A DNA stretch of 64,000 nucleotides, from NCBI GenBank assembly GCA_964533715.1, contig CAZHNI010000001.1:5514-69513 (forward strand). Reading direction: 5' to 3'. Both the position numbers and the translations under genes were made by a program. Each line of letters opens with the position of its first letter. The stretch's first letter is position 1. Source of the stretch: an uncultured Gammaproteobacteria bacterium (lineage in GTDB: Bacteria; Patescibacteriota; Patescibacteriia; Magasanikbacterales; GWA2-37-8). Positions 1-64,000 of the stretch are shown here, piece after piece. The notes below the pieces were generated by a model, which was not told the DNA's origin, did not search any database, and saw nothing but the letters and a program-made list of their open reading frames with translations.

Positions 1-28
1 TACTCAACTGTAGCAGGGGGGGCGTGCC

Positions 29-871
29 TTAGTTAACTGTTGCTCTAGGGACACCTTGAGGATTGTAATTGACGTTCAACCCAATAAGAGATCCTGAAGA
101 CCCTTGCCGCCAGAACAAGTGGATCGTGCGTTTTTTGTTTATCTCAATCCTGTGAGGTCGGTCAGCGCTTTGAAAGCCAGAACCAAACACCACAGGTTTC
201 GTCGAAAAACAGAAACCCAAAAACATGAACTCAGCAATGATGTGGTCGCGCTGGTCCGTTTCAAAATCACGCTCACACGCAACTCTGAATTGGTCAGAAG
301 CGTTTCGCTCGCCGTTTTGCCATAGAATTTTGAAATAGCCTTGTTCAACCGGTTCGGGACCAGAAAATAATATCTTCAAAAGTTCAAGTGGTATATTCAC
401 GTCAGTCAAGGTATGAGTGTTGTTCACAGAGGTTGGTACATTACGTGACGATATCATGCCAAGCAAAAGTTTTATAAGCCAACGTTCAACATCATAGCCA
501 CTAAAACCCCACAACGTTTGCTCGGTTTTATTCAAGGTGATATCTCTAATACATCCGAATAGGTTGCCGGCAACGGTGTCTAACCCGCTTAGGGCTGAGT
601 TATGTCGCTTGCAGAGCACGTTAGCAACAAAAGAATTGATACCCAAACTTATTCCTTCCACAGGCATCCAAGGTAGGCCGCGGTACGTCGCCCCATCTCC
701 AATAGCTTCTAGAACAGATCGAGAAAAATAATGTTCTCCACTAAGCGAACCTCCATCGCAATCATGAAGGGAGGATGCATAGCATCCAGGCGTCTGTAGC
801 CCTGTGCTTGGTAACGGAGGTGTAGTTATTGTCGGGGCGATAAATGAAGTCTGTTTACTTTGTGTGCTCAT
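29..871 (-). CDS. hypothetical protein (contains CYASSLHDCDGGSLSGEHY Cys/His motif); start trimmed to first Met downstream of tRNA-Pro
   Basis: Long minus-strand ORF from the six-frame track (29..1135). Its 5' part runs through the tRNA-Pro gene, so I chose the Met at 869-871 as start. No family recognised from sequence. Confidence 0.35.
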   Translation of the reverse strand: MSTQSKQTSFIAPTITTPPLPSTGLQTPGCYASSLHDCDGGSLSGEHYFSRSVLEAIGDGATYRGLPWMPVEGISLGINSFVANVLCKRHNSALSGLDTVAGNLFGCIRDITLNKTEQTLWGFSGYDVERWLIKLLLGMISSRNVPTSVNNTHTLTDVNIPLELLKILFSGPEPVEQGYFKILWQNGERNASDQFRVACERDFETDQRDHIIAEFMFLGFCFSTKPVVFGSGFQSADRPHRIEINKKRTIHLFWRQGSSGSLIGLNVNYNPQGVPRATVN

Positions 872-960
872 GAAATTTTTGATATGTGGGACTTTGATAA
901 TCCTAAGCTTGGCTGCTTCAAAATATTTTTTTGAGCCAAAAATAAGTGGACTAAAATTTG

Positions 961-1033
961 TCGGGCTAGTGGGACTTGAACCCACGGCCTCATGCACCCC
1001 ATGCATGCGCGCTACCAACTGCGCTATAGCCCG
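961..1033 (-). tRNA. tRNA-Pro (anticodon GGG)
   Basis: Reverse complement folds as a cloverleaf: acceptor CGGGCTA/TAGCCCG, D-arm GCGC-AGTTGGTA-GCGC, anticodon stem CATGC/GCATG with loop ATGGGGT (GGG plus G37), T-arm GTGGG-TTCAAGT-CCCAC. Confidence 0.75.
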
Positions 1034-1121
1034 TTTGAGCTCGTTTAGCGTATCACAGCTTCCCTCACTTTTCAAGAGTTGCTGTTTGTGGTATATTATT
1101 TGTGAATTAGCCATATTATTT

Positions 1122-2156
1122 ATGCTTACTCTCAAGAGTTTTTTTAAAGAAGCCGTTAAACAAAACGCGTCCGATATTCATTTAGTTGGATCGGAAATAC
1201 CCATGCTCCGAATACATGGGGAATTAATACAGCTTGACGATAAGCCTTTGAATAATAAAGAGCTAGAAACCGCAGTTTTAGGTCTTCTTACCAAAGATCA
1301 AGAAAAAAAATACAGTGAAGAAAAAGAACTTGATTTTGGATATGAACTGGACGGTGTTCGTTTTCGTGTTAACCTGCACCAAGAACAAGACAATATTGGT
1401 TTGGCAGCTCGTTTGATTCCATCGGAAATTCCAAGCCCTGAAGATTTGCGCTTTGAGCCAATTTTAGGTGAGATTCCCGGATTTTTAGATGGTTTAGTTC
1501 TAGTTACCGGACCTACCGGCTCTGGTAAATCTACTACCATTGCATCCCTTATTGAAGAAATTAATAAAAGCCGCAAAGCACATATTATTACTATTGAGGA
1601 TCCGATTGAGTTTTTATTTAAAGATAAACTTTCTCTTATTGAACAGCGTGAAGTAGGAACAGATACAAAATCTTTTGCCAACGCGCTCAAGTATGTGTTG
1701 CGCCAGGACCCAAACATAATTTTTGTTGGTGAGATGCGTGACCCGGAAACTATTGCAACTGTTTTAACCGCTGCGGAAACTGGCCATTTGGTTTTTTCCA
1801 CCCTCCATACCTCAAGTGCCGCTGAAGCCGTGGAGCGTATTGTTGATGTGTTTGAAGGGTCCAGGCAAAAACAGGTTTTAATTCAGCTTTCGGCGGTCCT
1901 AAGAGTGGTGGTGGCGCAGCAACTTATGCCATCAATTAAGGATGGTTTGGTGCCAGCTCGTGAAATTTTGGTGAACACTTCGGGGGTTTCCAATTTGATT
2001 CGTGAAAATGCTATTACCCAAATAAAGTCGGCCATCCAAACGGGCGCTAAAGACGGAATGGTTACTATGGAAAATTCTATTAAGCAATTGTTAAAAGATG
2101 GTTTAGTTGATGAAGATACCGCAGCGCATCGCCAGGGCAGTAGAAAAAAAGTATAA
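1122..2156 (+). CDS. pilT: type IV pilus retraction ATPase PilT (twitching-motility ATPase)
   Basis: Walker A GPTGSGKST, Asp box, His box, and overall PilT/PilU architecture. The tracked ORF (804..) is extended over the tRNA. ATG 1122 is the first start clear of the tRNA, and an extended -10 (TGgTATATT) lies upstream. Confidence 0.8.
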   Translation: MLTLKSFFKEAVKQNASDIHLVGSEIPMLRIHGELIQLDDKPLNNKELETAVLGLLTKDQEKKYSEEKELDFGYELDGVRFRVNLHQEQDNIGLAARLIPSEIPSPEDLRFEPILGEIPGFLDGLVLVTGPTGSGKSTTIASLIEEINKSRKAHIITIEDPIEFLFKDKLSLIEQREVGTDTKSFANALKYVLRQDPNIIFVGEMRDPETIATVLTAAETGHLVFSTLHTSSAAEAVERIVDVFEGSRQKQVLIQLSAVLRVVVAQQLMPSIKDGLVPAREILVNTSGVSNLIRENAITQIKSAIQTGAKDGMVTMENSIKQLLKDGLVDEDTAAHRQGSRKKV

Positions 2157-2167
2157 GATTGTAACTT

Positions 2168-3631
2168 ATGGGTTTAGAGGCGAAAGAAATTTTTAAGATT
2201 GTTTTGAATGTTTCCAAGAAAACCAAAATACCGGCATATGTCGTGGGCGGATATGTCCGCGATTTTTTATTGGAAAAAGAGAATAAAAAAGATGTGGATT
2301 TTGTGGTTGCAGGGAGTGGCATAACCTTTGCTCGTGAACTCGACGCAACTTTAAAACAAGAAGGGAGCCTCATTGTATTTGAAGATTTTGATACCGCGCG
2401 TTATGTACTTGGAGAAGGTGAAAATCAAGTAGTCTTAGAATTTGCTGGAGCGCGACAAGAGTTGTATGCTCCGCATTCTCGCAAACCAGTTGTTTCTGAG
2501 GCTTCAATTGAGCAGGATTTAATGCGTCGCGATTTTACCGTTAACGCTTTGGCAGTATTGGTTGATAATTGTGTTATTCGAGGCAAACTGGTACCCACGG
2601 CCACGTTTAAAAAACATATTATTGATCCGTTTGGTGGCCTGGCCGATTTAAAAGAAAAGATTTTAAAAACACCACTCGATCCCGATGTTACGTTTAGTGA
2701 TGATCCGCTCCGCATGCTCCGCGCAGTTCGCTTTGCCGCCCAGCTTAATTTTGCTATTCATCCCAAAACTTTTGAATCGATACACACTAATCGCGAGCGG
2801 ATTAAAATTGTCTCCGCCGAACGTGTCCAGGAAGAGCTACTAAAATTATTAGCTACCAACCAGCCTTCGGTGGGGCTTTTTTTTATGTTCCAATGTCACC
2901 TAATGGATATTATTTTACCCGAAGTATCTAGACTTAATGGTGTAGAAGACGTATTTGGTCATCAGCATAAAGATAACCTCGTCCACTCTTTTAAAGTGGT
3001 AGATAATATTGCCAATGAATCACCAAAAGTATGGCTTCGTCTTGCGGGTCTGCTTCATGATATTGGCAAGCCAGCCACAAAAAAATTTGTACCTAAAATT
3101 GGTTGGACATTTCATGCGCACGAACACATGGGGAGAAAAATGGTTTATGCATTGGCGCGTCGGCTTAAATTTTCTAAGGATTTAACCGATTATCTCGCTA
3201 AACTTGTCAGATGGCATCTTCAGCCAATTGCCCTTATGGACGATGGAATAACCGATTCGGCGGTGCGGCGTTTGGTGGTTACTATGGGGGCAGAGCTTGA
3301 CGATTTACTTATTTTGGGTAGAGGTGATATAACCACAGGGAATCCTTACAAAAAAGAGAAACGTCTTAAAAATTATGATTTGCTAAGAGCTAAGATTGCC
3401 GAACTTATTGAACGCGACAAATTGAACTCTTTTCAATCTCCGGTGCGCGGGGATGAAATTATGGCTGTGTGTAAACTTAAACCAGGACCCACAGTTGGTA
3501 AAATTAAAACGGCCATTGAGGAGGCTATTTTAGACGGAAAGATACCTAATGATCACGAACAGGCGTACGCTTTTTTTCTCAATATTAAGGATTCATTTTG
3601 TTCGGTAGCTGCTGATTGGGAGCGGGTGTAG
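2168..3631 (+). CDS. cca: CCA-adding tRNA nucleotidyltransferase (poly(A) polymerase head domain plus HD domain)
   Basis: Motifs GGYVRDFLL, DVDFVV and RDFTVNALA (pol-beta NTase head). HD phosphohydrolase motif HSFKVVD...LLHDIGK follows. Confidence 0.75.
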   Translation: MGLEAKEIFKIVLNVSKKTKIPAYVVGGYVRDFLLEKENKKDVDFVVAGSGITFARELDATLKQEGSLIVFEDFDTARYVLGEGENQVVLEFAGARQELYAPHSRKPVVSEASIEQDLMRRDFTVNALAVLVDNCVIRGKLVPTATFKKHIIDPFGGLADLKEKILKTPLDPDVTFSDDPLRMLRAVRFAAQLNFAIHPKTFESIHTNRERIKIVSAERVQEELLKLLATNQPSVGLFFMFQCHLMDIILPEVSRLNGVEDVFGHQHKDNLVHSFKVVDNIANESPKVWLRLAGLLHDIGKPATKKFVPKIGWTFHAHEHMGRKMVYALARRLKFSKDLTDYLAKLVRWHLQPIALMDDGITDSAVRRLVVTMGAELDDLLILGRGDITTGNPYKKEKRLKNYDLLRAKIAELIERDKLNSFQSPVRGDEIMAVCKLKPGPTVGKIKTAIEEAILDGKIPNDHEQAYAFFLNIKDSFCSVAADWERV

Positions 3632-3648
3632 TTGTCTCTTGAGACTAT

Positions 3649-3900
3649 GTGTGGTATGATAAATATGATAAATCATATTTATATATGCGTAATTTAGGTG
3701 GTTTTTGTAAAAATGTGTGCGGTGCAACTAGCCTTGGTGAACGCGGGCAGGTTGTTATTCCCAAGGAACTTCGAGATGAAATGAAATTAAAAACTGGCGA
3801 CAAGCTTTTTGTTATAGAACACAATGGTGCGATTGTGCTCGTTTCAAAAAAAATGATGCAAAAATTTGTTTCTGCAATTACTCGTAAATTAAATCTCTAA
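3649..3900 (+). CDS. AbrB/MazE (SpoVT-AbrB) family DNA-binding protein
   Basis: GERGQVVIPKELRDEMKLKTGDKLFV matches the swapped-hairpin AbrB fold signature. It sits directly upstream of the efflux pump genes. The true start may be an internal Met. Confidence 0.45.
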   Translation: MWYDKYDKSYLYMRNLGGFCKNVCGATSLGERGQVVIPKELRDEMKLKTGDKLFVIEHNGAIVLVSKKMMQKFVSAITRKLNL

Positions 3901-5664
3901 ATGTCTATGCCAAAAATTTTTAAGAATAAAAAATTTTTAATTGGGGTCGGCTTGATTATTCTGCTTGTTGGATATTATTCATATGGCCGTTATAAAAAAG
4001 CTCACCAGCCAGTAGCGTATGACACTGTATCAGTAAAACGTGGAGATCTGGTGCAAACTGTTGATGCCACCGGAAAATTAGAATCGGTTGACGATGTGGA
4101 TCTTCGTTTTGAAATTCCTGGTACGGTTGGCCAAGTAAATGTTGTTGAGGGTGGGACCGTAAAGGCACAGGCTATTTTAGCGACTCTCCGTTTAGGCGAA
4201 CTTAATGCGGCCGTGGCACAAGCCGCGGCACTTCTTAACCAAAAGTTAGCCGGCGCTTCAACTGAGGATGTGTCATATTATAAAGCTGCTATGGACGCAG
4301 CTCAGGCGTCTTATTTGCAGTCAAAAATTGACGCAGTGGCTTTACTATCCGGTGCTCAATCGGCTGTAGAAACCGCAAAAAATAATTTAAAGCTGGCTGA
4401 GGGCGGCGATCAGAGCCAGATTGTTATTAATGCTTATCAAAATGCAGTCGTAGCACTCCATGAGTCTGTTTCTAAATTGGATGATTCTCTAACCCAAGCG
4501 GATAATATTTTGGCGGTTGATAACGTGCTTGCGAACGATGCTTTTAAAGATTATCTTTCTCGTAATGATATTTCTAAGTTGAATATCGCTAAAGCGTTGT
4601 ATGCTGATGCTAAAATTCAAAAAAATAATTTTAGAAATGTCGCCGTTGTATTGACAACAAATAGCCCGCATGCAGATGTAGATGGCGCCTTTGGTTTGTT
4701 CGACGTGGCTTTTAACAAGATGAACCAGCTCTTAATTGCGGTGTCTGATGTTTTGACCGCGACCCCGCCAGTTTCGAACTTAACCCAGGCAGCACTTGAT
4801 GCCAAGAAAACAATAATTGAAACCGCTCGCGCCGCGCTTTCATCCGAATACGCGACTATGATTAACCAAAAACAATCATTGGCCGACGCAAAAACCAGTT
4901 TGGAAGCTTACTCCGCCGCTTACACCAAGGCCCTGCGCGATTTGGAGTCGGCTAAAGCAAACGCCTCAACTTCAGTGCAACTTAAAGAGGCTGCCTACAC
5001 TCAGGCTTTGTCAACGTATCAAACCAAAGTAAACCCACCACGCGAAGTTGATATAGCGCCTCTTCGCGCCGCTCTTTCACAAGCGGTGGCTAATCGTGAA
5101 AAAGCTATCATTCGTGCGCCATTTGACGGGCAGGTAACTAAGATATCAAAAAAAGTAGGGGAAACAGTTTCTTCGGCAGATATTATTATGAATATGTTTT
5201 CTCCACATTTTGAAATAAAAGTTGATGTTCCCGAAACCGATGTAGCCAAACTTATTGGAAATAATGGCAATGCGGTTACGTTTACCGTTGATGCGCTTGG
5301 AGAAGACCAAAAATTTAACGGTCAAGTTTTAACTATTGAGAAAAAATCAACTGAAATTCAAGATGTTGTATATTATCAAGTACGAATTGCCGTTAATAAA
5401 GGATATGAAGATAAACCGTTTAAATCTGGAATGACCGCCAATGTGGTAATTCACACAGCCGATCGGTCACAGGTTTTGTTTGTTCCACTTCGCGCCGTGC
5501 GAACTCGTACCGATGGCACTAAGTATGTTCGTATTCTTGAGAATGGGGTAGAAAAGGAAGCGACTGTTAAGCTTGGTCTTAAAGCTGATGAAAATAAGGT
5601 TGAAATAGTTGAGGGTCTTACCGAAGATCAGGTGGTTATATTAGGCGTTAAACAGGCAAGTTAA
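3901..5664 (+). CDS. HlyD-family periplasmic adaptor / membrane fusion protein (MacA-like)
   Basis: N-terminal TM segment, long Ala/Gln-rich coiled-coil, and C-terminal beta-barrel (FDGQVTKISKKVGETV...). It is followed by MacB-like ABC genes. Confidence 0.65.
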   Translation: MSMPKIFKNKKFLIGVGLIILLVGYYSYGRYKKAHQPVAYDTVSVKRGDLVQTVDATGKLESVDDVDLRFEIPGTVGQVNVVEGGTVKAQAILATLRLGELNAAVAQAAALLNQKLAGASTEDVSYYKAAMDAAQASYLQSKIDAVALLSGAQSAVETAKNNLKLAEGGDQSQIVINAYQNAVVALHESVSKLDDSLTQADNILAVDNVLANDAFKDYLSRNDISKLNIAKALYADAKIQKNNFRNVAVVLTTNSPHADVDGAFGLFDVAFNKMNQLLIAVSDVLTATPPVSNLTQAALDAKKTIIETARAALSSEYATMINQKQSLADAKTSLEAYSAAYTKALRDLESAKANASTSVQLKEAAYTQALSTYQTKVNPPREVDIAPLRAALSQAVANREKAIIRAPFDGQVTKISKKVGETVSSADIIMNMFSPHFEIKVDVPETDVAKLIGNNGNAVTFTVDALGEDQKFNGQVLTIEKKSTEIQDVVYYQVRIAVNKGYEDKPFKSGMTANVVIHTADRSQVLFVPLRAVRTRTDGTKYVRILENGVEKEATVKLGLKADENKVEIVEGLTEDQVVILGVKQAS

Positions 5665-5669
5665 TATTT

Positions 5670-6392
5670 ATGTCTCTTATACGTGTTGTTGATTTAAAAA
5701 AGGAGTACCAAACCGGCGATGTTATAACGCCGGTTTTACGAGGGCTTAATTTTTCTATTGAACGTGGAGAATTTGTATCTATTATGGGTCCAAGCGGTTC
5801 TGGCAAATCTACTCTTATGCATATTTTAGGTTTTCTCGATACGCTTTCCACAGGTCAATATTTTTTTGAAGATAGAGATGTGAGTACTCTTGGCGATGAT
5901 GAACTTGCTAAAATGAGAGGGGCCAAGGTTGGTTTTGTCTTTCAAGCATTTAACTTACTTCCACGCGCGAGTGCTTTAGAAAATGTTGTTTTGCCACTTG
6001 TGTATACTACCGTTCCTAAAGAGGAACGTATAGAGCGAGGGAAAAATTTGTTAATTTCGGTTGGCCTTGAACACAGACTAAAAAATACTCCAAATCAATT
6101 ATCTGGTGGTGAGAAACAACGAGTCGCAATTGCACGTTCACTCGTTAATAAACCAGATGTTATTTTTGCCGACGAACCAACCGGCAATTTGGACTCTAAA
6201 TCTGGTTTGCAAGTTATGAAAATTCTGCAGGATCTTAACGAAGCGGGTCATACTATTATTTTGGTAACGCATGAACGCTATACGGCTGAACACGCCAAGC
6301 GTATTTTGCAAATAAAAGATGGACAGATTATTTCGGATGGGGCAGTGACTCAACGTCAGCTTGCTGATGCAAACGGGGAGCTTAAAAAATAG
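5670..6392 (+). CDS. ABC transporter ATP-binding protein (MacB/LolD family)
   Basis: Walker [10 protein letters not shown], signature [15 protein letters not shown], Walker [13 protein letters not shown]. Confidence 0.85.
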
Positions 6393-6409
6393 TACAAAGT
6401 CCATCGTAT

Positions 6410-7660
6410 ATGTTTAAGTCAATTAATTTAACAGAAAATATCCAGGGCGCCTGGCAGATTTTAAGCCGTAATAAAGTACGGTCTTTTTTGACTATGCTTG
6501 GTATTATTATTGGTGTTATGGCGGTAGTGGTTATAATGTCTGTTGGGGCGGGGGCGCAGAGCTTGATTCTTAACCAAATTAAGGGTTTAGGGTCTAATTT
6601 GGTTGGAGTTCTTCCCGGAAAATCTGATGATAAAGGACCGCCAGCCGTGGTTTTTGGTATTGTAATAACAACTTTAACAACCGAAGACGGCCGGGCAATA
6701 ATGCAGTCGGGTGATTCGCATTTAGTTGCGCAGACCGCTTATGTGCGTGGGGTCGATACTGTAAAGGCTGGCGATATTTCTGACGACACTACGTTTGTTG
6801 GGGTTAGCGCCACATATCCGCAGGTCGAATCAATTACCGTTGCAAATGGACGCTTTTTTTCTGATGAAGAAGAACGTACCTTTGGACGAGTAGCCGTGTT
6901 AGGTAGCGAAACCGCGGATACGCTATTCCCCGATATGGATCCAATTGGTCAAATAATAAAAATAAAACAAACCAATTTTCAAGTTATTGGAGTGGTTAGC
7001 AAAAGAGGGGTGAGTGGTTTCCAAAATCAAGATAATCAAATTTTTGTTCCGGTGAGTACCGCTCAAAAATTGTTGCTTGGCATTAATTATGTTAATTTTA
7101 TTCGTGTAAAAGTTGATTCGGCAGAAAATGTTGATGCAAGTGTGGAACACATAAAAGAAATTTTACGCACACGACATGAAATTTCTAACCCAGAAAATGA
7201 TGATTTTTCCGTACGTTCTTCTAATCAGGGTCTAGATGTTTTAACGAGCGTAACGAACGCACTTCGTTTCTTTTTGGCGGCAATTGCAGCCTTGTCTTTG
7301 GTGGTTGGAGGTATTGGTATTATGAATATAATGCTCGCGGCAGTTGAAGAAAGAACTAAAGAAATTGGGCTTCGAAAAGCTGTTGGGGCAACTACTCGGC
7401 ACATTACATTACAATTTCTTATTGAGACAGTAATGATTACGTTTGTTGGAGGTATTATTGGTGTTATTCTTGGTATTCTTATTTCTATAATTGTAGCAAA
7501 AGTTGCAGTAAGTAGAGGTTATCAGTGGGATCTGGTTATTACTTTTAGTTCAATTTTTTTAGGTTGTTTTGTTTCAATCATAATTGGCTTTATTTTTGGG
7601 CTCAATCCGGCAAGACGTGCGAGCCGTCTTAGCCCTATGGAAGCATTACGTTACGAATAA
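6410..7660 (+). CDS. ABC transporter permease, FtsX/MacB-like
   Basis: N-terminal TM helix, large periplasmic domain, and three C-terminal TM helices with FtsX-like conservation (GIGIMNIMLAAVEERTKEIGLRKAVGA). Confidence 0.65.
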   Translation: MFKSINLTENIQGAWQILSRNKVRSFLTMLGIIIGVMAVVVIMSVGAGAQSLILNQIKGLGSNLVGVLPGKSDDKGPPAVVFGIVITTLTTEDGRAIMQSGDSHLVAQTAYVRGVDTVKAGDISDDTTFVGVSATYPQVESITVANGRFFSDEEERTFGRVAVLGSETADTLFPDMDPIGQIIKIKQTNFQVIGVVSKRGVSGFQNQDNQIFVPVSTAQKLLLGINYVNFIRVKVDSAENVDASVEHIKEILRTRHEISNPENDDFSVRSSNQGLDVLTSVTNALRFFLAAIAALSLVVGGIGIMNIMLAAVEERTKEIGLRKAVGATTRHITLQFLIETVMITFVGGIIGVILGILISIIVAKVAVSRGYQWDLVITFSSIFLGCFVSIIIGFIFGLNPARRASRLSPMEALRYE

Positions 7661-7667
7661 AAGACAT

Positions 7668-8903
7668 ATGAATTTTGCTCCTGTCATTCTGGCTTATCAA
7701 TCTCTCCTTCGCCAGAAACGTCGAAGTCTTTTAACCATGCTTGCTATTGCTATTGGTATTGCAGCCGTTATAACTATTATGGGCGCCGGCAAAGGAATGC
7801 AACGTTTTGTGCTTGGACAGCTTGATGTATTTGGGCCAGATACATTTAATATTGAAACACGGGTGCCAAATAGCAAAAAGAATTCTAGCGGTTTTGGATC
7901 AGTAGGCATTACCATTACTTCTCTTAAAGAGCGAGATCTTAGCGCGATATTAAAACTCCCTAATATTTTAGCAGCTTATGGCATGGTTAATGGCCAGGAA
8001 GCAGTCAGCTATCAGGGGCAAATTAAAAAAGTGGCACTCATGGGGCATGGCGCCGGTATGTTATATGTGGATACATTTACGATAGATTTAGGGCGATTTT
8101 ACACTCAAGATGAAGAAGATAGTTTGGCGCAGGTGGCGGTGCTTGGTGCCACCGCCAAAGAAAAGTTATTTGGCGATGAAGACCCAATTGACAAATTAGT
8201 TTATATTCGTGGCAAACCTTTTCGTGTTATTGGAGCGATGGGGAAGCGGGGTTCGGCATTTTTTCTTGATATGGACAACCAGATTACTTTGCCTGCGAAA
8301 ACCATGCAAAAGAAATTGCTGGGCATTGATTATTACCAGATGATTATTGGAAAAATGAGAGATGGCTCGCGAGCTGACCAAACCGCCCTAGAAGTTGCTG
8401 AAGTTATTAGAAGCAATCATTCTATAACCAATTCGGATAGAGACGATTTTGCAGTTAATACCACCGCCGATGCCAGGAAAACCTTAACTACCGTAACGGG
8501 AGGAGTTACCATGCTTTTGGTGGCGCTAGTTTGTATTTCACTTATTGTGGGCGGGGTTGGTATTATGAATATTATGTATGTTTCGGTTGCAGAACGTACT
8601 TTTGAAATTGGTCTACGTAAGTCGCTCGGGGCGCGTTCTAAAGATATCTTATTACAATTTTTGGCAGAGGCGGTTCTTATTACTTTGGGCGGCGGAGTGG
8701 TTGGGGTAGTACTTGGTACAATATTGGCCTTTATTATTTATATTGTGGCGGTTTCATTTAATTTTAAATGGGTTTTTAGTGTACCACTTTCTTCTATTGC
8801 CTTGGCCGTAGGTTTTTCGGCGACCATCGGTCTCCTGTTTGGTTTATACCCAGCTAAAAAAGCAGCGGCCTTAAGCCCAATTGATGCCTTAAGACGCGAA
8901 TAA
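7668..8903 (+). CDS. ABC transporter permease, FtsX/MacB-like (second copy)
   Basis: Paralogue of the previous gene (GVGIMNIMYVSVAERTFEIGLRKSLGA). Start moved to ATG 7668 just past the upstream stop; the tracked ORF begins inside the upstream gene. Confidence 0.65.
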   Translation: MNFAPVILAYQSLLRQKRRSLLTMLAIAIGIAAVITIMGAGKGMQRFVLGQLDVFGPDTFNIETRVPNSKKNSSGFGSVGITITSLKERDLSAILKLPNILAAYGMVNGQEAVSYQGQIKKVALMGHGAGMLYVDTFTIDLGRFYTQDEEDSLAQVAVLGATAKEKLFGDEDPIDKLVYIRGKPFRVIGAMGKRGSAFFLDMDNQITLPAKTMQKKLLGIDYYQMIIGKMRDGSRADQTALEVAEVIRSNHSITNSDRDDFAVNTTADARKTLTTVTGGVTMLLVALVCISLIVGGVGIMNIMYVSVAERTFEIGLRKSLGARSKDILLQFLAEAVLITLGGGVVGVVLGTILAFIIYIVAVSFNFKWVFSVPLSSIALAVGFSATIGLLFGLYPAKKAAALSPIDALRRE

Positions 8904-9025
8904 TTAAAAATAAAAGCTTGCACGATAAGTGAGTGTTTTATAGTTAAACTTTGTTTATTTTTAAGCTAGACGGTTGCTTTTTGTGTTTAAAAATGTTACG
9001 CTGAAACTAGCCTTAAAAGCCTGTT

Positions 9026-10825
9026 TTGGATTATATGAATGATACACAAAAAATTAAAGATCGAATTGATTTGGCACAACTTATTGGCGAATATATTCCC
9101 ATTAAAAAAGCCGGGATCAATTGGAAGGCACCATGCCCGTTTCACCATGAAAAAACCCCTTCTTTTATGGTGCATCCCGAGAAACAAATTTGGCATTGTT
9201 TTGGATGTGGCAAGGGAGGGGATGTGTTTACTTTTATACAGGAAATCGAAGGCTTTGATTTTATTGAAGCTTTAAAATTTTTAGCCAAACGAGCGGGGAT
9301 TGAACTTGATTTTAGCAAACAAAGCATGGTTGATTCGAGTTTGCGTAATCGCGTGCAGGATATTAATGTAAAGGCGGCAGCTTTTTTTAATCATATTTTA
9401 ATAAATCACCCAGCCGGAAAAATCGCGCGCGATTATCTTGCAAACCGTGGGGTTACAGCTAGCTCAATTACAAATTGGCAAATTGGTTTTGTACCTGACC
9501 AATGGAATTTGTTAACAAAATATTTTTTAAACAAAGGGGTTGGAATTGATGATTTGGTGGCATCAGGTTTAATAATTAAAAAAGAAGGAGCCGATACTAC
9601 GCGAGGCGTAGGAGTGTATGACCGATTCCGGGGGCGTATTATGTTTCCTATTTGTGATGCCCATGGATCCGTAGTGGGTTTTACCGGGCGTATTTTGGTT
9701 GAAACAGAGAATTCGGGGGGGAAATATGTGAATACACCACAAACGGTGTTGTACGATAAATCCAAAGTTTTATACGGTCTTAACAAGGCTAAAGCTGAAA
9801 TTAAGACAAAAGACTTGGTAGTGTTGGTAGAAGGTCAGATGGATGTGATAGCTTGTCATCAAGCAGGCATGACCAATGTTGTGGCCGCTTCGGGAACCGC
9901 GCTTACTTTTGAACAAGTTAAACTCCTAAAACGTTATACCAATAATGTCGCCATGGCTTTTGATGCTGACGCGGCCGGTCAAAATGCAGGTAAACGTGGA
10001 AGCGAAATTGCTCTTGAAGCCGGAATGCGAGTGCGTGTTATTGAAATCCCTAAGGGGTTTGCCAAAGATGCTGATGAATGCCTTAAAAAGGATCCAGCGG
10101 TGTGGTTTAAGGCTGTGGCGGAGGCATCAGAGCTTATGGAATGGTACTTCAGAACTGTCTGCCGAGAAAAACGAGGTACCACTCCAGTTGAAAAACAAAA
10201 GATTGTTGATGAATTAGCCCCACAAATTGCCCGTATTCCTTATGCAGTTGAACGTGAAAGTTGGCTTAAGCGTTTAGGGGATGAAATTGGAATTGGAGTA
10301 GATGTACTCCGTGCCGAGTTAAAACAAAAACATAAAATATTGCCAAAAAATAATTTTCAGAGTGTCGCGCCAAGTACTTTAGAAAAATTAGAACAGCTTG
10401 ATTCTTTGTGGCAAGAATTTTGGTCTATTTTATTTAAGTTTCCGGGCTGTTACAGGGTCGTTCGCTCTCATTTAAAGCCAATGTTTGCAGAATCGAGCAT
10501 TTTTTCGGGCCTTTACGAGATATGCGAAAAAATGTATAATACTAACCAATCGTTATCTTTAGAAGAACTACGAAATTTGCTTGCTCGTGAAGGAAAGGAA
10601 AATGAAATTGATGTTTTGTTGCTCCGCCCCTATAAAAATGTATCTGAATTAGGACAAAAAGAAGCGGAATTGGAATTAGTCCAATTGGCCGAGCGTATTC
10701 GCGGCGAGTGGCGAAAGAAAAGAGGTCAAGAAATTCAGCGTGGTATTTTAGCAGCCGAACGTTCTGGAAATAAAGACAGTGTGAGTGCACTACTTGTTGA
10801 ACTGGAAAATTTGTCTTTGCAGTAA
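9026..10825 (+). CDS. dnaG: DNA primase
   Basis: CHC2 zinc finger (CPFHHEKTPSFMVHPEKQIWHCFGCGKGGD) and Toprim domain (LVEGQMDVIA...AFDADAAG). Confidence 0.85.
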   Translation: MDYMNDTQKIKDRIDLAQLIGEYIPIKKAGINWKAPCPFHHEKTPSFMVHPEKQIWHCFGCGKGGDVFTFIQEIEGFDFIEALKFLAKRAGIELDFSKQSMVDSSLRNRVQDINVKAAAFFNHILINHPAGKIARDYLANRGVTASSITNWQIGFVPDQWNLLTKYFLNKGVGIDDLVASGLIIKKEGADTTRGVGVYDRFRGRIMFPICDAHGSVVGFTGRILVETENSGGKYVNTPQTVLYDKSKVLYGLNKAKAEIKTKDLVVLVEGQMDVIACHQAGMTNVVAASGTALTFEQVKLLKRYTNNVAMAFDADAAGQNAGKRGSEIALEAGMRVRVIEIPKGFAKDADECLKKDPAVWFKAVAEASELMEWYFRTVCREKRGTTPVEKQKIVDELAPQIARIPYAVERESWLKRLGDEIGIGVDVLRAELKQKHKILPKNNFQSVAPSTLEKLEQLDSLWQEFWSILFKFPGCYRVVRSHLKPMFAESSIFSGLYEICEKMYNTNQSLSLEELRNLLAREGKENEIDVLLLRPYKNVSELGQKEAELELVQLAERIRGEWRKKRGQEIQRGILAAERSGNKDSVSALLVELENLSLQ

Positions 10826-10855
10826 TTTTTTTAGTTACTATTCAATATTTTTTGC

Positions 10856-12151
10856 ATGCCAAAAATACATAAGCGTAAAAAAAATACTGTACATAAAAAG
10901 TCGGCTCCCAAAAAGCCTAAAAAAGCTTTTAAACCAAGCCGCAAGATAACGGCTAAAAAAAGCCATATTTCGGCCCGTCACTCTAAAGCACTCAAAAAAG
11001 CCAAGCATTTTTTTATTTCGAAAAATAAGAAAAATATTCAGCCAGTAGAGGAGGTTGAAGAGCCGACAACAGCCCAATTGTGGGAGCTTGTTAAGAAGGG
11101 GCGTAATCGCGGTTTTATTACGGAAATTGAATTATTGCAGTTTTTACCTCGACCCGAGCATTATTTGGATTTATATGAAGGATTTGTTGAACTTTTAGAA
11201 AAAAATGGTGTTACTGTTGTTGAAACTGCCCCAAGTTTACTTGGTGGAAAAATACAGAATCAAGATGTTTTAAAACAATTTCAAGGAGCACAGCCGGACA
11301 TGGATGTGCCGTTTGATCTTGGCCAAATTTCATCCGATTCAATTCAAATGTATTTGCGTGAAATTGGTAAAATTCCGCTTTTGTCTGGTGAAGAAGAAGT
11401 GGCTCTCGCTAAACGTAAAGAGCGTAACGACAAAGCCGCCGAACGCAAACTCATTGAGGCTAATCTTCGTTTGGTGGTATCAATTGCTAAAAAATTTGTA
11501 GGCAAAACACTATCGCTTCTCGACCTCATTCAAGAAGGAAATATTGGTTTATTCCGGGCGGTTAAAAAGTTTGATTATCGCAAAGGATATAAATTTTCTA
11601 CATATGCCACCTGGTGGATTCGGCAGGCGATAACTCGCGCTTTGGCCGACCAATCACGCACGATTCGTATTCCGGTCCACATGGTAGAAACGATCAATCG
11701 TTTCCAGCAAGTTCAACGTCGTCTCCAGCAAGATTTGGGACGTGACCCAACCCCAGAAGAATTGGCCGCTGAGCTTGGTGAAGAAGTGGATAAAATTTAT
11801 CACATTATTAAAATTTCCCAGGATACCATGTCCTTGGAAGTGCCAATTGGCGATGAGGACGAAGAGACACAGCTATCTGATTTTATTGAGGACGTTAAGA
11901 ATGTGTCTCCAGATCGTTCTGCCGCCCTTCAGATATTGCGAGATTATGTTCAACATGCCATTAAAGACTTAACACCACGTGAACAAAAGATTTTAGAAAT
12001 GCGCTTTGGTTTATCGGATGGAGTAACTCATACACTTGAAGAAGTGGGGCAAGAGTTTGGGGTGACGCGTGAGCGTATTCGGCAGATTGAAGCCAAAGCC
12101 CTTGAGAAAATTCAACAAACCGATATCGTTAGCAAATTGAGAGACTATTAG
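10856..12151 (+). CDS. rpoD: RNA polymerase sigma-70 factor RpoD with a Lys-rich N-terminal extension
   Basis: Regions 1.2-4 are conserved: [11 protein letters not shown], the RpoD box [37 protein letters not shown], and region 4 [21 protein letters not shown]. The first ~60 aa are a KKxxK-rich basic tail. Confidence 0.85.
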
Positions 12152-12210
12152 TAGAAGTATTTGATTTTGGACGATCTGCTTTTCCAGGTAGAAATTGCGT
12201 GGTGTGATTT

Positions 12211-13293
12211 TTGCTAAATCATATGAAAATTGTTTTTTCCGGGGGCGGAACACTGGGGCCTGTTACCCCACTTTTAGCAATTTATGAAGCATTATTAGCG
12301 GCGTATCCAGATGCACATTTTGTTTGGGTTGGAACTAAAAATGGACCAGAGAAAGAAATAGTAGAAAAAGTTGGTATATCTTTTTTTACAATTGGGGCAG
12401 GAAAATGGCGTCGCTATATTTCATTTTGGAACATCACTGACCTTATAAAAATTGGCATTGCTTTCTGGCAGTCATTTTTTTTTATTATTAAAGAGCGGCC
12501 GGATATTTTAATTTCGGCTGGTGGTTTTGTTAGCGTTCCTTTACATCTAGCGGGTGCGTGTCTGGGTGTACCTTCGTGGGTACACCAACAAGATATCTAT
12601 CCCGGTTTAGCAAACAAACTTATGTTTCCGTTTGCTAAAAGAATAACTACTGCCCTTAAAGAAACCGCCATTTTGCTCAAAAAAAAACGAGCCGAGTGGA
12701 TTGGGAACCCGTCGCGAGATCTTTCGGTTGTTTCCAGGGATGATTCAAGAAAGAGGCTCGGCATTCCGCCGGGTGTACCGGTTATTTTTGCACTGGGTGG
12801 TGGTACCGGATCTACGAGCATTAATAATATTGTTATTGAGGCGCTTCCGCATTGGCCTCGTGATTGGCATATTATTCATCTGGTGGGGAAAGAACGTCCG
12901 CAGGATTTTGCTAAACGCGCAATGGACACTTTTTCCAATTATCACGTTTATCCTTTTTTTATAGACGAGATGAAAGACGCGTACGCCGCCTCTACCGTAG
13001 TAATTTCTCGAGCAGGTTTTGGAACGTTAACCGAACTAGCGGCACTGTCAAAACCCGCAGTTATTTTGCCGATGTTTGATACGCATCAGGAAGATAATGC
13101 TAGATATTTTTTTGAGCGTGGTGGCATTGTTATGCTTGAGAAAGGCGAGAGTAACGGTTTAAAATTAGCGCATATTATTTCAGAAATTATGTATAATACA
13201 CATATGAGAGATAATTTAGGCCGAACGCTTCATGCTATTTTGCCAATTGTCTCGCGGGAAAAAATTGTGGCTATTTTTGATAGCATTGTATAG
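12211..13293 (+). CDS. murG: undecaprenyl-PP-MurNAc-pentapeptide-UDP-GlcNAc GlcNAc transferase MurG
   Basis: GT28 architecture: N-terminal GGT-loop (FSGGGTLGPVTP), HEQN-equivalent (VHQQD), and a C-terminal nucleotide-binding half (ALGGGTGS...FDTHQEDNA). Confidence 0.7.
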   Translation: MLNHMKIVFSGGGTLGPVTPLLAIYEALLAAYPDAHFVWVGTKNGPEKEIVEKVGISFFTIGAGKWRRYISFWNITDLIKIGIAFWQSFFFIIKERPDILISAGGFVSVPLHLAGACLGVPSWVHQQDIYPGLANKLMFPFAKRITTALKETAILLKKKRAEWIGNPSRDLSVVSRDDSRKRLGIPPGVPVIFALGGGTGSTSINNIVIEALPHWPRDWHIIHLVGKERPQDFAKRAMDTFSNYHVYPFFIDEMKDAYAASTVVISRAGFGTLTELAALSKPAVILPMFDTHQEDNARYFFERGGIVMLEKGESNGLKLAHIISEIMYNTHMRDNLGRTLHAILPIVSREKIVAIFDSIV

Positions 13294-13296
13294 AGT

Positions 13297-13905
13297 TTGT
13301 TTTTTATGGAAGCAACTATTTTTTCAATCTTTACTTGGATTTCTCCGTTTAAATATTTTTTATTATTTGCTCTAGCTGTTATAGAAGGCCCATTTACCAT
13401 GACCATATCTGGTTTTTTGCTCAGACTCGGTTATATTGGATTCGTTCCTACATATGCTGTTTTAGTGACCGGTGATTTATTGGGGGACACTATGTGGTAC
13501 ACATTGGGGTATTATTGGGCTCGTCCTTTTATTAATCGTTTTGGAAAATATTTTGGAATAACTGATTCTCTTATTAAAAAAACTGAAAATTTGTTTGGAA
13601 GTCATCAATCCAAGATTATTTTTTTTTCTAAAATTACCATGGGATTTGGTTTTGCTCTTTTAGTGCTTATGACCGCTGGCATGATTCGAATTAAACTTAA
13701 AAAATTTATTGCTATGAATGCTCTAGGCGAATTAATCTGGCTGTCGACTCTTCTTTCAGTTGGATATTTTTTTGGCACTATGTACATTACTGTTAATCAA
13801 GATATTCGAATTATTTCGCTTGTTGCCGGTGGGGTATTTTTTGCTTTGTGCCTTTTTCAATTTGCGCGTTATATTCGAGGTCGAGTTTTTTCTAATAAAA
13901 TATGA
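13297..13905 (+). CDS. DedA/SNARE-associated family membrane protein
   Basis: Multi-pass membrane protein with a DedA-like topology and size. Confidence 0.45.
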   Translation: MFFMEATIFSIFTWISPFKYFLLFALAVIEGPFTMTISGFLLRLGYIGFVPTYAVLVTGDLLGDTMWYTLGYYWARPFINRFGKYFGITDSLIKKTENLFGSHQSKIIFFSKITMGFGFALLVLMTAGMIRIKLKKFIAMNALGELIWLSTLLSVGYFFGTMYITVNQDIRIISLVAGGVFFALCLFQFARYIRGRVFSNKI

Positions 13906-14627
13906 TCTCTATAATTATTCCTACTCTTAATGAGGAGTCTACAATTGAGCACTTGTTGCTACAGTTGCGCCAGGGAATGGGGAATTTAGAGTATGAAATT
14001 ATTGTTTCTGATGGTAACAGCAAAGACAAAACAGTTATTAAAGCAAAGTCATTGGCCGACACTGTTCTTGTTCACACTTTGCCACATCGGCAAACTATTG
14101 CCCAAGCAAAAAATTATGGCGCCGCTCACGCTCATGGTAATTTTTTTGTTTTTATGGATGCCGATACAAGTATAGAAAATGCAAATATTTTTTTTAATAA
14201 AGCGCTTGCTGTTTTTAAAAATTTTCCAGCTATAAATGCACTCACGGCTTCCTTAAGAGTTAAACCAGAATTGGCCACGAGGCGGGACATATTTTTTTCG
14301 GCGGTAGTTAATTTTGTTCATTGGATTCTCAATAATGTTTTTGGTTTTGGTAGTGGTTCGGGCGAATTTCAAATGGTACGGGCCGAAAGTTTTAAGGCAG
14401 TTGGTGGGTATCGTGAAGATTTAGCAGTAACCGAAGACAATGACTTGTTTTGGCGTCTTGCCAAACATGGTAAAACCTATTATGATGGTTCGTTAGTAGT
14501 GTTCCACAGTGGACGACGAGCGCATAAGATGGGTTGGCTTCGGCTTTTATTTTTATGGTTTATTAATGGTTTTACCGTTCTTATTTTTAAACGATCGGTT
14601 AGCAGTGAGTGGAAACCAATTAGATAA
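13902..14627 (+). CDS. glycosyltransferase family 2
   Basis: IIIPTLNEE start, DGNSKD, and DAD (DxD) motif, typical of GT-A/GT2. Confidence 0.6.
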   Translation: MISIIIPTLNEESTIEHLLLQLRQGMGNLEYEIIVSDGNSKDKTVIKAKSLADTVLVHTLPHRQTIAQAKNYGAAHAHGNFFVFMDADTSIENANIFFNKALAVFKNFPAINALTASLRVKPELATRRDIFFSAVVNFVHWILNNVFGFGSGSGEFQMVRAESFKAVGGYREDLAVTEDNDLFWRLAKHGKTYYDGSLVVFHSGRRAHKMGWLRLLFLWFINGFTVLIFKRSVSSEWKPIR

Positions 14628-14632
14628 AAAAT

Positions 14633-15391
14633 ATGAAAGTAAGCTTTGTAATTCCAGCTTTTAATGAAGAAAAATATATTGGTAAATGTTTGGATTCAAT
14701 TACGCCTCTCCTTAATAGTAAGTCCATTGATTGTGAAGTGATTGTGGTTAACAACGCGAGTACCGACAAAACTCGCGATGTTGTGTTGCAATACCCCGTT
14801 ACATTAGTTGACGAACCTCAAAAAGGACTGGCACGAGCCCGTCAAGCTGGTTTTATGGTGGCTAAGGGCGATCTTATTGCCAATGTGGATGCTGACACTG
14901 TTTTAACGTCCGAGTGGATAAAAACAGTTTTGGAAACGTTTGATAGTAATAGAGATTTAGTGGCTTTAAGCGGACCGCAGATTTTTTATGACGTTCCAAA
15001 GAGTGTAAATTATTGGGCTTTTATTTTTTATGGTATCAGTTGGTTTACACACCTTGCTAATAGGTTTTTTTGGCACACTGGTTCAGTGTTGCAAGGTGGA
15101 AATTTTGTTGTTCGACGGTCGGCACTGGAAAAAATAGGCGGTTTTAATCCACAGTTTACTTTTTATGGAGAGGATGCCGACGTGGCGCGGCGTTTAAATA
15201 AGGTGGGGGAGGTACAATTTACTTTTAAGCTTCCAATTTATGCTTCCGGCAGGCGCGTTATGAAAGAAGGTAAATTTACCATGGCAGGCCGATATTTTGT
15301 AAATTATGTATGGACAAATTTATTTAAAAAACCATTTACTACAAAATCAGAAGATATTCGTGTAGAGACTAAAGTGGGTACGAAATTTTAA
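14633..15391 (+). CDS. glycosyltransferase family 2
   Basis: VIPAFNEE, VVNNASTD and DADT motifs of GT2; tandem with the previous GT2 gene. Confidence 0.6.
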   Translation: MKVSFVIPAFNEEKYIGKCLDSITPLLNSKSIDCEVIVVNNASTDKTRDVVLQYPVTLVDEPQKGLARARQAGFMVAKGDLIANVDADTVLTSEWIKTVLETFDSNRDLVALSGPQIFYDVPKSVNYWAFIFYGISWFTHLANRFFWHTGSVLQGGNFVVRRSALEKIGGFNPQFTFYGEDADVARRLNKVGEVQFTFKLPIYASGRRVMKEGKFTMAGRYFVNYVWTNLFKKPFTTKSEDIRVETKVGTKF

Positions 15392-15430
15392 TATATTGTA
15401 AATTTGTTTTTTTCTTCTTACTTAAAATAA

Positions 15431-15458
15431 AATGCCGCCTTACGGCGGACATTTATTG
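15431..15458 (+). terminator. rho-independent terminator-like hairpin after the GT2 genes
   Basis: GCCGCC-ttac-GGCGG stem-loop followed by a TTTATT run. Confidence 0.4.
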
Positions 15459-15649
15459 GTGGGTCGGCCGGGGATCGGCTTCACCTCTCGTTCGCTTCCG
15501 CTCACTCGGGTTAGCCACCGCCTCGCCGTCGCGCTCACCACAAAACTCGCGCGACATGGCTCCGGCGTTCGATCCCAGCATGCGACCAAAACTATTTGGT
15601 CGCTCTTCCCACAAAACAAAAAACTCCTCATCGGAGTTATTTTGTTTTG

Positions 15650-15722
15650 TGGGTCGGCCGGGGATCGAACCCGGGACCTTATCCTTAAAAGGGATCTGCT
15701 CTACCAGCTGAGCTACCGACCC
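15650..15722 (-). tRNA. tRNA-Lys (anticodon TTT)
   Basis: Reverse complement gives GGGTCGG acceptor, D-arm GCTC-AGCTGGTA-GAGC, anticodon loop CTTTTAA, T-arm CCGGG-TTCGATC-CCCGG and acceptor CCGACCC+A. There is one G-A mismatch at the top of the anticodon stem. Confidence 0.7.
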
Positions 15723-15908
15723 AAAAGTATTTGTTTTTGGGCTATCCCGATTTTGCGTCGTAGCAAAATCGAGGATCCGCGATTCAGCCGAAACTGAATC
15801 GGGACCGACCAAATTATAGACTTTTGACCATTTACATGATACACTAACTCAATAAACAAATCAAGAGGTTATTCACATTCTTGGTTATTTTGTGTTAATT
15901 TTATACTT

Positions 15909-16481
15909 ATGCTTAGCAAAAAATATTTTGCAAAACTTAGAACAGAATTGCTCAGTTACGCCGAAAAACGTCGTGAGGTGATTAAGGTGGCAGGGGACGC
16001 TCAGCATCATGCCAAACGAGCTATTTTTGCCCTCCAGCGTGGTGGAGTAAAAGACGCTAAAGAATCACTTGATGCCGCCGAAATGCTTTTACTCACTCTT
16101 CGTAAAAAATTTAATAAAGACCAAGCCTTGTTTGACGAAGGGTCATTCCGTGCGGCGCTTGAAGAATACACTGAGGCTTTTTTGTTTCGGCAGTTTTTAG
16201 ATGGTTCACAGCTTGGCGAAATTGACATTTTGCCTATTGACTCTGATATTTATATTGGTGGTTTGGCCGATGTACCTGGCGAAATTGTTCGGTATGCTAT
16301 GAAATCCGCTACCGAACGTAATTTTGCCGAGGTAAAAAGAGCATACGGGGTGGCCGAAGAAATTATTGGCGAAATGATAACAATGGATTTAACCGGTTAT
16401 AACCGTCAAAAGTTTGATCAAGCTAAACAAGCTTTAGGAAAATTACAACAAATTGTGTACGAAATAAGTTTAAAAAATTAA
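15909..16481 (+). CDS. hypothetical alpha-helical protein
   Basis: ORF with a coding-like composition; no family confidently recognised (weak translin-like impression only). Confidence 0.35.
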   Translation: MLSKKYFAKLRTELLSYAEKRREVIKVAGDAQHHAKRAIFALQRGGVKDAKESLDAAEMLLLTLRKKFNKDQALFDEGSFRAALEEYTEAFLFRQFLDGSQLGEIDILPIDSDIYIGGLADVPGEIVRYAMKSATERNFAEVKRAYGVAEEIIGEMITMDLTGYNRQKFDQAKQALGKLQQIVYEISLKN

Positions 16482-16496
16482 CATAATAACCGCTTT

Positions 16497-17816
16497 GTGT
16501 TGCTACAAAAATTAAAATCACTCCGCCATCTTTTTTTAGCATGGCTTATGTATTGGCGCTACGGGCGACCAGCGCGAAATCTTATTGTTATAGGGGTTAC
16601 GGGAACCAAAGGTAAATCAACGACCTGTCGTCTTATTGCTTCAGTTCTGGAAGCGGGAGGAAATAAAGTGGGCATGCTCACAACGGTTGAATTTCAGATT
16701 GCAGAAAAACGCTGGATGAACGATCGGAAAATGACTATGCTCGGCCGTGGTGAAATTCAAAAAATGTTACGCGATATGGTGCGCGCCGGGTGCCGCTACG
16801 CAGTTGTTGAAACTTCTTCGGAAGGTATTTTACAATATCGCCATTACGGCTTGCATTATGATGTGGCAGTTTTTACTAATCTTGGAACGGAACATTCCGA
16901 ACGGCATGGTGGTTTTGAAAATTTAAAAAAAGATAAAGGAAAATTATTTCGAGCTTTACAGTACTATCCAAAAAAACAAATTGGTGGAAAAGTAATTGAA
17001 AAAAGTATTGTCGCAAATACCGATGACCCTTCAGCAGATTATTTTTTACAATTTCCGGCCGATACAAAAATCGGTTATTGTTTAAAAAATGGGCAGGGAG
17101 TTTCTGGCGTACGGAGTGAATGTGGGAAAATTATTTCTGTTCTGGAACGACAAACCATATTTCAGTCTAATGGTGAAAATTATACTCTTAATATTCCTGG
17201 TGAATTTAATGTCTATAATGCGCTGGCTGCCATTTCCGTTGGAAAGTTATTTGGCCTTAGCCAGGAGCAAATTGGCACCGGTTTAAAAAATGTCTCAAAT
17301 GTTGCAGGAAGAATGGAATTTGTTGAAGTTGGGCAACCGTTTAAAGCAATTGTAGATTACGCGCACGAACCGCTTAGCCTAACAGCTCTTTTTACAACAC
17401 TCCGCCAAATGGTTAAACCGAACAATGGTAAAATAATTTCAGTTATTGGATCTGATGGGGGTGGAAGAGATGTTAAAAAAAGAAGTAAAATGGGGGCAAT
17501 TGCCGGGCAGCTTTGCGATTATGTTGTAATTAGTGATGTAAATTGTTTTGATGAAGATCCAAAAAATATTGCTGAGATGTTGGCGAGTGGTGCCAGAGAA
17601 TTTGGTAAAAAAGATGGTGTTAATTTGTTTGTGGTAGTTGATAGGAGGGCAGGGTTTGCTAAAGCTGTTTCTTTGGCCCGTCCGGGGGATGTTGTGGTGG
17701 TAACTGCCAAGGGCACTGAGCCGGTTTTGTGTATTGCCAATGGCGTAAAAATTCCATGGGATGATAGAAAAGTTCTTAAAGAAGAGCTTCTCAAATTGTC
17801 TAAAAGAAGTAGTTAA
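16497..17816 (+). CDS. Mur ligase family protein (MurE/MurT-like central and C-terminal domains)
   Basis: P-loop VIGVTGTKGKSTT, a TNLGTEH motif, and a C-terminal Mur ligase domain. It lacks the typical MurE N-terminal domain, so the substrate is unclear. Confidence 0.55.
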   Translation: MLLQKLKSLRHLFLAWLMYWRYGRPARNLIVIGVTGTKGKSTTCRLIASVLEAGGNKVGMLTTVEFQIAEKRWMNDRKMTMLGRGEIQKMLRDMVRAGCRYAVVETSSEGILQYRHYGLHYDVAVFTNLGTEHSERHGGFENLKKDKGKLFRALQYYPKKQIGGKVIEKSIVANTDDPSADYFLQFPADTKIGYCLKNGQGVSGVRSECGKIISVLERQTIFQSNGENYTLNIPGEFNVYNALAAISVGKLFGLSQEQIGTGLKNVSNVAGRMEFVEVGQPFKAIVDYAHEPLSLTALFTTLRQMVKPNNGKIISVIGSDGGGRDVKKRSKMGAIAGQLCDYVVISDVNCFDEDPKNIAEMLASGAREFGKKDGVNLFVVVDRRAGFAKAVSLARPGDVVVVTAKGTEPVLCIANGVKIPWDDRKVLKEELLKLSKRSS

Positions 17817-17819
17817 TAT

Positions 17820-18242
17820 ATGCGGGCTTACCCAGACCGTAATGGTAAAAGTTTTTTTGGATCGCAATTATTTGTGGTTATTGGCGCAGCCGTTTGTCTT
17901 TTATTGTTAATTGCAGTAAGTCGCACTTATTATCAAAATTATCGAATTAAGATGGAAATTGCAGATTTAAAAAGTGAAGCCGAAAAATTACAGGGCAAAC
18001 GTCTGCAAACTCTTGAAACTTTACAGTATGTTGAATCCCAAGCCTTTGTTGAAGAAAAAGCCAGAACTGAGCTGAATTTACAAAAAAATGGAGAACAAAC
18101 AGCGATTATTTCCCGCACTAATTCTTTAAATTCAGAATATTCTCATAGACAGGAAAATGTCTCTGTGGTAGAATCAGAAACGATGAGCAATATTAAAAAA
18201 TGGTGGCAATATTTTTTTAATCATCAAGTACAAAATAATTAA
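17820..18242 (+). CDS. FtsB/DivIC-like septum formation initiator (TM plus coiled coil)
   Basis: Single N-terminal TM helix followed by a heptad-repeat coiled coil (IKMEIADLKSEAEKLQGKRLQTLE). Confidence 0.4.
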   Translation: MRAYPDRNGKSFFGSQLFVVIGAAVCLLLLIAVSRTYYQNYRIKMEIADLKSEAEKLQGKRLQTLETLQYVESQAFVEEKARTELNLQKNGEQTAIISRTNSLNSEYSHRQENVSVVESETMSNIKKWWQYFFNHQVQNN

Positions 18243-18262
18243 TTTTTTAAAATTATTTTTCT

Positions 18263-19285
18263 ATGGCACAATTGGAAATGTCAGACGTGAGCGAAAAGGC
18301 TCGCCCGGCCAAAGCTAACAAAAATGTCAAATTGTTTGCTGTTGGTTTTGGTGGGTTTTTGGTAGCAGTTTTAATTTTATTTTTTGGTATTGGAATATAT
18401 AGGGCATACGCCAAAACGGCTACTGATATATGGACCGTGACTGCCGCAAAAATTTTGCGTCTTCCAGCAGCGAGTGTTAATGGGCAGCGTATTTTGTATT
18501 CGGATTACGTTGATGATTTACACGCCATTGGAGTTTTGCGAGAGTATACAAAATCTAATGGGGGCGGGGCAGCAGCCTCATTTACCGACGAGCAAATGTC
18601 CGATCAAGTTTTATTTCGTTTAGTTAATAATGTGCTTCTTCAAAATGAGGCTCGTAAATATTCCGTTACCGTTGATGATAAGGATGTTGACCAGCTTAAA
18701 ACACAAATAATGCAGCAATTTAAAACAACCGGCGATATTGACTCAGAATTGGAAAAACGCTATGGATGGAATTTTGCAACCTATGAACGTAAAGTAATGC
18801 GGCCATTTTTACTTCAATCTAAATTATCAGATAAAATTCAAACTGATGAAACTAAACGCCAGGCGATTCGTGAAAAAGCCGAAGTGGTTCTTAAACAGCT
18901 TAAAGCCGGGGCTGATTTTGCACAGTTGGCTGAGCAGTATGGTAGTGATGGCACTGCTGCCAAGGGCGGTGATTTAGGTTGGTTTAAGAAAGGGGACATG
19001 GTGCCTCAATTTGAGGCGGCAGCTTTTGCTCTTAAAAAAGGAGAATTGAGTCCGGATTTAGTAGAATCTCCTTACGGTTACCACATTATTCGAGTAGATG
19101 ACCGTCGTGTGACTACAGCAAAAGACGCGCAGGGTAAATCAACCACCCAGGAAGAGGTTAAGGCTCGTCATATATTATTCTCATTTCCTTCAGTTAATGA
19201 TGAGCTGGATACTATACTTAAACAAGCGCTTGTAAAAGTGTATCTTAAAGTCCACAATCCATTCACCAGCTTGAATACAAAATAA
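18263..19285 (+). CDS. parvulin-type peptidyl-prolyl cis-trans isomerase (PpiC/PrsA/SurA-like), membrane anchored
   Basis: N-terminal TM helix, chaperone-like domain, and a parvulin domain (GGDLGWFKKGDMVPQFEAAAFALKKGELS...SPYGYHII). Confidence 0.65.
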   Translation: MAQLEMSDVSEKARPAKANKNVKLFAVGFGGFLVAVLILFFGIGIYRAYAKTATDIWTVTAAKILRLPAASVNGQRILYSDYVDDLHAIGVLREYTKSNGGGAAASFTDEQMSDQVLFRLVNNVLLQNEARKYSVTVDDKDVDQLKTQIMQQFKTTGDIDSELEKRYGWNFATYERKVMRPFLLQSKLSDKIQTDETKRQAIREKAEVVLKQLKAGADFAQLAEQYGSDGTAAKGGDLGWFKKGDMVPQFEAAAFALKKGELSPDLVESPYGYHIIRVDDRRVTTAKDAQGKSTTQEEVKARHILFSFPSVNDELDTILKQALVKVYLKVHNPFTSLNTK

Positions 19286-19300
19286 TTTTGTGTTAGCATA

Positions 19301-19330
19301 GAACAGGCCATAAGCCTGTTCTTTTGTTTT
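19301..19330 (+). terminator. rho-independent terminator after the PPIase gene
   Basis: GAACAGGC-cataa-GCCTGTTC perfect hairpin followed by TTTTGTTTT. Confidence 0.6.
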
Positions 19331-19404
19331 GCGGGTATACTAAGTTATATCCGCGGCGTTCAGAAAAAAATGCTCGAGAGAGCTCGGCATTTTATTCTTC
19401 ACTT

Positions 19405-19475
19405 GCGGGTATAGTATAGTGGTAATATGTAACCTTCCCAAGGTTAAGCGACGGGTTCGATTCCCGTTACCCGCT
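19405..19475 (+). tRNA. tRNA-Gly (anticodon CCC)
   Basis: Acceptor GCGGGTA/TACCCGC, anticodon stem TAACC/GGTTA with loop TTCCCAA, T-arm ACGGG-TTCGATT-CCCGT, discriminator U; CCA not encoded. Confidence 0.75.
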
Positions 19476-20004
19476 CATTAAAAATCCCCCGCAGTATGAG
19501 CGAGGGATTTTAGTTGTTTATTTTTTAAGACTCTTTGGTTTCATCCAGTAATTTTTACGACGGAATTTTTTTGTTTTTCGTGCCAAGGAGTGGGCTTTTT
19601 TAGTATTTTTTTTGGCGTGTTTTAAACGAGAGCGCAAGGCTGTGTTCATAAGATGATTATTTAAAAGTTTGGGTATAATAGCAGATTATCTTTAAAAATG
19701 CAAATTTTGCTTAGTCAAGCAAAAACTTTTCATTAAATTTTAAATTATTATTCGAGTAATTTAATTACCTAACCGTTGGTTGATACTCAGAATAGTACAC
19801 CTATAAAGTACACCTATACTTGACACCTGTAACAAATTGGTGTAGGCTTGTTTTGCCAAACTCCTGGCTTTTTTTGTTACCCAATTCGCCGCACCGCGCA
19901 TGTGGTGGGTAGGGAACAGGGGAACCACGGAGTTACAACCACGGGCCGCGCACGGCTGCGCGCGCCCACATCCCGCTACGCGAAAGGCGGGAGGAGGATT
20001 GACC

Positions 20005-21513
20005 ATGTTGCATCGCTGGTTCGTCACGATCGTGGCGTTCGCCTTGGCCCTGGGCCTCGGCAGCGCCGTCAACATCAACGTCAACAGCAACCGCCCCGTC
20101 CTCGGCGCCATCGTCGGCGTACTGGGTGAGGGGGTGGCGGCCGCGCAGGTGCCGACCAACTACCGGTTCTTCAACGGCACCGGCGTGAACGGCCAGCTCG
20201 GCCAGCCCTACACGCAGGGCGCTCAGTCGGCGCTCAAGGTGCGGATCGAGAAGGTGTGGCCCACCATCGCCAAGCGGCACCAGAATGCCCTGGAGTATTA
20301 TGGGGTAATGGCCAACACCAACTGGTTCAGGAACAACTCCGGTCCGCAAGGGGAGTACTGGTTCGTGGCGGGGATCTTCCGCCAGCTCACCAAGATCCCG
20401 CTGGACGACCGAAACAAGACAAACGAGGCACTGGTGGGAAAGATCTCATCGGATCCTGACTATGTCGACTCGCTGATGATCATGAACAAGACCGGCGCGC
20501 TCATCAGCGGTGGGTACGTGGGCGAGGTGCACGTCTATTTCGGCGATGTGAAGGGTGGGTGCACGCCGAACGCCCTGGCCTACTACTTCTCTCCCCCTGA
20601 CATTTCGGGGATGAAGGTAGTCGGAGTTGTGCTCTGCGGAGACGACGGCGTCCGGGTGGCCAACTTGCCAACCGACTTCGGTGGTTTCGATACTACCCTG
20701 GAAAGCATCTTCGTCCACGAGTTCGCGCATGCCGTCGACGACGTACACAAGGCAACCACAGGCAATGAGCTGAACATCTCGGATATCATGGAGATGGATC
20801 GGTCCTGCATCCGGGTCTACGGGTTGAAGGGGATCTTGGCGTTGGTGGGGAACTCGGCCTACGATCCGCTCACGTATCTCGATCTGCGAACCATCGCGGA
20901 TTGGTACCCGATCTGGGTGTCGGTGATCAACTACAATTACGATGCTTCGAAGCAGATACTGGTCGGGATGAACGTGGCGGGCGGGTCGTGCGGAGGTGTG
21001 CAAGACGATGTCGGGACGTGCAAGAACGGGCAGACCCCCGTTGCCGCTTGCGGCGGCCTCCCCATCGGCGACGCCGGCACCCCTACCGACGGGGGCATAG
21101 CACCCCTCGACCTCGGCGGCAGCTTCAGAACCCCTTGCACCTCCGACTCGCAGTGCGCCAGCAAGGTGTGCCAAGACGGCCTTTGCCGCAGCCCGTACTG
21201 CGGCAACGGAGTTTTGAACCGCGTGGGTGTCGGAGGAGGCTCCGGTGAGTCCGACATTGACTGCGGAGGGGAGGAATGCGGCAGGTGCGCCGATGGCAAG
21301 AAGTGCTTCGCGGCCACCGACTGCAAGTCCGGCGTGTGCACCGGCGGCAAGTGCGCGGGGGGCGGTGATGTCCAGGGCGGCTGCGATGTCGGCACCGGAC
21401 GCGGTGACCGCAACTGGGGCGCCATTGTGCTCCTGCTCGCTGTGCTCCTCATCTTTTCGTCGGCCATCGCCGCTTGGCGGCAGTTCGAACGGAAGCAAGG
21501 GCGTCGCACCTAG
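20005..21513 (+). CDS. secreted, C-terminally membrane-anchored zinc metalloprotease-like protein with a Cys-rich stalk
   Basis: RBS GGAGGAGG 8 nt upstream of ATG 20005. Signal peptide MLHRWFVTIVAFALALGLGSA. HEFAHAVDDVH, an HExxH motif with a third His at metzincin spacing. Repeated CxxGxC modules (CGNGVLN, CGGEECGRC, CKSGVCTGGKC), a C-terminal TM helix and a basic tail. Confidence 0.6.
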   Translation: MLHRWFVTIVAFALALGLGSAVNINVNSNRPVLGAIVGVLGEGVAAAQVPTNYRFFNGTGVNGQLGQPYTQGAQSALKVRIEKVWPTIAKRHQNALEYYGVMANTNWFRNNSGPQGEYWFVAGIFRQLTKIPLDDRNKTNEALVGKISSDPDYVDSLMIMNKTGALISGGYVGEVHVYFGDVKGGCTPNALAYYFSPPDISGMKVVGVVLCGDDGVRVANLPTDFGGFDTTLESIFVHEFAHAVDDVHKATTGNELNISDIMEMDRSCIRVYGLKGILALVGNSAYDPLTYLDLRTIADWYPIWVSVINYNYDASKQILVGMNVAGGSCGGVQDDVGTCKNGQTPVAACGGLPIGDAGTPTDGGIAPLDLGGSFRTPCTSDSQCASKVCQDGLCRSPYCGNGVLNRVGVGGGSGESDIDCGGEECGRCADGKKCFAATDCKSGVCTGGKCAGGGDVQGGCDVGTGRGDRNWGAIVLLLAVLLIFSSAIAAWRQFERKQGRRT

Positions 21514-21543
21514 TGCCCCCCACGTGAAGTAAAATCATCCGCA

Positions 21544-21590
21544 CCCCGGCCAACCCGGCCGCGTGCGCGGACGAGGTTGGGTTGGCCGGG
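21544..21590 (+). terminator. GC-rich hairpin at the 3' end of the island gene
   Basis: Perfect 11-bp stem CCGGCCAACCC / GGGTTGGCCGG; no T-run (high-GC style). Confidence 0.4.
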
Positions 21591-21668
21591 TAGGCGAGTA
21601 AAATAAAACTAAGAAAAAATGGAGGGGGAGACCGATCGACTCCTCAAATCGATCATCTACAAAAACAA

Positions 21669-21697
21669 CCTTCTAAATTGAAGGCTGTTTTTGTTTT
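21669..21697 (+). terminator. AT-rich rho-independent terminator
   Basis: CCTTC-taaatt-GAAGG stem followed by CTGTTTTTGTTTTT. Confidence 0.45.
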
Positions 21698-21857
21698 TAA
21701 GCATGCTCGCTGTGGATAAGTGGTATAGAAGAGGATTTTTAAGCATGTTACTGTAACATACATGATTATGGTTTTACTTTAATTTATTATCGCGTCTTGT
21801 ATCCACGCGGTCTAATGGTCGATCCGTGATTTAGTAAGACGTTTTAATTATGTATAT

Positions 21858-22871
21858 ATGAGTCAAAAAATAATGGCAGAGTATATTTGGATGGACGGCC
21901 AGTCCACCGCAAAGTTGCGTTCCAAAACCAAAATTGTTGATGGGCCCATTTTGAAAATAAGCGATTTACCAGATTGGGGGTTTGATGGCTCAAGCACGTA
22001 CCAGGCAGAAGGACATTTTAGCGATTGTCAATTAAAACCAGTCAAGTATATACCCGATCCAATTAGAGGTGGTAATAATGTTTTGGTAATGTGTGAGGTT
22101 TTAAATGCAGACGGTTCTACTCATGTTAGTAATACCCGGGCACACTTACGTGAGGTATCAGAAAAATATAGATTTGAGGAAGCGTGGTTTGGTATTGAGC
22201 AAGAATATACCTTTTTTAAAGGTGCCAAGCCGCTCGGTTGGCCAGATAATGGTTTTCCGGCGCCGCAAGGCGGCTATTATTGTGGCGTTGGTTCGGATGA
22301 GGTGTTTGGCAGGCCAATTGTGGAAAAACACATGCAAATGTGTTTGAGTGCGGGGCTATCAATCTGTGGAATTAATTCGGAAGTGATGCCAGCGCAATGG
22401 GAGTGGCAAGTTGGGCCTTTAGGCCCACTCGAAGTGGCCGACGAACTGTGGTTGTCTCGCTGGCTTCTATACCGAGTAGCCGAGGATTTTGATGTTTCAG
22501 CCACCTTGTATCCTAAGCCGGTAAAGGGAGACTGGAACGGGGCTGGTGCACATACCAATTTTAGTACCAAAGCCATGCGCGCTCCAGGCGGCCTCGAGGT
22601 AGTTAAGGCAGCTTGCGAAAAATTAAAGATGAAGCACAAGGAGCATATTGCAGTTTATGGGGAACACAACGAAGAGCGTTTAACTGGCAAACACGAAACC
22701 TCAAGCATTAACGATTTTCGCTATGGAGTAAGTGACCGCGGTGCATCTATCCGAATTCCTATGGCCACTGCTAATAATGGGATGGGTTATTTAGAAGATC
22801 GTCGTCCAGCCGCTAATATGGATCCTTACAAGGTGTGTGCTCGATTGTTGGAAACGGTGTGTGGGAGTTAG
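21858..22871 (+). CDS. glnII: glutamine synthetase type II (eukaryote-like GSII)
   Basis: N-terminal EYIWMDG...LRSKTK and the FGIEQEYTFF catalytic motif. Length (~337 aa) is typical of GSII rather than dodecameric GSI. Confidence 0.7.
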   Translation: MSQKIMAEYIWMDGQSTAKLRSKTKIVDGPILKISDLPDWGFDGSSTYQAEGHFSDCQLKPVKYIPDPIRGGNNVLVMCEVLNADGSTHVSNTRAHLREVSEKYRFEEAWFGIEQEYTFFKGAKPLGWPDNGFPAPQGGYYCGVGSDEVFGRPIVEKHMQMCLSAGLSICGINSEVMPAQWEWQVGPLGPLEVADELWLSRWLLYRVAEDFDVSATLYPKPVKGDWNGAGAHTNFSTKAMRAPGGLEVVKAACEKLKMKHKEHIAVYGEHNEERLTGKHETSSINDFRYGVSDRGASIRIPMATANNGMGYLEDRRPAANMDPYKVCARLLETVCGS

Positions 22872-23083
22872 TAAAAAATTATTTCCAAAGCCAGCTGAAA
22901 GGTTGGCCTTTTGTTTGTTATTAAGGCAGTGTAATTATCTGTTATTCATTTTTCATCACATCTGTGTATGATTCTAAAGAACAGACACGGGTGCCCCCCT
23001 TGTTTTATCTCCCTGGTCAAGAATGATACTTTTTTTCATTTTTAGTGTATACTATATTAGTTATTAATTTAAATGTACTTTGT

Positions 23084-23629
23084 ATGAACAAATTATTTAT
23101 TGCGTTTTCTGGTATGGGGTTATGCCTTGTTTTGTTGGGGGCGGGTTGTAGTAAGGCTTCACCAACAACAAATACACCCCCGCTAACAAGTGAGAGTGTC
23201 TCGCAGCCGCTGCAATCGCCACAAACTGTTACGGTGCCGTATCCTACTGAGGCCCCAAGTACCCAAAGTACCCAAACTGGTGGTTCAGGTGGAACTGGCG
23301 GCTCAGGGACGGCAACAAAACCAGCCTCTAGCCCTTCACCTGTTGTGGCCGCGATGACTTATACCCAAGCGCTTAATGTATACAAAAAAACCGGTGCCTA
23401 TATTCAGTTCGCTCGTTGCCATGGTAACCCCGGCTATATTTCAATGAAGAAGGGCACAAAATTTATGTTGGATAATCGCGATAAGGCCACCCACACAATT
23501 GGCGTTGGTAAAATTGCCAGTTACAAAGTTGGTGGGTATGGCTTTGCGGTTGTTTCCGCTCCCGGAGCTGGACAATATTACCTCACCTGTGATGGTGGTG
23601 GAGCCGCGCTTCTTAATGTTGAGAGTTAA
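23084..23629 (+). CDS. lipoprotein (signal peptide plus lipobox LGAGC), Ser/Thr/Pro-rich linker
   Basis: MNKLFIAFSGMGLCLVLLGAGCSK lipobox; low-complexity TNTPPLTSESVSQPLQSPQT linker; start set at ATG 23084. Confidence 0.5.
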   Translation: MNKLFIAFSGMGLCLVLLGAGCSKASPTTNTPPLTSESVSQPLQSPQTVTVPYPTEAPSTQSTQTGGSGGTGGSGTATKPASSPSPVVAAMTYTQALNVYKKTGAYIQFARCHGNPGYISMKKGTKFMLDNRDKATHTIGVGKIASYKVGGYGFAVVSAPGAGQYYLTCDGGGAALLNVES

Positions 23630-23680
23630 AATATATTTGTTTAACTAGAAAATAGTAGAATTTCACTTATTGCTTTAGTT

Positions 23681-24181
23681 ATGCTTTCTAATTTTATTAT
23701 TTTTGGGGCGCAATACCTCGTTTTTGTTATTGCCTTGGTGGCCACAGTATATTTTTTGTTACAACCTCGTACTCAACAAAAAGAATTAGTTATTTTTGCG
23801 CTTATTACCTTGCCGCTTACTTATTTATTAGCTCGTATTGCCGGGTGGCTTTATTACAATCCGCGTCCGTTTGTAGTGGGGCATTTTGTCCCTATTATTC
23901 CGCACAAAGATGTTAATGGTTTCCCGTCCGACCATACGTTGGCGAGCGCGGCAATGGCGGTGGTAATTTTTAAATTTAACAAAAAGTTGGGCGTTGTATT
24001 GGGCGTGTTAGCGTTAGTCGTTGGTATTTCTCGGGTGGCGGCGGGCGTTCATCATGTTATTGATATAGTGGCCAGCGTTTGTATCGCGGCGGTGGTTGGT
24101 TGGTTAGTGAATAAATATATTTATTCTAAAATTTTTCATAATTCTCCCCATCAAAAATTATTTTATGAGCCAAAAAATTAA
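23681..24181 (+). CDS. PAP2-family phosphatase (undecaprenyl-diphosphatase/BcrC-like)
   Basis: PAP2 motifs PSDHT and [13 protein letters not shown] in a multi-pass membrane protein. Confidence 0.55.
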
Positions 24182-25631
24182 AGCTCGGAGTGAAGATTAT
24201 TCCGAATGGTACAACAATATTGTGGAGCAAGCCGATTTAGCCGAACATTCGGCTGTAAAAGGGTGCATGGTAATAAAACCGCACGGCTATGCCATTTGGG
24301 AAAAAATGCAACGCGCGCTCGACGATATGTTTAAAAAAACTGGTCACGTCAACGCTTATTTTCCGCTTTTTATACCCAAATCTTTTTTTAGCAAAGAAGC
24401 CAGCCATGTGGATGGTTTTGCCAAAGAGTGTGCTGTTGTTACCCACTACCGCCTTAAAACTGCCAAAGACGGCAGTATTGTAGTAGATGAAAACGCAAAA
24501 TTGGAAGAGGAATTAATTGTCCGTCCGACATCGGAAACAATTATTTGGAATACCTACAAAAATTGGATACATTCTTATAGGGATTTACCGCTTCTTATTA
24601 ACCAATGGGCAAATGTAGTAAGGTGGGAGATGCGCACAAGACTTTTTTTGCGTACGACCGAATTTTTGTGGCAAGAGGGGCACACCGCGCACGCAACGGC
24701 CGAAGAAGCAATTGAGGAAACTAAAAAAATGCTTGATGTATATGCTGATTTTGTTGAAAACTGGATGGCTATACCTGTTATAAAGGGAATAAAAACCGAA
24801 AATGAACGTTTTGCCGGCGCCATAGAAACATATTGTATTGAGGCGATGATGCAAGATGGCAAGGCTCTGCAATCCGGGACCTCTCACTTTTTAGGACAAA
24901 ATTTTGCCAAGGCATTTGACGTAAAATTTGCAGACAAAGAAGGCAAACTGGATTACGTGTGGGCCACCTCTTGGGGTGTTTCTACCCGTCTCATGGGCGC
25001 CCTTATAATGGCCCATTCCGATGACCAGGGGTTAGTTTTGCCACCACGCTTGGCGCCAATTCAGGTCGCAATTGTGCCTATTTATAAAGAAATTGAGGAA
25101 TTGGCAGATATCTCTGTGGTTGCTAACAAAATAAAAACCGAACTTGGAACCAAAGGTATTACTGTTAAATATGATGATGACGACAGTAAACGTCCGGGTT
25201 GGAAATTTAATGAGTATGAATTAAAAGGCGTGCCAATACGTTTAGCTATAGGGGCGCGCGACCTTGCTAACGGCACAATTGAATTGGTTCGTCGTGATAC
25301 CAGGCAAAAACAGGTGGTAGAAATTTCCAAAATTGCAGAAACCGTTGAAGAAACGCTTGGACTTATTCAGACTTATTTGTTTGAAAAAGCGGCAACGTTT
25401 TTGCAAGAGCATACTTATACTGTTGATGATTTTGCTGAATTTAAAGAAAAAATAGATAAAGGGTTTGTGTTGGCACATTGGGATGGGACCACCGAAACAG
25501 AATTAAAAATTAAAGAAGAAACAAAAGCTACCATTCGTTGCATTCCACTAAATTCCAAAGAAGAAAAAGGAAAGTGTATTTATACAGGCAAACCGTCTAA
25601 ACAGCGTGTCATTTTTGCCAAGGCGTATTGA
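24165..25631 (+). CDS. proS: prolyl-tRNA synthetase, archaeal/eukaryotic type
   Basis: Class II aaRS motifs; N-terminal FSEWYNNIV, a C-terminal zinc-binding-like extension, and no bacterial-type INS editing domain. Confidence 0.85.
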
Positions 25632-25646
25632 TCAAACAAGATACAC

Positions 25647-26510
25647 ATGTATACGTCCGTAACAATTAAACAGTTGCACCACGCACTCCAAGCGCTTGAC
25701 CCATCAGCGCTTGTTTTGTTAGGGGGCAGTTATTTATATGACGAAGCGGTAGAGGAAAGTGATGTTGATTTTTATTTTATAATACCTTCATGGAAGATAT
25801 TTTTTTTAAAGAAATTTAAAAAAATAATTCAGAATTTAAAACAGCGTTTTTCTGGCGTGAATTTTAGTGTTATGATTGTGCCACAATGGCTTCGACGGCA
25901 TGGATACTATATTTATGGAAAAGATGTCAGCGGTAAAATTCATACATGGGAACTCCCAATTTCAATATTAATAAGGAATTGTCTTAAGCTGGCCTATTTT
26001 AATTATTTACGGTCAATGGTGGAACCAAAAAATAAAGAGAGAAATGTTCAGAAAGTAAAAAAGCAACTTGCGGTAGCAGAACTTGCCGCGCAAGGTAAGG
26101 TAGATTTTAAAGAACCAATTTTTTCGTGGAAATATATCAAACGACATTTGGTCTCGTCTGTCATTTCGACCGTAGCGACCAAAGGGAGCGAAGTGGAGAA
26201 ATCGCTTGACTGCAGTGACTCACAGATCAAGGGATTCCTCGACTGCGGCTTCGCCTTCGCTCGGAATGACAACGCGAATGACGGTCTACGGCAAGTGCAT
26301 GGACAATTCCTCCCATATTTTAATTTTTCCTTGTCAAATTATTTGCTTTACAATATTCGTTTTTTGCTCAAAGGCAACCCCTTGTTTCTATTTAGTAATC
26401 CTGATAAAATGGTGTTAGAAAAAATGGTTATTGGAATTGAGCACGAAGAAAAACTCCCAGAATTGTATAAAGAAATAAAAAGAATTGTTTTTCCTGTTAT
26501 TATTTTTTAA
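25647..26510 (+). CDS. nucleotidyltransferase-domain protein with an in-frame palindromic-element insertion
   Basis: LLGGSYLYDEAVEESDVDFYFI matches the pol-beta superfamily GS...DxD signature. Codons ~172-209 are encoded by repeat copy 26159-26271. Confidence 0.4.
   Translation: MYTSVTIKQLHHALQALDPSALVLLGGSYLYDEAVEESDVDFYFIIPSWKIFFLKKFKKIIQNLKQRFSGVNFSVMIVPQWLRRHGYYIYGKDVSGKIHTWELPISILIRNCLKLAYFNYLRSMVEPKNKERNVQKVKKQLAVAELAAQGKVDFKEPIFSWKYIKRHLVSSVISTVATKGSEVEKSLDCSDSQIKGFLDCGFAFARNDNANDGLRQVHGQFLPYFNFSLSNYLLYNIRFLLKGNPLFLFSNPDKMVLEKMVIGIEHEEKLPELYKEIKRIVFPVIIF
26159..26271. repeat. palindromic MITE-like element copy (TIR TGTCATTTCGACCG...CGCTCGGAATGACA), in frame in the nucleotidyltransferase gene
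   Basis: Terminal inverted repeats and internal sub-palindromes are shared with the other copies. Confidence 0.7.
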
Positions 26511-26556
26511 GGCCGCGCCTCAAAGGACGTTGCGCGGCATGATTTCGTCAAATCAT

Positions 26557-27144
26557 ATGTCCAAAGAAATAGTTTTTGACATTGAAACACAAAACACCTT
26601 CGCCGATGTTAATAATGACTTTAAGAAACTTAAAATTTCTTGTGTTTCCATTTATCAATATGAAACAGATTCTTATAGCAGTTTTGAGGAGCATGAATTA
26701 AAAAATTTATGGCCGATTTTAGAAAAAGCTGATCGGCTTATTGGGTTTAATAGCGGGCATTTTGATTTGCCGGTTATGAATAACTATTATTTGGGAGATT
26801 TATTAGCGTTTCCACATTTAGATATCATGGATAGTGTTAAGGCGGCGCTCGGGTTTCGTCTTAAGTTGGATGATATTGCCAAAGCTACCCTTGATAATAT
26901 AGAAAAAAGTGCGGAAGGTCTGCAAGCTATACGTTGGTGGAAAGAAGGTAAAATTGATGAAATAAAAAAATATTGTGAGCAGGATGTGCGGGTTACCAAA
27001 GAAGTGTATGATTTTGGGAGAAAAAATAGGCAGCTATTTTATAAGTCTTTAACCGGTGAGGTATTACCCTTTAGAGTAGATTTTGCGTTATTGAAGACCC
27101 AGGCGGACAAAGGAAAAAATATTAATTTGACGTTGCCATTTTAA
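26557..27144 (+). CDS. DEDDy-type 3'-5' exonuclease (DnaQ-like fold)
   Basis: Exo I FDIET, Exo II GFNSGHFDLPVM, Exo III YCEQD (Y-x3-D). Start set at ATG 26557 (MSKEIVFDIET). Confidence 0.55.
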   Translation: MSKEIVFDIETQNTFADVNNDFKKLKISCVSIYQYETDSYSSFEEHELKNLWPILEKADRLIGFNSGHFDLPVMNNYYLGDLLAFPHLDIMDSVKAALGFRLKLDDIAKATLDNIEKSAEGLQAIRWWKEGKIDEIKKYCEQDVRVTKEVYDFGRKNRQLFYKSLTGEVLPFRVDFALLKTQADKGKNINLTLPF

Positions 27145-27150
27145 ATCAGT

Positions 27151-28326
27151 ATGGCTCAGCCTAAAAAAATTATATATCTCGATCACGCTGCAGCGACACC
27201 AATTGATCCACGCGTCAGAAAAGCCATGGAGCCATTTTTGAATTCAGAATTTGCCAATCCGTCTGCTTTGTATACGGCGGCGTTGGTAGCTCGAAAAGCT
27301 ATTGAGTTAAGCAGAAAGAAAGTGGCGAACGTACTTCATACGCAACCTGATTGTGTAGTTTTTACAAATGGGGGAACAGAATCTAACAATTTGGCTCTTT
27401 TGGGAACAGCCCGGGCACACGAAAAACAGGGAAAACATATTATTATTTCCGCGGTAGAGCATAGTGCCATGTTGGAACCAGCCAAAGCCTTAGAAAAAAA
27501 AGGCTGGAAAATTTCGGTGATTCCGGTAGATAAAAATGGTGTCGTAAATGTGAATGCGGTAGTTGGCGCAATAAGACCAGATACCGTGTTCGTGAGTATT
27601 ATATATGCCAATAATGAAATTGGCTCAATTCAGCCAATAAGTGAAATTGGTCGTGCTATTGTGCGATATCGAAAAGAGCATAAAACAAATTTCCCTTATT
27701 TTCATACCGACGCTGCTCAAGCGGCTGGATTTCTTGTTCTTGATGTAGAAAAATTACATGTGGATTTTATGTCTTTTAATGGTGGAAAAATGTATGGGCC
27801 ACGGGGGAGTGGTGTATTGTATCTCCGACGTGGAATTACCGTAGAACCACTTATGTATGGCGGATCACAAGAGCACGCTCTTCGCCCAGGAACGGAAAAT
27901 ACGGCGGCGATAGTTGGTTTTGCCACCGCTCTCCAAATTGCACAGAAAAATATGGGTAAAGAGTCGGAGAAATTGCAGGAGCTATCGAGTTTGTTGTGGA
28001 ATAAGCTAAAAAATAAAGCGCCAGGCCTACAACTGAATGGCCCGGAAATTGGGCCAAATCGTTTATCAAATAATCTTAATATATTTTTTCCCGGTGTTGA
28101 TGGTGAAACTTTTGTAATTTATCTTAGTGAAGAGGGTGTGTATGTTTCTACTGGTTCATCGTGTAATTATGAAACCGCCTCGTTGTCGCCTGTGCTCAAG
28201 GCGATTGGTCTACCAGACGCAACCATAAATGGTTCTGTTAGATTCAGTTTGGGGCGAAGCACAACCAAAAAAGATATTAATTTTGTTGTTACGACAATTA
28301 TAAACAGCATTAAAATATTGACGTAA
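27151..28326 (+). CDS. iscS: cysteine desulfurase (class V aminotransferase, NifS/IscS family)
   Basis: PLP-Lys region SFNGGKMYGPRGSGVL, active-site Cys loop STGSSC, and overall NifS length. Confidence 0.75.
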   Translation: MAQPKKIIYLDHAAATPIDPRVRKAMEPFLNSEFANPSALYTAALVARKAIELSRKKVANVLHTQPDCVVFTNGGTESNNLALLGTARAHEKQGKHIIISAVEHSAMLEPAKALEKKGWKISVIPVDKNGVVNVNAVVGAIRPDTVFVSIIYANNEIGSIQPISEIGRAIVRYRKEHKTNFPYFHTDAAQAAGFLVLDVEKLHVDFMSFNGGKMYGPRGSGVLYLRRGITVEPLMYGGSQEHALRPGTENTAAIVGFATALQIAQKNMGKESEKLQELSSLLWNKLKNKAPGLQLNGPEIGPNRLSNNLNIFFPGVDGETFVIYLSEEGVYVSTGSSCNYETASLSPVLKAIGLPDATINGSVRFSLGRSTTKKDINFVVTTIINSIKILT

Positions 28327-28379
28327 TTGATTTTTGCTTTTTTCTTATTTTTTTGTTAGTATGAAGCCATACCATTTGT

Positions 28380-29045
28380 ATGGCTTTTTTGTATATTGTT
28401 GCTACACCAATTGGCAATTTTGATGATATTACCCTTCGCGCTCTTGAAACGCTCAAAAGCGTTGATGTTGTGTTATGCGAAGATACCCGGGTAACTAAAA
28501 ATTTGCTTGACCACTATAAAATACACAAGCCGACGCTCAGCTATCACCATCATAGTGATGCCAGGAAAGTTAATGAGATTATTAGTTTATTGGAAAGTGG
28601 TAAAAATTTAGCTTTAGTGACCGACGCCGGCACACCAGGGATTTCTGACCCTGGGAATGAGCTTGTTTCACAAATAACAAATAACAAAGAACAAATAACA
28701 ATTGTTCCTATACCAGGCCCATCAGCAGTAGTTGCCGCTCTCAGTATTTCCGGCTTTCCTACCGACAAATTTTTATTTTTAGGATTTCCTCCCCATAAAA
28801 ATAAACGGCAAAAATTTTTTAAAGAAGTTGCCGCGGCCGAGCACACGGTGGTGTTTTACGAATCCGGTCATCGTATTATAAAATGTTTGGGGGAATTAAA
28901 AGAAGTGCTGGATATAAAAAGACAGATAGTTGTCTGTCGTGAACTCACCAAAAAGTTTGAGACGATTTATCGTGGGACAGTTGAAGAAATCTCTAAGCAA
29001 AATATAGATGAAAGAGGGGAGTTTGTGGTGGTTATAAATGCTTAA
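28380..29045 (+). CDS. rsmI: 16S rRNA (cytidine1402-2'-O)-methyltransferase RsmI
   Basis: Tetrapyrrole-methylase fold: LYIVATPIGN...DIT.RAL..LK.VDVVLCEDTRVT..LL, and VTDAGTPGISDPG. Confidence 0.75.
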   Translation: MAFLYIVATPIGNFDDITLRALETLKSVDVVLCEDTRVTKNLLDHYKIHKPTLSYHHHSDARKVNEIISLLESGKNLALVTDAGTPGISDPGNELVSQITNNKEQITIVPIPGPSAVVAALSISGFPTDKFLFLGFPPHKNKRQKFFKEVAAAEHTVVFYESGHRIIKCLGELKEVLDIKRQIVVCRELTKKFETIYRGTVEEISKQNIDERGEFVVVINA

Positions 29046-29103
29046 ATTGCTGTATCGTTAAATTGTTTCTTTAGTTATCCAACAATTTAGCCATTTAATA
29101 ATT

Positions 29104-30639
29104 ATGTCAAAATCAATATTTTTTATAACTACCGCTATACCATACGCCAACGCGGAACCGCACATGGGGCACGCGATTGAATTTTTGTATGCCGATATAA
29201 TGGCGCGTTATCAGCGTTTGCTTGGCAATGAGGTGTATTTTTTAAGTGGCACCGATGAACATGGCCAAAAAATGCTCAAAACTGCCAAAGAAGCCGGTAG
29301 ACCCGTGGAAGAGTTTGCTGCTGAGAAATCGGCAACTTTTAACAATCTTTTGGATCAATGGAATATTTCTAACGACGATTTTATTCGTACCACAGAAAAA
29401 CGTCATCTTGACGGCGCCAGCAAATTTTGGAGCACGGTGATGGAAAATGGACATATTTATAAAAAGAAATATACTGGTTTGTATTGTTACGGTTGTGAAT
29501 CTTTTAAAACTGAAAAAGATTTGGTGGAAGGTAAATGCCCTCTGCACAATCGTGTGCCCGATGAGGTCTCAGAAGAAAATTACTTTTTTAAGTTATCTAA
29601 CTTTCAGGAACAACTTGAATTTTTGTTTGAAAAAAATTCAGATTTTGTACACCCCAAAGGTCGCATGAACGAAATGCTAAACGTGCTTAAAGAGGGAGTG
29701 GAAGATATTAGTATTTCTCGTACTGCTTCCAAAATGCCATGGGGTATACCAGTGCCAGGTGATAATAGCCAAGTAATGTATGTGTGGTTTGATGCTCTTA
29801 CAAATTATATTACTGCTTTGGGCTATGCCAGTGATGAAAAATTATTAAAAAAGTATTGGCCCGCTACGCACGTTATTGGCAAAGATATTAATCGATTTCA
29901 TTCCCTATTATGGCCAGCCATGCTTATGGCAGCAGGCCTAGAGGTACCAAAACAAATTGCGGTGCACGGTTTTGTATATGCTGGTGATGGCCAAAAAATG
30001 AGTAAGACCTTGGGTAATGTTATTGATCCCGCGGAAATTATAAATGAGTTTCCTCTTGAGTCCGTGCGATATTTTCTCGCTCGTGAAATTCCTTTTGATG
30101 GTGATGGTAATTTTTCTCGCGAAGCATTAAGCACACGTTATAATGCGGATTTGGCCAATGGACTTGGCAACCTCACTAATCGCATTTTAACCATGGTGGA
30201 AAAATATAGCGATGGGGCTGTGCCAAAAGTCACTACGGTTGATAATGATTTTATTAAGTCGTTGGAAAAAATTTGGGTTGAGTATGACGCCGCTATAAAA
30301 GCTTGGCAATTTAACCGTGCTTTGGAAAGTGTGTGGAAATTTGTGGCTATGTGCGACCAGACAATTTCCGACAAACAACCGTGGGCGATGGTAAAGATGG
30401 GCAAGACAACGGAGGTAAACGACCTGCTCTATCATTTATGCGAGGGGTTACGCCACATCGGCATCATGATTTGGCCAGTAATGCCAGAAACAGCCGAAAA
30501 AATTATTTTGCAACTTGGTTTGTCCTTAGAAAAAGAATTTGCCAAGCCGCTTGTCGAGCTTCAACAGTGGGTAGAGCTGACTGTGGGAAACAAAATAGAT
30601 AAAGGTCAACCGCTTTTTCCGCGCTTAAGTGATAAGTAG
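29104..30639 (+). CDS. metG: methionyl-tRNA synthetase
   Basis: Class I HMGH (PHMGHAIE) and KMSKT motifs, a CxxC...CPLH zinc knuckle, and an anticodon-binding helical domain. Confidence 0.85.
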   Translation: MSKSIFFITTAIPYANAEPHMGHAIEFLYADIMARYQRLLGNEVYFLSGTDEHGQKMLKTAKEAGRPVEEFAAEKSATFNNLLDQWNISNDDFIRTTEKRHLDGASKFWSTVMENGHIYKKKYTGLYCYGCESFKTEKDLVEGKCPLHNRVPDEVSEENYFFKLSNFQEQLEFLFEKNSDFVHPKGRMNEMLNVLKEGVEDISISRTASKMPWGIPVPGDNSQVMYVWFDALTNYITALGYASDEKLLKKYWPATHVIGKDINRFHSLLWPAMLMAAGLEVPKQIAVHGFVYAGDGQKMSKTLGNVIDPAEIINEFPLESVRYFLAREIPFDGDGNFSREALSTRYNADLANGLGNLTNRILTMVEKYSDGAVPKVTTVDNDFIKSLEKIWVEYDAAIKAWQFNRALESVWKFVAMCDQTISDKQPWAMVKMGKTTEVNDLLYHLCEGLRHIGIMIWPVMPETAEKIILQLGLSLEKEFAKPLVELQQWVELTVGNKIDKGQPLFPRLSDK

Positions 30640-30674
30640 TTTATAATTATGCCTATGAATAGTATTTATTTAAT

Positions 30675-31202
30675 ATGTCATTTTTTGATGTAATTCTTAT
30701 TTGTATAATAGTTGGATTTGGTTTTTTTGGATTTTGGTTTGGCTTCGTGCATACCATCGGTTCACTTATTGGCACCGTACTCGGTGTTTATTTGGCTACG
30801 CGTTGGTACTACCCTCTATCTGGTTGGATAATACACTTTACAGGTTGGACAGGAAATTTTATAAAAGTAATTGTATTTATTTTGGTTTTTGTAATAATCA
30901 ATCGAATTGTTGGTATTATTTTCTTTTTAATTGACAAAGCGCTATCTATTTTTACTCGTCTACCTTTTATACACGCGTTTGATCGTTTTTTGGGTTTTGC
31001 GTTTGGCATTGGTGAGGGTATTATTGTAATTGGTGTAGTGTTATATTTTATAAATAAATTTCCCTTAACGCCAGCTTTTATGACCGATCTGGCTCAGTCG
31101 AGCGTCGCTTTGTTGTGCGTGCATGTTGCTTCGTTGTTTCTCCCGCTTATTCCATTAGCTTTAAAACAAATTTCTGATTCGGTAAGCAACTTTGGTTTTT
31201 AG
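30675..31202 (+). CDS. cvpA: CvpA-family membrane protein
   Basis: Four TM helices with the FFDVILICIIVGFGFFGFWFG start typical of CvpA. Confidence 0.5.
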   Translation: MSFFDVILICIIVGFGFFGFWFGFVHTIGSLIGTVLGVYLATRWYYPLSGWIIHFTGWTGNFIKVIVFILVFVIINRIVGIIFFLIDKALSIFTRLPFIHAFDRFLGFAFGIGEGIIVIGVVLYFINKFPLTPAFMTDLAQSSVALLCVHVASLFLPLIPLALKQISDSVSNFGF

Positions 31203-31214
31203 AATTTTGTAATT

Positions 31215-32165
31215 ATGATGATAGATACACACGCCCATGCGCACTTTAACGCCTATAAGGATGATATGGACGAAGTAATAGAGCGGAGCCTTGCTAGGGG
31301 TGCTGTTATTAATTTAGTTGGGACCCAAGCAGATACGAGCAAGCGGGCGGTTGAAGTCGCCGAAAAATATGACGGAGTATACGCCACAATTGGTCTTCAT
31401 CCAGAACATCTTTTTTCCAAGTGGGTTGACGAAGAAGAAACCTCTTTTCAATCGCGGGAAGAAAGTTTTGATTATGAGTACTACAAAAGTTTGGCGGTAA
31501 TGCCCAAAGTTATTGGCATAGGGGAGTGTGGGTTAGATTTTTACCGTATTCCCGAAGGTATGACCAAAGAGGCTATGCTCCCTAAACAGGCAGAAGTTTT
31601 TAGGCAGCATATTAATTTATCTCAAGAAACAAACTTGCCGCTGATAATTCATTGTCGTGAGGCGCATGAGGAGATGATTGCCATCCTGAACACGTTCGTT
31701 TCGCTCAGTGTAAACTCCGCGGAGCGTGGTGAAGGACCCCCTCAAAAGCAAGGGGATTATTCGGTCGTCCCGAGCAATTCGGGACTCCCTCAGAATGACA
31801 ATGCAAACAAAAAATTACGTGGCACGATGCACTGCTACACCAGCAGCTGGATTAATGCCCAAAAATATTTAGAAATGGGTTTTTACATTGGTTTTACCGG
31901 CGTTATTACATTTCCTCCCCAAAAAGCGAACCCGCAAGCCCAGGCGGATTTATTGGAAGTTGTTCGTAAGATGCCAGAGGACAGGATACTTTTGGAAACC
32001 GATTGCCCTTATTTATCACCAATTCCATATAGAGGAAAGCGAGGCGAGCCTTGGATGATTGAGGCAACAGCAGCAAAAATAGCGGAACTCCGCGGAATAA
32101 GTTTGGAAGAAACCCTAAGCGTAACAACAAAAAATGCGCGGAACCTTTTTCAGAAAATGGTTTAG
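31215..32165 (+). CDS. tatD: TatD-family metal-dependent hydrolase with an in-frame palindromic-element insertion
   Basis: IDTHAHAH, GECGLDFY, IIHCREAHEE, HCYTSSW and ETDCPYL motifs. About 35 extra residues (VSLSVNSAERGEGPPQKQGDYSVVPSNSGLPQNDNA) between the third and fourth metal-binding motifs are encoded by repeat copy 31697-31798. Confidence 0.7.
   Translation: MMIDTHAHAHFNAYKDDMDEVIERSLARGAVINLVGTQADTSKRAVEVAEKYDGVYATIGLHPEHLFSKWVDEEETSFQSREESFDYEYYKSLAVMPKVIGIGECGLDFYRIPEGMTKEAMLPKQAEVFRQHINLSQETNLPLIIHCREAHEEMIAILNTFVSLSVNSAERGEGPPQKQGDYSVVPSNSGLPQNDNANKKLRGTMHCYTSSWINAQKYLEMGFYIGFTGVITFPPQKANPQAQADLLEVVRKMPEDRILLETDCPYLSPIPYRGKRGEPWMIEATAAKIAELRGISLEETLSVTTKNARNLFQKMV
31697..31798. 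repeat. degenerate palindromic element copy, in frame in tatD
   Basis: Right TIR CCCTCAGAATGACA, left arm degenerate (CGTTTCGCTCAGTG), inner palindrome GTCCCGAGcaatTCGGGAC. Confidence 0.55.
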
Positions 32166-32198
32166 TTAAGTTATTCACATTTTCTATTAAAAATTCTC

Positions 32199-32227
32199 TT
32201 GACCTTTTGTGTTAATTCGTTTATACT
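32199..32227 (+). promoter_or_regulatory. sigma-70-like promoter TTGACC-N17-TATACT upstream of the atp operon
   Basis: Near-consensus -35 and -10 with 17-nt spacer, located in the tatD-atpI spacer. Confidence 0.45.
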
Positions 32228-32243
32228 AATGTCGTCCTTTTTT

Positions 32244-32501
32244 ATGGAGAATAAGCCCCAAAAGACGTCTGATCGAGAGTATTATATATTTGCACTTCGC
32301 ATCATGGGCGATTTTGGGGCCACTATTGCGGCACCAGTCATAATTTTTGTACTTATTGGGCAATATTTTGATAATCGTTACGGTCATGCACCAATTTTTA
32401 CAGTAATTGGGTTTCTGTTGGCAGCATTTGGTTCTGGTAGCATTATCTACAAAAAGGCAAAAAAATACGGAAAAGAATTTCAACAGATGAATAAAAAGTA
32501 G
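32244..32501 (+). CDS. small two-TM membrane protein (AtpI/AtpZ-like, first gene of the atp operon)
   Basis: Position immediately upstream of atpB plus two hydrophobic helices. Start set downstream of the predicted promoter (tracked ORF 32199.. overlaps the promoter). Confidence 0.35.
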   Translation: MENKPQKTSDREYYIFALRIMGDFGATIAAPVIIFVLIGQYFDNRYGHAPIFTVIGFLLAAFGSGSIIYKKAKKYGKEFQQMNKK

Positions 32502-32503
32502 TT

Positions 32504-33286
32504 ATGTCCCAATTGATTTTACCACCACTCGGCGCTGAAACCATGTTTCATATTGGTTCGATACCTGTTACCAACACCATCGTTAACACTTGGATAGCGA
32601 TGGTTATTTTTTTAATCTTTGGCTTGGCGCTTCGCAAACGCGTATCGCTCCGACCAGGAAAATTGCAAAATTATTGCGAATATTTTTTGGATATTTTACT
32701 CGGATATTTTGACCAAGTAACTGGTAGCCGAAAAAAGACAATCCAATTTCTTCCTGTTGTTGGTTCAATTTTTTTCTTTATTTTACTTTCTAACTGGCTT
32801 GGGCTTCTCCCTGGAACCGGCAGCATTCTTAAGGGCCACGAACCATTGCTGCGTCCGGCTAATACCGATTTGAATTTAACCATTGCTATGGCCGCAGTGG
32901 CGGTTATTTCATCGCATATTTTTGGTTTTTTATCGGTAGGATTTTTTACACATATTGGTAAATTTGTTCAAATCAAAAATTTTATAAAAAGTATCCCCAA
33001 AGGTCCGGTTGCAATTTTTCAAGCAATTGTGGAATTTGCAGTTGGGCTAATTGAAATTGTGAGTGAACTTGCCAAAGTAATGTCGCTTTCACTTCGTCTT
33101 TTTGGTAATATTTTTGCTGGTGAAGTTTTAATGACGGTGATGCTTAGTTTGGTAGCGGCGGTGGTTCCGGTTCCATTTATGCTTTTGGAGTTGTTGGTCG
33201 GCATTATTCAAGCTAGTGTGTTTGCCATACTTACGTTAGTATATATGTCTGTTGCCAGCGCTGAACCACACGGAGCGGAACACTAA
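32504..33286 (+). CDS. atpB: F0F1 ATP synthase subunit a
   Basis: Five-six TM helices with the conserved Arg in LSLSLRLFGNIFAGEV. Confidence 0.85.
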   Translation: MSQLILPPLGAETMFHIGSIPVTNTIVNTWIAMVIFLIFGLALRKRVSLRPGKLQNYCEYFLDILLGYFDQVTGSRKKTIQFLPVVGSIFFFILLSNWLGLLPGTGSILKGHEPLLRPANTDLNLTIAMAAVAVISSHIFGFLSVGFFTHIGKFVQIKNFIKSIPKGPVAIFQAIVEFAVGLIEIVSELAKVMSLSLRLFGNIFAGEVLMTVMLSLVAAVVPVPFMLLELLVGIIQASVFAILTLVYMSVASAEPHGAEH

Positions 33287-33323
33287 AACATAAAAACACA
33301 AGAACATTAAAACACAATAAGCC

Positions 33324-33356
33324 GTTTTAATGTTTTAATGTTTTAATGTTTTAATG
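33324..33356. repeat. tandem octamer (TTTTAATG)x4 preceded by an 11-bp perfect hairpin in the atpB-atpE spacer
   Basis: AACATTAAAAC...GTTTTAATGTT stem, then GTTTTAATG repeated four times. Confidence 0.7.
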
Positions 33357-33650
33357 ATATCTACCCTGAATCGTATAAGCCGTACATTCGGCGATTCAAC
33401 GGAGATGGATATCAAGAAAGTTAATTCTATGGATCACGAATCACTCGTGACGATTATGAAGGGTGCCACGATGGCGCTCGGCGGCGTTGTTCCCGCCATA
33501 TCAATTGGTCGTATCGTAACCAAGGCTATGGAGTCTATTGGCCGTAATCCGGAATCAGCCGGTAAATTGTTCGTTCCCATGCTTCTTGGTGCTGCTTTTG
33601 CCGAAGCTATCGCTATTTACGCTCTTGTAGTTGTATTTACTCTCAAATAG
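33354..33650 (+). CDS. atpE: F0F1 ATP synthase subunit c (probable true start near 33429, MDHESL..., giving ~73 aa)
   Basis: Two-helix hairpin with GRNPE loop and conserved carboxylate in AAFAEAIAIYALVV. Confidence 0.8.
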   Translation: MISTLNRISRTFGDSTEMDIKKVNSMDHESLVTIMKGATMALGGVVPAISIGRIVTKAMESIGRNPESAGKLFVPMLLGAAFAEAIAIYALVVVFTLK

Positions 33651-33657
33651 CTCAACT

Positions 33658-33682
33658 CACCGGGCCACTTGTTGGCCTGGTG
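33658..33682 (+). promoter_or_regulatory. stem-loop between atpE and atpF (attenuator-like)
   Basis: CACCGGGCCA-cttgt-TGGCCTGGTG hairpin with no immediate T-run. Confidence 0.3.
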
Positions 33683-33701
33683 AACTTGGATTATTTTAAA
33701 C

Positions 33702-33824
33702 TGTCATTCTGAGCCTGCCTCCTGCATGCGCAGGTATGGCGCAGACAGGTGAAATGAAGAATCTTCCTATTATGAAGATCCTTCCCCAAAGGGGTCCCTT
33801 TGGGACGCTCTGCTCAGGATGACA
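33702..33824. repeat. palindromic element copy, intergenic atpE-atpF
   Basis: TIR TGTCATTCTGAGC...GCTCAGGATGACA. Carries the CCTGCCTCCTGCATGCGCAGG and GAAGAATCTTCCTATTATGAAGATCCTTC modules. Confidence 0.75.
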
Positions 33825-33835
33825 AAATAGAATCT

Positions 33836-34381
33836 ATGCAATTTATTGACACTGTTTACGCTGCCGAAATCGCCGAGTCAGCGCAGGAAGGCCTCTTAAC
33901 CTCCCTTGGTATCAATGGGACGTTATTTATTTTTCAACTCGTCAACTTTGCTATCGTGGCAACAATTATTTGGTTTTTAATTTTAAAACCACTTACAAAA
34001 AAAATGACTGAGCGTCAAAAGATGATTGACGACAGTATCGATAATTCAAAAAAAATTCAAGAAACACTTCAGCACAGTGAACAAAAATATCAGGAACGCA
34101 TTGACCAGGCGAAAGTGGAATATAATAAAATTTTGGAAAAAGCCACTGTTGATGCGGTAGCGACAACAGATGCCATGAAAGTAAAGGCTAAGCAAGAGAT
34201 TGAAATGTTGGTAGATCAGGCAAAAAGAAATATTAAAATTGAAAAAGAAGAAATGGTATCAGCTTTAAAAAATGAAACCGCTGGATTTATTGTAATGGCA
34301 TTAGAAAAAATTCTGGGAGAAAAAGTTGATAGTAAAAAAGATAAAGAAATGATTGAGGAAATGATTAAAAAGTTAAAATAA
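33836..34381 (+). CDS. atpF: F0F1 ATP synthase subunit b
   Basis: N-terminal TM helix (LFIFQLVNFAIVATIIWFLIL) followed by a long charged helix. Start set at ATG 33836, because tracked ORF 33800.. begins inside an intergenic palindromic element. Confidence 0.75.
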   Translation: MQFIDTVYAAEIAESAQEGLLTSLGINGTLFIFQLVNFAIVATIIWFLILKPLTKKMTERQKMIDDSIDNSKKIQETLQHSEQKYQERIDQAKVEYNKILEKATVDAVATTDAMKVKAKQEIEMLVDQAKRNIKIEKEEMVSALKNETAGFIVMALEKILGEKVDSKKDKEMIEEMIKKLK

Positions 34382-34382
34382 T

Positions 34383-34775
34383 ATGCCAAAAAAGGCACAG
34401 GATATTAAAAAAATAGCAGCCGCTCTATACGAGGTTACTAAAGATTTAAGCGGTCAGGAGCTCGGCAAAGCCTTGCAAGGTTTTGTGTCTCTTTTGGTAA
34501 GAAAAAATTTGTTTGGTCAGGCTGAAAAAATAATTTCGGCATTTGTAGCCTATGCAAAAAAACAAGAATGTATTCTAGAGATTGATGTAACGACTGCTCG
34601 AGAAATTGAAACGAAATTGTTGCAGGCAATCCAGAACGCTTTTGGTAAAAATGTAGAGTCTACAACAAACGTGGATGATTCCCTTGTCGGTGGTTTTGTA
34701 GTTAAAACAAAGGATACTGTTTTTGATGCCAGCTTAAAAACACAACTACAAAAATTAAAACAAAGCTTGATTTAA
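34383..34775 (+). CDS. atpH: F0F1 ATP synthase subunit delta (short form)
   Basis: Position between atpF and atpA and an OSCP-like C-terminal part (LVGGFVVKTKDTVFDASLKTQL). Confidence 0.65.
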   Translation: MPKKAQDIKKIAAALYEVTKDLSGQELGKALQGFVSLLVRKNLFGQAEKIISAFVAYAKKQECILEIDVTTAREIETKLLQAIQNAFGKNVESTTNVDDSLVGGFVVKTKDTVFDASLKTQLQKLKQSLI

Positions 34776-34776
34776 T

Positions 34777-34884
34777 TGTCATTGCGAGGAGCAAAGCGAC
34801 GAAGCAATCCCCCTGAGTTCAGTGCTCCTGAAAACAAGGGGATCGCCACGTCAGCCGGTGCGAACCGGCTTCCTCGCGATGATA
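34777..34884. repeat. palindromic element copy, intergenic atpH-atpA
   Basis: TIR TGTCATTGCGAGG...CCTCGCGATGATA; shares the GCAATCCCCCTGA core with the rlmN copy. Confidence 0.7.
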
Positions 34885-34904
34885 GCTTTAATCTAATAAA
34901 ACCT

Positions 34905-36392
34905 ATGTCCATCAACTCAATTGTCGAAGAACTCAGAAAGAATATTAGTAAATTTGAAAAGCAGGTCGAAGTGGAAGAAATTGGAACCGTTACCGAGGTA
35001 GGGGATGGTATTGCTCGTGTGAACGGCCTTACCAATTGCCAGGCGAGCGAAATGTTGGAATTCCCGGATAACACTATCGGCGTGGCCTTAAACTTGGATG
35101 AAGATTCCGTTGGCGCGGTTGTACTTGGTGAGTTTAAACATATTAAAGAAGGAGATACCGTAAAACGTACCGGCCGTATTTTATCGGTACCGGTTGGGGA
35201 GGAGCTTATTGGCCGCGTTGTTAACCCGCTTGGTGTTCCTATTGATGGTGGGGCTAACCTTAATAGCAAAAAATTCTATCCAATTGAAAAAATTGCTCCT
35301 GGTGTTATGACTCGTGAGGGCGTCAGCCAGCCAGTGCAAACTGGTATTAAAGCCATCGATGCCATGATCCCAATTGGTCGCGGTCAACGCGAGCTTATTA
35401 TTGGTGATCGTCAAACCGGCAAAACCGCTGTGGCAATTGATACAATTATTAACCAAAAAGGTCAGAACATGATTTGTGTGTACGTGGCAGTTGGGCAAAA
35501 GGAGGCAAAAATCGCCCGTATTATGGCAAAACTTAAAGAGGCTGGTGCCATGGATTATACTATTATTGTTTCGGCCGCCGCTTCTGACCCAGCCGCTCTG
35601 CAATATATTGCCCCGTATGCTGGTGTGGCTATGGCCGAATATTTTATGGACCAAGGTAAAGATGTGCTTTGTGTTTATGATGATCTTTCTAAACAAGCCG
35701 TTGCCTACCGTGAAATTTCACTCTTGCTGCGTCGCCCACCGGGTCGTGAAGCTTATCCTGGTGATGTTTTCTATTTGCACTCACGCCTCTTGGAACGTGC
35801 TTGTAGACGTAATAAAGAAGCTGGTGGCGGGTCAATTACCGCTCTTCCAATTATAGAAACTCAGGCCGGTGACGTTACCGCCTACATTCCAACCAACGTT
35901 ATTTCCATTACTGATGGTCAAATTTTCTTAGAATCAGATTTGTTTTATCGTGGTATTCGCCCGGCGGTAAACGTTGGTATCTCTGTGTCGCGTGTTGGCT
36001 CTTCCGCTCAAATTAAACCAATGAAAAAAGTAGCCGGTAAACTTAAGTTAAGTCTAGCCCAGTTTCGTGAACTTGAAGCTTTTTCTCAGTTTTCAAGCGA
36101 TCTTGACCCGGAAACAAAAAAACAAATTGATCTTGGTGTGCGCATGGTAGAAATTCTTAAACAACCACAGTATCAACCAATGGGTGTGGCTCATCAGGTT
36201 GCTATTATTTACGCGGTATCAAACGGATACGCCAATGAAATTGAGGTGCAAAATATGAAAGAATGGGAAGATAAATTTCACATTTTCTTTGAAAAAACTC
36301 GCCAGTCACTCTTAGAAAAAATTAGCAAAGGAGAGTGGGATGAGAAAATTGAAGGTGAGTTAAAAGAAGCGATTGCCGAATACAAAAAATAA
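34905..36392 (+). CDS. atpA: F0F1 ATP synthase subunit alpha
   Basis: Walker A GDRQTGKT and alpha-subunit signature regions. Start set at ATG 34905 ([10 protein letters not shown]...). The 43 upstream codons of tracked ORF 34776.. are an intergenic palindromic element read in frame. Confidence 0.9.
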
Positions 36393-36714
36393 ATATTTTA
36401 TGAAAAAGCTCCTCAGTCTAGAGGATATCAAATTAAGAATAGATCAAATTATCGATGAGCTTAGCTCCGGGGCAATTTCGATTAGAGAAATTGAACCTAT
36501 CCATGAAAAATTGCAGCAAGCTAGGGCGGATTATTTAAGGATTGTTGAAGAAATAAAAGCAGATGATCCAGAAATTTTAAATCATAATGCTACATTGGTT
36601 AGGGTGTACATTGAGATTGGCAGGCTCTATGACGCGGCTCTTTCGTTGATAAGAAAAATTGAACGAGAGGGAATAGGTGAATTTCGGTCTGAAGGTAGGG
36701 GATCTAAAAATTAG
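36373..36714 (+). CDS. hypothetical coiled-coil protein inserted between atpA and atpG
   Basis: ORF with coding-like composition overlapping the atpA end; no recognisable family. Confidence 0.3.
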
Positions 36715-36716
36715 AT

Positions 36717-37739
36717 ATGGCAGTAAGTACCAAAACAATTAAACGCCGCATCAAATCAATTTCCAACACCAAAAAAATTACTAAGGCCATGGAGATGATT
36801 AGTGCGGTAAAAATGCGCCGAGCGGTAGCCAATGTTTTGGCTACCCGAAATTATGCTAGCCTGGCTTGGGAAATGCTTAAAGAAATTTCCGAGTACACGC
36901 ACGATGGCCACCATGCACTCTTGCAAAAAAGGCCTGTTAAAAAAATCGGTCTCATTTTAATTACCAGTAACCGAGGGTTGGCTGGCGGTTTTAGCAGCCG
37001 GTTATTGCAGGAAGTAGACAGCTACATAAAAAAAATCACTCATCAAACTGTCATTCCGACGACACGTGCGCTCCGCTCAGTGCAGGCTCCAGAGGAATCT
37101 CTGGCTCATTCGAATGACGGACAGAGATCCCTCGTCGGCGCGAGCCTCACTCGGGATGACAAAGTGCAAATTGGCATTGAAGCCGACATCATTCTTACTG
37201 GTAAGCGCGGCAAAAAAATTTATCATCGTTTTGGGCACACTGTGGTGGCCGAATTTGATAAAGTAGATCTTACCACCAGAATTGAAGAAATTTTACCCAT
37301 GGCCCAGTTGGCGGTAAAAGAATTTGTTGCCGGAACATACGACCAAATTGTAGTGGCGTACATGCATTTTAAATCCGCAATTGAACAAGTGGCCACAGTA
37401 AAACAAATTTTGCCGCTTACGAAAGATTCAATTAAAGAACTGGCCGCCAAAGAAGCTGATGACACTGAAGAAATAGAAGAGAGCACATTTTTGTTTGAGC
37501 CAAACCCGGCGCTGGTGCTTGATGTACTCTTGCCACGTTTGGTTGAAATGCAAATGTATCAGGCAATTTTGGAATCGGACGCCTCCGAGCACAGCGCTCG
37601 CATGATGGCTATGCGAAACGCCAGTGATTCGGCCAGCGATATGATTAAAGAGTTGCAAAACAGCTTTAACAAAGCACGCCAAGCAGCTATTACCCAAGAA
37701 ATTAGTGAAATTGTGGGTGGTGCAGCGGCCCTGGAGTAA
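36717..37739 (+). CDS. atpG: F0F1 ATP synthase subunit gamma with an in-frame palindromic-element insertion
   Basis: Conserved N-terminus (TKTIKRRIKSISNTKKITKAMEMISAVKMRRA) and C-terminus (MMAMRNASDSA...ITQEISEIVGGAAALE). About 38 extra residues (TVIPTTRALRSV...TRDDK) are encoded by repeat copy 37049-37161. Confidence 0.85.
   Translation: MAVSTKTIKRRIKSISNTKKITKAMEMISAVKMRRAVANVLATRNYASLAWEMLKEISEYTHDGHHALLQKRPVKKIGLILITSNRGLAGGFSSRLLQEVDSYIKKITHQTVIPTTRALRSVQAPEESLAHSNDGQRSLVGASLTRDDKVQIGIEADIILTGKRGKKIYHRFGHTVVAEFDKVDLTTRIEEILPMAQLAVKEFVAGTYDQIVVAYMHFKSAIEQVATVKQILPLTKDSIKELAAKEADDTEEIEESTFLFEPNPALVLDVLLPRLVEMQMYQAILESDASEHSARMMAMRNASDSASDMIKELQNSFNKARQAAITQEISEIVGGAAALE
37049..37161. repeat. 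palindromic element copy, in frame in atpG
   Basis: TIR TGTCATTCCGACG...CTCGGGATGACA; inner GAGGAATCTCTGG...GGACAGAGATCC module. Confidence 0.75.
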
Positions 37740-37772
37740 TTTAGTTTCTAGTAATCTAAAAAACTAAATTGT

Positions 37773-38159
37773 ATGGAGGAAAGATATCGTGATTTTACAG
37801 AGCTTGAAGTTTGGCAAAAAGCGCATGAACTAAGATTAAAAGTACGGATTCTTTGCAAATTTCTACCATCTGAAGAAAAATATGGCCTGATCTCACAAAT
37901 TTTAAGATCGTCCGCTTCAGTCGGTGCTAATATAGCTGAAGGTCATGGTAGATTTCACTATCAAGAAAATATCCAATATTGCAGACAAGCAAGAGGATCG
38001 CTAGATGAAACTCGTGATCATCTAATCTATATACGTGACGCTGATTTAATAAGAAAAGTGAGTAGTTTGGAATATTTAGTTAATCTATGTTTACAAATAA
38101 AGGCTTTGTTAAATGGTTATATCGGTTATTTAAAAAAATGTAAACAAGGGCAAGACTAA
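37773..38159 (+). CDS. four-helix-bundle protein (23S rRNA intervening-sequence protein family)
   Basis: Characteristic LEVWQKAHEL...SASVGANIAEGHGR...DETRDHL pattern of the four-helix-bundle/IVS protein family; AT-richer than its neighbours. Confidence 0.6.
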   Translation: MEERYRDFTELEVWQKAHELRLKVRILCKFLPSEEKYGLISQILRSSASVGANIAEGHGRFHYQENIQYCRQARGSLDETRDHLIYIRDADLIRKVSSLEYLVNLCLQIKALLNGYIGYLKKCKQGQD

Positions 38160-38193
38160 TTTTTACTAACTTTCGAATAAACTAATATACTAA

Positions 38194-39573
<1,380 letters not shown>

Positions 39574-39638
39574 CAACATACAAGATACATGGAATAAAAT
39601 ATAATTTGTATATTTTTCCATGTATATTGAATATTTTT

Positions 39639-40049
39639 ATGATGTTTAAAATTGTTACACCCGAACGTCAAGTCTTCACCGATGAAGTTTCCCAAGTTAC
39701 TATGATGACCACCATGGGTGAAATTAGTATTTTACCGCATCACATTCCGCTCGTGGCTAATTTGGTTCCCGGAGAAATTAGATACAAAAAAAATAACGAG
39801 GAATTATCCATTGCTGTTTCGGGAGGTTTTGCCGAAGTCCGACCAGATGGGTCGGTTGTTATTCTCGCAGATACTGCCGAGCACGCACATGAAATTGACT
39901 TGGCTCGTGCCGAAGAAGCCAAATTACGCGCGGAAAAACTTATGTCCGAAGCGCGCAATAAAGATGAAGTGGATTATACGGCCCTCGCAGTAAAACTAGA
40001 AAAAGAATTAGCAAGACTCCGAGTAGGAAAAAAGTATCGCAAAGTCTAA
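39639..40049 (+). CDS. atpC: F0F1 ATP synthase subunit epsilon
   Basis: Beta-sandwich N-terminus (KIVTPERQVF...) and a C-terminal helical hairpin. Start set at ATG 39639. Confidence 0.75.
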   Translation: MMFKIVTPERQVFTDEVSQVTMMTTMGEISILPHHIPLVANLVPGEIRYKKNNEELSIAVSGGFAEVRPDGSVVILADTAEHAHEIDLARAEEAKLRAEKLMSEARNKDEVDYTALAVKLEKELARLRVGKKYRKV

Positions 40050-40138
40050 AATAACATTAACAAAATCGATCGCCCTAAACGATCGGTTTTTGTTTAAGTG
40101 TAACATTTTGGCTAATTTTGCGTCTTCTATACAAAGCA

Positions 40139-40162
40139 CCCCTGATTCCAGGGGCATTTTTT
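40139..40162 (+). terminator. rho-independent terminator of the atp operon
   Basis: CCCCTG-attc-CAGGGG hairpin followed by CATTTTTTG. Confidence 0.6.
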
Positions 40163-40167
40163 GTCTT

Positions 40168-40224
40168 TATTCCCCCTCCTCGACTCCTCCCTTATGTTTA
40201 GGGGAGGGATGTGGGCGGGGAATA
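40168..40224. repeat. GC-rich nested palindrome (second element class) downstream of the atp terminator
   Basis: TATTCCCC-CTCCTCG-ACTCCTCCC...GGGGAGGG...GGGGAATA nested inverted repeats; related in style to the helicase insert 44899-44975. Confidence 0.45.
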
Positions 40225-40235
40225 GAGTATAAATT

Positions 40236-41999
40236 ATGAAATATAACACAAGATTAACGTTAAAAATTTATTGGAGCGAAGCACGTCGACACTGGCTTTC
40301 GATGATTATTATTGTTATCGGAGTGGTGGGCGGTTCTTTTGCTGGAATTATTATCCCCCTTTATTTTAAGGCATTTTTTGATATTCTAGCGAGCTCAAAT
40401 TCATCAGCTGCTTCGGTCTCGGCTCTTTTTGGAGTGCTTGTTGCCATTGCCATGGTTGAGGCTGCTCGTTGGCTGTGTTGGCGCACCGCTGGTTTTTTTA
40501 ATAATTATTTTCAACCAAAAGTAATGGCAGCTTTGGCTAATCGATGTTTTGCATATTTGCACAAGCACTCTTTTGGGTACTTTAACAGCAATTTTGTTGG
40601 CTCTTTGGTTAAGCGTGTTAATTGGTTTACGCGCGCCTTCGAAAGTGTCGCCGATAAAATTACCTGGACATTCATTAACTTGTTTGTAGATTTAGGCGTG
40701 GTGGTGTTTATTTTATTTCGAAAAGATTTTCGTCTAGGCCTCGGCAGTTTAGCTTGGATTATTTTATTCTTATCGGTAAACTGGATTTTTACTTCATACA
40801 AATTACGGTTTGATATTAAACGCAACGAAGCCGAAACAAAAGCCACCGGTGTTTTAGCCGATACCATTACTAATAACAGTAATGTGAAGTTGTTTGTTGG
40901 GTATGGGCGCGAACGCCAAAGGTTTGCTGAGGCTATGGAAAAGGTACGCTATCTTCGCCGTTTCACTTGGAACCTCGACAGTGTATTTGAAGCTGTGCAA
41001 GGTTTTTTGGTAGTTTTGTTTGAGCTTGGTATTTTTTACTTAGCCACTATTCTTTGGAAAGAAGGACATTTAACGGTAGGTGACTTTGTCCTGCTTCAAT
41101 CATTCCTTATAATAATTTTTGATAAGGTGTGGGATTTTGGGAAGATCGTGCGTAATTTGTATACAGATTTATCGGATGCCGAAGAGATGACTGTCATATT
41201 AAATACCCCGCACGAAATTCAGGATGCTCCGGGAGCCAAAAAACTGCGCGTAGAAGCGGGTCTTATTCAGTTCAAGAATGTCGATTTTTATTATCACGAG
41301 ACGCGCAAAATTTTCCGAAAATTAAATTTGGAAATTGCCGGCAGTGAAAAAATTGCCTTAGTTGGCCCATCGGGGGCAGGTAAATCTACCATTATCAAAT
41401 TGCTTCTTCGCATGCATGATGTTTCGGGTGGGAGTATTTATATTGATAACCAAAAAGTATCGGCTGTAACGCAAGAAAGTTTGTGGGGAGCCATTAGTAT
41501 GGTGCCGCAGGATCCAATTTTGTTTCACCGCACGCTACTAGAAAATATTCGCTACGGCAAACCAGAGGCTACGGATGAAGAGGTGATTGCGGCCGCCAAA
41601 CTCGCACATTGTCATGAATTCATTTCGGAATTTCCAGACAAATATGAAACTTATGTGGGCGAACGCGGTGTCAAATTATCTGGCGGTGAACGTCAGCGTG
41701 TAGCTATTGCCCGGGCAATTTTACGCAACGCTCCAATACTGGTACTCGATGAAGCCACCTCGAGTCTTGATTCAGAATCCGAACATCTTATTCAAGATGC
41801 GTTGGCCAAACTCATGGAGAACAAAACCGTTATTGTAATCGCTCACCGTCTGTCTACTATAATGAAAATGGACAGAATTTTAGTGGTAGACCACGGCGAG
41901 GTGGTAGAAAGCGGTACCCACCAAGAGCTTCTTAAACTCAAATCCGGCCTTTATCATCAGCTGTGGAAACGACAGGCAGGTGGGTTTATACAGGACTAG
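40236..41999 (+). CDS. ABC transporter, fused permease/ATP-binding (MsbA-like exporter)
   Basis: Six-TM N-terminal domain, Walker A GPSGAGKST, signature LSGGERQRVAIARA, Walker B ILVLDEATS. Confidence 0.75.
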   Translation: MKYNTRLTLKIYWSEARRHWLSMIIIVIGVVGGSFAGIIIPLYFKAFFDILASSNSSAASVSALFGVLVAIAMVEAARWLCWRTAGFFNNYFQPKVMAALANRCFAYLHKHSFGYFNSNFVGSLVKRVNWFTRAFESVADKITWTFINLFVDLGVVVFILFRKDFRLGLGSLAWIILFLSVNWIFTSYKLRFDIKRNEAETKATGVLADTITNNSNVKLFVGYGRERQRFAEAMEKVRYLRRFTWNLDSVFEAVQGFLVVLFELGIFYLATILWKEGHLTVGDFVLLQSFLIIIFDKVWDFGKIVRNLYTDLSDAEEMTVILNTPHEIQDAPGAKKLRVEAGLIQFKNVDFYYHETRKIFRKLNLEIAGSEKIALVGPSGAGKSTIIKLLLRMHDVSGGSIYIDNQKVSAVTQESLWGAISMVPQDPILFHRTLLENIRYGKPEATDEEVIAAAKLAHCHEFISEFPDKYETYVGERGVKLSGGERQRVAIARAILRNAPILVLDEATSSLDSESEHLIQDALAKLMENKTVIVIAHRLSTIMKMDRILVVDHGEVVESGTHQELLKLKSGLYHQLWKRQAGGFIQD

Positions 42000-42005
42000 G
42001 GTAAT

Positions 42006-42070
42006 TGTCATTCCGAGCGAGGCCAAAGGCCGGCGAGAAATCTCTGTCTCAATCAAATGGACAGAGATTT
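42006..42070. repeat. truncated palindromic element copy (left TIR plus AAATCTCTGTCtcaatcaaatgGACAGAGATTT module)
   Basis: TGTCATTCCGAGCGAGGCC left end identical to the helicase copies; right TIR missing. Confidence 0.65.
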
Positions 42071-42075
42071 TTTTC

Positions 42076-42104
42076 TGGACAAATGTTTATATTTGTGCTA
42101 AAAT
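42076..42104 (+). promoter_or_regulatory. sigma-70-like promoter TGGACA-N17-TAAAAT upstream of rlmN
   Basis: Lies between two palindromic-element copies (42006-42070 and 42123-42187). Confidence 0.4.
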
Positions 42105-42122
42105 GAGCAAAAATTATCGAAT

Positions 42123-42187
42123 TGTCATTCTGAGTGAAACGAAGAATCCTCCTATTATGAAGATCCTTCGCTCCGCTCAGGATGACA
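42123..42187. repeat. short palindromic element copy immediately upstream of, and overlapping, the rlmN start region
   Basis: TGTCATTCTGAGTG...CGCTCAGGATGACA with the GAAGAATCCTCCTATTATGAAGATCCTTC module. Confidence 0.75.
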
Positions 42188-42199
42188 GACGATTATCAC

Positions 42200-43411
42200 A
42201 TGACTAAAATTGTCAAAACAATAGAATCCATTCTAGCTAATGAACCCGCCTTCCGCATTAAGCAAATTGAAAAGGCGTGGTTTGATGTGTCCTTAAATTC
42301 GTACGATGAAATTACTACCTTGCCAAAAGAGCTTCGCGAAAAATTAAAAGATATTCCCTGGTTAAGTTTGGAAGTCCACACCGAATTAAAAAGCAAAATG
42401 GATAACACGCGCAAATACCTTTTTAAACTAGGGGATGGGAATTTGATTGAGATGGTCTTGATGGGTCGTATGTCATTGCGAGCCCCGAAGGGGCGCGGCA
42501 ATCCCCCTGATTTGATCGAGGACGTTGACGAGGAGATTGCTTCGTCAGTCGCTGCGACGCTCCTTTCTCGCAATGACACATCGGCGATTGGCCGCGACAC
42601 CAGTGGCGATCGTTACACCATCTGTATTTCATCTCAAGCCGGGTGCCCCATGCGGTGTGCGTTTTGCGCCACGAGCAAAAGCGGTTTTAAGCGTAATCTT
42701 ACCGCCGAAGAAATTATAGATCAATATCGTTTCGCCCAGCGACTACTGGCCAAAGAAAATAATCGGGTGAATAATATTGTGCTCATGGGCCAAGGGGAAC
42801 CGCTGGTAAACTATGAGAACGTAAAAAAAGCGATCAATACTATTTTAAAAAACAGCGACATCGGCTCTACCAAAATAACTCTATCCACTGTTGGTTATGT
42901 GCCCGCCATGGAAAAAATGATAACCGACACCGACTTTCCGCCGGTGCGTTTTGCCTTGTCACTTCACAGCGCTATAGAAGAATCGCGTAAAAAAATTATT
43001 CCAACGCACAAACCAGGGTTTTTGGAATGGCTCGTGAAGTGGGGGAATGCCTACCACGAAAAATTTGGCAACCGCACCCATTTTATTGGTTTTGAGTACA
43101 TTATGTTAAGTGGGGTAAATGATGATGAAGCACATTTGAAGGCACTGATAAAATTGTGCAAACGTTTTCCTATCGTTCGCGTTAACCTCATTCCGTACAA
43201 CACCACCAACGATGCCGGTGAGGTTGATGAAATTAATAAATTGGAAGAACAAATGGGCTCTAATTATCGCATTTTTACCCGCACCCCGCACGAGCTTATT
43301 GAACATTGGCACGAGAGTCTTATGGATGCGGGAATTACGTCCACTATCCGTTATTCGCAGGGGCAGGATATTGCGGCGGCGTGTGGGCAACTCCGGAATA
43401 AAGAAAAATAG
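42200..43411 (+). CDS. rlmN: radical SAM rRNA/tRNA adenosine-C2 methyltransferase RlmN with an in-frame palindromic-element insertion
   Basis: Radical SAM CxxxCxxC (CPMRCAFC), GQGEPL, and a C-terminal catalytic Cys region. About 36 extra residues (MSLRAPKGRGNPPDLIEDVDEEIASSVAATLLSRND) upstream of the cluster are encoded by repeat copy 42471-42578. Start set at ATG 42200, because tracked start 42182 lies inside a repeat. Confidence 0.75.
   Translation: MTKIVKTIESILANEPAFRIKQIEKAWFDVSLNSYDEITTLPKELREKLKDIPWLSLEVHTELKSKMDNTRKYLFKLGDGNLIEMVLMGRMSLRAPKGRGNPPDLIEDVDEEIASSVAATLLSRNDTSAIGRDTSGDRYTICISSQAGCPMRCAFCATSKSGFKRNLTAEEIIDQYRFAQRLLAKENNRVNNIVLMGQGEPLVNYENVKKAINTILKNSDIGSTKITLSTVGYVPAMEKMITDTDFPPVRFALSLHSAIEESRKKIIPTHKPGFLEWLVKWGNAYHEKFGNRTHFIGFEYIMLSGVNDDEAHLKALIKLCKRFPIVRVNLIPYNTTNDAGEVDEINKLEEQMGSNYRIFTRTPHELIEHWHESLMDAGITSTIRYSQGQDIAAACGQLRNKEK
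42471..42578. repeat. palindromic element copy, in frame in rlmN (108 bp, 36 codons)
   Basis: TIR TGTCATTGCGAGC...CTCGCAATGACA. Confidence 0.75.
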
Positions 43412-43446
43412 ATTTTAGGCACTAACTAATCTAACTTTATTATAGT

Positions 43447-43950
43447 ATGTTTGAATTAATAATAGATATAACCAACAAATTATTTCCTTTATCTGGCATC
43501 GTTGCTTTGCTCTCTACAACAGTTGGTATTTGGTTGGCGTTGGCTGAGTATAGGTTAAAATTAAGAGCAGAATCGAGAATTGCCGACAGTGCCAAAATTG
43601 AAGCTGATATCAATTTAATTAAACATTTTACTGAATTGATGAATGTTGCCCACGCTAGAAGCGGTTATTCAGTTTCTGAAACCGTGATTGAAAAAATGTT
43701 TGAAAATGGATTTTTTACTGATGATGATAAAAATAATTTGGAAATTTTAAATCAAAAACTAGAAGATGCTGCTATTTTGACATTGCCTGTAGGTCTTGCC
43801 GCACAGGATGCAGCTATGGCTGCAATTTCTGTTTTGGCAAAAAAACACGATATTTTAAAAAAACCGGCGCTTCAAGCATTAGAATCAATGAAGTTTTTTA
43901 AAAAAGAACTGTCCGAAAAATACATCACGGAGATTAATGCCAGCAACTAA
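43447..43950 (+). CDS. hypothetical protein with N-terminal TM helix
   Basis: ORF with coding-like composition; no recognised family. Confidence 0.3.
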   Translation: MFELIIDITNKLFPLSGIVALLSTTVGIWLALAEYRLKLRAESRIADSAKIEADINLIKHFTELMNVAHARSGYSVSETVIEKMFENGFFTDDDKNNLEILNQKLEDAAILTLPVGLAAQDAAMAAISVLAKKHDILKKPALQALESMKFFKKELSEKYITEINASN

Positions 43951-43996
43951 ATCAATCGCTTGACACAAATTCCGCCAAAGTTTAAACTATAGATAT

Positions 43997-44257
43997 ATGA
44001 ACGAAGATAAAATTATCATGGAAATAGTCGAACTCAAAACTGATGTAACAGAAATTAAGGAAGCAATGAAAACTACTTTAGTGACTAAAGCAGATCTCGA
44101 ACCAATTGTGCGTACCCAAGATGAAATTTTGGTTATTCTAAAACGCCTTGATAATGAACGTCTTGTTAATAATCATAGGATTACAAATCTAGAAGATAGG
44201 GACGAAAAACACAACAAGGACATAACTCAAATCAAAGTTAATCTAAAAATGGCCTAA
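43997..44257 (+). CDS. hypothetical small charged protein
   Basis: ORF only; no recognised family. Confidence 0.25.
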   Translation: MNEDKIIMEIVELKTDVTEIKEAMKTTLVTKADLEPIVRTQDEILVILKRLDNERLVNNHRITNLEDRDEKHNKDITQIKVNLKMA

Positions 44258-44306
44258 ATTATAGCGTTTTTTGCGATTTGTAAAGCTTACCAAATTACGA
44301 TATACT

Positions 44307-44331
44307 AGTACCACTAAATTGGTACTTTTTT
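44307..44331 (+). terminator. rho-independent terminator
   Basis: AGTACCA-ctaaat-TGGTACT hairpin followed by TTTTTT. Confidence 0.55.
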
Positions 44332-44340
44332 AATTGCGGA

Positions 44341-44370
44341 CAGTGATTCTTCACTGCGCTCAGAATGACA
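44341..44370. repeat. partial palindromic element (right end CGCTCAGAATGACA plus CAGTGAttcttCACTG hairpin) at the helicase start
   Basis: Right TIR matches the family consensus. Confidence 0.45.
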
Positions 44371-44376
44371 GAAAAT

Positions 44377-47300
44377 ATGGGAAAATACTCTTTAAACAAG
44401 GCGCAACGTGAAGCCGTGGAGTATACCAGCGGCCCGCTTTTGATTGTGGCTGGGGCGGGGACGGGAAAGACGACGGTGATTACAAGTAAAATTTGTCGGT
44501 TGATTGAGGAAAAACTCGCCAAACCCGAGGAAATTTTGGCATTAACGTTTACCGAAAAAGCGGCGGCGGAAATGCAGGATAGGGTAGATGAGATAACCAA
44601 TATTGGCTACGCCGATCTCCACATTTCTACCTTCCACGCCTTTTGTCAAAAAATTCTGGAGCGGCATGCCATTGATATCGGCCTCTCCAATTCGTTTAAA
44701 CTCCTCACCGACACGGCGGGCTGGGTTTTGCTCCACAAAAATTTGGATAAATTTAATTTGGATTACTACCGACCGCTCGGCAACCCTACTAAACACATTC
44801 ACGAATTTTTAAAACATTTTTCTAAGTGCAAAGATGAATTAATTACACCGCAGGAATATTTGGAGTATGCGGAAGGTTTAAAATTGAACAATGGACGAGA
44901 CCCCACCCTGCCCTCCCCTTTGCGAAGGAGAGGGGACAAAACCCCCTCCTCTGCAGAGGAGGGGGTAGGGGGAGATCTCGCGGAGGTCGAGCGGCTTACG
45001 GAAATTGCCAACGCGTATCACACGTATAATCAACTGCTTTTGGACAACGCGCTATTTGATTTTGGCGATTTGCTTTTTTATACCGTCAAATTATTTCGCG
45101 AACGGCCGAATGTGCTCAAAATGTTCCAGAATAAATATAAATATATTTTGGTGGATGAATTTCAGGATGTGAACTATTCGCAGTATGAATTAATTAAACT
45201 CCTGGCGGACGCCTCATTGTCATTTCGACCGGAGCCCCAAAGGGGCGAAGTGGAGAAATCCCTGTCTCAATCACGAACGGACAGAGATTCCCTGCCTGCA
45301 CCATGCCTGCGCATGCAGGAGGCAGGCTCGTCGGCCTCCGGCCTCGCTCGGAATGACAATATTGTTGGTCCCAACCTCACCGTGGTAGGGGATGATGACC
45401 AAAGTATTTATGCCTTTCGCGGCGCCAGTGTGGCGAATATTCTAAGGTTTAAAGATGATTATCCAACAGCCAAAGAAGTGGTGCTATCGGAAAATTTTCG
45501 TTCCGGCCAAAAGATTTTGGATGTGGCGTATGAGTCTATTCAGAACAATAACCCGGATCGGTTGGAAGTGAAGTTAAAGATAGACAAGCGACTAAAGGCC
45601 AAAAGGCCATCTGTCATTTCGACGACGAAGGAGAAATCTCTGGCTCACCAAACGATGAATAGAGATTCCCTGCCTGCACCATGCCTGCGCATGCAGGAGG
45701 CAGGCTCGTCGGCCTCCGGCCTCGCTCGGAATGACAATGGGGATGGCGTGGTGATACATTTGCACAAACCAACCGTCGAAGACGAGGTAGCGGCTGTTTT
45801 GGACGAAATTACGCGTATTAAAACGGTTACCGAAGGCGTAACCTGGGATGATTTTGCTATTTTGGTTCGTGCCAACAATCACGCGGATGCGTTTATAAAC
45901 CAACTGCAAACACGAGGCATTCCATACGAATTTTTGGCTTCTAGCGGATTGTATCGTCAACCGATTATTTTGGATTGCATAAACTTTTTTAAACTCCTGA
46001 ATAATTATCACGAATCCAGCGCAATTTATCGACTGCTCTGTTTACCTTTTTTTGAATTTAGAGAAAATGATTTACAAAAAATTACCTTTAATGCCAAGCG
46101 CAAAAGTATTTCGTATTACGAAGCACTCAAACGCGCTCCCGAATTTGATGTGTCGCAAGCAGGGATTAGCGTGTGTGCTAAATTGGTGGAAGTAATTCAT
46201 GCCGGCCTCCAGAGTATGCGTTACGAAAAGCCATCGGTGGTGCTGTATTCATTTTTGGAAAATAGTGGTTACCTCAAATACTTAACACACCAGGAAAACG
46301 AAGGTAAGGGCGATGTGATTCGCCAAATTCATTATTTAAAACAGTTTTTTGATTACATTGCGCAGTATGAATCGGTAACGCCTGAGGCGCATGTGGTCGG
46401 GTTTATAGAGCATTTTATGATGGTAGTGGACGCGGGTGATAAGGGAAGCCTCTACCAGCCGAGCGACACACCGGATTCCGTAAATATTTTGACGGTGCAC
46501 GCCTCCAAGGGCTTGGAATTTCGCTATGTGTTTGTAGTGAATTTGGTAGAAGATCGGTTTCCATCACGCAGTCGCAGTGACGCGCTGGAAATTCCGCTTG
46601 AACTCGTGAAAGAGCAATTGCCGGAAGGCGATAGCCATATTCAAGAAGAACGACGATTGTTTTATGTGGCCATGACGCGCGCCAAGGAACGTTTGTATTT
46701 TACCAGCGCGAGCGATTATGGTGGTACGCGCACAAAAAAGATTAGCCGATTTTTGGCGGAGTTAGATTTTGGTTCTGTCATTCTGAACGGAGCAAAGCGC
46801 AGTGAAGAATCCCTGTCTGCGCAGGCAGGTCTGTCTCAATCACCAACCGACGGACAGGGATCCTTCGCTTCGCTCAGGATGACAAAAAAAGTAAATGAAA
46901 TGAGTGAGCGAGTGTACGAAACGCCAAAAACTTTTTCATTCTCACAATTGCGATCGTACGAAACCTGTCCATATCAATACAAACTGGCGCATATTTTGCA
47001 TATCCCCATGAAGGGCAGTGCGAGTTTTAGTTTTGGTTCCAGCATGCACAACACACTCCAAGCGTTTTATGAACGGGTAATTGAGCTTAACAGTTCCAAA
47101 CAAGTCTCACTTTTTGACACACCCAAACCATCTGTCATCCCGAGCGTAGTCGAGGGATCCCTTTCGCCAACGTCAAGGGATTCCTCCACTCCGCTACGCT
47201 CCGGTCGGAATGACAAAGCGGTGAAAGTACCAGAATTTGAGGAGCTCTTAAAAATGTACGACGCTAAGTGGATTTCGGATTGGTTTAAGGATAAACGCCA

Positions 47301-47790
47301 GCGCGAGGACATGTACAAAAAAGGTAAGGAAATTTTGAAAATATTTTATACTTCGCAAGAAGGCAATTGGAATATTCCAATTGGTTTAGAAAGCTGGTTC
47401 AAAATCAAGGTGGGGGATTATGTGATTAACGGACGTATTGACCGTTTGGATCAGCTCCCCGATGGTACCATTGAAATTATTGACTATAAAACCGGACAGG
47501 GCAAAGATAAATTAACCAGCGACGACAAAGAGCAACTTTTGTTGTATCAAATTGCAGTAGAAGAAATTGCCGAGTTTAAAGCGTACGGCAAACCAAGCAA
47601 ACTTACTTTCTACTATCTCAACGATGATTTAAAAACATCGTTTATTGGTGAACCAAAAGATACTGAGAAATTAAAAGAAAAATTCAAAACCACCATCGAG
47701 AGTATCGTCAAGGGAGATTTTACCGCCACACCCAGTCAATTTATTTGCGGCCGATGTGATTTTAGGGATATTTGTGAGTTTAGAGTATGA
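44377..47790 (+). CDS. UvrD/PcrA-like SF1 helicase fused to a C-terminal Cas4/AddB-like PD-(D/E)xK Fe-S nuclease (AddA-like helicase-nuclease), carrying five in-frame repeat insertions
   Basis: Helicase motifs GAGTGKTTV, DEFQD, VGDDDQSIYAFRGA, TVHASKGLEFRYVF and VAMTRAKERLYF. C-terminal nuclease EIIDYKTG plus QLLLYQIAV, with four Cys (CPYQY...CGRCDFRDIC). Repeat-encoded segments lie at 44899-44975, 45218-45358, 45612-45736, 46776-46884 and 47133-47215. Start set at ATG 44377. Confidence 0.8.
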   Translation: MGKYSLNKAQREAVEYTSGPLLIVAGAGTGKTTVITSKICRLIEEKLAKPEEILALTFTEKAAAEMQDRVDEITNIGYADLHISTFHAFCQKILERHAIDIGLSNSFKLLTDTAGWVLLHKNLDKFNLDYYRPLGNPTKHIHEFLKHFSKCKDELITPQEYLEYAEGLKLNNGRDPTLPSPLRRRGDKTPSSAEEGVGGDLAEVERLTEIANAYHTYNQLLLDNALFDFGDLLFYTVKLFRERPNVLKMFQNKYKYILVDEFQDVNYSQYELIKLLADASLSFRPEPQRGEVEKSLSQSRTDRDSLPAPCLRMQEAGSSASGLARNDNIVGPNLTVVGDDDQSIYAFRGASVANILRFKDDYPTAKEVVLSENFRSGQKILDVAYESIQNNNPDRLEVKLKIDKRLKAKRPSVISTTKEKSLAHQTMNRDSLPAPCLRMQEAGSSASGLARNDNGDGVVIHLHKPTVEDEVAAVLDEITRIKTVTEGVTWDDFAILVRANNHADAFINQLQTRGIPYEFLASSGLYRQPIILDCINFFKLLNNYHESSAIYRLLCLPFFEFRENDLQKITFNAKRKSISYYEALKRAPEFDVSQAGISVCAKLVEVIHAGLQSMRYEKPSVVLYSFLENSGYLKYLTHQENEGKGDVIRQIHYLKQFFDYIAQYESVTPEAHVVGFIEHFMMVVDAGDKGSLYQPSDTPDSVNILTVHASKGLEFRYVFVVNLVEDRFPSRSRSDALEIPLELVKEQLPEGDSHIQEERRLFYVAMTRAKERLYFTSASDYGGTRTKKISRFLAELDFGSVILNGAKRSEESLSAQAGLSQSPTDGQGSFASLRMTKKVNEMSERVYETPKTFSFSQLRSYETCPYQYKLAHILHIPMKGSASFSFGSSMHNTLQAFYERVIELNSSKQVSLFDTPKPSVIPSVVEGSLSPTSRDSSTPLRSGRNDKAVKVPEFEELLKMYDAKWISDWFKDKRQREDMYKKGKEILKIFYTSQEGNWNIPIGLESWFKIKVGDYVINGRIDRLDQLPDGTIEIIDYKTGQGKDKLTSDDKEQLLLYQIAVEEIAEFKAYGKPSKLTFYYLNDDLKTSFIGEPKDTEKLKEKFKTTIESIVKGDFTATPSQFICGRCDFRDICEFRV
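44899..44975. repeat. GC-rich palindromic insert (second class) in frame in the helicase
   Basis: CTCCCCTTtgcgAAGGAGAG and perfect CCCCCTCCTCTGCAGAGGAGGGGG palindromes; encodes PTLPSPLRRRGDKTPSSAEEGVGGD. Confidence 0.5.
45218..45358. repeat. palindromic element copy (141 bp, 47 codons), in frame in the helicase
   Basis: TIR TGTCATTTCGACCGGAGCC...GGCCTCGCTCGGAATGACA. The internal 95 bp are near-identical to copy 45612-45736. Confidence 0.8.
45612..45736. repeat. palindromic element copy, in frame in the helicase
   Basis: TIR TGTCATTTCGACG...CGCTCGGAATGACA; shares ...AGAGATTCCCTGCCTGCACCATGCCTGCGCATGCAGGAGGCAGGCTCGTCGGCCTCCGGCCTCGCTCGGAATGACAAT with copy 45218. Confidence 0.8.
46776..46884. 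repeat. palindromic element copy, in frame in the helicase
   Basis: TIR TGTCATTCTGAACG...GCTCAGGATGACA. Confidence 0.75.
47133..47215. repeat. short palindromic element copy, in frame in the helicase
   Basis: TIR TGTCATCCCGAGCG...CGGTCGGAATGACA. Confidence 0.7.
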
Positions 47791-48122
47791 TGAGACCGAT
47801 TGGTGATATAATTAGCAAACACTTGTCGACAAAATCGACTGTTTTAACCGGTGCGCGAGCCGCCAATTTTGTTGAACTTGCCAATGATTGGCTTTACAAG
47901 GAATTTGGCCCGGACGTGAGAACCTTTGCCTCTGCAAAATATTTTAAGACCGGGGCTCTTTCAATCACCTGTCTCAATTCGGTAGTCGCCCAGGAAATTA
48001 GGCTACGAGAGGCCTCTTTACTCCAATTTTTAGCTCAAAAATCAGGTTCATCAATGGTCAAAAAAATACTCTATAGGCAGATTCCGGAGAGCGCCTATGA
48101 GGACTTGCCAAACGGCGATTAA
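47787..48122 (+). CDS. DUF721/DciA-like protein
   Basis: Size and pattern (IGDIISKHL...GALSITCLNSVVAQEIRLREASLLQFL) resemble the DUF721 family; weak call. Confidence 0.35.
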   Translation: MMRPIGDIISKHLSTKSTVLTGARAANFVELANDWLYKEFGPDVRTFASAKYFKTGALSITCLNSVVAQEIRLREASLLQFLAQKSGSSMVKKILYRQIPESAYEDLPNGD

Positions 48123-48139
48123 AGAATTAGAATAGGGGA

Positions 48140-48523
48140 ATGAAACCACGCTTTTTCTTGTTTACCATGCTCGGAATAAGCATCCTATGTTGGGTAGCTT
48201 TTGTTTGCATTGTATTTAATATTGACCCAACCGCGGCTTCATTTTTTGGATTCGGTGCCTTTTATACCAGTTTGTTTTTAGCCTTAGCGGGTTCTTTTTT
48301 TGTCATCGGTATTTTAATTTATTTTGCCATCAGCGATAATCAGCAACTGTTATTTCGATACTTAGGGAATATTTTTTTACATTCTTTACTTTTATCGAGC
48401 GGAATTATTGTTAGTTTAATTTTACTAGGTTTTGGTTTGCTCCGTTGGTGGAATGAGTTGTTCGTTTTGTTAATTATAATTTCTATTGAGGGTGTATTTT
48501 ATTCTTATAGAATTGAAGGTTAA
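48140..48523 (+). CDS. hypothetical membrane protein (four TM helices)
   Basis: Hydrophobic ORF upstream of mreB. Confidence 0.3.
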   Translation: MKPRFFLFTMLGISILCWVAFVCIVFNIDPTAASFFGFGAFYTSLFLALAGSFFVIGILIYFAISDNQQLLFRYLGNIFLHSLLLSSGIIVSLILLGFGLLRWWNELFVLLIIISIEGVFYSYRIEG

Positions 48524-48533
48524 AAGATTTTGT

Positions 48534-49583
48534 ATGTTTGCGAATGTATTTAAAAAATTGCGACGAGAACTGGGGATTGATCTGGGAACGGCCAATACCC
48601 TTATTTATGTAAAAGGACGTGGCATTGTAATTAACGAACCAAGCGTGGTGGCGGTAAATACTCGTACCGAACAGATTTTGGCTGTAGGGCACGAAGCCAA
48701 AGAAATGCTTGGTAAAACCCCGCCGCATATTGTAACTACGCGCCCGTTAACCGGGGGTATTATTTCGGATTTTGAAGTAGCGGAAAAAATGCTTAAATAT
48801 TTTATCGATAAGGTATACGAGGACGGCGGTTTAAATTTTCTGTCACGTCCCCGAGTTATTATTGGTGCCCCGGTAGATATTACCGAAGTGGAACGGCGCG
48901 CCATTGCTGATGCGGTAATAAGCGCGGGGGCTCGCGAAGTTTGGATTGTAGAAGAACCTATGGCTGCGGCGATAGGTTCAAGAATGCCGGTACGAGAGCC
49001 AGTTGGTAATTTGATTGTCGAAATTGGCGGGGGAACCTGTGAAATTGCAGTTATTTCCCTCAGTGGTATTACCACTCGCAAATCTATAAAAATTGCCGGT
49101 GATGAACTGAACCGTAATATTATGAATTACGCCCGTGATGTATTTGGTTTACTACTTGGCGAAAGGCAGGCCGAAGAAATAAAAATTAAAGTTGGTTCGG
49201 CAGTTGAACTAACTGAACACATTGAGTTTCCTATGCGCGGTCGAGATATTGTAAGCGGGTTACCGAAAGAAATAATGATTAACGATGGTCAAGTGCGCGA
49301 AGCAATTATAAAGTCCCTCCGTACCATTGTAGAAAATATTAAAAGTATTCTCGAAATTACTCCTCCGGAACTTGTGGCCGATATTCACGAGCGTGGCATT
49401 CTTCTCTCAGGGGGCGGAGCGCTTTTGCGAGGTATGGATCAGTTAATTCACCGCGCGCTGGAAATTCCGGTTCGCATTGCTGATGATCCGCTTACTGCAG
49501 TGGTGCGAGGTACTGGAATTTTGCTTGATGAGGATGATCTTCTTAAAGAGGTAGCTATTTATCCCGATCATTCTTCACGTTAA
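48534..49583 (+). CDS. mreB: rod-shape-determining actin homologue MreB
   Basis: Actin-fold phosphate motifs IGIDLGTANTLIYV and GGGTCEIAVISLSG; start at ATG 48534. Confidence 0.88.
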   Translation: MFANVFKKLRRELGIDLGTANTLIYVKGRGIVINEPSVVAVNTRTEQILAVGHEAKEMLGKTPPHIVTTRPLTGGIISDFEVAEKMLKYFIDKVYEDGGLNFLSRPRVIIGAPVDITEVERRAIADAVISAGAREVWIVEEPMAAAIGSRMPVREPVGNLIVEIGGGTCEIAVISLSGITTRKSIKIAGDELNRNIMNYARDVFGLLLGERQAEEIKIKVGSAVELTEHIEFPMRGRDIVSGLPKEIMINDGQVREAIIKSLRTIVENIKSILEITPPELVADIHERGILLSGGGALLRGMDQLIHRALEIPVRIADDPLTAVVRGTGILLDEDDLLKEVAIYPDHSSR

Positions 49584-49592
49584 AATACATGT

Positions 49593-50402
49593 ATGCAGAG
49601 AAGAACCGCGCACAATAGACGGGTTGGTTTGATTGTTGGCTTCATTCTTTTTGTATTAATTGGAATGCACTATATTGGCTGGCTCGGTACCATTGAAGAA
49701 CTAATCCGCACGCTCAGTTTCCCTGTTTTTAGAAGTGTTTATAATACCGGAGCTTTTATTCGTGACAAGGCTTCTTTCTGGCGCGGGCGCAGCGAGCTCG
49801 TTAGTGCTCTTCAGACCTGTCGACAAAATGCGAGCATAACCCAATTACAGGTGGCTGATGTAAAAAAGTTAAAGGATGAAAATGATGATTTACGTAAACA
49901 ACTGCACCTCTTGCTCCATTCGCAAACCCCCATGATTATAGCAGAAGTGGTAGGAAAGGATATTACTAATGAACAACAACTGCTTTTATTAAATAAAGGG
50001 GAGCGTGCTGGCATAAAAGTCGGCTACCCAGTTGTGGTTGACGAAGGTGTGTTGGTGGGAAAAGTTATTAAAGTAACGCCAGATGCCTCGTGGATTTTAC
50101 TTATTAATGATAACCAGAGTAAAGTGGCGGCCACGATTTTAAATAAGGATAAGAGTTTGGGTGTAGTTGAAGGTGGCTATGGTATTAGTCTCCAAATGAA
50201 ATTAATTCCCCGTAATGAAACCGTAGCGGTGGGGGATCAGGTGATGACCTCTGGTCTTGAAAAAAACATTCCACGCGGGCTTTTGATTGGATCGGTTTCG
50301 GTTGTAGAGAATGAAGCTTACCAGCCATTTCAACAGGCTCTTATCGATCCACCGCACGATCTCTCAAAAATTTTTATTGTAGGCGTTCTCCAAACAAATT
50401 AG
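49593..50402 (+). CDS. mreC: rod-shape-determining protein MreC
   Basis: N-terminal TM helix, coiled coil, and a beta-rich C-terminal domain (GYPVVVDEGVLVGKV...) immediately after mreB. Confidence 0.65.
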   Translation: MQRRTAHNRRVGLIVGFILFVLIGMHYIGWLGTIEELIRTLSFPVFRSVYNTGAFIRDKASFWRGRSELVSALQTCRQNASITQLQVADVKKLKDENDDLRKQLHLLLHSQTPMIIAEVVGKDITNEQQLLLLNKGERAGIKVGYPVVVDEGVLVGKVIKVTPDASWILLINDNQSKVAATILNKDKSLGVVEGGYGISLQMKLIPRNETVAVGDQVMTSGLEKNIPRGLLIGSVSVVENEAYQPFQQALIDPPHDLSKIFIVGVLQTN

Positions 50403-50406
50403 GCAT

Positions 50407-50931
50407 ATGAAATTTTTACAGACGCTGTGGCAAATTGGCGTGGCACTTTTTTTTATTTTGCTCCAAGTGAGCATTACAATTCTTTTTCCGCATTTATTGG
50501 TTAACTTTAATATTATTTTAATTGCCGCTATTTGTTGGATTCTACTCAGACAATCTTATGAGCCAATAATTTGGTCCTTATTTTTACAATTGATATTGGA
50601 AATTTTTGGAGTTTTACCATTTGGTACTAGTCTTATACCGCTTGCAGTATCTTTATTTTTAGTACACAAAATGGTTCAAACTATATTTACTAATCGTTCG
50701 CTCTACATGGTTTTTATAGCTAGTGCTATAGGAATAATGCTATTTCAAATTATTTTTATTCTTTTGCGTTGGGGAATAACCGTATGGAATGGTGGGCAAT
50801 ACTATTTTTCAATTCAATTTTTTGTGGACACTTTTAAAATGTGGTTTATTCAAACAGCTATCGTGGCAATTTTTTATTTTATTATATTTCGATTAAGCTC
50901 TGCGCGGAGTCCAAAGTTTATCCATCTATAA
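50407..50931 (+). CDS. mreD: MreD-like polytopic membrane protein
   Basis: Position after mreC and five TM helices. Confidence 0.45.
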   Translation: MKFLQTLWQIGVALFFILLQVSITILFPHLLVNFNIILIAAICWILLRQSYEPIIWSLFLQLILEIFGVLPFGTSLIPLAVSLFLVHKMVQTIFTNRSLYMVFIASAIGIMLFQIIFILLRWGITVWNGGQYYFSIQFFVDTFKMWFIQTAIVAIFYFIIFRLSSARSPKFIHL

Positions 50932-50938
50932 GCCACTT

Positions 50939-52921
50939 ATGTCCAGTAGCGATTTATTTAAAATAGGAAAAAATTTGGTAAAGAATGGCACGCTTGGTGG
51001 CAAATATCGTTATAATTGGGCGGAGGAATCATTTGATATCGAGGGTGAAAAACAGGCCCGTCTTGGAATAGGGCACACACGTCGTTTTTTAGGAGTTGGC
51101 ATATCAAAAAGAGCTTTGTTTATTTTTGCTATTTTTATTGCGTTTATTTCGCTCATTATTTTTGGGCGCATAATTTACCTCCAAGTGGGCAAGGGTTCAT
51201 TTTATCGCACATTGGCAGAAGGAAATCGTAATCGATTAGAAAGAATTACTCCAGAACGGGGCATTATCTATGATGTTTCTGGTAAACAGTTAGTCTCTAA
51301 TATTCCTAATTTTTCATTAGTTTTTGTACCACGTGATTTACCCAGAAACCAGACGGAGCGCTACTCTTTAATTGAAAAAGTTAGTTCAATGAGCGGTATC
51401 ACCGTAACTGATTTGTTGGCTTTGATTAGTGAAGCTAGCCCATACGGAAGCGAACCAATTGTTTTAAAAGAAAATATTGATTATGAATCAGCTTTGGCTC
51501 TTTATGTAGCGAATGCCGATTTGCCAGGAATAAGTATTATTAGTGGCATGCGTAGACATTACGGTTTAATAAATTCTTCCATATCCAGTAGCACTCTTAG
51601 TTTGTCTCATATTTTGGGCTATACGGGAAAACTTTCTCCACAAGAATTGAAAGATTTAAGTTCTGAAGGGTATGTACCAACCGATAAAATTGGAAAAAGC
51701 GGAATTGAGAAGATGTATGAAGATGATTTGCGTGGTGTGTATGGTAGAAAGCGTGTGGAGGTGGATGCATTTGGGAAAGAAAGAACTGTTTTGGCAGTCG
51801 ATCCACCACAGCCAGGGAAAAATGTATATCTTACCATTGATATTGAGGCACAGAGTGTGCTCGAGAGGTTAATTAAACAATCATCAGAAAAAACGGGGAG
51901 AAGAAAGTTTGCCGCTATCGCAATGAATCCTCAAAATGGTCATATTTTGGCAATGGTTAGCTGGCCAGCTTTTGATAATAATGAATTTGCCAACGGCATT
52001 CGGCAACAAACTTACTCAGCATATATTTCGGACCCAGACCAGCCACTGTTTAATCGGGTAATTGCTGGTACTTTTCCATCCGGTTCAACGGCAAAATTAG
52101 TAGTAGCGGCGGCGGCGCTGGAAGAAAAAGTAATAACACAGAATACAGTTTTTAATAGTGTTGGTGGGCTTCATGTGGGAAAATGGTACTTTAAAGATTG
52201 GAAAGCCGGAGGTCACGGTATTACTAATGTGACTAAGGCGCTGGCTTGGTCGGTGAATACTTTTTTTTATTATGTCGGCGGCGGGTACGATTCGTTTGTC
52301 GGTCTTGGGTTTGATCGTCTGAAACATTATATGTCTCTCTTTAATATTTCACAAAAAACCGGTATTGATTTGCCAGGAGAAAGTAGTGGCTTTTTACCAA
52401 CCAAAGAGTGGAAGCAAAAAACTAAAGGGGAACAATGGTATGTTGGTGATACTTACAACCTATCTATCGGGCAAGGTGATTTATTAGTTACACCACTTCA
52501 AGTGGCTATTTGGACGGCCGCCATTGCGAACGGTGGCAAGGTTATGTGGCCACATATTATTAATAAAATTGTTGATCCCACGACCCAAAAAGAAACTGTT
52601 GTATCCGATGTAACACTTCGAAAAGATTTTGTTTCACCTTCTAACATCGCGATAGTACAGCGCGGGCTTAGGGCCTGTGTTACTGATGGTAGTTGTAAGT
52701 TACTTGGGACGTTGCCATTTTTAGCAGCGGGCAAAACCGGTACAGCACAATGGAATAGTACTAAGCCAACCCATGCGTGGTTTACTTCTTTTGCCCCTTT
52801 TGATAAACCACAAATTGTGGTAACGATACTTGCCGAAGAAGGTGGTGAGGGAGCAACCGCGGCAATGCCGATTGCGCGTGATTTTTTGGCGTGGTGGGGA
52901 AAAAAGTATTTGTCTCTGTAA
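50939..52921 (+). CDS. mrdA: penicillin-binding protein 2 (elongasome transpeptidase)
   Basis: N-terminal TM helix, dimerisation domain, and transpeptidase motifs STAK (GSTAKL), SVN (SxN) and KTGTA. Confidence 0.8.
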   Translation: MSSSDLFKIGKNLVKNGTLGGKYRYNWAEESFDIEGEKQARLGIGHTRRFLGVGISKRALFIFAIFIAFISLIIFGRIIYLQVGKGSFYRTLAEGNRNRLERITPERGIIYDVSGKQLVSNIPNFSLVFVPRDLPRNQTERYSLIEKVSSMSGITVTDLLALISEASPYGSEPIVLKENIDYESALALYVANADLPGISIISGMRRHYGLINSSISSSTLSLSHILGYTGKLSPQELKDLSSEGYVPTDKIGKSGIEKMYEDDLRGVYGRKRVEVDAFGKERTVLAVDPPQPGKNVYLTIDIEAQSVLERLIKQSSEKTGRRKFAAIAMNPQNGHILAMVSWPAFDNNEFANGIRQQTYSAYISDPDQPLFNRVIAGTFPSGSTAKLVVAAAALEEKVITQNTVFNSVGGLHVGKWYFKDWKAGGHGITNVTKALAWSVNTFFYYVGGGYDSFVGLGFDRLKHYMSLFNISQKTGIDLPGESSGFLPTKEWKQKTKGEQWYVGDTYNLSIGQGDLLVTPLQVAIWTAAIANGGKVMWPHIINKIVDPTTQKETVVSDVTLRKDFVSPSNIAIVQRGLRACVTDGSCKLLGTLPFLAAGKTGTAQWNSTKPTHAWFTSFAPFDKPQIVVTILAEEGGEGATAAMPIARDFLAWWGKKYLSL

Positions 52922-52928
52922 AATTAAT

Positions 52929-52957
52929 TTGACAGAGACTTGCTATCTGTTTATACT
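52929..52957 (+). promoter_or_regulatory. sigma-70-like promoter TTGACA-N17-TATACT upstream of greA
   Basis: Perfect -35, 17-nt spacer and a near-consensus -10. Confidence 0.45.
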
Positions 52958-52987
52958 ATTTAACATACTTATTTTTATTTAATTTTT

Positions 52988-53449
52988 ATGGATGATCCTA
53001 TTCAATATCTTTCAGCGGAGAGTTTAGCAACGCTTAATAAAGAATACGAAGACTTAAAGAATATAAAAATTCCAGAAATTGCCAAGCGCATTGATGAAGC
53101 TAAACAACAAGGCGACTTGTCAGAAAATGCTGAGTACCATCAAGCACGCGAGGATATGTCGTGGGCTCAAGGTAGATTGGTTGAGCTCGAACAAATTATT
53201 AAAAATGCAAAGGTTATTGTTAAACAGTCATCGGGTGTCGTATCGGTTGGAAGCGTTTTGGTAGTAGAAACAAATAAACAGAAGAAAACCTACACCATTG
53301 TTGGCCCGCAAGAGATTAATCCGGCTAAAGGCCTTATTTCCAACGAATCACCGCTTGGCGAGGCATTTTTGGGGCATAAGGTAGGGGATAGCGTTGAAGT
53401 AACTGTCCCGTCAGGAAAGATGAAGTATACCATTCTCGAAATTAAATGA
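52988..53449 (+). CDS. greA: transcription elongation factor GreA
   Basis: N-terminal coiled coil with conserved acidic tip (DLSENAEY) and a C-terminal FKBP-like domain. Confidence 0.85.
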   Translation: MDDPIQYLSAESLATLNKEYEDLKNIKIPEIAKRIDEAKQQGDLSENAEYHQAREDMSWAQGRLVELEQIIKNAKVIVKQSSGVVSVGSVLVVETNKQKKTYTIVGPQEINPAKGLISNESPLGEAFLGHKVGDSVEVTVPSGKMKYTILEIK

Positions 53450-53494
53450 GACTTACAAAATAGCTTAAATTAGGGAAAATTTTAAAATAAACAG

Positions 53495-53523
53495 GCACAC
53501 CAAAAAGACGGTGTGTCTTTTTT
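53495..53523 (+). terminator. rho-independent terminator after greA
   Basis: GCACACC-aaaaagac-GGTGTGTC hairpin followed by TTTTTT. Confidence 0.5.
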
Positions 53524-53550
53524 GACGATTTTATTAATTTCAGGTATACT
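53522..53550 (+). promoter_or_regulatory. sigma-70-like promoter TTGACG-N17-TATACT upstream of lysS
   Basis: Same consensus as the greA and atp promoters. Confidence 0.45.
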
Positions 53551-53579
53551 TTTATGGACTTTTCTTAATTTAAATTGAT

Positions 53580-55067
53580 ATGTCAGCCCAAAACAAGCCA
53601 ACTGATGCGAGCCTTCTTAAAGAAGATGCTATTCGGCTTGAACACCTAAAGCGTTTACAAGAAAACAATATTAATCCGTACCCTACAACAGCCGAGCGTT
53701 CTCACACCCTCGAAGAAGCCCGCCTACTCCCATCTGGTACAGCGGTTACAGTGGTAGGGCGAATTATGGCGCGCCGTGAAATGGGAAAAATTACCTTTTG
53801 TCATCTCAAAGATTTTTCTGGGCGCTTGCAAATTGCTTTTTCGGAAGTTGAACTAGGTAAAGAATCATATAAATTTTTTATTAAAAATTTTGACTGCGGC
53901 GATCTGTTCCAAATAAGTGGGGAAATGTTTGTAACGCACAAGGGTGAAGTTTCGGTTTTAGTAAAAAAATACACCGTGCTCGCCAAGAGTTTGTTGCCGC
54001 TTCCAGAAAAATTTCATGGTTTAACCGATATTGAGCAACGTTATCGTAGACGTTACTTGGATTTAATTTCCAATGAGGATGCAATGCGCATCGCCAAAAT
54101 GCGCAGTGATCTTGTTAGACATATCCGAAATTATTTTGATGCCAAAGATTTTTTTGAAGTGGAAACGCCGGTATTACAAACACTTTATGGTGGTGCTTTG
54201 GCCAAACCATTTGTGACCCATCACAACGCGCTTGATATTCCTCTATATCTCCGCATTGCACCGGAACTATACCTAAAACGGCTTATTGTTGGCGGGTTTG
54301 AGGCTGTATACGAAATTGCCAAATGTTTTCGTAATGAAGGTATTGATCACAATCATAACCCGGAATTTACCCAAATTGAATTTTATTGGGCCTACAAAAA
54401 TTATCGCGATTTAATGGATTTAATGGAAGATCTACTCCCACATCTTATTAAAAAATTAGGGTTATCCCTTAAAATGAAAATTGGCAACGATGCGGTTGAT
54501 TTTACTCCTCCGTATCCACGCGTTTCCATGCGAGAACTAATACAACAATACGCAAAAATTGATATTGAAGATTTTCCTGATCGCGAGTCGCTCTTTGCAC
54601 AAGCCAAAAAATTAAAAGTAGATGACGTGGATGAAACTATGGATCGCGGAACATTAATTGATGAAATTTATAAAAAATTTGCCCGACCAAATATTATCAA
54701 CCCGGTTTTCATGATAGATCACCCGGTTGAGCTGTCACCACTTGCCAAACGAAAGCCCGAAAATCCACTCTATGTAGAACGTTTTCAACTGCTGTGCGTG
54801 GGTGGCAACGAACTCTGTAATGCATTTACCGAGTTGAATGACCCGCTCGACCAGGAGGCGCGTTTTAAAGAACAAGTACAAAATAAAGAAGCCGGGAATG
54901 ACGAAAGCATGCCCTATGATGAAGATTTTGTAACCGCGCTCAAGTATGGCATGCCGCCAACCGCTGGTCTTGGTATGGGAATTGATCGCTTGGTGAAACT
55001 ACTGACTAACGTCGACAACCTTAAAGAGGTTATTCTGTTTCCCACCATGCGGCCGGAGCAGAAATAA
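53580..55067 (+). CDS. lysS: lysyl-tRNA synthetase, class II
   Basis: OB-fold anticodon-binding N-terminus plus class II motifs 1-3 (FRNEG..., GGNELCNAFTELNDP, GMGIDRLV). Confidence 0.88.
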   Translation: MSAQNKPTDASLLKEDAIRLEHLKRLQENNINPYPTTAERSHTLEEARLLPSGTAVTVVGRIMARREMGKITFCHLKDFSGRLQIAFSEVELGKESYKFFIKNFDCGDLFQISGEMFVTHKGEVSVLVKKYTVLAKSLLPLPEKFHGLTDIEQRYRRRYLDLISNEDAMRIAKMRSDLVRHIRNYFDAKDFFEVETPVLQTLYGGALAKPFVTHHNALDIPLYLRIAPELYLKRLIVGGFEAVYEIAKCFRNEGIDHNHNPEFTQIEFYWAYKNYRDLMDLMEDLLPHLIKKLGLSLKMKIGNDAVDFTPPYPRVSMRELIQQYAKIDIEDFPDRESLFAQAKKLKVDDVDETMDRGTLIDEIYKKFARPNIINPVFMIDHPVELSPLAKRKPENPLYVERFQLLCVGGNELCNAFTELNDPLDQEARFKEQVQNKEAGNDESMPYDEDFVTALKYGMPPTAGLGMGIDRLVKLLTNVDNLKEVILFPTMRPEQK

Positions 55068-55071
55068 ATGT

Positions 55072-55467
55072 ATGAAAAAAGTAATGGTGTTTGGGACATT
55101 CGACATTTTACATCCCGGTCACACTCATATGCTTAAAGAGGCGAAAGAATATGGTGACTATTTTGTTGTTGTTGTTAGTCGTGATGAGACAGTGTGCCAA
55201 CTGAAAGGAAAACCTCCAAAAAATTCAGAAAATTTACGATTAAAGCAGGTAGAAGCCTTAGGCATAGCCGATAAAGTGAGATTAGGTTGTTTGGACGACA
55301 AACATCAGGCGGTTAAAGAGGAAGATCCTGACATTGTGGCCATAGGCTATGATCAAAAGTTTTTTTTAGATGATCTAGAAAAAAGCTTAAAAAGTTCTGC
55401 TCAGATAGTACGGCTGACCCCTTTTAAACCGGAAATTTACAAAAGCTCAAAATTACGACATGATTAA
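55072..55467 (+). CDS. cytidylyltransferase-like HxGH nucleotidyltransferase (RibL/TagD family)
   Basis: GTFDILHPGH motif and ~130 aa length. Confidence 0.5.
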   Translation: MKKVMVFGTFDILHPGHTHMLKEAKEYGDYFVVVVSRDETVCQLKGKPPKNSENLRLKQVEALGIADKVRLGCLDDKHQAVKEEDPDIVAIGYDQKFFLDDLEKSLKSSAQIVRLTPFKPEIYKSSKLRHD

Positions 55468-56485
55468 AATTCTTTTTGCCACCACCAACGAAGGAAAATT
55501 TAAAGAACTTCTTACCGAAGTAGGGGATTTACCATTTAAATTTGTAAGTCTTAAAGATGTTGGGCTTAGCGGCTATTTGGTAGACGAACCATTTGAAACT
55601 ACCTGGGAAAATGCCGTTCACAAATCACAAGAATATGGCAAGAAGAGCGGTCTCATTACATTTTCTGAGGACACTGGTTTTTTTGTTCAGGCACTCAAAG
55701 GAGCCCCAGGGGTAAAAGCGCATCGCTATGCCAACTCGCCAAACGAACGCGTAAGCAAAGTTTTGCAATCGCTTAAAAATGTACCGGAAAAAAAACGCCA
55801 GGCATATTTTGAAGCAAGCGGATGTTTGTATAATCCAAAAAACGATTCTTTTACAATTTTAAGAGGCAAAGTTAAAGGGTTCATCACAACACGGATGATT
55901 GGTCAAAACGAACTGGGAATGACCTACGATGCTATTTTTTACTATCCACCACTTAAAAAAACTTTTTCTCAAATTTCAATTCAAGACAAGAATTTAATTA
56001 GCCACCGCGGTAAAATTATTAACCAACTCCGTATTTTTTTACTCCGCAACTACGGGTTTAAACAAATTATTGTCCCCATTGCTTTTGTAGTAAAGAATCG
56101 CAAATTACTTCTTCTCAAACGCCGCGACCATCGTAAGAATCTCAACGAACGGTGGGAATTTCCGGGCGGGGGAATAGAGAATGGTGAAAGCGTAGAAAAA
56201 GCAATTGTGCGGGAAACAAAGGAAGAAAGCGGGTTTACGGTCGACATCACCAAACAACTAACGGGAATACCTACCATTGTGCGTAAAGCACAAAATGATC
56301 CATTTCAAATTTTTTTAGTGCCATTTTTGTGTTCTGTAAAAAGTGGCAAGTTAAAAATTGCTCCGCATGAAGCATCCGAAGCAGGCTGGTTTACTATTAA
56401 AGAATCTTTAGCTTTAAATCAATTTCCACTTAATAAAAAAATAATTCGTCAACATTTATCATTACTTAAAAAATATATTGATTAA
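55460..56485 (+). CDS. fusion of Ham1/RdgB-type non-canonical NTP pyrophosphatase (N-terminal) and NUDIX hydrolase (C-terminal)
   Basis: N-terminal ILFATTNEGKFKEL...SEDTGFFV Ham1 signature. C-terminal Nudix box GGGIENGESVEKAIVRETKEESGF. Confidence 0.65.
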   Translation: MIKILFATTNEGKFKELLTEVGDLPFKFVSLKDVGLSGYLVDEPFETTWENAVHKSQEYGKKSGLITFSEDTGFFVQALKGAPGVKAHRYANSPNERVSKVLQSLKNVPEKKRQAYFEASGCLYNPKNDSFTILRGKVKGFITTRMIGQNELGMTYDAIFYYPPLKKTFSQISIQDKNLISHRGKIINQLRIFLLRNYGFKQIIVPIAFVVKNRKLLLLKRRDHRKNLNERWEFPGGGIENGESVEKAIVRETKEESGFTVDITKQLTGIPTIVRKAQNDPFQIFLVPFLCSVKSGKLKIAPHEASEAGWFTIKESLALNQFPLNKKIIRQHLSLLKKYID

Positions 56486-56491
56486 TAACAT

Positions 56492-57775
56492 ATGATAGAC
56501 ATAAAATTTATTCGAGAGAGTAGGGCGCTCGTTGAAAAAAATAATACAGCCCGTCGCGTTTCCATTGACTTGGACGCTTTGTTAGCGCTTGATGCAGAAT
56601 ATCTTGATTTGCAAAAAAAGGCCGATGATTTACGCGCGAAACGAAATCAACGTTCCAAAACCAAACCAACAGATGAAGAGATAGCCCTAATGCGAAAATT
56701 AGGCGATGAAATAACGGATTTAGAGGGCCTGGCAAAAGAAAAATGGGATGATCTTAAACAACTTTTATATAAATTACCTAACTTTACGCACACTGATGTG
56801 CCTATTGGAAAGGATGATACGGAAAATAAAGTTGTGCGCAAAGTAGGGGAACCAAAAATATTTAATTTTAAACCTTTAGAACATTTCGAACTTGGTGAAA
56901 AGCTTGGGTTAATTGACCTCACAACCGCCGCTAAAGTTTCTGGTTCTCGGTTCGCATATCTTAAGGGGGCTCTAGCACTCCTCGAATTTGCTTTAGTTCA
57001 ACATGTTTTTTCCATTCTTACAAATGCAGAAATATTAGAAAAAATTATTACCGAAAATAAGCTCACTGTTTCTGCTAAACCTTTTTTACCAATTGTTCCG
57101 CCGGTAATGATTCGCCCCGATGTATTTGAAAAAATGGGCCGACTAGAACCACGTGAAGAGCGCTATCATTTGGACCAAGACGATATGTATTTGGTGGGGA
57201 GTGCGGAACACACCCTCGGCCCCATGCATATGGACAGCACTTTTACGGAAAGCGAACTGCCTGTACGCTATATTGGTTTTTCTACAGCGTTCCGTCGTGA
57301 GGCTGGTAGTTATGGTAAAGATACTAAGGGAATTTTTCGAGTTCATCAGTTTGATAAAATGGAGATGGAGTCATTTACTACTGCGGAGCAATCTGCTTCT
57401 GAGCAAGATCTTATATTGGCTATTCAAGAATATCTTATGCAATCGCTTGGTATCCCATATCAGGTATTACTTAAATGTACCGGCGACATGGGTTTGCCGG
57501 ATTACCGTGAGTATGATATTGAAGCTTGGTTGCCAGGGCAGGGAAAATATCGCGAAACACATACAGCCGATCTTATGACCGACTACCAATCGCGCCGTTT
57601 AAATATAAAGGTAAAACGATCTACCGGTAAAGCAGAGCTTGTTCACATGAATGACGCAACGGCTTTTGCCATTGGCAGGACTCTTATCGCCATCATGGAA
57701 AATTATCAGACCGAGGATGGCCATATTATTGTTCCAGAAGCTCTTAAAAAGTACGTTAGTTTTGACCGCATCTAA
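56492..57775 (+). CDS. serS: seryl-tRNA synthetase
   Basis: N-terminal coiled-coil arm plus class II core (FRREAGSYGKDTKGIFRVHQFDKME, and motif 3 GRTLIAIMENYQ). Confidence 0.88.
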   Translation: MIDIKFIRESRALVEKNNTARRVSIDLDALLALDAEYLDLQKKADDLRAKRNQRSKTKPTDEEIALMRKLGDEITDLEGLAKEKWDDLKQLLYKLPNFTHTDVPIGKDDTENKVVRKVGEPKIFNFKPLEHFELGEKLGLIDLTTAAKVSGSRFAYLKGALALLEFALVQHVFSILTNAEILEKIITENKLTVSAKPFLPIVPPVMIRPDVFEKMGRLEPREERYHLDQDDMYLVGSAEHTLGPMHMDSTFTESELPVRYIGFSTAFRREAGSYGKDTKGIFRVHQFDKMEMESFTTAEQSASEQDLILAIQEYLMQSLGIPYQVLLKCTGDMGLPDYREYDIEAWLPGQGKYRETHTADLMTDYQSRRLNIKVKRSTGKAELVHMNDATAFAIGRTLIAIMENYQTEDGHIIVPEALKKYVSFDRI

Positions 57776-57802
57776 ATAGGCATACGGTTTTGAGCTAAAA
57801 TT

Positions 57803-58933
57803 ATGAAAAACATGCAACCGCCGCTCACCTGGGTTGAAATAAGCCGTTCGGCTTTTAATTACAATATTTCAGCCTTCCGTAAACGTATTGGGAAAAAAGT
57901 GCTTCTCATGCCAGTTATAAAATCCAATGCATACGGGCATGATATTGTTTTGATTGGAAAGTTATGTGAAGCTAATGCTGATGTTGATAGAATTTGTGTG
58001 GTAAGTTTAGATGAAGCCTTGCTTTTGCGTAAAAATGGGATTACCAAACCCATTGTTATTCTAGCAATCTATTCTTTTGAAGAGCGCAAAATTGCTGAGG
58101 CAGTTCGTAAAAAAATTATTTTCCCTTTGTATACACGTGAACAAGCCAAGTTAATCCATACAGTTGCAAAGAGGCTCCACACAAAGGCCCTAGTTCATCT
58201 CAAAGTGGATATTGGGACATCCCGAATTGGCGTGCCCGTTGCAGAACTTCCTGTATTTTTAAAAGATATTAAAACATGTTCACATCTTATTTTTGATGGG
58301 GTGTTCGGGCATTTTGCCTCGAGCGAAGATGACGCCGAAAGAACAAATAAACAAAACAGCACTTTTCAAAAAGCACTCACAATTTTAAAAACAGCCGGCC
58401 TATCTGTTCCGGTACAACACGTTGCTTGTTCGGCTTCTACAACTTTACACGCAAAAACTCACTACAATGCAGTCCGTGTTGGCCTTGGAGTGTATGGTTT
58501 AGACCCTTCAGGTGCTTCCCGTAAGAAAATAGAATTAAAACCTATTCTGCAGTGGTTTACCACAATACTACAAACTAAAACCGTTCCAGCCGGCACTCAG
58601 GTGAGCTATGGCGGCACCTATACAACAAAACAAAAAACCACTCTTGCCACCCTTCCGGTAGGCTATTTTGACGGGTATGATAGGGGATTTTCTAATAATT
58701 CCGTTGTCCTAGTACGAGGAAAACGTTGCCCAGTTAGAGGGCGGGTATGCATGAATTTAAGCATAATTGACATTACTGGCGTTCCTAATGTTAAAGCAGG
58801 GGACACCGTAGTACTTCTTGGTACAAATAAAAAAGTAAATGTGAGCGCCGACGAGCTTGCCAAAAATATTAACACCATCAATTACGAGATAGTTACTCGA
58901 ATAAATCAGAACATTCCTCGGTTAGTTGTTTAA
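57803..58933 (+). CDS. alr: alanine racemase
   Basis: PLP-Lys motif VIKSNAYGHD and a C-terminal beta domain (SYGGTYT...VCMNLSIIDIT). Confidence 0.8.
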   Translation: MKNMQPPLTWVEISRSAFNYNISAFRKRIGKKVLLMPVIKSNAYGHDIVLIGKLCEANADVDRICVVSLDEALLLRKNGITKPIVILAIYSFEERKIAEAVRKKIIFPLYTREQAKLIHTVAKRLHTKALVHLKVDIGTSRIGVPVAELPVFLKDIKTCSHLIFDGVFGHFASSEDDAERTNKQNSTFQKALTILKTAGLSVPVQHVACSASTTLHAKTHYNAVRVGLGVYGLDPSGASRKKIELKPILQWFTTILQTKTVPAGTQVSYGGTYTTKQKTTLATLPVGYFDGYDRGFSNNSVVLVRGKRCPVRGRVCMNLSIIDITGVPNVKAGDTVVLLGTNKKVNVSADELAKNINTINYEIVTRINQNIPRLVV

Positions 58934-59945
58934 ATGTATGCGATACTTTCGTTCTTCACAAAGCTTTCGCAGTTATGAGCCGCGTGAAGGCTGGCTAAAG
59001 CGTTGGAAAAAGAGACGTGCACAGCGAAAATTTAAGCCCGTTTCTTTATTACCAATTCACGACTGGGGGCGCAACCCTTTTGTGAGAGAAAATAACCATA
59101 ATGGTTATTCGATACGTTTTCGTGTTCTAATTTTCTTATGTATTGTTATTAGTTGGGTAGGATTAGTTTTATTTTTACCATTCTTTAAAATCACTCAAAT
59201 TCGTTATTCGGGTCTAAAGATAATTCAACAAAATGAACTCGAAGCCGCGGTTCGAGAAAATTTTTTTACACCTCGTTTATTTATCCCTCGCGACAATTAT
59301 TTTTTAGTAAATCCAACAAAAATTGAAGCATTTTTGAAACAAAGGTACGCAGTTCGTTCAATTCATATCCAGAAAATTTTTCCGCACACTTTACAAATAA
59401 ATATTGAAGAGAGTTCGGCTACGCTGATATACGATAATGGCTCAAACTATTTTTTACTCGATGAATTTGGAACCGCTATTAAATCCCTGGGCCAAACAAG
59501 CGACAACACCTTACCCCAGCCTATTTCTGCTACCTCTATCACCAGTACCTTTTTTGTTAATTCCACAGCTAGCACAACCAATCACGCCCCAGATTTCCGC
59601 AAACTAATAAAAGAATATGGTGGTTTGTATCCAATTGTATTTGATAAACGCAAGTTAGTAATAAACGAAAAACAAACGGGGATTCTGAAACCGGATTTTA
59701 TTTCTGCGTTAATCACGCTTTCCGATCAGATTAAAAAACAAAAAATTGTGAGCATGGTTTATTACTTTACCATGGATAACCCCGAGAGTGGGGTAGGGGT
59801 GATTTCTAACCAACCCTGGCGAATTGATATTCGGCCACTTGGTGACTTAAATACGCAACTGGAAAATTTTCGGTATATTTTAAAATCAAACCATCCAACA
59901 GAATACGTTGACGTCCGTTTTGGAGACCGTGTGTACTGGAAATAG
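58926..59945 (+). CDS. ftsQ: FtsQ/DivIB-like cell division protein (TM helix plus POTRA domain)
   Basis: Single TM helix VLIFLCIVISWVGLVLFLPFF followed by a POTRA-like block (ITQIRYSGLKIIQQNELEAAV...IHIQKIFPHTLQINIEE). Confidence 0.45.
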   Translation: MFKCMRYFRSSQSFRSYEPREGWLKRWKKRRAQRKFKPVSLLPIHDWGRNPFVRENNHNGYSIRFRVLIFLCIVISWVGLVLFLPFFKITQIRYSGLKIIQQNELEAAVRENFFTPRLFIPRDNYFLVNPTKIEAFLKQRYAVRSIHIQKIFPHTLQINIEESSATLIYDNGSNYFLLDEFGTAIKSLGQTSDNTLPQPISATSITSTFFVNSTASTTNHAPDFRKLIKEYGGLYPIVFDKRKLVINEKQTGILKPDFISALITLSDQIKKQKIVSMVYYFTMDNPESGVGVISNQPWRIDIRPLGDLNTQLENFRYILKSNHPTEYVDVRFGDRVYWK

Positions 59946-60073
59946 GCGGGCCTCTTTAAAAGAGAGGGGGCCAATAGAACCAAAGGGTTCCGTGTTACTC
60001 AACGTCGTATAACATAGACAAAATGGCTAAGGTTAGTTGAAATAACGACCTAGCCAGTTATCCAAGTGACTAA

Positions 60074-60100
60074 CCAAGTTGATTAACAACTTGGTTTTTT
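60074..60100 (+). terminator. rho-independent terminator
   Basis: CCAAGTTG-attaa-CAACTTGG perfect hairpin followed by TTTTTT. It marks the boundary between the housekeeping block and the phage-like block. Confidence 0.6.
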
Positions 60101-60569
60101 GTGCTTATAAAAGGTCGAAAATATATGCACAAAATCTTCCCACATAGTATTCACTCAACTGGTAGTGTTTGCTCCATAGGCCCGGGAAGGCCTCGTGCAG
60201 AGTTTACACTACTGGTTTAGTGAATTTTTTATTATGTACGCCTTTATGAAGACCTACCGCGATTGCTTTAATTCTCATGGCATAATGTCGGGCCGAGAAA
60301 AAACTCATTACGGATTAGCAATCATGGTTACTATCCTGTTTATTTCCGCTCTTTACGGACTACGGCTCTTACAAAATTATTTAGCTTACCAAAACCTATG
60401 TCGGACACACAAACCTGCGGCCACGACGTGTCAGGTGACGATGCGCGAGTTATTGGAGATGTAGTTTGTTGCGCTGGTTGCCAAGATCGTTATTATGCCG
60501 CAAAGCAAGAAGAAGAAAATTAAAAATCCGCCTGCGTTACAGCGCGAAGCGGATTTAACCTAAAACTAT

Positions 60570-61292
60570 ATGACTACTGAATTAAGTATAGCAGACATTA
60601 AAAAAGAACTCAATGCACAGATTAAGGATCCGGAAACGCTTAAATCTTTGTTGGTTACTACCTTCAAAGGTTTAACCGCGGACACAGCCAAACAAGCCAT
60701 GTTAGAAGGGATGATGCGCGGTTTTACTTTCAAGGACTTTCTCCAGAAAAATGTTTATGCCGTGCCGTTCGGTCAATCTTACAGCCTTGTTACGTCGATT
60801 GATAATGCCAGAAGAATAGGCATGCGCAATGATGTGGTAGGCAAAACAGCCCCAATCTACGAGGAAGAGGTTATTACTACCGGCGAGAAAAAGGTAAACA
60901 AAATCGTTTCGTGCACTGTTACAGTAAAACGCAAAATTAAGGACTACATAGGTGATTTTACAGCGACGGTATTCTTTGATGAGTATAACACGGGACGCAA
61001 CCAATGGGCTTCCAAGCCGCGCACCATGATCGCTAAAGTTGCCGAGATGCACGCCCTGCGCATGGCTTGCCCGGAAGACGCCTCGCAGATGTACCTTGAG
61101 GAAGAATACGAAAAAGAAACAATCGTTGAAGAAGAGATATTTAATCTTGAGGAGCACAAATTAAAATTAGAAGCCTGTAAAAATCTTGAAGAAGTAAAAA
61201 CAGTTTGGGCCTCTTTACCGGCTAAAGCTAAAGGCGAGCTGTTTACACTCAAAGAAGAAATGAAAAAAAAATATGAAAGTCCTAAAGTTTAA
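60570..61292 (+). CDS. recT: RecT-family single-strand annealing protein
   Basis: RecT core including W..KPRTMIAKVAEMHALRMACPED, matching the RecT W-x-P-x-M-x-x-K-x-A motif. Confidence 0.65.
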   Translation: MTTELSIADIKKELNAQIKDPETLKSLLVTTFKGLTADTAKQAMLEGMMRGFTFKDFLQKNVYAVPFGQSYSLVTSIDNARRIGMRNDVVGKTAPIYEEEVITTGEKKVNKIVSCTVTVKRKIKDYIGDFTATVFFDEYNTGRNQWASKPRTMIAKVAEMHALRMACPEDASQMYLEEEYEKETIVEEEIFNLEEHKLKLEACKNLEEVKTVWASLPAKAKGELFTLKEEMKKKYESPKV

Positions 61293-61875
61293 TAACGAGG
61301 AAGCGTGGCTAGAAGCCCGCAAAACTAAAATAACCGGTTCGCGCCTCAAGGATATTGTCGTCAAACGCGGTACAGGGCAAAAAATAGGCTATTACGAGCT
61401 TATTGCCGAGCGTTTGGCGCTTCCACCTAACGGACAAGACCCAATGGACAGAGGGCACGAATTAGAGAAAGAAGCGATGGAGCGGTTTACTAAGGAAATG
61501 GGAAAAAAGGTTGATGGGAGTTTGGTAATTTGGACGCGAGAGGACAACGAAAGTATTGCAATTTCACCAGATGGTTTTATTGGTAAAACCGAGGCCGTTG
61601 AGGTGAAGTGTTTATCATCGGCCCGGCACATTGAAGCGTTTTTAACGCAACAGATACCAGACGAATATCACTTGCAAGTCATTCAATACTTCATCGTAAA
61701 CGACAAACTCAAAACTCTATATTTCTGTTTCTACGATCCGCGTTTATCGGTTAAAGATTTTTTCTATATCACAGTTGAGCGCGAACAAATTAAGGAAGAA
61801 GTTGATAATTATTTGGAGTATCAAAAAAAGATTCTGCAAGAGGTAAACGACATAGTGAACAAGTTGACGTTCTAA
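61273..61875 (+). CDS. YqaJ-like viral recombinase exonuclease (lambda Exo-like PD-(D/E)xK)
   Basis: N-terminal EAWLEARKTKITGSRLKDIV (the YqaJ QGSxEWLxxRxGxxTAS pattern) and a D...EVK catalytic core; overlaps the recT stop. Confidence 0.65.
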   Translation: MKVLKFNNEEAWLEARKTKITGSRLKDIVVKRGTGQKIGYYELIAERLALPPNGQDPMDRGHELEKEAMERFTKEMGKKVDGSLVIWTREDNESIAISPDGFIGKTEAVEVKCLSSARHIEAFLTQQIPDEYHLQVIQYFIVNDKLKTLYFCFYDPRLSVKDFFYITVEREQIKEEVDNYLEYQKKILQEVNDIVNKLTF

Positions 61876-62233
61876 TTTTCTAGCTCACTCGCGCTCCTAG
61901 TTACAAATTCTGGGGGCGCGGTGAGGCGGATAAAAACCGATTATTGTTGGTGGTGCACACACCGCGTATGGTGCTTGAATAAAGCATTGTACGAAAGGCC
62001 TGTGCCACACCAAGAGGAATAGGTTTTACCATGCTTTTTTTAACCTATGAAACGCCCAAAGTGGGAACAAAAACTCAATAATTTAGAGCAAAAATTCTTT
62101 TTGTCATCTAAGCAAAACCCACTCCCGACCGAGCGGGATATTTTGATTTTTTATTGGGAGAAATTGAAGCCATTACTGATTGAGTTTATACAGAGAAATT
62201 TTGTTTTGAGAAAGAAAATTAAAAAGTAATTAT

Positions 62234-62962
62234 ATGGCAAAAAATAGAATCGTAAATACCAAATTTTGGATGGACGATTATATTTCTAACCTTGATCCGG
62301 TTGAAAAATTGCTATTTTTGTACTTTATAACTTGTCCGGCTACGGATATTTCTGGTGTATATGAAGTTCCAATTAAAACGGTGGCGACTGATACCGGAAT
62401 TGACCACCAAACTGTTACCAGAATTATTAAGCGTTTTACCCGCGACAAGAAGATTTTTTATATCCATGGATGGGTTGGAGTGGCAAATTTTGCCAAACAC
62501 CAACTTAATAATCCAAAAGTACAGGCAGGTATTAAAAATGGCTTATCTAAGGCACCAAAAGAGATTTTAGATAGACTATCATTGTCTATGGATAGTCTAT
62601 TGCACACAGACACAGACACAGACACAGACACAGACACAGACATTGAGAGAGAGCGACCACAAGCACTTGAAAAACAAATCGAACCATTTTCCGGCCAATA
62701 CGCACCCTCAATGATCGCCAAATTCATTCTTCACTGGTCGGAACAAGACAAACGCGGTCGGGAGCGCTGGCAGAAAGAAAAAACGTGGGAAATTGGTAAG
62801 CGTCTGGCGCGCTGGAAATTACAGGATGAAGAATGGAGTCATCAGCGCGATGCGCGGCAAGAGTTAAAAAAGGTCGAAGAGATGCCAACCCACCGAGAAC
62901 CGGTAGCAGAGAGAACAGACACAGGATTTTCAAAACCAGATTTTAGTAGGTTTCAAAAATAA
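62234..62962 (+). CDS. phage replisome-organizer-like protein (N-terminal winged-helix domain) with internal (TD)7 repeat
   Basis: N-terminus NTKFWMDDYISNLDPVEKLLFLYFI resembles the phage replication-organizer N-terminal family; weak call. Confidence 0.4.
   Translation: MAKNRIVNTKFWMDDYISNLDPVEKLLFLYFITCPATDISGVYEVPIKTVATDTGIDHQTVTRIIKRFTRDKKIFYIHGWVGVANFAKHQLNNPKVQAGIKNGLSKAPKEILDRLSLSMDSLLHTDTDTDTDTDTDIERERPQALEKQIEPFSGQYAPSMIAKFILHWSEQDKRGRERWQKEKTWEIGKRLARWKLQDEEWSHQRDARQELKKVEEMPTHREPVAERTDTGFSKPDFSRFQK
62604..62643. repeat. (ACAGAC)n hexanucleotide microsatellite inside the replisome-organizer-like gene
   Basis: CACAGACACAGACACAGACACAGACACAGACACAGACA encodes TDTDTDTDTDTDTD. Confidence 0.8.
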
Positions 62963-62963
62963 T

Positions 62964-63317
62964 ATGACCAACAAATTTCAAATTGCCTCCACGATTGAAT
63001 CAATCGCCACTCGTTCTGATAACACGATTAAAGTTGTTCTCGGTACTCAAGAGCTTGAACCCGACCAAGCAACCGCGTTATTTGCCCTAAAAGGCAAATT
63101 AGGCTGGTTTCTTTTCTCGGAAACAACATTGAATGAAGCTGACATACCAAAAGAGCCTATAAACGAATTTAAACGCGATAAAAGCCCATCACAGAGGTTA
63201 AGGGATTGCTTGTATGTGTGGTGGTCTAAAAATACTAACAAAAATAAACCGTTTGATGACGTATGGAAAGAGTGGTGTAACCGAAAATGCGAGGAAATTA
63301 AGGAGACATTAAATTAG
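62964..63317 (+). CDS. hypothetical phage-region protein
   Basis: ORF only. Confidence 0.3.
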   Translation: MTNKFQIASTIESIATRSDNTIKVVLGTQELEPDQATALFALKGKLGWFLFSETTLNEADIPKEPINEFKRDKSPSQRLRDCLYVWWSKNTNKNKPFDDVWKEWCNRKCEEIKETLN

Positions 63318-63318
63318 T

Positions 63319-63684
63319 ATGAAAATTAAAATTTGGCCTGCCGATAAAATTTTTAGTCAAATTATTAGAAAAAGAGATAAAAAATGCGTGAGGTGTCAAT
63401 CTAAAGTTGAATTTAATTCTTCTGGTGAACCGATCAGTCATCAGTGTAGCCATTATTGGGGACGGGGAAACTGGGGGACACGATATGACCCCGAAAATTG
63501 TGACACCCTGTGTATGCCCTGTCATCGGATCTGGGGTGGCGATGACCGGCGAGTGTATGAAAATTTTAAACGCAAGCAACTAGGTGAACGTGGTTATAAT
63601 CTTTTGGAGATGAGAAAAAACGCTTATGCGAAAAGGGATTATAAATTAGCATTGATTTATGTTAAAGAGCTTTTGAAAAAATAA
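63319..63684 (+). CDS. Cys/His zinc-finger phage protein (NinG/Rap-like, HNH-like His-Me finger)
   Basis: CVRC...HQCSHYWGRGNWGTRYDPENCDTLCMPCH pattern. Confidence 0.4.
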   Translation: MKIKIWPADKIFSQIIRKRDKKCVRCQSKVEFNSSGEPISHQCSHYWGRGNWGTRYDPENCDTLCMPCHRIWGGDDRRVYENFKRKQLGERGYNLLEMRKNAYAKRDYKLALIYVKELLKK

Positions 63685-63688
63685 ATAT

Positions 63689-63937
63689 ATGCCCTCAGGC
63701 TATATTGAAAAACCAACACAAGAAAAACGAGTATTAGAAATTTTACGTGCCGCTCACGGGCAACCGGTAGACGGAATGGTTTTTTATAACCTAGAGCGGC
63801 CAATCACGCAGTACCATGCCAGAATATGGAGCTTGCAGAAAAAGGGTTTTAAAATTGAGCCGGTTGAGTTGGAAGGCAAAAATTGGAAGGCGTACAAACT
63901 GATTGAGGAACCAGTACAAACAAAATTGTTTAATTAA
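63689..63937 (+). CDS. hypothetical small phage-region protein
   Basis: ORF only. Confidence 0.25.
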   Translation: MPSGYIEKPTQEKRVLEILRAAHGQPVDGMVFYNLERPITQYHARIWSLQKKGFKIEPVELEGKNWKAYKLIEEPVQTKLFN

Positions 63938-64000
63938 CCCTTAATTAGATTGAGGTATGGAGAAAATAATTTTAGATTTGTGTGGCGGTACAGGGTCGTG

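Follow-up and report, generated by a model that had tools for sequence, protein, structure and literature searches.

The stretch of DNA analysed here, referred to throughout as the window, is 64 kb long and carries an intact tRNA-Lys(UUU) gene on its minus strand at 15649..15722 (ARAGORN), with the CCA unencoded; Rfam RF00005 scored 68.7 bits over 15650-15722. The 19-mer GTGGGTCGGCCGGGGATCG is present twice, at 15459-15477 and at 15649-15667, and the window holds no third copy with three or fewer mismatches. None of 100 dinucleotide shuffles gave a match, and none is expected by chance. When one mismatch is permitted, the repeat extends to 21 identical bases out of 22 (15456-77 versus 15646-67). 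Since ARAGORN and Rfam place the tRNA-Lys gene at 15649/50-15722, the near copy of the repeat (15646..15667, minus strand, with its 19 exact bases at 15649-67) corresponds to tRNA positions 56-73 plus one base. The far, displaced copy (15456..15477, minus strand) reads CGATCCCCGGCCGACCCA on the minus strand, followed by CCA (15459-15457). The block of identity has sharp borders, starting at C56 in the T-loop and ending one base past the discriminator. The 7-nt T-loop is only partly covered, with T54 and T55 lying outside the block. CCA follows the far copy only; it is encoded neither at the near copy nor in the window's two other tRNA genes, and a gene for the CCA-adding enzyme is located in the window at 2168-3631. 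The sequence-only reading had proposed a 19-bp duplication of the tRNA-Lys 3' end, the second occurrence forming the end of the minus-strand gene itself. Both points were borne out: the duplication is exact and occurs only twice in the window, and the two programs agree on the position of the gene. The Logan assembly of run SRR11567528 (L130) was identical at 378 of 378 bases across both repeat copies. The structure is therefore not an artefact of a single assembly, and an assembly artefact was ruled out.

On the tRNA strand, the order of features is the tRNA, CAAAAC.., a hairpin of 20 pairs (15608-53), a hairpin of 9 bp (15582-603), a GC-rich stretch, CGATCCCCGGCCGACCCA-CCA and a terminator (15448-33). 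The locus is flanked by a cluster of cell-wall glycosyltransferase genes on one side and by translin, Mur ligase, DivIC and SurA genes on the other, the latter block being found again in relatives. The bacterial translin-family gene (PF01997, 15909-16481) has 60-75% identity across Magasanikbacteria and adjoins tRNA-Lys in most of the genomes read. The names of its homologs assign the window to a Candidatus Magasanikbacteria (Patescibacteria) genome. In a Pfam scan of every open reading frame of at least 120 aa, no integrase or transposase was detected in the 64-kb window and no recombinase gene adjoined the locus. The sole recombination genes, RecT and YqaJ, are 45 kb away. These neighbouring genes, a phage-type single-strand-annealing pair of RecT and a YqaJ-like exonuclease followed by open reading frames with no Pfam match, occupy 60570-61875 and may mark the edge of a prophage or mobile region. 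Several other features of the window were recorded. At 19331-19404, 74 nt upstream of tRNA-Gly, a 9-nt copy of that gene's 5' end (GCGGGTATA) and its inverted counterpart pair into a hairpin, after which comes a second, terminator-like one; in the relative L003, SurA and tRNA-Gly are separated by only about 25 nt. Beyond tRNA-Gly (19480-21513) there is an AT-rich gap of 420 bp and then an open reading frame of 537 aa with no Pfam match. A gene for a 23S rRNA-intervening-sequence protein (PF05635) is located at 37773-38159, between the genes for the ATP synthase gamma and beta subunits.

Make-up of the insert and of the tRNA leader

The 171 bp between the two copies have a GC content of 54%, as compared with 41% for the window and 26-28% for the neighbouring spacers. 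The GC richness of the segment noted in the sequence-only reading is thus real, and its figure of about 58% has to be lowered. For the interval flagged in that reading the value is 59%, and it rises to 61% when the A/T-rich hairpin is left out. The hairpin itself (15608..15653) is a long palindrome, which occupies the spot of the tRNA-Lys terminator in relatives. It had been described as a perfect 20-bp stem; it consists of 20 pairs with one bulged A (15608-27 / 15633-53). Its right arm shares 5 nt with the tRNA end, and its inner 6-bp stem together with a T-run (15622-15638) scores as a bidirectional intrinsic terminator. A second hairpin of 9 bp, GCGACCAAA / TTTGGTCGC, is located at 15582..15603. 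Judged by eye, there is a likeness between its loop plus 3' arm and the spacer plus tRNA start (AAATAgTTTTGGTCGc versus AAATAcTTTTGGGTCGG). Past the far copy by 8-10 nt there is a GC-rich terminator hairpin (15433..15448) with the better T-run on the minus strand. A GC stem plus a T-run after the gene, as in intrinsic terminators, is found on the minus strand at 15638-15622 and at 15448-15435, which accounts for only 2 x 17 nt of the segment.

Between the hairpins and the far copy, the DNA contains pieces of the tRNA-Lys gene itself. An inverted copy of the T-arm (15561..15576, minus strand) matches at 14 of 16 positions, including an exact run of 10 nt, GGGATCGAAC; its predicted pairing partner is the first part of the far copy. 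From the inverted arm to the far copy runs a GC-rich spacer of 92 nt (15478..15569, minus strand) with two predicted hairpins. One of the spacer hairpins, GTCGCGC/GCGCGAC (7 bp, 15528-34/15549-55), has a loop complementary to the tRNA 3' junction CCACAAAAC, and this loop holds the inverted copy of that junction, GTTTTGTGG. A direct repeat inside the insert matches at 16 of 19 positions. Outside the far copy and the arm of the long hairpin, 8-mers that also occur in the tRNA locus cover 19 nt of the interior, as compared with 1.6 +/- 3.6 in shuffles, and 3 of 2000 shuffles reached the observed value; antisense pieces of the adjacent tRNA gene are thus significantly over-represented there. Half of the insert is made from tRNA-Lys pieces, the inverted T-arm copy among them. 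Judging from these matches, the insert is not plain foreign DNA but holds inverted copies of the T-arm and of the 3' junction of the tRNA.

In the predicted fold, a stem of the inverted T-arm and the beginning of the far copy closes off a domain with two hairpins. Over 221 nt the folding z-score is -7.3, and the GC-rich part has -3.6. Folding is equally good on the plus strand, which means that the structure may belong to the DNA itself. Candidate identities of the segment were tried one after another. A protein-coding remnant was rejected, as none of the three open reading frames that cross the segment has a Pfam match. A known structured RNA family was rejected likewise, as the tRNA alone matched in Rfam 15, both at the gathering threshold and at E <= 10. 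ARAGORN found no tmRNA or permuted tmRNA, and the acceptor is devoid of G3:U70. No further copy of the insert was present elsewhere in the window or in 130 loci.

The other side of the gene is built in a similarly composite way. In the tRNA leader, positions 2-14 of the gene are copied, with an element of 61 nt splitting the copy between positions 7 and 8. Its upstream part (GGTCGGT, positions 2-8) is located at 15804..15810 on the minus strand. The interrupting element (15745..15805, minus strand) is a palindromic repeat with two hairpins, GTCCCGA..TCGCGGATCCTCGA..TCGGGA. It is followed at 15723..15744 (minus strand) by TAGCCCA, which equals positions 8-14 with one mismatch, and by an A-rich spacer of 15 nt leading into the tRNA. 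The double-hairpin element is dispersed, with more than 119 loci among the matches listed, in metagenome-assembled genomes (MAGs) of Patescibacteria and Bacteroidales and with several copies per genome. Its consensus is GTCCCGA-[hairpin]-TCGAGGATCCTCGA-[hairpin]-TCGGGA(C), in which the core is conserved and the stems vary with compensation. Copies are often bordered by direct repeats of 5-6 bp, and no Rfam family matches the element. At least eight copies are located inside partial 5' tRNA copies, right upstream of an intact gene. The same leader arrangement occurs in L006 with that locus's own acceptor sequence (GGGGCGG) and with compensatory changes in one hairpin, and again at a tRNA-Ile gene of another lineage (L047), which also has a far 3' copy with CCA. 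In both L006 and L047, the upstream 5'-end copy covaries with the tRNA. Three origins are conceivable for the 5' copy: a target duplication caused by the double-hairpin element, an att fragment of the 5' type, or a remnant of an older gene. Islands of the 5'-fragment type are represented by 159 entries in the Islander collection (PMC4383910).

tRNA loci in related genomes and a recurrent layout

We compared the orthologous tRNA-Lys upstream of the translin gene in eight related genomes. In four of them (L003, L005, L129 and L137) the tRNA-Lys is directly followed by a palindromic terminator and a second copy is absent; in two (L006 and L128) the contigs stop inside tRNA-Lys. The remaining two carry other inserts at the same gene. 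The insert in L001 is different, with a length of about 530 bp and an open reading frame of 86 aa, and ends in a decayed copy of positions 32-74. The insert in L138 is free of genes and has the same build as that of the window. The four empty relatives indicate that the insertion in the window is lineage-specific, and the different insertion in L001 indicates that tRNA-Lys has been targeted repeatedly. The 19-bp duplication is real and marks the junctions of a small insertion, specific to this lineage, at the tRNA-Lys 3' end. In the sequence-only reading, such a comparison across related genomes was to tell a scar from a structural or terminator role, the latter being suggested if relatives had the same duplication with no element. 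The outcome lies halfway, in that L138 and L001 carry analogous inserts, independently built, with no integrase.

The inserts in the window, L138 and L001 have a layout in common, which is new here. An inverted copy of 10-12 nt of the tRNA is followed by a spacer of 92-98 nt with hairpins and by a direct partial copy, and the three spacer sequences are unrelated. In terms of tRNA positions, the window has an antisense copy of 53-62, a spacer of 92 nt and a direct copy of 56-74; L138 has an antisense copy of 52-63, a spacer of 94 nt and a direct copy of 53-66; and L001 has an antisense copy of 37-46, a spacer of 98 nt and a direct copy of 33-74. The layout extends over 2080-2252 in L138 and 2860-3406 in L001, in both cases downstream of the locus's own tRNA-Lys terminator. 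The copies carry the T-loop allele of their own genome at the variable position 59, TTCGATC in the window and TTCGAGC in L138. The acceptor/CCA part of the direct copy is decayed in L138 and L001. The spacer of L138 folds into a closed domain of two hairpins with a z-score of -2.2. The trailers of the window and L138 can be aligned only in their tRNA-derived parts, and in the translin tree the window, L138/L001 and L006/L003/L005 form three separate clades. The separate clades and the unalignable interiors argue for independent events. The regularity of the layout is predicted neither by a simple att scar nor by a randomly decaying remnant.

Nested and partial tRNA genes were encountered at other loci as well. 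In L109 (about 4205-4349, minus strand), a complete outer tRNA-Trp has its anticodon loop interrupted by 109 nt that hold a complete inner tRNA-Trp, and ARAGORN recognises the tRNA once the insert is removed. A tRNA-Ile in L075 (1118-1490) has an insert at 35/36 with the same termini as in L109, CCCGCCTGC...GCAGG, and a tRNA-Val in L044 (1240-1720) shows similar nesting with stacked older 5' halves. Position 35/36 is a reported site of group I introns in Patescibacteria (PMC13011429). No group I intron match was obtained at the window locus or in seven related loci, nested inserts included. A likeness of 12 nt to the trailer of L075 was judged to be due to chance. Partial tRNA copies beside tRNA genes are common in the loci fetched, which were chosen for carrying the double-hairpin element. 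In two MAGs labelled Gammaproteobacteria, a tRNA-Ile locus (L047, 6390-6690) and a tRNA-Lys(CUU) locus (L058, 3393-3575) share a two-hairpin module (..GGTTCA.., CCATGCACC..GGTGCATGG) followed by a partial 3' tRNA copy, and the acceptor strand of the copy in L058 differs from that of the intact gene.

Origin of the insert

The explanation that we favour, though tentatively, is that the repeat marks the ends of an insertion that is confined to this lineage and about 190 bp long, a non-autonomous stub left by site-specific recombination at the T-loop-to-3'-end segment of tRNA-Lys. Recombination would have taken place inside that segment of a tRNA-Lys(UUU) gene that looks single-copy. One copy of the segment would then complete a working tRNA, and the other would be a displaced, non-functional fragment that keeps its original downstream flank, i.e. 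the bases read as CCA and the strong terminator. The DNA between the copies would be a gene-less, hairpin-rich stub consisting of a terminator for the rebuilt tRNA, the inverted T-arm and the GC-rich spacer of 92 nt. Such a stub would be unable to move on its own and would represent what is left of an integrative element directed at tRNA genes, either the arms of its attachment site or a miniature mobilisable in cis, after loss of the interior with the recombinase gene. The model predicts an attP of the form ..GGTGAAGC + core + AAAACAAAATAACTCC.., i.e. ...GAGAGGTGAAGC + CGATCCCCGGCCGACCCAC + AAAACAAAATAACTCC... We infer a site-specific recombinase as the maker, the native identity of the flank and the inverted copy as a putative recombinase-binding site.

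The geometry is consistent with such an origin. An intact tRNA gene is accompanied by a displaced fragment in the same orientation, the block of identity reaches from the T-loop region to the tRNA 3' end (T54 and T55 excepted), and the site is unoccupied in the four relatives L003, L005, L129 and L137. The anomalous base composition of the insert and the other insertion at the same gene in L001 count in its favour too. Viral sequences provide a further line of evidence. With a degenerate pattern of the tRNA-Lys 3' end, five viral contigs gave a match outside any tRNA gene. In L131 (3547-4815), the fragment spans from the anticodon loop to CCA and lies 125 nt from a tyrosine integrase gene (PF00589). 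In L132, L133 and L135, the identity starts exactly at the first base of the T-loop, and the fragment overlaps the end of a capsid gene. These attP-like fragments indicate that viruses targeting this tRNA end exist.

A parent element was searched for as well. The insert was absent from all virus, plasmid, genome and metagenome collections searched, and neither the same element nor its attP was found among viral contigs, genomes, phages and plasmids. Five of six exact patterns returned nothing from the viral contigs and the sixth gave one match (L136), apparently by chance; patterns from inside the insert or across its junctions, the P-core junction among them, gave zero matches, three having been run on viral contigs and one on genomes. 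Phages and plasmids yielded weak chance matches only. Metagenome scans for the upstream repeat with its tRNA context returned nothing, or one chance match in a coding region. An internal 22-mer had no match in the genome collection, which indicates that the source genome itself is absent from that collection.

The proposal of a decayed att site or miniature integrated remnant made from the sequence alone is therefore backed by the geometry, the empty sites and the viral attP-like fragments, and is weakened by the missing recombinase, insert homolog and attP, by the tRNA-derived interior and by the recurrent layout. The integrase gene between tRNA and fragment on which Islander filters is absent from the 171 bp, which are free of genes. 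The hairpin that adjoins the intact gene looks like L003's native terminator (ACTCC..GGAGT), where an att model expects element DNA. T-loop integrases exchange strands in the T-loop segment that holds T54 and T55, and the missing T54/T55 counts against an integrase origin. The upstream 5'-end copy would need a second event under an att model.

A local templated rearrangement is possible but unlikely. By template switching during replication or repair, or by homology-anchored illegitimate recombination at a highly conserved gene, pieces of the tRNA would have been copied both ways together with filler, and no site-specific recombinase would be involved. It would account for an interior that is a mosaic of local pieces, namely the inverted T-arm, the inverted 3' junction and the direct repeat of 16/19, and for the fact that all copies match their own genome's allele at T-loop position 59. 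The incomplete T-loop in the identity block, the failure to find either a recombinase or a foreign homolog, and the short 5'-end copies that flank both tRNA-Lys and tRNA-Gly in the window are in line with it too. However, about 60 nt of the GC-rich spacer have no local template, a spacing of 92-98 nt at three loci is unexpected from random repair, and the sharp 19-bp direct repeat stands in the classical T-loop-to-3'-end register that is the trace of an integrase.

With a similarly low probability, the three Magasanikbacteria loci may represent an undescribed, hairpin-rich tRNA-gene insert of about 95 nt that comes to lie between an inverted copy of 10-12 nt and a direct copy complete at the 3' end, both derived from the host's own allele, being either a new non-autonomous element that copies its target in both orientations or an RNA device with an anti-T-arm and a decoy tRNA end. 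The functional version, in which a structured trailer RNA, about 150 nt long and with ..ACCCACCA at its end, would be transcribed with or after tRNA-Lys and would act in cis or in trans on its maturation or stability through the antisense T-arm and the decoy 3' end, seems improbable to us. The strong predicted structure of both the 221 nt and the GC-rich part, shared in topology by L138, suggests it, as does the position of a GC-rich segment between two terminators in an AT-rich genome. The antisense arm and the direct copy follow their own T-loop allele, which would be covariation if the loci are homologous, and the upstream 5'-end copy follows the acceptor stem in L006 and L047. Against these observations, the segment has no Rfam family and no alignable homolog and is missing in four relatives, and the equal folding of the plus strand is what DNA palindromes are expected to give. 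Decay of the acceptor/CCA part in L138 and L001 also speaks against an RNA role. As no more than two or three loci are involved, independent recent copying explains the allele matching equally well.

Just as improbable is a relic of an older tRNA-Lys, in which the 5' copy (positions 1-14) and the far 3' copy (positions 56-76 with CCA) would be the remains of a resident gene into which a replacement tRNA-Lys with its terminator was inserted. The intact gene is indeed bracketed by its own 5' and 3' ends in the correct order and orientation, the tRNA-Ile of L047 has the same bracket with CCA on the far copy only, and in L109, L075 and L044 an outer tRNA, complete or half, is interrupted by a full tRNA of the same identity. 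At several such loci the double-hairpin repeat is located in the dead outer 5' part. However, positions 15-55 of an outer gene are missing in the window, and the termini of the nested cases, CCCGCCTGC...GCAGG, are absent. L006 has the 5' copy, the repeat and the spacer, and there the copy fits an acceptor stem that differs from the window's, which would be unexpected of a dead relic; the 5' copy could also be a target duplication of 6-7 bp made by the repeat element. Ordinary intergenic DNA with two back-to-back terminators, the repeat being coincidental or an assembly error, is hardly credible: two bidirectional terminator-like hairpins are present and relatives regularly have long palindromic terminators abutting the tRNA, but a 19-mer repeat is unexpected by chance, the second assembly is identical, and the relatives have one hairpin and no GC-rich segment.

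Significance and comparison with known systems

If the locus is only a decayed att scar, it is a routine finding and an ordinary marker of past integration. It would then indicate that tRNA-Lys is a hot spot even in the tiny genomes of Patescibacteria and that deletion bias trims elements to stubs of about 170 bp. If one mechanism makes the layout, it would be a previously unknown route of invasion, duplication or replacement of tRNA genes in the Candidate Phyla Radiation. One copy per tRNA is usual in these genomes, so that insertions must preserve function. Should the reading as a small insert be true, it would suggest, together with the 5'-end copies and the nested tRNAs, that tRNA genes are turned over by a dedicated mechanism in reduced genomes. 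What merits follow-up is the recurrent layout and the tRNA genes bracketed by their own ends; as an att scar the locus is ordinary. A single mechanism behind the layout would also be a warning to annotators that partial and nested tRNA copies are common beside tRNA genes in this phylum.

Several known systems resemble the locus in part. Casposons and Cas1-type integrations at tRNA 3' ends produce a long direct duplication (14-15 bp or more) made from the target itself. A long direct duplication of the tRNA 3' end is found here too, and since a duplication made from the target itself leaves both copies with the genome's own allele, this type of integration would explain the own-allele copies. 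However, there is no Cas1 or polymerase and there are no matching terminal inverted repeats, and the repeat length varies among the three Magasanikbacteria loci. MITEs and foldback elements are likewise small, non-coding and rich in hairpins, with short inverted arms (here GGGATCG / CGATCCC). The insert differs from them in being single-copy in 64 kb, in having arms derived from the target and in having a repeat of 19 bp that is too long for the usual target duplication. A MITE was rejected, as no other copy was present in the window or in 130 loci and the arms derive from the target. The group I tRNA introns of Patescibacteria share with the insert the phylum and the nature of structured, GC-rich inserts in tRNA genes that are missed by annotation tools (PMC13011429). 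Those introns fit the group I model and interrupt the anticodon loop at 35/36. The insert here instead follows position 73 of a tRNA that is complete, repeats exon sequence and gave no Rfam match at E <= 10. A group I intron was rejected: no model matched, and the tRNA is complete without splicing.

The closest parallels are provided by integrative elements. Islander maps islands in tRNA genes by the principle of an intact tRNA gene with a displaced 3' fragment in the same orientation; the fragment is a 3' one in 3760 of 3919 islands, and the site is in the T-stem region in 1836 (PMC4383910). As in tRNA-integrated islands and prophages with tyrosine integrases, an intact gene is accompanied here by a direct 3' fragment, with a block from T-loop to 3' end, empty relatives and viral attP-like fragments. 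Unlike them, the locus has no integrase or cargo, only 171 bp between the repeats and the first two T-loop bases outside the block, and its interior has an inverted copy of the target at a regular distance of some 95 nt. Cis-mobilisable elements, or CIMEs, form an established class in which attL and attR persist after loss of the recombination and transfer genes (PMC6323972). The CIMEs described so far stem from identified Firmicutes ICEs and measure kilobases, whereas the stub is about ten times smaller and no cognate element was found. What the stub shares with them is the architecture, in which two att-like repeats, identical at 19 of 19 positions, flank DNA that contains no genes and no recombinase.

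Follow-up and report, generated by a model that had tools for sequence, protein, structure and literature searches.

The MYXO-CTERM proteins of Myxococcota are defined by a motif with an invariant Cys, a transmembrane (TM) helix and, at the very C-terminal end, a cytoplasmic cluster rich in Arg (PMC11980579). Their prototype, TraA, has a Sec signal peptide, a PA14 head, a disulfide-rich stalk and then the Cys motif, the TM helix and a basic tail. A second group to be considered is that of the 'DCGG' repeat lipoproteins (MEW5847248.1, MSP63617.1, MBI5535716.1, WP_249755752.1), in which 4-27 copies of an 8-Cys repeat are joined to fibrinogen-like, Ig-like or FGE-sulfatase-like partners. As regards the recipient side, horizontal gene transfer into Patescibacteria is frequent and involves both single genes and islands (PMC12455944), and most of the transfers in that study took place within Patescibacteria (Gios et al. 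2025, PMC12455944).

Here we analysed a window of 64 kb (the whole stretch of DNA, from whose first letter all the positions are counted) in which one gene with these myxobacterial features is housed in a CPR genome. The host is a small, low-GC (~41%) Patescibacteria (CPR) genome near Magasanikbacteria and Uhrbacteria. We consider it fairly likely that the island carrying the gene is a genuine and very recent single-gene horizontal acquisition in the hypervariable slot behind tRNA-Gly(CCC), coming from a myxobacteria-like donor and having a surface-protein function. The locus is like the islands and transferred genes of Patescibacteria (PMC12455944) in that it is foreign DNA of deviant composition within a streamlined genome of the CPR, and occupies a slot that holds restriction-modification systems in relatives. 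It differs from them in that it consists of one gene only, has neither integrase nor att repeats, and shows a GC contrast of +23 points; moreover, its donor was apparently outside CPR. The features of the locus are listed in Table 1.

Table 1. Features of the island and of its two flanks in the 64-kb window
Feature	Coordinates	Strand	Basis or remark
tRNA-Gly(CCC), conserved left anchor of the slot	19405..19476	+	ARAGORN; Rfam tRNA 63.7 bits
AT-rich host-type spacer	19477..19879	+	GC 0.30-0.40
Foreign high-GC island	19880..21597	+	GC z=11.5, tetranucleotide z=19, sharp edges
Shine-Dalgarno GGAGGAGG	19990..19997	+	7 nt 5' of ATG 20005, read from sequence
CDS, 502 aa + TAG stop	20005..21513	+	Preferred ATG start; uniform GC3 0.83
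Predicted Sec signal peptide MLHRWFVTIVAFALALGLGSA/V	20005..20070	+	N-terminal hydropathy peak; cleavage site (at the slash) inferred
Orphan extracellular domain, residues ~48-328	20146..20988	+	Putative zincin-like metallopeptidase domain; no homolog in searches
HEFAHAVDDVH zinc-binding-type motif, residues 238-248	20716..20748	+	Read from sequence
Cys/Gly-rich stalk, residues 329-460	20989..21384	+	1.5 copies of unnamed 8-Cys repeat
Tripartite tail: GGC(460)DVG, TM helix, basic RQFERKQGRRT	21358..21510	+	Hydropathy; MYXO-CTERM-like
GC-rich hairpin, 16-23 bp, no U-tract	21545..21590	+	Inverted repeat; last island element
Host-type intrinsic terminator, hairpin + T-run	21659..21700	+	Inverted repeat, RNA fold; ~60 nt 3' of island
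Native right flank: conserved leader + glutamine synthetase (GS)	21769..22871	+	Alignment with L162; Pfam

The foreign composition of the island is plain. Its GC content is 0.636, against 0.407±0.020 for all the other 1.7-kb windows, the highest of which reaches 0.471; that is, 63.6% against a background of 40.7%. GC climbs from 0.30-0.41 to 0.58-0.68 within about 19880-21597, and both the edges are sharp, the value dropping back inside ~20 nt at each side when 40-nt windows are considered. A preliminary description of this DNA had reported a GC jump for exactly one gene with an abrupt return, and this was borne out: the high-GC segment holds exactly one gene and its GC-rich 5' and 3' untranslated flanks. 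It had also named, as what would speak against an island, equally high-GC segments everywhere; we checked this over the 64 kb, in which the island is the sole segment of comparable GC. The comparison of tetranucleotide and codon usage with the rest of the window, which had been proposed as a check, gave the same picture: GC3 is 0.35±0.06, with a maximum of 0.49, in the 48 host ORFs considered, against 0.83 in the island gene, in which it is even over the whole length (0.74-0.94).

The island has a single coding frame, with GC1/2/3 of 0.59/0.47/0.83. The NCBI model (P0001) starts at 19900 and has 537 aa, against the 502 aa obtained from the preferred ATG. Since in the extension of the ORF, from 19900 to 20004, there is no codon-position periodicity of GC (0.63/0.71/0.66), we considered this stretch as probably 5' UTR and not coding. 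The gene is thus accompanied by a 5' UTR of ~125 nt that includes its own Shine-Dalgarno, described earlier as strong, and by a 3' UTR of ~85 nt with the GC-rich hairpin seen earlier at the end of the island, which is probably the terminator of the donor. The RNA fold over 21510-21720 has a z of -6.5, and the host-type terminator downstream would stop read-through transcripts.

The surroundings of the island are those of a locus conserved in a CPR family. Upstream, tRNA-Lys, translin, Mur ligase, DivIC, PpiC and tRNA-Gly(CCC) follow one another collinearly with six relatives (L162-L167), which have translin, Mur ligase, DivIC, PpiC and tRNA-Gly(CCC) in common and all of which have PpiC followed by tRNA-Gly(CCC). 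On the right side, the GS gene (21858-22871; Pfam Gln-synt_N and Gln-synt_C) encodes a protein with an N-terminus 71% identical to that of L162, and the leader 5' of GS aligns with the region upstream of GS in L162. No similarity to the relatives was found 3' of tRNA-Gly(CCC) before this flank. The spacer of 404 bp between tRNA and island, in agreement with the distance of about 400 bp given earlier, contains the terminator hairpin of the tRNA (19481-19511), a tandem GTACACCTATA pair (19795-19818) and promoter-like hexamers (19780-19809; TTGACA 19820-25 with TAGGCT 19843-48). In the flanks, the tRNA was the sole match to an RNA family, riboswitches included, in Rfam. No PpiC match closer than 60% identity was obtained, and the best JGI PpiC match is 58% identical, on a 2-kb contig; none of the GS-anchored loci (L001-L077) is syntenic.

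The preliminary description had called the neighbourhood of the tRNA an integration hotspot, and the relatives agree with this: in six out of six, variable foreign cargo follows tRNA-Gly(CCC), and the cargo right after the tRNA differs in each of them, including a restriction-modification system, a cation ATPase, and MazG-like and PD-(D/E)XK genes. In L163 the slot holds its own one-gene high-GC insert, precisely an HD-domain gene on the reverse strand with a GC3 of 0.85, against 0.5-0.6 for the genes of that genome, and this insert is independent of the island gene.

These relatives also bear on whether the island is an artefact of assembly or binning, in which the assembler placed a high-GC piece of a co-occurring genome inside the CPR contig. 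In favour of this, the sequence comes from a metagenome-assembled genome, GC changes very abruptly at both edges, and the protein is a singleton on one contig, with no independent assembly containing it on record: P0001, P0006 and P0007 form singleton clusters, and exact-protein look-ups of P0001, of the 502-aa form and of P0006 returned no contig on record. A splice of this kind, however, needs two junctions inside a 137-kb contig with both flanks collinear with the relatives, and at the junctions there are neither long shared sequences nor repeats able to mislead a de Bruijn assembler. Moreover, the insert consists of one complete gene and its UTRs, has the orientation of the host genes, and is intergenic, disrupting nothing. 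We therefore consider a chimera unlikely and, judging the junctions from their sequence context, a real insertion at the hotspot as much more likely, because the six relatives, which are independent assemblies, vary after the tRNA and one of them has its own high-GC insert. The search of relatives at the slot, suggested at the outset, was in this sense informative.

A true insertion may have been brought by a mobile element, such as a tRNA-targeting integrative island, an integron cassette, a phage or a plasmid. The position next to a tRNA, the cassette-like anatomy of one ORF with a 3' palindrome, and the typical mobile cargo in the slots of the relatives, restriction-modification included, would fit such an origin. 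Against it, there is no integrase or transposase within or beside the island, the 3' end of the tRNA is not duplicated, the flanking direct repeats are only T-rich tails of terminators, the relatives share no att-like sequence, and no match was found in plasmids, phages, IMG/VR, PHROGs and PADLOC; on visual inspection, no attC-type core sites border the palindrome at the edge of the island. We consider this origin quite improbable. As particular cases, a classical tRNA-targeting island was rejected for the absence of an integrase ORF and of an att repeat, although the locus is both variable and deviant, and an integron cassette because there is no intI and the GTTGGGT of the palindrome is internal and not at the edge. 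The 13-nt repeat GGCT(T/G)TTTTTGTT at 19866 and 21683 was discarded as a target-site duplication, both copies being ordinary terminator tails. An insertion of taken-up DNA by illegitimate or microhomology recombination would probably account for the entry of the gene.

The protein has only two strongly hydrophobic segments, one at the N-terminus (19-residue windows from residues 1-9) and the C-terminal helix at residues ~472-491 (21418-21477). It contains 19 Cys, 16 of which are within residues 329-460. A secreted, membrane-anchored and Cys-rich product was expected from the first reading of the gene, and these features are in line with it. The signal peptide, which has no lipobox Cys, would direct Sec export, and the C-terminal TM helix would keep the protein in the cytoplasmic membrane. 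The NxS/T sequons, previously listed as a feature of interest, are not notable, because five were observed against about 2.8 expected from composition; the RGD tripeptide, which was likewise considered and set aside, also occurs at chance level.

The stalk is the part of the protein with clear homologs. From 261 units in 100 proteins we derived, for a unit of about 45 aa, the consensus C.DG..NG.E[ST]D.DCGG..C..C..G..C....DC.S..C....C, for which there is no Pfam or NCBIfam model. The island protein has a half unit (the C-terminal half; residues 378-394, 21136-21186) and a full unit (residues 399-450, 21199-21354) with all the eight Cys and the core ESDIDCGG. Its units align with those of the 'DCGG' lipoproteins at 44-61% identity; unlike in these, there are 1.5 copies, the full unit carries an extra insertion of 8 residues (RVGVGGGS), and the partner is an orphan domain. 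The repeat is also distinct from the myxobacterial one of TIGR02232 type, and none of the models matches it. Whole-protein E-values for the repeat carriers reach 1e-56 because of their many repeat copies.

As for the carriers, taxon labels were found in 4 of the 20 clusters looked up, and all of them are Myxococcota-type: Allomicrovenator marinus (Bradymonadales), a Myxococcales MAG, a Myxococcota MAG and a Deltaproteobacteria MAG. On two contigs with carriers, the GC content is 68.5% and 72%. The carriers sit on bacterial contigs, together with T6SS genes and the like, and many of them open, by eye, with a signal peptide and a Cys resembling a lipobox. The CxxGxC modules first noticed in the C-terminal half fall in this Cys-rich region, and the carriers of its repeat look like bacterial lipoproteins.

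The tail would point to the same group of bacteria. Its order of Cys motif, TM helix and basic cluster is the MYXO-CTERM layout of PMC11980579, and the MYXO-CTERM model TIGR03901 was its sole NCBIfam match (profile positions 2-27 of 34), with a score below the curated cut-off, precisely 14.4 bits against 20 (E=0.038). Compared with the consensus, the basic part is Arg-poorer, its 11 residues including 4 Arg and 1 Lys. Among the repeat carriers, P0022 scores 25.6 against the same model, above the cut-off, and P0033 17.0; the proteins with the 8-Cys repeat include one from Allomicrovenator marinus that is a bona fide MYXO-CTERM protein. The architecture is the same as that of TraA, with a spacing of 11 residues between Cys and TM helix, against 13 in TraA, and with a head domain unrelated to PA14. 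In the donor, the TM helix probably belonged to a sorting signal of MYXO-CTERM type, which would stay unprocessed in the CPR recipient unless a myxosortase (MrtX, CPBP family) is present there. The CPR host is probably without an outer membrane.

The type-I-like topology had been read as eukaryote-like or typical of actinobacterial surface proteins, with a eukaryotic host among the possible donors. A donor of this kind, either a eukaryote (a host protist or an alga) or an actinobacterium, could explain the high GC3, the sequons, the RGD tripeptide and the topology; we consider it extremely improbable. In fact, the gene is free of introns and comes with a Shine-Dalgarno and a hairpin terminator, the number of sequons is of the order expected by chance, the relatives of the repeat look like bacterial lipoproteins and those with a label are Myxococcota-type. 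The protein contains no LPXTG motif, which argues against an actinobacterial origin, and its tail has a bacterial tripartite layout with MYXO-CTERM, below threshold, as its sole match to a sorting signal. What stands of the earlier proposal of a recent and unameliorated acquisition is the foreign one-gene island by a tRNA hotspot and the high-GC bacterial donor; the eukaryotic donor is not supported. From repeat, tail and composition together, we infer a bacterial donor of ~60-70% GC, most probably Myxococcota-like, Bradymonadales included. The collections searched yielded no copy, from a donor, of either the gene or its N-terminal domain, which is odd for a transfer so recent that it is unameliorated.

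The head domain, which the disulfide-rich repeat stalk would present outward, has no detectable relative. We ran a full HMMER scan over 1.84 billion sequences representing about 15 billion proteins, which gave 1232 matches at E<=0.001. Every one of the best 150 of these (non-self) aligns only to residues ~331-477, hence to the Cys repeat, and so, as far as these 150 reach, the head domain has no relative above about 73 bits. Homologs of the head domain were found neither in GTDB species genomes, JGI metagenomes, IMG/VR and plasmids, nor in phages (chance DnaC matches only), nor by local phmmer against all the fetched proteins; there was no match in Pfam, NCBIfam, PHROGs, PADLOC or PDB sequences. 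A word-index search was also empty, and this negative carries little weight because the protein itself was not returned. As no relative above this score of about 73 bits is detectable among the 1.84 billion representatives, the ~280-aa head, with its zincin-type motif, is a candidate for a new family.

The motif HEFAHAVDDVH is the sole HExxH among all the ORFs >=80 aa of the window. When the composition is shuffled, 1.7e-3 HExxH and 1.4e-5 HExxHx5H are expected per shuffle, so that the motif is unlikely to be there by chance. Three of the six His of the protein are inside it. Single-sequence AF2 runs had low confidence (pLDDT 35.7 and 33.8); in both, the predicted secondary structure of the head domain consists of beta strands followed by a long helix containing the motif. 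With such a model the Foldseek search against PDB is meaningless (TM <=0.21, normalised to the query). When a 40-aa query around the motif was compared with PDB, the sole match, with an E of 0.56 that is not significant, was to the active-site helix of anthrax lethal factor (M34), where FVHEFAHAVDDV and FIHEFGHAVDDY of lethal factor are identical in 10 of 12 positions. In lethal factor the third zinc ligand is a Glu ~45 residues downstream of the motif. Here, the last Glu of the head domain is E263, so there is none 35-50 residues past the motif for an M34-type third ligand, and neither PF07737 nor any other profile matches. The resemblance to zincins in general, both metzincins and lethal factor, is that of an HExxH on a predicted helix after beta strands.

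A metzincin of the M10, M12, M7 or M57-like type had been proposed at first, owing to the spacing of the motif. The motif and the spacing of its three His are indeed present, and Met262 and Met264, 14-16 residues past the third His, could form a Met-turn. The metzincin identity, on the other hand, is not supported: the invariant Gly of HExxHxxGxxH, which sits at the metzincin turn, is replaced by Asp245, the predicted helix of the low-confidence models runs on through this position, and the one PDB entry matched by the motif belongs to a gluzincin. The search against metzincin families that had been recommended gave no protease match in Pfam, NCBIfam or PDB sequences, and no metzincin chain in PDB, even at E<=10. 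We consider this assignment very improbable. Most likely, HEFAHAVDDVH would bind zinc in a divergent zincin-type metallopeptidase displayed at the cell surface.

It is doubtful, and nevertheless to be kept in mind, that the HExxH is not a working active site and that the product serves at the surface as a non-catalytic adhesin or receptor, or came in as a functionless gene, 'dead on arrival'. Elsewhere the Cys repeat is fused to binding-type domains (fibrinogen-C-like, Ig-like, FGE-sulfatase-like), and TraA-type myxobacterial receptors are built alike, with a head that varies, a repeat rich in Cys and a MYXO-CTERM (PMC11980579, PMC3325183). The head domain has no match to any protease family, and on a transfer so recent selection may have yet to act. 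Conversely, the low chance expectation of the motif, the gathering of half of the His in it, its 12-residue resemblance to a true active-site helix and the intact ORF of 502 codons speak against this interpretation.

Taken as a case of gene transfer, the island is clean but not unusual, and current concepts do not change, since transfer into Patescibacteria, single genes included, is already documented. The interval from tRNA-Gly(CCC) to tRNA-Thr(CGT) is an integration hotspot in this CPR family, of use for studying the entry of integrase-less foreign DNA into streamlined genomes. A bolder interpretation, to which we give little chance, is that the CPR bacterium took the gene directly from a Myxococcota or Bradymonadales cell on which it lives, or by which it is preyed upon, and that it displays on its membrane, toward this partner, a head-and-stalk protein of myxobacterial style with a new zinc-protease-like fold. 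If this were true, the N-terminal domain would found a new metallopeptidase family and the island would be a pointer to an association between CPR and Myxococcota. The hosts of most Parcubacteria-type CPR are unknown, and a newly gained, unameliorated gene with modules of Myxococcota type may be a testable lead on the physical neighbours of the organism.

The GC content, calculated in 300-nt windows, was 0.30-0.41 before position 19800, 0.58-0.68 at 19800-21600 and 0.35 afterwards, with sharp edges that 40-nt windows placed at about 19880 and about 21597. The island has a GC content of 63.6%, whereas the rest of the 64 kb, in 1.7-kb windows, has 40.7±2.0% (maximum 47.1%; z=11.5). In tetranucleotide usage it deviates by 19 SD from the background of the 64-kb window, of which no other 1-kb block exceeds 47% GC. 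The island contains a single genuine coding frame, with a GC of 0.59/0.47/0.83 at codon positions 1/2/3 and a GC3 of 0.74-0.94 in each 50-codon window; the mid-gene dip in total GC is therefore due to amino-acid composition and not to mosaicism. Long ORFs also occur on the opposite strand, a common side effect of high GC. Host ORFs (n=48) have a GC3 of 0.35±0.06 (maximum 0.49). The preliminary description had reported a composition jump limited to exactly one gene, and this observation is confirmed; its interpretation, only partly supported overall, holds for a foreign, unameliorated insertion beside a tRNA.

The NCBI model of the gene (P0001, 537 aa) begins at ATG 19900. Since 19900-20004 has no codon periodicity (0.63/0.71/0.66) and a strong Shine-Dalgarno sequence, GGAGGAGG, lies 7 nt upstream of ATG 20005, we considered the latter as the start (502 aa), and the deposited one is probably 35 codons too early.

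Features of the island, its protein and the corresponding loci of six relatives (L162-L167)
Feature	Sequence	Position	Content
Left neighbours, in order	window		GT2 glycosyltransferase, tRNA-Lys, translin, Mur ligase, DivIC, PpiC/SurA-like isomerase, tRNA-Gly(CCC)
Translin-family gene	window	15909-16481	Pfam PF01997
Slot interval	window	19477-21857	
GTACACCTATA array	window	19795-19846	two exact tandem copies, 13 nt apart
Island	window	19880-21597	
Island gene	window	20005-21513	
Half 8-Cys unit	island protein	residues 378-394	before full unit
Full 8-Cys unit	island protein	residues 399-450	includes 8-aa insertion
Segment upstream of glutamine synthetase (GS)	window	21769-21840	
Same segment	L162	12687-12770	
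GS gene	window	21858-22871	337 aa, GSII-like
Right neighbours, after island	window		short GS, PAP2 protein, archaeal-type ProRS
Cargo	L162		five genes, then GS
Cargo	L163	7393-8115	one reverse-strand HD-domain gene, 63.5% GC, GC3 0.85 vs 0.5-0.6 in neighbours
Cargo	L164	7146-11411	RadC-DNA methylase, HaeII-type endonuclease, PD-(D/E)XK gene
Cargo	L165		MazG-like gene, PD-(D/E)XK gene, lipoprotein, RF-1-domain gene, 399-aa ORF
Cargo	L166		RF-1-domain gene, YgjP-like gene, cation ATPase
Cargo	L167		three small ORFs

The neighbouring genes lie nearly all on the + strand. PpiC has its nearest homologs at only 55-60% identity, those with names being Candidatus Magasanikbacteria or Patescibacteria group, and the nearest GS (81%) comes from a Candidatus Uhrbacteria MAG; the host is thus a CPR bacterium none of whose close relatives has been sampled. 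P0001, P0006 and P0007 are proteins of one NCBI contig (137,070 bp), and each forms a cluster of its own at 90%. The translin-family gene, unusual for bacteria, is kept in this CPR lineage and is immediately 5' of the Mur ligase gene in the six relatives, L166 excepted.

All six relatives share the order tRNA-Lys, translin, (Mur ligase), DivIC, PpiC, tRNA-Gly(CCC), and the cargo 3' of this last tRNA differs in every genome compared, the window included; the island thus sits in a family-wide hypervariable slot, in agreement with the tRNA-adjacent hotspot proposed earlier. In L164-L167 the cargo stops at tRNA-Thr(CGT), beyond which lie FtsE and FtsX. L163, in which tRNA-Gly(CCC) and tRNA-Thr(CGT) lie side by side with one HD-domain gene after them, is a second, independent assembly whose slot bears an insert of this type, one high-GC gene. 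The window's right flank is native: within the first 90 residues its GS has 71% identity to that of L162, with which about 70 nt 5' of the GS start also align (74% over 69 nt). This segment, which includes GTTTTACTTTAATT and CGCGGT.TAA.GGTCGA..CG.G and has no Rfam match, may be a promoter or leader element. As for GS, MAGs labelled Uhrbacteria, Saccharibacteria, other Patescibacteria, Neomarinimicrobiota and Gammaproteobacteria carry versions with 65-81% identity in unrelated gene contexts (loci L001-L077), which suggests that GS itself has been widely swapped between phyla.

An assembly chimera, the other origin considered earlier, is quite improbable. Exact-protein look-ups found no independent assembly of the island gene on record; against a chimera, both flanks belong to one collinear CPR locus, two joins would be required with no shared junction sequence able to cause them, the fragment comprises exactly one gene, intact and with a ribosome-binding site and a terminator hairpin of its own, the insert is co-oriented with the host genes inside an intergenic gap, and the site is a demonstrated hotspot. 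For a true insertion, the mode of entry would be illegitimate recombination of taken-up DNA. We found no integrase or transposase in or beside the island, no duplication of the tRNA 3' end, no conserved sequence 3' of tRNA-Gly(CCC) among the relatives and no match of the island in plasmids, phages, IMG/VR, PHROGs or PADLOC. A 13-nt similarity between 19866 and 21683 was discarded as a mobile-element trace, both being T-rich terminator tails.

Host-type promoter-like hexamers 30-100 nt left of the island and a host-type intrinsic terminator about 60 nt to its right make expression of the gene plausible. The GTACACCTATA array overlaps promoter-like hexamers at 35-85 nt from the left edge of the island and also has a third, degenerate copy, TGACACCTGTA, and a partial one in inverted orientation, TTGGTGTAGGC; the exact 11-mer is absent elsewhere in the window, and the repeats could be an operator-like array.

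In a hydropathy profile the protein is strongly hydrophobic in two places only, its N-terminus (19-residue windows that start at residues 1-9) and a C-terminal helix (~472-491). Of the preliminary interpretation, a secreted, anchored, Cys-rich HExxH protein is supported. A full HMMER scan, run over 1.84 billion representatives, had 1232 matches; the best 150, self excepted, align only within residues ~331-477, most often with 4-27 stretches in each protein. Common to them is an 8-Cys unit of ~45 aa, C.DG..NG.E[ST]D.DCGG..C..C..G..C....DC.S..C....C (in its strict form, 261 units in 100 of 153 proteins), covered by no Pfam or NCBIfam model. Many carriers have a signal peptide followed by a Cys that, by eye, resembles a lipobox, and the domains that carriers pair with the repeat are fibrinogen-like (YCDxxxxGGGW), Ig-like or FGE-sulfatase-like. 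Four of the 20 clusters looked up were taxon-labelled: Allomicrovenator (Microvenator) marinus (Bradymonadales), and Myxococcales, Myxococcota and Deltaproteobacteria MAGs. Two carrier contigs have 68.5% and 72% GC.

The tail, GGGDVQGGC460DVGTGRGDRNWG, then AIVLLLAVLLIFSSAIAAW, then RQFERKQGRRT, has three parts arranged as in bacterial C-terminal sorting signals. Its sole family match is MYXO-CTERM (TIGR03901; 14.4 bits, E=0.038, under the 20-bit cut-off), for which P0022, another repeat carrier, scores 25.6 bits. This layout parallels the tail of TraA, …QGGAFCCGTTADATPAGSTT-FLLLLAAGLTFL-RPRRPAR (PMC11980579), as the overall plan parallels that of TraA, with a head domain, then Cys-rich repeats, then MYXO-CTERM (PMC11980579; PMC3325183). 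The topology, previously described as eukaryote-like type I, thus fits a bacterial sorting signal better; in a CPR recipient that lacks the myxosortase pathway, the tail would serve as a plain membrane anchor.

The Shine-Dalgarno sequence, the hairpin terminator, the lipoprotein-looking carriers on bacterial contigs and the MYXO-CTERM-like tail argue for a bacterial donor. Genome GC can be estimated from GC3 by the general relation between the two, and 0.83 would indicate a donor of ~60-70% GC. Of the earlier proposals, the high-GC bacterium stands, whereas the eukaryotic or actinobacterial flavour does not, because of the sorting-signal tail and of the Myxococcota-type carriers where labelled. 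Myxococcota in a broad sense are the best-supported source and, on module-level evidence, probably the right one; the searches turned up neither the whole gene nor the head domain in a donor.

The head domain (residues ~48-328) has no relative above ~73 bits among the best 150 of the full-scan matches, which are dominated by the repeat, so that weaker head-domain matches could lie below them, and none in GTDB species genomes, JGI metagenomes, IMG/VR, plasmids, phages, Pfam, NCBIfam or PDB sequences. A word-index search with the 280-aa N-terminus carries little weight, as it returned nothing at E<=10, self P0001 included. Two AF2 runs without alignment had low confidence (pLDDT 35.7 and 33.8), and the fold search was meaningless; both runs placed beta strands at ~190-220 and then a long helix (~232-252) holding HEFAHAVDDVH.

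This motif contains three of the protein's six His. Per composition shuffle, 1.7e-3 HExxH and 1.4e-5 HExxHx5H are expected by chance, and HExxH occurs in no other window ORF of 80 aa or longer, so a zinc site is likely. Metzincin membership, proposed with the motif, is not supported: Asp replaces the metzincin Gly, and no peptidase family model matches the domain. A 40-aa motif query against PDB retrieved one chain, the anthrax lethal factor catalytic fragment (FIHEFGHAVDDY; 10/12 identical, E=0.56), an M34 gluzincin; unlike it, the island domain has no Glu past residue 263 for the M34-type third ligand. We therefore call the domain only divergent zincin-like; catalytic metallopeptidase function is nearly as likely as not, the alternative being a non-catalytic head domain. 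The NxS/T sequons listed earlier (five, ~2.8 expected) and the RGD tripeptide (~0.2 expected) are evidence of nothing.

Horizontal acquisition is already documented as common in Patescibacteria genomes (PMC12455944), and the island, a horizontally acquired islet in such a genome, is an instance of this known phenomenon. Two points are of moderate interest: the orphan head domain with a zincin-type motif, and a possible ecological tie of this CPR lineage with Myxococcota-type bacteria.

Follow-up and report, generated by a model that had tools for sequence, protein, structure and literature searches.

REPINs consist of two inverted REP hairpins and a spacer, together forming a hairpin of about 100 nt, and leave no target-site duplication; their units have a conserved unpaired tetranucleotide (GTAG) beside the stem. 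They are essentially extragenic, and their sequences are species- or genus-specific. Work attributed to Nunvar in 2010, Bertels and Rainey in 2011 and Ton-Hoang in 2012 is said to have shown that REPINs and BIMEs are mobilised by RAYT (Y1/HUH) transposases. The CGTC/TGTC-tagged REPs, including family CGTC-1, were described by Di Nocera et al. in 2013 (PMC3733652) as units with an unpaired CGTC (or TGTC or CCTC) tag, an 8-9-bp stem opening with the two pairs A-T and T-A, a 4-5-nt loop and an unpaired 3-nt tail with the consensus CCA; in many published repeats the CGTC tag is "changed to TGTC". In this superfamily head-to-head dimers predominate, intragenic units occur and there is no dedicated transposase, and the same authors equated the intragenic R. 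conorii CGTC repeats with the Rickettsia palindromic elements RPE-4 and RPE-6 (PMC3733652). The long type of these elements, RPE-1 and others, was described by Ogata et al. in 2000 and 2002 and is taken here from the summary in PMC10969869. Bacterial MITEs (Correia/NEMIS, ERIC, RUP, Nezha) have inverted ends bound by a transposase, target-site duplications and a parent insertion sequence (PMC10969869).

The window analyzed here is a 64-kb stretch of a tiny, gene-dense Magasanikbacteria (Patescibacteria) genome. All 13 palindromic copies listed in the initial annotation are present at the coordinates given there (Table 1), namely ten dimers, one dimer with a degenerate left unit, one truncated copy and one solo unit, eight of them intragenic and five intergenic. 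The end motif TGTCATTCYGAGCG, with at most two mismatches, is matched 19 times in the whole window against 0.50 expected, a number reached by none of 100 shuffles. Eighteen of these matches fall in 26159-47215 and the lone outlying one, at 16141, is probably due to chance. An arm profile search found no further copies in the other 43 kb of the window, and clustering of the copies in about 21 kb has a probability of 1.5e-5 under uniform placement.

Table 1. Palindromic copies in the 64-kb window, with their form, location and particulars.
Position	Form	Location	Units and nested 36-nt palindrome	Remarks
26159..26271	dimer, 113 nt	in frame in nucleotidyltransferase-domain ORF 25647-26510, aa 171-209 (..SVISTVATKG...FARNDN..)	ATTTC/GAAAT left, ATTCC/GGAAT right	
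31697..31800	degenerate left unit	in frame in TatD (31215-32165), aa ~159-199		
33702..33824	dimer	atpE-atpF spacer	palindrome 33714-33749	ORF caller's atpF runs into copy; true start ~33836
34777..34884	dimer	atpH-atpA spacer	ATTGC/GCAAT, ATCGC/GCGAT	43-aa spurious atpA extension; true start ~34905
37049..37161	dimer	in frame in ATP synthase gamma (atpG, 36717-37739), aa 111-149		
42006..42070	truncated: left unit and middle hairpin, then T-run	directly after ABC-transporter stop codon (41999)		
42123..42187	minimal canonical dimer, 65 nt	upstream of rlmN	ATTCT/AGAAT left, ATCCT/AGGAT right	terminal ATGACA gives spurious start codon 42182
42471..42578	dimer	RlmN (42182-43411), in frame, aa 97-133, before radical-SAM core	ATTGC/GCAAT	
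44341..44370	solo unit, reverse complement TGTCATTCTGAGCGCAGTGAAGAATCA	just upstream of helicase		its ATG is spurious start 44365
45218..45358	dimer, 141 nt	AddA-like helicase, in frame, separating DEFQD from GDDDQSIY	palindrome 45291-45326	only in window genome
45612..45736	dimer, 125 nt	in frame in AddA-like helicase	palindrome 45669-45704	common to relative L122; absent from L121, L123
46776..46884	dimer, 109 nt	in frame in AddA-like helicase (..SVILNGAKRSEE...SLRMTK..)		only in window genome
47133..47215	dimer, 83 nt	in frame, helicase nuclease domain region (..SVIPSVVEG...SGRNDK..)		only in window genome

The basic unit is a REP-like hairpin of about 28 nt with an unpaired TGTC tag, a 5-bp stem ATTCY/RGAAT, a tandem G·A, a GCGNAGC apex enclosing a 3-nt GNA triloop, and a short tail. 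Counted over its nine stacked positions the stem has seven Watson-Crick pairs (5 + 2) with the tandem G·A between them, and three pairs co-vary. Full palindromes of 65-141 nt are made of two such units placed head to head around a variable middle hairpin, i.e. a REPIN/BIME-like dimer, and solo and truncated units are also present. In 189 canonical arms stem position 5 faces position 17 as T-A in 146, C-G in 42, T-G in one and C-A in none, while the 73 distinct arms have 98.6% paired cells and 37 double-sided changes, values which none of 500 shuffles reached. Their tag is TGTC in 72 cases and CGTC in one, with tag columns 2-4 invariant. The constancy of the first pairs A-T and T-A in this alignment is not independent evidence, because both were imposed by the regular expression that picked the aligned arms; they also occur in arms that were identified independently of it. 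C is at least 90% conserved as the first tail base; most arms have the tail CTC or CTG, and a subset have CCA. The variable apex base is A in 90, C in 47, G in 39 and T in 13 of the canonical arms; GCGNAGC is known as an extraordinarily stable DNA mini-hairpin, with stability in the order A > G > C > T (PMC13037366). When an arm is folded on its own, the prediction is exactly the proposed unit hairpin, with a weak energy (-1.9 to -2.7 kcal/mol) no better than that of shuffles under nearest-neighbour parameters, which score neither G·A pairs nor triloop bonuses. Of 22 Magasanikbacteria elements, 17 have two differing arms; even then, 38 of the 44 arms are perfectly complementary within themselves (5/5), against about 3% expected by chance, and matches across arms did not exceed 4/5. 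What had been called terminal inverted repeats are REP-like hairpin units, not transposon ends. The internal modules said to be shared are real: the apex is often swapped for other small hairpins or for a nested 36-nt palindrome, CCTGCCTCCTGCATGCGCAGG..., found three times in the window, and a middle hairpin, CTGTCTCA...GACAG, is common to copies 42006, 45218 and 46776 and also occurs in relatives.

Four of the intragenic copies are in the AddA-like helicase and one each in TatD, atpG, RlmN and a nucleotidyltransferase-domain protein. The first four hosts were already named in the initial annotation; the host of copy 26159 is here corrected to the nucleotidyltransferase-domain protein, atpG being the host of 37049. 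The host frame is open through all eight copies (probability by chance about 2e-4), as had been claimed, but the claimed number of nine is too high by one because the true atpA start leaves copy 34777 in a spacer. The lengths of copies in coding sequence are 0, 1 or 2 modulo 3 and therefore no single fixed insertion rule accounts for frame preservation. The use of only two frames was also correctly noticed, although these are two of three distinct frames and not of six, since the element is a palindrome; the third frame is shut at the right end by a TGA in GAATGACA. Translated copies show the recurring peptide ends described before, the left one being SVI[PSL].. or [LM]S[FL]R.. and the right one ..ARNDN, ..RDDK or ..LRMT. 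Intergenic copies generate spurious N-terminal extensions of predicted ORFs, and those suspected for atpA, atpF, rlmN and the helicase are confirmed. The TatD site is spanned by about 6 residues in its PDB homologue 2gzx_A, and the copy in atpG splits both Pfam and PDB alignments of the gamma subunit. In the AF2 model of the latter the insert is a coil between well-modelled elements, with pLDDT 44-57. The in-frame copies are probably translated as disordered inserts of 28-47 residues. The proposed analogy with RPEs is supported by frames, homologues, relatives and the atpG model, all of which point to in-frame insertion in functional genes at fold-compatible positions.

Three syntenic Magasanikbacteria genomes (L121, L122 and L123) were compared with the window, and presence or absence at syntenic sites differs lineage by lineage between them; these differences are among the evidence for probable transposition of the elements. 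The TatD orthologues of L122 and L123 have no insert, and in that of L121 the site is occupied by another subfamily; atp-operon spacers contain copies in all four genomes. The L122 counterpart (19098-19186) of copy 45612 is 90% identical to it once the nested palindrome 45669-45704 is removed; relative to this orthologue the window copy has gained a precise nested 36-nt palindrome. The flanks of this shared copy are only 57-67% identical, a contrast with the element itself that simple decay of junk DNA does not predict and that leaves room for selection at the DNA level or for ongoing conversion or transfer. The right halves of copies 45218 and 45612, 394 nt apart, are identical over 76 nt. 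Across the atpG copy the window agrees at 100% identity with a Logan contig (L127) that was assembled separately, and no empty insertion site was found in the metagenome scan.

The canonical form was found in at least 12 bacterial phyla (Patescibacteria and at least 11 others), several of which are absent from the five listed in 2013 (PMC3733652); the unit is nearly identical across them and copies there appear intergenic. Canonical copies are present in the isolates Hymenobacter lutimineralis and Luteimonas marina, as well as in records titled "chromosome: 1" of up to 5.4 Mb. Most family-carrying genomes are metagenome-assembled, and locus L092, at least, looks mis-binned. The extra segments behave as the lineage-specific insertions they were taken for, being absent from solved homologues, from most of 120 atpG orthologues and variably from the three relatives, but the family itself is not lineage-specific. 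Likewise, the exact sequence is absent from the literature searched, in line with the initial view of an undescribed repeat, but the CGTC/TGTC-tagged REP superfamily is its closest known relative.

We consider it likely that the elements are copies of a REP-type selfish DNA family, not a TIR transposon, which survive in genes where they lie in frame in tolerant loops. It is improbable that they are classical MITEs, that is, deletion derivatives of an insertion sequence whose ends are bound in trans by a DDE transposase and moved by cut-and-paste, which is what the label "MITE with TIRs" implied. The inverted ends do read TG...CA, and size and copy number would fit, but direct repeats of 1-8 nt at 126 junction pairs are not clearly above shuffled expectation, none is seen around the window copies, and in 120 loci there is no end pair that lies more than 250 nt apart or encloses a gene. 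Co-variation takes place in a separate stem within each arm, and an element often combines arms of different subfamilies, which a single transposase acting on both ends would not produce. There is also no match in 72,556 plasmids. Host-selected hairpins, acting in mRNA stability, processing, termination or priming, e.g. in subunit ratios of the atp operon, are likewise an unlikely explanation, for which the data nevertheless offer several points. Copies fold strongly as RNA (-24 to -63 kcal/mol), atp-operon spacers contain copies in all four genomes, the element shared with L122 is conserved far better than its flanks, truncated copy 42006 ends in a hairpin and T-run behind a stop codon, and GCGNAGC has been discussed as a possible primase recognition site at phage replication origins (PMC13037366). 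Against this, individual sites vary among close relatives, eight copies are in protein loops, where a hairpin of -45 to -63 kcal/mol is more probably harmful than useful, the sense strand folds no better than the antisense (-494 against -517 kcal/mol summed) and no Rfam family matches the elements. A regulatory role may be a secondary co-option of some copies, not their origin or the cause of their spread.

That the inserts are ancestral or functional segments of proteins, their palindromy being incidental, is very improbable. Some orthologues do have inserts at the same loop positions, an observation which the initial annotation would have taken as a sign of ancestral sequence, but these are of other subfamilies and sometimes even of an unrelated palindrome family, and read in this context the annotation's own criterion rejects the idea. 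They indicate that the same loops have been invaded repeatedly. The same DNA also turns up in spacers and, in two reading frames, within unrelated proteins, and most atpG orthologues have nothing at this loop; the atpG insert is predicted to be disordered, and in the other phyla the nearly identical unit is apparently intergenic. Chimeric joins or contaminants, which the many metagenome-assembled carriers and a locus such as L092 might suggest, are an extremely improbable source, given host frames running on through every internal copy, the identical Logan contig, and copies in isolates and large chromosome records.

If the elements are REP-type selfish DNA, new copies would originate as DNA and leave no target-site duplication, the likeliest route being hairpin formation on single-stranded DNA followed by cut-and-paste or copying in trans through a hairpin-specific HUH/Y1 (RAYT-like) protein or a host enzyme. 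They would land nearby more often than far off, and selection in this gene-dense genome would purge every insertion that breaks a gene, leaving as survivors copies in short spacers and, in tolerant surface loops, copies through which the host frame stays open. No Y1 transposase was seen among the scanned ORFs of the window, and none of 123 loci has a Y1 gene flanked by units, three weak Y1-like hits lying outside such an arrangement.

Compared with bacterial MITEs, the present elements are also small, non-coding, palindromic and multi-copy, and some MITEs give in-frame fusions and fold in mRNA, but no transposase-bound ends, target-site duplications or parent insertion sequence were found here. 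With REPINs and BIMEs they share paired inverted hairpins, insertion without target-site duplication, an unpaired tetranucleotide and subfamilies of their own in each genome; they differ in the tag (TGTC, not GTAG), in the lack of a RAYT gene flanked by units among the 123 loci, in being also intragenic and in having a unit nearly identical across phyla. By description, long-type RPEs of about 100-150 bp are also palindromic selfish DNA; they lie in frame in numerous unrelated housekeeping genes of a genome that is reduced, with inserts predicted to be compatible with the host fold. The elements studied here differ in being built as dimers from a short REP-like unit and in not being confined to one genus. 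The likeness to CGTC-1 is closest. The R. conorii unit TGTCATTCCCGCGAAAGCGGGAATCCA, inferred from three published reading frames, matches the present one at 25 of 29 positions, and both have an unpaired tag and mostly head-to-head dimers able to fold as one long stem-loop, and apparently also a stem starting A-T/T-A and a short C-initial tail (CCA in a subset). Both have in-frame intragenic copies, many in replication and repair genes including UvrD/Rep helicases, and no associated transposase (here, among the loci examined). The peptides are near-identical: CHSRESGNP, VIPAKAGI and SFPRKRES...DSRFRGND in R. conorii, CHSERSEES, VIPSEARN- and SFRAKRGI-...RFARNDN here. Where stems of the published families are paired without interruption over 8-9 bp, the present one has 5 Watson-Crick pairs, a tandem G·A and 2 G-C pairs. 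Its GNA triloop stands in place of the published loop of 4-5 nt and of GCGAAAGC in the R. conorii relative. Apex replacement and a structured middle hairpin between the units are features of the present family, whose hosts are Patescibacteria and at least 11 other phyla.

The initial annotation had listed 13 palindromic copies in the window, and each of them was found at its position, the copies being mutually similar by BLAST. The end motif TGTCATTCYGAGCG, with up to two mismatches allowed, has 19 matches in the window while 0.5 are expected from shuffles, and all except one lie within 26159-47215. A profile of the arms (~28-nt REP-like hairpin units, two of which stand head-to-head around a variable middle hairpin in each element) gave no significant nhmmer match in the remaining 43 kb. 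All 13 copies are confined to one third of the window (21 kb; P = 1.5e-5 under uniform placement), and this clustering is possibly a consequence of local hopping or of a regional property. Predicted RNA folds of the copies range from -24 to -63 kcal/mol, with z-scores from -2 to -7.7. Rfam at gathering thresholds reported tRNAs alone for the window and 18 canonical loci, with no family for the copies, and relaxing the E-values brought up nothing but noise from generic hairpins (miRNA precursors). Three of the copies contain a nested 36-nt palindrome, CCTGCCTCCTGCATGCGCAGGCATGGTGCAGGCAGG (Table); an exact search of viral contigs with its first 26 nt found no match.

A canonical copy reads TGTC-ATTCY-GA-GCGNAGC-GA-RGAAT-C.., followed by a variable middle and the mirror image. 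ATTCY and RGAAT are complementary within a single arm and co-vary (T-A 146, C-G 42, T-G 1 and C-A 0 in 189 arms). In 73 distinct arms 98.6% of cells are paired, with 37 double-sided changes, and 0 of 500 shuffles scored as high, a covariation which is informative for the three middle pairs only, the outermost and GC pairs being fixed by arm selection. In the Magasanikbacteria loci, where the subfamilies ATTCT, ATTCC, ATTGC, ATTTC, ATCCT, ATCCC and ATCGC were distinguished, 17 of 22 elements pair arms from different subfamilies; 38 of 44 arms carry their own perfect complement, against ~3% expected, and matches between arms are poorer. Since differing arms are each self-complementary, it is the arm and not the whole palindrome that evolves as a unit, which makes the element a dimer of units placed head-to-head. 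Two hybrid dimers with internally perfect units were seen, ATCCT/AGGAT with ATTTC/GAAAT in the syntenic locus L121 (6496-6575) and ATTCT/AGAAT with ATTCC/GGAAT in another locus, L091 (7489-7571).

The sequence GCGNAGC is described as an "extraordinarily stable DNA mini-hairpin" which forms with any of the four bases at N, the order of stability being A > G > C > T (PMC13037366); at the apex of the arms N is A in 90, C in 47, G in 39 and T in 13 cases. This apex points to single-stranded DNA as the relevant form, although the isolated arm has weak nearest-neighbour energies despite it. In the outer stems G·T pairs outnumber A·C pairs (14 vs 7), which could equally reflect C-to-T mutation bias in the G-rich strand, and the antisense strand of the copies folds slightly better overall than the sense strand, so the apparent bias towards structure on the sense strand is uninformative. 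The co-varying hairpin is a concrete substrate in the search for the enzyme that mobilises CGTC-type REPs.

The source organism is, by the names of its atpG homologues, Candidatus Magasanikbacteria (Patescibacteria). Host genes were assigned with Pfam and NCBIfam, and site occupancy in three syntenic Magasanikbacteria loci (L121, L122 and L123) was read from gene-by-gene alignments (Table). Nine copies had been proposed to lie within coding sequences with the host frame open throughout; eight are internal, and the open frame holds for all eight, with a chance probability of ~2e-4 given that canonical copies are open in ~35% of frames. This argues that the internal copies are read through, and the idea of hairpin "introns" excised from the mRNA was dropped on the same grounds. 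Comparison with the three relatives shows, in line with the earlier view, that the long ORFs of atpA, atpF, rlmN and the helicase have spurious 5' extensions into elements. The ATG in the element end ..GAATGACA is read by ORF callers as the start codon of rlmN (42182) and of the helicase (44365); the hexamer ATGACA of this end has, in addition, a -35-like score.

Table. Coordinates of host genes, copies and neighboring features, with the state of the site in the window and in three syntenic relatives
Feature	Coordinates or position	Remarks	Window	L121	L122	L123
Nucleotidyltransferase-domain protein	ORF 25647-26510	host
TatD	ORF 31215-32165	host; loop	filled	filled, different subfamily	empty	empty
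ATP synthase gamma	ORF 36717-37739	host
RlmN-like radical-SAM enzyme	ORF 42182-43411	host; 266 bits, slightly below the 290-bit cut-off
UvrD/AddA-like helicase with PD-(D/E)XK nuclease domain	ORF 44365-47790	host; four copies; protein across insert junction KPSVIPSVVEGSLSPTSR
Copy 45218	helicase		filled	empty	empty	unrelated insert at identical point
Copy 45612	helicase		filled	empty	filled	empty
Copies 46776, 47133	helicase		filled	empty	empty	empty
TP_methylase loop			empty	filled, another palindrome family	filled	filled
Copy 33702	atpE-atpF spacer	outside coding sequence
Copy 34777	atpH-atpA spacer	outside coding sequence
Copies 42006, 42123	between ABC-transporter gene and rlmN	outside coding sequence
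Copy 44341	immediately upstream of helicase	outside coding sequence
Nested 36-nt palindrome	33714-33749, 45291-45326, 45669-45704	within three copies
GC-rich palindromes	~44895-44980, ~40160-40230	second, unrelated family
23S_rRNA_IVP gene (PF05635)	37773-38159	between atpG and atpD in the window genome only	present	different location	none at atpG-atpD position	none at atpG-atpD position
537-aa ORF	19900-21513	side observation

At the protein level these segments behave as insertions. The gamma subunit has ~45 residues at the copy site and TatD ~40, compared with ~5 (solved structures) and ~6, respectively, in homologues, and the loop is free of any insert in the majority of the 120 nearest gamma orthologues, whose length is ~298 residues. 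In the AlphaFold model of the window gamma subunit (mean pLDDT 83 overall) residues 110-150 have pLDDT 44-57 and no secondary structure, between helix 92-109 and strand 155-161. Across the atpG copy, the Logan assembly of run SRR11567528 shows 100% identity with the window. The insert peptides, as a profile that was too short for such a search, had one match only in a protein database (E = 0.11). Inteins were rejected because the inserts are too short and the junction residues are missing, and integron attC sites because the R'/R'' boxes are wrong. Both the oversized housekeeping proteins, which the initial annotation had expected the elements to explain, and wrong start codons in CPR annotations are accounted for by the elements.

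Elements of this family are also present in the three relatives, at sites that only partly coincide with those of the window. Among gamma orthologues, the loop that holds the window copy is occupied by the present family in ~13 proteins and by GC-rich inserts of another kind in ~6, and a second loop is also an insertion hot spot. A strong survival filter acting on random insertions would leave this picture, in which a few loops are occupied independently and more than once; targeted insertion is a possible alternative. The repeatedly invaded loops show where F1 gamma, TatD, RlmN and SF1 helicases tolerate inserts of 30-50 residues. Inserts of CCCCTCC...GGAGGGG type form the second palindrome family of the window: one copy (RDPTLPSPLRRRGDKTPSSAEEGVGG) is carried in frame by the helicase and missing from all three orthologues, another is intergenic, before the ABC-transporter gene, and two loops of atpG orthologues hold GC-rich inserts similar in peptide (SPYKGEDGGRGF and TPPVPSLKGGE). 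Elsewhere in the window, a 537-aa ORF lies within a 58% GC island, against ~40% GC in the rest, and horizontal acquisition is possible. Neither Pfam nor NCBIfam matches this ORF, which has hydrophobic stretches near both termini and a Cys/Gly-rich C-terminal region.

A scan for both perfect ends, with one genome per species, gave at least 120 loci, and canonical copies are present in at least 12 phyla. Acidobacteriota are the most numerous among the matches listed, which also cover Verrucomicrobiota, Chloroflexota, Bacteroidota, Gemmatimonadota, Armatimonadota, Nitrospirota, Planctomycetota, Desulfobacterota, Pseudomonadota and Bacillota, plus one contig labelled Patescibacteria, and include isolate genomes and chromosome-titled records. 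In one contig labelled Saccharimonadales (L092, DATHNC010000112.1) element and flanks are closely similar to those of two acidobacterial loci (L010 and L054), a similarity suggestive of a mis-binned contig. Within long ORFs we found 9 of 115 canonical copies from other phyla; domains lie downstream of the element in three of these ORFs and the other six have none, and for this reason they look like read-through upstream spacers in GC-rich DNA. Among the loci examined, genuine in-gene copies were seen in Magasanikbacteria only, so that they appear confined to the reduced genome, in parallel with Rickettsia. BLAST of a canonical copy found no match in 72,556 plasmids and one weak match in phages, and the scan of viral contigs gave three matches only. 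Metagenome scans detected neither the Magasanikbacteria-type middle hairpin nor the empty site of copy 45218.

Several observations point to recent activity. The right halves of copies 45218 and 45612, which lie 394 nt apart in one gene, are identical over 76 nt. Compared with its L122 orthologue, copy 45612 is longer by exactly 36 nt (12 codons), a gain that consists of the nested palindrome, inside the loop of a unit and adjoining the RGAAT half-stem, with no duplication, or at most one ambiguous base, at the junction; this palindrome may be able to move by itself as a module. Between the window and L122 the common element has 90% identity, the flanking coding DNA 57-67% and the proteins 64%. 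As the identity of the element exceeds that of the flanks, the copies are either young, or kept alike through conversion by a conserved master copy, or under constraint at the DNA level.

No target-site duplication was found at 126 junction pairs, where the palindrome tends to extend outward by a few subfamily-specific bases, and among the 120 loci listed no pair of ends encloses a gene. A tblastn search with nine RAYT/TIRYT sequences (PMC3733652) gave three weak Y1-like matches, none of them flanked by units. We infer that a mechanism acting on single-stranded-DNA hairpins fits best, that is, a duplication-free, hairpin-specific process which would be carried out by a RAYT-like or host-encoded enzyme. 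A broader proposal, which we regard as improbable, is that the unit is a pan-bacterial single-stranded-DNA mini-hairpin without its own transposase, which a conserved host function recognising the TGTC-tagged GCGNAGC hairpin, for example in lagging-strand synthesis, priming or repair, would propagate, homogenise or retarget. If true, it would explain the near-identity over at least 12 phyla and the presence in a Patescibacteria genome, as well as the 90% vs 57-67% conservation, the reuse of loops and the local clustering.

From these results, reading the copies as selfish in-frame palindromes was right in kind and the finding itself is real. They would repeat what is known from Rickettsia, with selfish palindromes putatively translated in essential proteins, in a second and unrelated reduced-genome lineage (Patescibacteria/CPR). 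The family appears intergenic in the larger genomes sampled, which fits scarce spacer DNA or weak selection driving elements into genes. Such elements will confound alignments, phylogenies and structure predictions of CPR genomes.

A literature search across 8 million papers by DNA ends and encoded peptides found neither the exact sequence nor the peptides, only unrelated primers. The CGTC-tagged REPs often have the tag TGTC, stems beginning A-T, T-A and short tails, are mostly head-to-head dimers, and include in-frame intragenic copies, especially in replication and repair genes, with no associated transposase (PMC3733652). Their intragenic members in R. conorii were equated by Di Nocera et al. 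with the Rickettsia palindromic elements RPE-4/-6, and encode CHSRESGNP, VIPAKAGI and SFPRKRES...DSRFRGND (PMC3733652). Because these peptides fix the sequence, the R. conorii unit can be deduced as TGTCATTCCCGCGAAAGCGGGAATCCA, and 25 of 29 positions match the present unit; its apex, GCGAAAGC, is a sister mini-hairpin of GCGNAGC. The analogy with Rickettsia drawn earlier is in this way raised to a probable kinship at the sequence level, and the family is an addition to the REP/RPE class and not a new class. Unlike the CGTC-tagged REPs, it has a G·A-interrupted stem with a triloop, an apex frequently swapped for other hairpins, a structured middle hairpin and a different host range.

Follow-up and report, generated by a model that had tools for sequence, protein, structure and literature searches.

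Background

Ever since the Rickettsia elements were reported in 2000, it has been an open question how palindromic elements come to lie in protein-coding genes and persist in them. Rickettsia palindromic elements (RPEs), which together with their Wolbachia counterparts are said to have been described by Ogata et al. in 2000 and 2002, are palindromes of about 100-150 bp. They lie in frame in housekeeping genes of small genomes, are read through and decay in place.

The locus considered here raises the same question in another group of bacteria. The window, by which we mean the whole stretch analysed (64,000 nt of assembly GCA_964533715.1, contig CAZHNI010000001.1, positions 5,514-69,513, forward strand), contains a gene for a nucleotidyltransferase (NTase)-domain protein with a GC-rich palindromic segment inside its reading frame. 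An earlier note on this DNA had taken the segment for one copy of an element that recurs in a helicase gene downstream. What is this segment, and why has the gene survived it? The features of the locus are collected in Table 1.

Table 1. The NTase host gene, the parts of its insert, and the family copies in the window
Feature	Position	Strand	Remarks
Host gene	25647..26510	+	287-aa NTP_transf_2-domain protein
Element in the host gene	26159..26271		113 nt, GC-rich, palindromic, read in frame within the NTase-domain protein (aa 172-208)
Outer-left end TGTCATTTCGACCG	26159..26172	+	GTC + ATTTC half-palindrome; pairs with the outer-right end
Variable mini-hairpin region	26173..26193	+	contains GCGAAG, a degenerate GCGAAGC unit
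Inner-left module TGGAGAAATCGCTTGA	26194..26209	+	GAAAT-C closes the left SRM-like hairpin; CTTGA starts the inner stem
Central loop	26210..26226		site of the GIY-YIG ORF in full-length units elsewhere
Inner-right module TCAAGGGATTCCTCGAC	26227..26243	+	includes the GGGATTCCTCGAC module of the earlier note
Outer-right end CGCTCGGAATGACA	26258..26271	+	read A-R-N-D-(N); final A from host codon AAC
TatD copy	31679..31800		in frame; degenerate left end; ...PQNDN
Intergenic copy	33702..33824		upstream of atpF
Copy adjoining atpA	34777..34885		directly upstream of atpA
ATP synthase gamma copy	37049..37161		in frame; ...TRDDK
Intergenic pair	42006..42187		partial copy (left half + inner hairpin + T-run), then 65-nt copy 42123-42187
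Radical-SAM/RlmN-like gene copy	42471..42578		in frame; ...SRNDT
Helicase copy 1	45218..45358		...ARNDN
Helicase copy 2	45612..45736		...ARNDN; 109-nt right part 90% identical to copy 1
Helicase copy 3	46776..46884		other open frame; ...SLRMTK
Helicase copy 4	47133..47215		83 nt; ...GRNDK

An insertion in a nucleotidyltransferase gene

Relative to its NTase orthologs, the 113-nt segment is an insertion that has kept the host frame. Orthologs of 249-258 aa (51-57% identity; P0003/6/8/9/10) are without it. In the DNA of one empty site (L128) ERL is directly followed by NAN, where the window reads RHL-VSS, then the insert (VIST to ARND), then NAN, and is longer by 40 codons. In the host frame the insert is translated exactly as VISTVATKGSEVEKSLDCSDSQIKGFLDCGFAFARNDN (aa 172-209), the last N of which is the host codon AAC, common to the insert-free ortholog. 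The ORF and the conserved motifs downstream stay intact despite the added 113 nt. The insert would have survived because it added a whole number of codons and brought no stop in the host frame. The copy was said to lie in frame in a nucleotidyltransferase gene, and this is borne out by a match of Pfam NTP_transf_2 to the N-terminus of the product (27.5 bits; cutoff 21). The gene order ProRS-NTase-exonuclease is syntenic across Magasanikbacteria, and in one of the syntenic loci (L122) an independent full copy sits in the orthologous NTase loop, about 6 codons off and read in the other frame.

The composition and predicted folding of the segment set it apart. Its GC content is 54% against about 30-40% in the surrounding gene, with a local jump to 0.55, and its predicted fold (-45.3 kcal/mol, z = -3.85) is equalled by none of 200 shuffles. 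One could suppose that it is a native, lineage-specific protein loop which resembles repeats by chance, and the length of this loop does differ among NTase orthologs. However, the GC jump, the absence of the segment from the closest orthologs and the architecture common to copies in other phyla all speak against this, and the repeat statistics already refute it: the end motif GCTCGGAATGACAA (at most two mismatches) occurs 16 times in the window where 0.33 occurrences are expected. We give a native loop practically no credence.

Judging by frame preservation alone, the insert would be read through as a hydrophilic loop of about 38 residues. An AlphaFold model of the protein (mean pLDDT 80.9, pTM 0.78) has pLDDT of 44-54 at residues 171-210 and 78-90 on the flanks (82 before and 78 after), so that confidence falls only across the insert. 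An external excursion of the NTase fold would fit this, low confidence being no proof of one, and the encoded excursion is probably disordered. HLVSSVISTVATK and GFLDCGFAFAR are candidate peptides to be expected from the predicted read-through.

Copies in the window

There are about 12 family copies in the window, all between 26.1 and 47.2 kb. Confinement of 12 points to 21 of 64 kb has a probability of about 4e-5. Since the end motif does not occur in the window before 26160 (nor after 47215), the NTase copy is the most upstream member, as had been proposed. Its membership in the family also holds, by the shared ends and by the GGGATTCCTCGAC module. This module stands at 26231-26243 and returns, with at most two mismatches, at 45250, 47149 and 47177 within the helicase copies (4 matches in the window against 0.57 expected; 0 of 100 shuffles reach 4).

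All eight intragenic copies in the window keep the host frame free of stops; in the intergenic copy at 33702, by comparison, no forward frame is free of stops. Of the helicase orthologs, the closest (P0024) is without all four helicase copies and another (P0023) has only one. The same helicase loops are occupied by different element subtypes in different genomes, and the TatD and helicase inserts are kept at the same sites in several genomes. The window copies are diverged and mosaic (mean column identity 43%); the source genome thus gives no indication of recent transposition.

The reading frame

The earlier note had also claimed that the NTase copy is read in the same element frame as the helicase copies and ends with the same ARNDN. 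The right-end frame is indeed common to it and three of the four helicase copies, the copy at 46776 being in the other frame. ARNDN is exact in 45218-45358 and 45612-45736, whereas 47133-47215 ends with GRNDK in the same frame and 46776-46884 with SLRMTK. Two things mainly account for this recurrence: conservation of the end GCTCGGAATGACAA, and a TGA in one of the three frames. The TGA-containing frame is open in none of 258 element orientations, and the other two are about equal (118 vs 107).

Between these two, the xRND frame leads by about 14:4 events, delimited by eye, among intragenic copies in Magasanikbacteria (p≈0.025-0.03), and by 8:3 if the count is restricted to distinct gene sites (p≈0.15). 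A preference for it over the other open frame in these copies is suggestive and not established. Selection may favour the xRND frame as the more hydrophilic one.

Internal architecture

The outer ends of the NTase copy (TGTCATT..GA / TC..AATGACA) pair at 12 of their 14 positions, or at 13 if one T.G wobble is allowed. Each has in addition a partner inside the element. The left unit reads TGTC-ATTTC...GAAAT-C (26159-26203) and its right counterpart, taken on the minus strand, TGTC-ATTCC...GGAAT-C. The ends of the family are hairpin units with internal pairing partners, unlike simple terminal inverted repeats (TIRs), and the columns GTC + ATTYY..RRAAT + C are invariant in a cross-phylum alignment of 12 sequences.

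The architecture may be put as follows. Each end is a unit like the SRM and NTS hairpins considered below: GTC, ATTnn, a loop often with GCGAAGC, n'n'AAT, C. The two units stand on opposite strands, both facing inward, and are connected by an inner stem, and in a full-length unit the central loop houses a single-domain GIY-YIG nuclease gene of about 95 aa.

The family in other genomes and its link to GIY-YIG nucleases

A scan of species-representative genomes yielded at least 120 family loci; the matches listed come from Bacteroidota, Chloroflexota, Bacillota, Planctomycetota, Acidobacteriota, Pseudomonadota, CPR and others. In 98 of 133 copies both positions of the variable end dinucleotides form Watson-Crick pairs, and 7 of the 20 pairs of the consensus fold show compensatory changes. 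Literature searches on the end sequences, the encoded peptides and MITE or RPE in CPR found nothing relevant.

Such ends are associated with GIY-YIG genes in other genomes. Four clear GIY-YIG ORFs occur among the matches listed, and all four lie 31-121 nt from an element. The layout in L231, L263, L238 and L245 is end-hairpin-stem / ORF / stem-hairpin-end. Counted from the gene side, ends are found within 300 nt in 43 of 80 GIY-YIG loci and on both sides in 33 (41%), and up to 300 nt from GIY-YIG genes end motifs number 3.58 per kb, vs 0.05-0.48 farther out, a difference of at least 7-fold. The adjoining proteins are 90-101 aa long and match Pfam GIY-YIG only. NCBIfam has no specific model for them, and their nearest solved structures are the UPF0213 proteins 1ZG2 and 1YWL.

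Neither the 64-kb window nor the syntenic Magasanikbacteria loci (L122-L128, about 75 kb) showed a GIY-YIG gene, and none was found beside 76 family copies on viral contigs. Comparison of the flanking genes of 80 metagenome GIY-YIG loci with the window proteins gave generic ATP-synthase similarity only. A CPR GIY-YIG gene in L118 was set aside, as the hairpin repeat flanking it is a different one and not of the GTCATT type.

Are the elements then classical MITEs, that is, deletion derivatives of a DDE-transposase insertion sequence which move by cut-and-paste via their TIRs? Inverted-repeat ends that start TG...CA would suit such an origin, as would copies that are short, numerous and ORF-less. 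However, a direct repeat of k>=3 occurs at the junctions of none of the 133 copies (2.2 expected at k=3; at k=2 there are 12 vs 7.3 expected), the sole gene recurrently bracketed encodes the GIY-YIG protein, and the ends have the internal pairing described above. We consider this origin very unlikely. The label TIR, which the earlier note had used, is right in so far as the ends are inverted repeats; it goes too far in suggesting a classical transposon, since there is no target-site duplication and the gene that such ends bracket elsewhere is for a GIY-YIG nuclease, not a transposase.

A second alternative is that the segment acts as RNA, either as a functional structure in the mRNA or as an intervening sequence removed before translation. 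The folds predicted are strong (z from -2.5 to -8), the stems covary, and of the T.G wobbles in the terminal stem the sense strand has the larger share (7 copies vs 1). Yet the antisense whole-element folds are as good (-517 vs -495 kcal/mol summed), as is expected of a DNA palindrome. Strand asymmetry was dropped as evidence of an RNA role, since the wobbles favour the sense strand and the total fold energies do not. In Rfam there is no match even at E<=1: the gathering-threshold scan of the window gave three tRNAs only, and a scan of 26000-26450 at E<=1 gave only a chance match to mir-341. Moreover, copies removed as RNA need not keep the frame or avoid stops, yet all the intragenic ones do. 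SsnA, the nuclease to which we now turn, has ssDNA as its substrate and shows no binding to RNA (PMC11893778). An RNA role is in our opinion highly improbable. An intein was also dropped, the segment being far too small and free of splicing motifs, and so was a group I or II intron, there being no Rfam match and the frame being preserved.

Discussion

At a probability of roughly 0.7, we take the 113-nt segment to be a non-autonomous, ORF-less, MITE-like member of a multi-phylum palindromic family, with RPE-like behaviour in the NTase gene. A copy would have landed in, or been copied into, the loop-coding part of the gene in an ancestor of Magasanikbacteria. As to how such copies spread, GIY-YIG proteins of the Ssn group cut ssDNA beside NTS hairpins (CGTCATTCCCGCG..GCGGGAATC), and they need a C after the palindrome for binding and 3 nt upstream for cutting (PMC11893778). 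That the family is mobilised at all we infer; spread could proceed via ssDNA hairpins, with an Ssn-type nuclease acting in trans and making its cuts immediately outside each GTC.

It may be asked whether the copies, as NTS-like marks, serve the host by modulating the recombination or transformation of the genes they flank, and are not merely tolerated selfish DNA. In Neisseria, NTS and SsnA reduce the integration of transforming DNA, and NTS cluster around particular genes (PMC11893778). The confinement of 12 of 12 window copies to one region echoes this, and the retention of the TatD and helicase inserts at their sites in several genomes would also fit. Several observations point the other way. 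No nuclease partner is seen in the lineage, as far as the window and the syntenic loci go, and copies decay in place, as the TatD copy with its degenerate left end does. Clustering may reflect local spread. Most of the copies are intragenic, against 2% of NTS in N. meningitidis (PMC11893778), and this agrees with the copies being passively tolerated in a compact genome. A service to the host is thus unlikely, and we prefer to regard the family as tolerated selfish DNA.

A more general suggestion can be made, which we find possible but doubtful. RPE-like coding palindromes as a class may descend from compact hairpin-bounded GIY-YIG units of the Ssn type. ORF-less derivatives of these units would spread via ssDNA hairpins cut outside each GTC and recolonise the same permissive housekeeping loops in CPR, with the xRND frame selected, and the 21-kb cluster might mark modulated recombination or uptake, as NTS do in Neisseria.

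Whatever the fate of that suggestion, the locus ties an RPE-like, in-frame element of CPR to a defined full-length unit which carries a GIY-YIG nuclease gene and has features known from the Ssn/NTS system, which was characterised recently. This gives a concrete enzyme to test and a concrete substrate, the latter being the 113-nt element as ssDNA, in both of its strands. For annotators of CPR genomes, low-complexity inserts of 30-50 residues (VI../SFR.. to ..RND./..MT.) are to be expected in essential proteins, and should be read as selfish DNA and not as lineage-specific domains.

Comparison with known systems

With the MITEs Correia (Neisseria) and Nezha (cyanobacteria) the family has in common small size, inverted ends, many copies and occasional in-frame insertion; they descend from DDE insertion sequences and duplicate their target sites, whereas the family does neither. 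REP/BIME sequences with their RAYT (IS200/IS605-like Y1) are likewise short hairpins flanking one small nuclease or transposase gene, without target duplication and with a presumed ssDNA mechanism. The family differs from them in having no GTAG/CTAC head, its ends beginning with TGTCAT, and in bracketing a GIY-YIG gene, not HUH/Y1. REPs are extragenic.

The likeness to RPEs lies in an element inside an ORF with the frame unbroken and no stop, seven other window copies being alike, and in its absence from orthologs (those of the NTase listed above and, for the helicase, P0024). The host here is a CPR bacterium (Magasanikbacteria), the likeness to RPE-1 to RPE-8 is one of behaviour and description, and the link to a full-length unit carrying a GIY-YIG gene is shown for the family of the window and not for RPEs. 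Rickettsia and Wolbachia are among the genomes with more than 300 SRM (PMC11893778).

Judged by sequence, the family resembles closely the NTS/SRM hairpins of Ssn nucleases. There are differences as well. Its stem and loop are of the type GAGCG-A/G-AGCGA vs CGCG-MAV-GCG, its loops are longer, and its unit combines two inverted hairpins with an inner stem. The partner gene is missing from the 64-kb window, and most copies of the source genome are intragenic and in frame, which sets them against the few NTS found inside genes of N. meningitidis. The published SRM string, HGTCWYN(0-2)YYVSBRHN(0-5)WNVSBRGN(0-2)RNCYNB, matched none of the window copies. Its one match in the window, at 57369, is unrelated to the elements (shuffles give 0.1), and the string thus misses a hairpin family spread over many bacterial phyla.

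The common features are nonetheless considerable. The family, like NTS/SRM, dRS3 and the intergenic mosaic elements of Neisseria, comes in many clustered and mosaic copies without target duplication. Its hairpin bears the same signature, GTC, ATTCC..GGAAT, C, and the nucleotides important for binding and cutting by SsnA are invariant in it. Published SRM flank single-domain GIY-YIG genes of about 94 aa, on both sides in 42% (Chenal et al., Nat Commun 2025, PMC11893778); the repeats of the family bracket a single-domain GIY-YIG gene of about 95 aa, on both sides in 41%.

The element and its host gene

The element begins TGTCATTTCGACCG and finishes CGCTCGGAATGACA. It is 113 nt long with 54% GC, the surrounding 100-nt windows having 0.29-0.42 GC. 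Its two ends can pair at 12 of 14 positions, and at a thirteenth if one T.G wobble is allowed; its fold is a long hairpin of -45.3 kcal/mol (z = -3.85), as good as which none of 200 shuffles was found. The host ORF encodes 287 aa, with an N-terminus that matches Pfam NTP_transf_2 (27.5 bits, cutoff 21); the earlier note had placed the copy in frame within a nucleotidyltransferase (NTase) gene, and this is borne out. The peptide reported there is exactly that of the host frame, VISTVATKGSEVEKSLDCSDSQIKGFLDCGFAFARNDN (aa 172-209), whose last N is a host codon common to the insert-free ortholog.

Motif statistics confirm that the element is a repeat. With up to two mismatches, the end motif GCTCGGAATGACAA occurs 16 times in the window versus 0.33 expected, and the module GGGATTCCTCGAC four times versus 0.57 expected; the other three module matches all lie within helicase copies. 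About 12 family copies are present (see table), and elsewhere in the 64-kb window, beyond 26160-47215, the end motif does not occur, which makes the NTase copy the first member upstream of the cluster, as had been proposed. Chance is an unlikely cause of this clustering (P about 4e-5 for 12 points in 33% of the window).

Positions in the window of family copies and other repeats
Position	Feature	Setting
26159-26271	family copy	NTase gene (25647-26510), in frame
31679	family copy	TatD gene, in frame
33702	family copy	intergenic
34777	family copy	directly upstream of atpA
37049	family copy	atpG, in frame
42006, 42123	family copies	intergenic
42471	family copy	radical-SAM/RlmN-like gene, in frame
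44345	family right-end fragment	
45218, 45612, 46776, 47133	family copies	1141-aa UvrD/PD-(D/E)XK helicase, in frame
19963-19996, 40173-40220, 44905-44965	CCCCTCC...GGAGGGG hairpins	
33281-33356	AT-rich GTTTTAAT-type repeats (imperfect inverted repeat)	end of ORF 32504-33286

The window copies have a mosaic make-up: 109 nt are common to the first two helicase copies at 90% identity, and one of their inner modules recurs inverted at 33711-33749, in an intergenic copy. Over the whole element neither strand is preferred, both giving the same fold energies. At positions 7-8 of the terminal stems, a T stands at the left end where the right-end complement has C, giving a sense-strand T.G wobble in seven window copies; one has the reverse pattern. 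At 42006-42080 the element left half and inner hairpin are followed immediately by a run of seven Ts, the preceding gene ending at 41999; the arrangement resembles an intrinsic terminator made out of a piece of an element.

Insertion into a permissive loop

The relatives of the NTase host protein are from Candidatus Magasanikbacteria (CPR/Patescibacteria), and the segment is an insertion relative to its orthologs: those of 249-258 aa (51-57% identity) are without it. At the DNA level, the empty site of L128 reads ...E-R-L followed directly by N-A-N... where the window has ...R-H-L-V-S-S-[VIST...ARND]-N-A-N..., that is, 40 extra codons (L-numbers denote DNA loci of other genomes or metagenomes, P-numbers proteins related to those of the window). 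The terminal A of the element's ATGACA is part of an Asn codon common to both. Just downstream, at 26272-26282, CGAATGAC echoes the element right end 5 nt away (NDN-AND). The empty-site ortholog carries AACGCCAATCAG there; the target may thus have been similar to the element end.

The NTase of L122 (P0007) has a whole family member of its own, TGTCATTCCGA...TCGAGATGACA, which is independent of the window copy, lies some six codons farther on in the loop and is read in the other open frame (LSFRIP...SLEMTS). Other NTase orthologs have unrelated G-rich inserts at this loop, which is therefore a permissive hot spot. In an AlphaFold2 model built from a 19-sequence alignment (mean pLDDT 80.9, pTM 0.78), the insert alone is poorly defined: ten-residue mean pLDDT is 82 at 161-170, then 54, 44, 50 and 46 across 171-210, and 78 at 211-220. 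All intragenic copies found in the lineage keep frame, without stops, despite long divergence and variable lengths; for this reason we infer, with moderate confidence, that translation runs through the insert and yields a loop which the protein tolerates.

Several other inserts were seen. In helicase orthologs, the loop of window copy 47133-47215 and core columns 257 and 342 hold, from genome to genome, independent inserts of differing subtype, length and frame; such repeated use of the same loops suggests structural permissiveness or target preference. The GC-rich CCCCTCC...GGAGGGG hairpins, unrelated to the GTCATT-end family, occur both intergenically and within the helicase, where they keep the frame and encode PTLPSPLRRRGDKTPSSAEEG; similar inserts, of PSPxxGGxGGGV / PPTPLKGG type, are found in NTase orthologs P0002, P0005 and P0007 and helicase orthologs P0025, P0027, P0040, P0085 and P0096. 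At core column 267 the helicase ortholog P0042 (1344 aa) has 361 additional residues that match Hint/intein Pfam domains, an intein that the window helicase lacks.

Reading frame

Two frames through the right end are open, frame a (GCT CGG AAT GAC A, A-R-N-D) and frame c (CTC GGA ATG ACA, L-G-M-T); frame b (TCG GAA TGA) has a stop. Among 129 distinct copies from other genomes, both orientations considered, frame a is open in 118 cases, frame c in 107 and frame b never. The recurrence of ARNDN had been taken to mean a common element frame. This holds for seven of the eight intragenic window copies but fails for the helicase copy at 46776, which is in frame c, and the recurrence arises mostly because the right end is conserved and one frame is closed.

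When the sample was widened with syntenic loci of relatives and 120 helicase orthologs, further frame-a inserts were found in TatD (L122, L123), RsmI (L125, L127) and three helicase sites, and frame-c inserts in the L122 NTase and helicases P0027 and P0077, the latter two sharing a helicase loop with a window frame-a copy. Counted by eye, some 14 events use frame a and some 4 use frame c (one-sided p = 0.025 under a null of 118:107); distinct gene sites only give 8 to 3 (p = 0.15). A genuine preference for frame a among intragenic copies is possible but not established. A plausible cause of any preference would be the intrinsically greater hydrophilicity of frame-a peptides (Kyte-Doolittle mean -0.64 versus -0.19 for frame c, p = 1e-11, in other-genome copies that lie mostly outside genes).

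The family and its GIY-YIG partner

When one genome was searched for each species, TGTCATTNNGA-N(75-105)-TCNNAATGACA matched at least 120 loci, in Bacteroidota, Chloroflexota, Bacillota, Planctomycetota, Acidobacteriota, Desulfobacterota, Pseudomonadota, Omnitrophota, CPR and others; 76 viral contigs have the same pattern. Cross-phylum alignment gives one architecture: outer-left end, variable mini-hairpin, inner-left G-R-n'n'-AATC with stem, loop, stem with GATT-nn-YC, mini-hairpin and outer-right end. The variable end dinucleotides (mainly GC/GC, TC/GA, CC/GG and CT/AG) covary, both positions being Watson-Crick in 98 of 133 copies, and the family consensus has compensatory changes at 7 of 20 pairs. 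GCGAAGC, an unusually stable DNA mini-hairpin, is in 48 of 206 family copies versus 3.1 in shuffles. No target-site duplication was found at family copies, and no Rfam match for the element. Outside CPR, copies are mostly intergenic; 21 of 133 lie within an open frame of at least 200 codons, most at ORF 5' edges. On a Dehalococcoidia chromosome (OZ253489.1; L040:215-1522), six near-identical 121-nt copies, spaced 151-330 nt apart in 1.3 kb, are an array-like local amplification.

The family end type is tied to GIY-YIG genes. Four clear GIY-YIG ORFs occur among the at least 120 loci, all 31-121 nt from an element, that of L085 with one on each side; the proteins are single-domain, of 90-101 aa, and placed as GIY-YIG by Pfam PF01541. 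From the gene side, among 80 metagenome loci encoding relatives, 43 have end motifs within 300 nt of the gene, 33 of these having them on each side; the motifs reach 3.58 per kb inside that distance versus 0.05-0.48 per kb beyond. In L231, L263, L238 and L245 the central loop is precisely where the ORF lies, for example TGTCATTGCGAG..GGCAATCCAGAGT, ATG...stop, ACTCTGGATTGCC..CTCGCAATGACA. The window element is such a unit minus the ORF.

Two further loci may be mentioned. At L245:1534-3330 a complete end-GIY-YIG-end unit lies directly downstream of an atpD 69% identical to that of the window, whose ATP synthase operon is likewise dotted with ORF-less copies. In Komeilibacteria (L118:650-1100), two copies of a different GC-rich hairpin repeat, GACGAAGTAGCCGTCAGGCTACGG..., not of GTCATT type, stand ahead of a CPR GIY-YIG gene, a hint that nucleases and repeats are paired in other ways in CPR.

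Comparison with known systems

Ssn proteins are single-domain GIY-YIG nucleases of ~94 aa (cd10448) that cut ssDNA beside the NTS hairpin CGTCATTCCCGCGMAVGCGGGAATCYRG; RNA and dsDNA are not substrates (Chenal et al. 2025, PMC11893778). The C that follows the palindrome matters most for binding, the three nucleotides upstream for cutting (PMC11893778). SRM repeats number more than 300 each in Rickettsia, Wolbachia and Neisseria; they lie near 71% of ssn genes, on both sides of 42%, and only 2% of N. meningitidis NTS are inside genes (PMC11893778).

The element might have spread by way of single-stranded hairpins, with an Ssn-type nuclease processing them in trans; it would cut just outside both element ends because one oriented unit lies on each strand. 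We hold this with lower confidence: no Ssn-type GIY-YIG gene was found in the 64-kb window or about 75 kb of related loci, and the window copies are old and diverged, both of which count against it.

Family units resemble SRM/NTS in having GTC-ATTYY...RRAAT-C and a GIY-YIG gene association, but their stem and loop are unlike those of NTS, and the published degenerate SRM string matches none of the window copies. The locus calls for no new biology; it joins two literatures, on Ssn/NTS hairpins and on Rickettsia palindromic elements (RPEs), and offers a testable enzyme-substrate pair. RPEs are palindromic elements that sit in frame in coding sequences, and the window copies are like them in this in-frame behaviour. 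The original observation is confirmed and its interpretation partly supported: the element is an Ssn/NTS-like hairpin repeat that behaves like an RPE, in a CPR genome.
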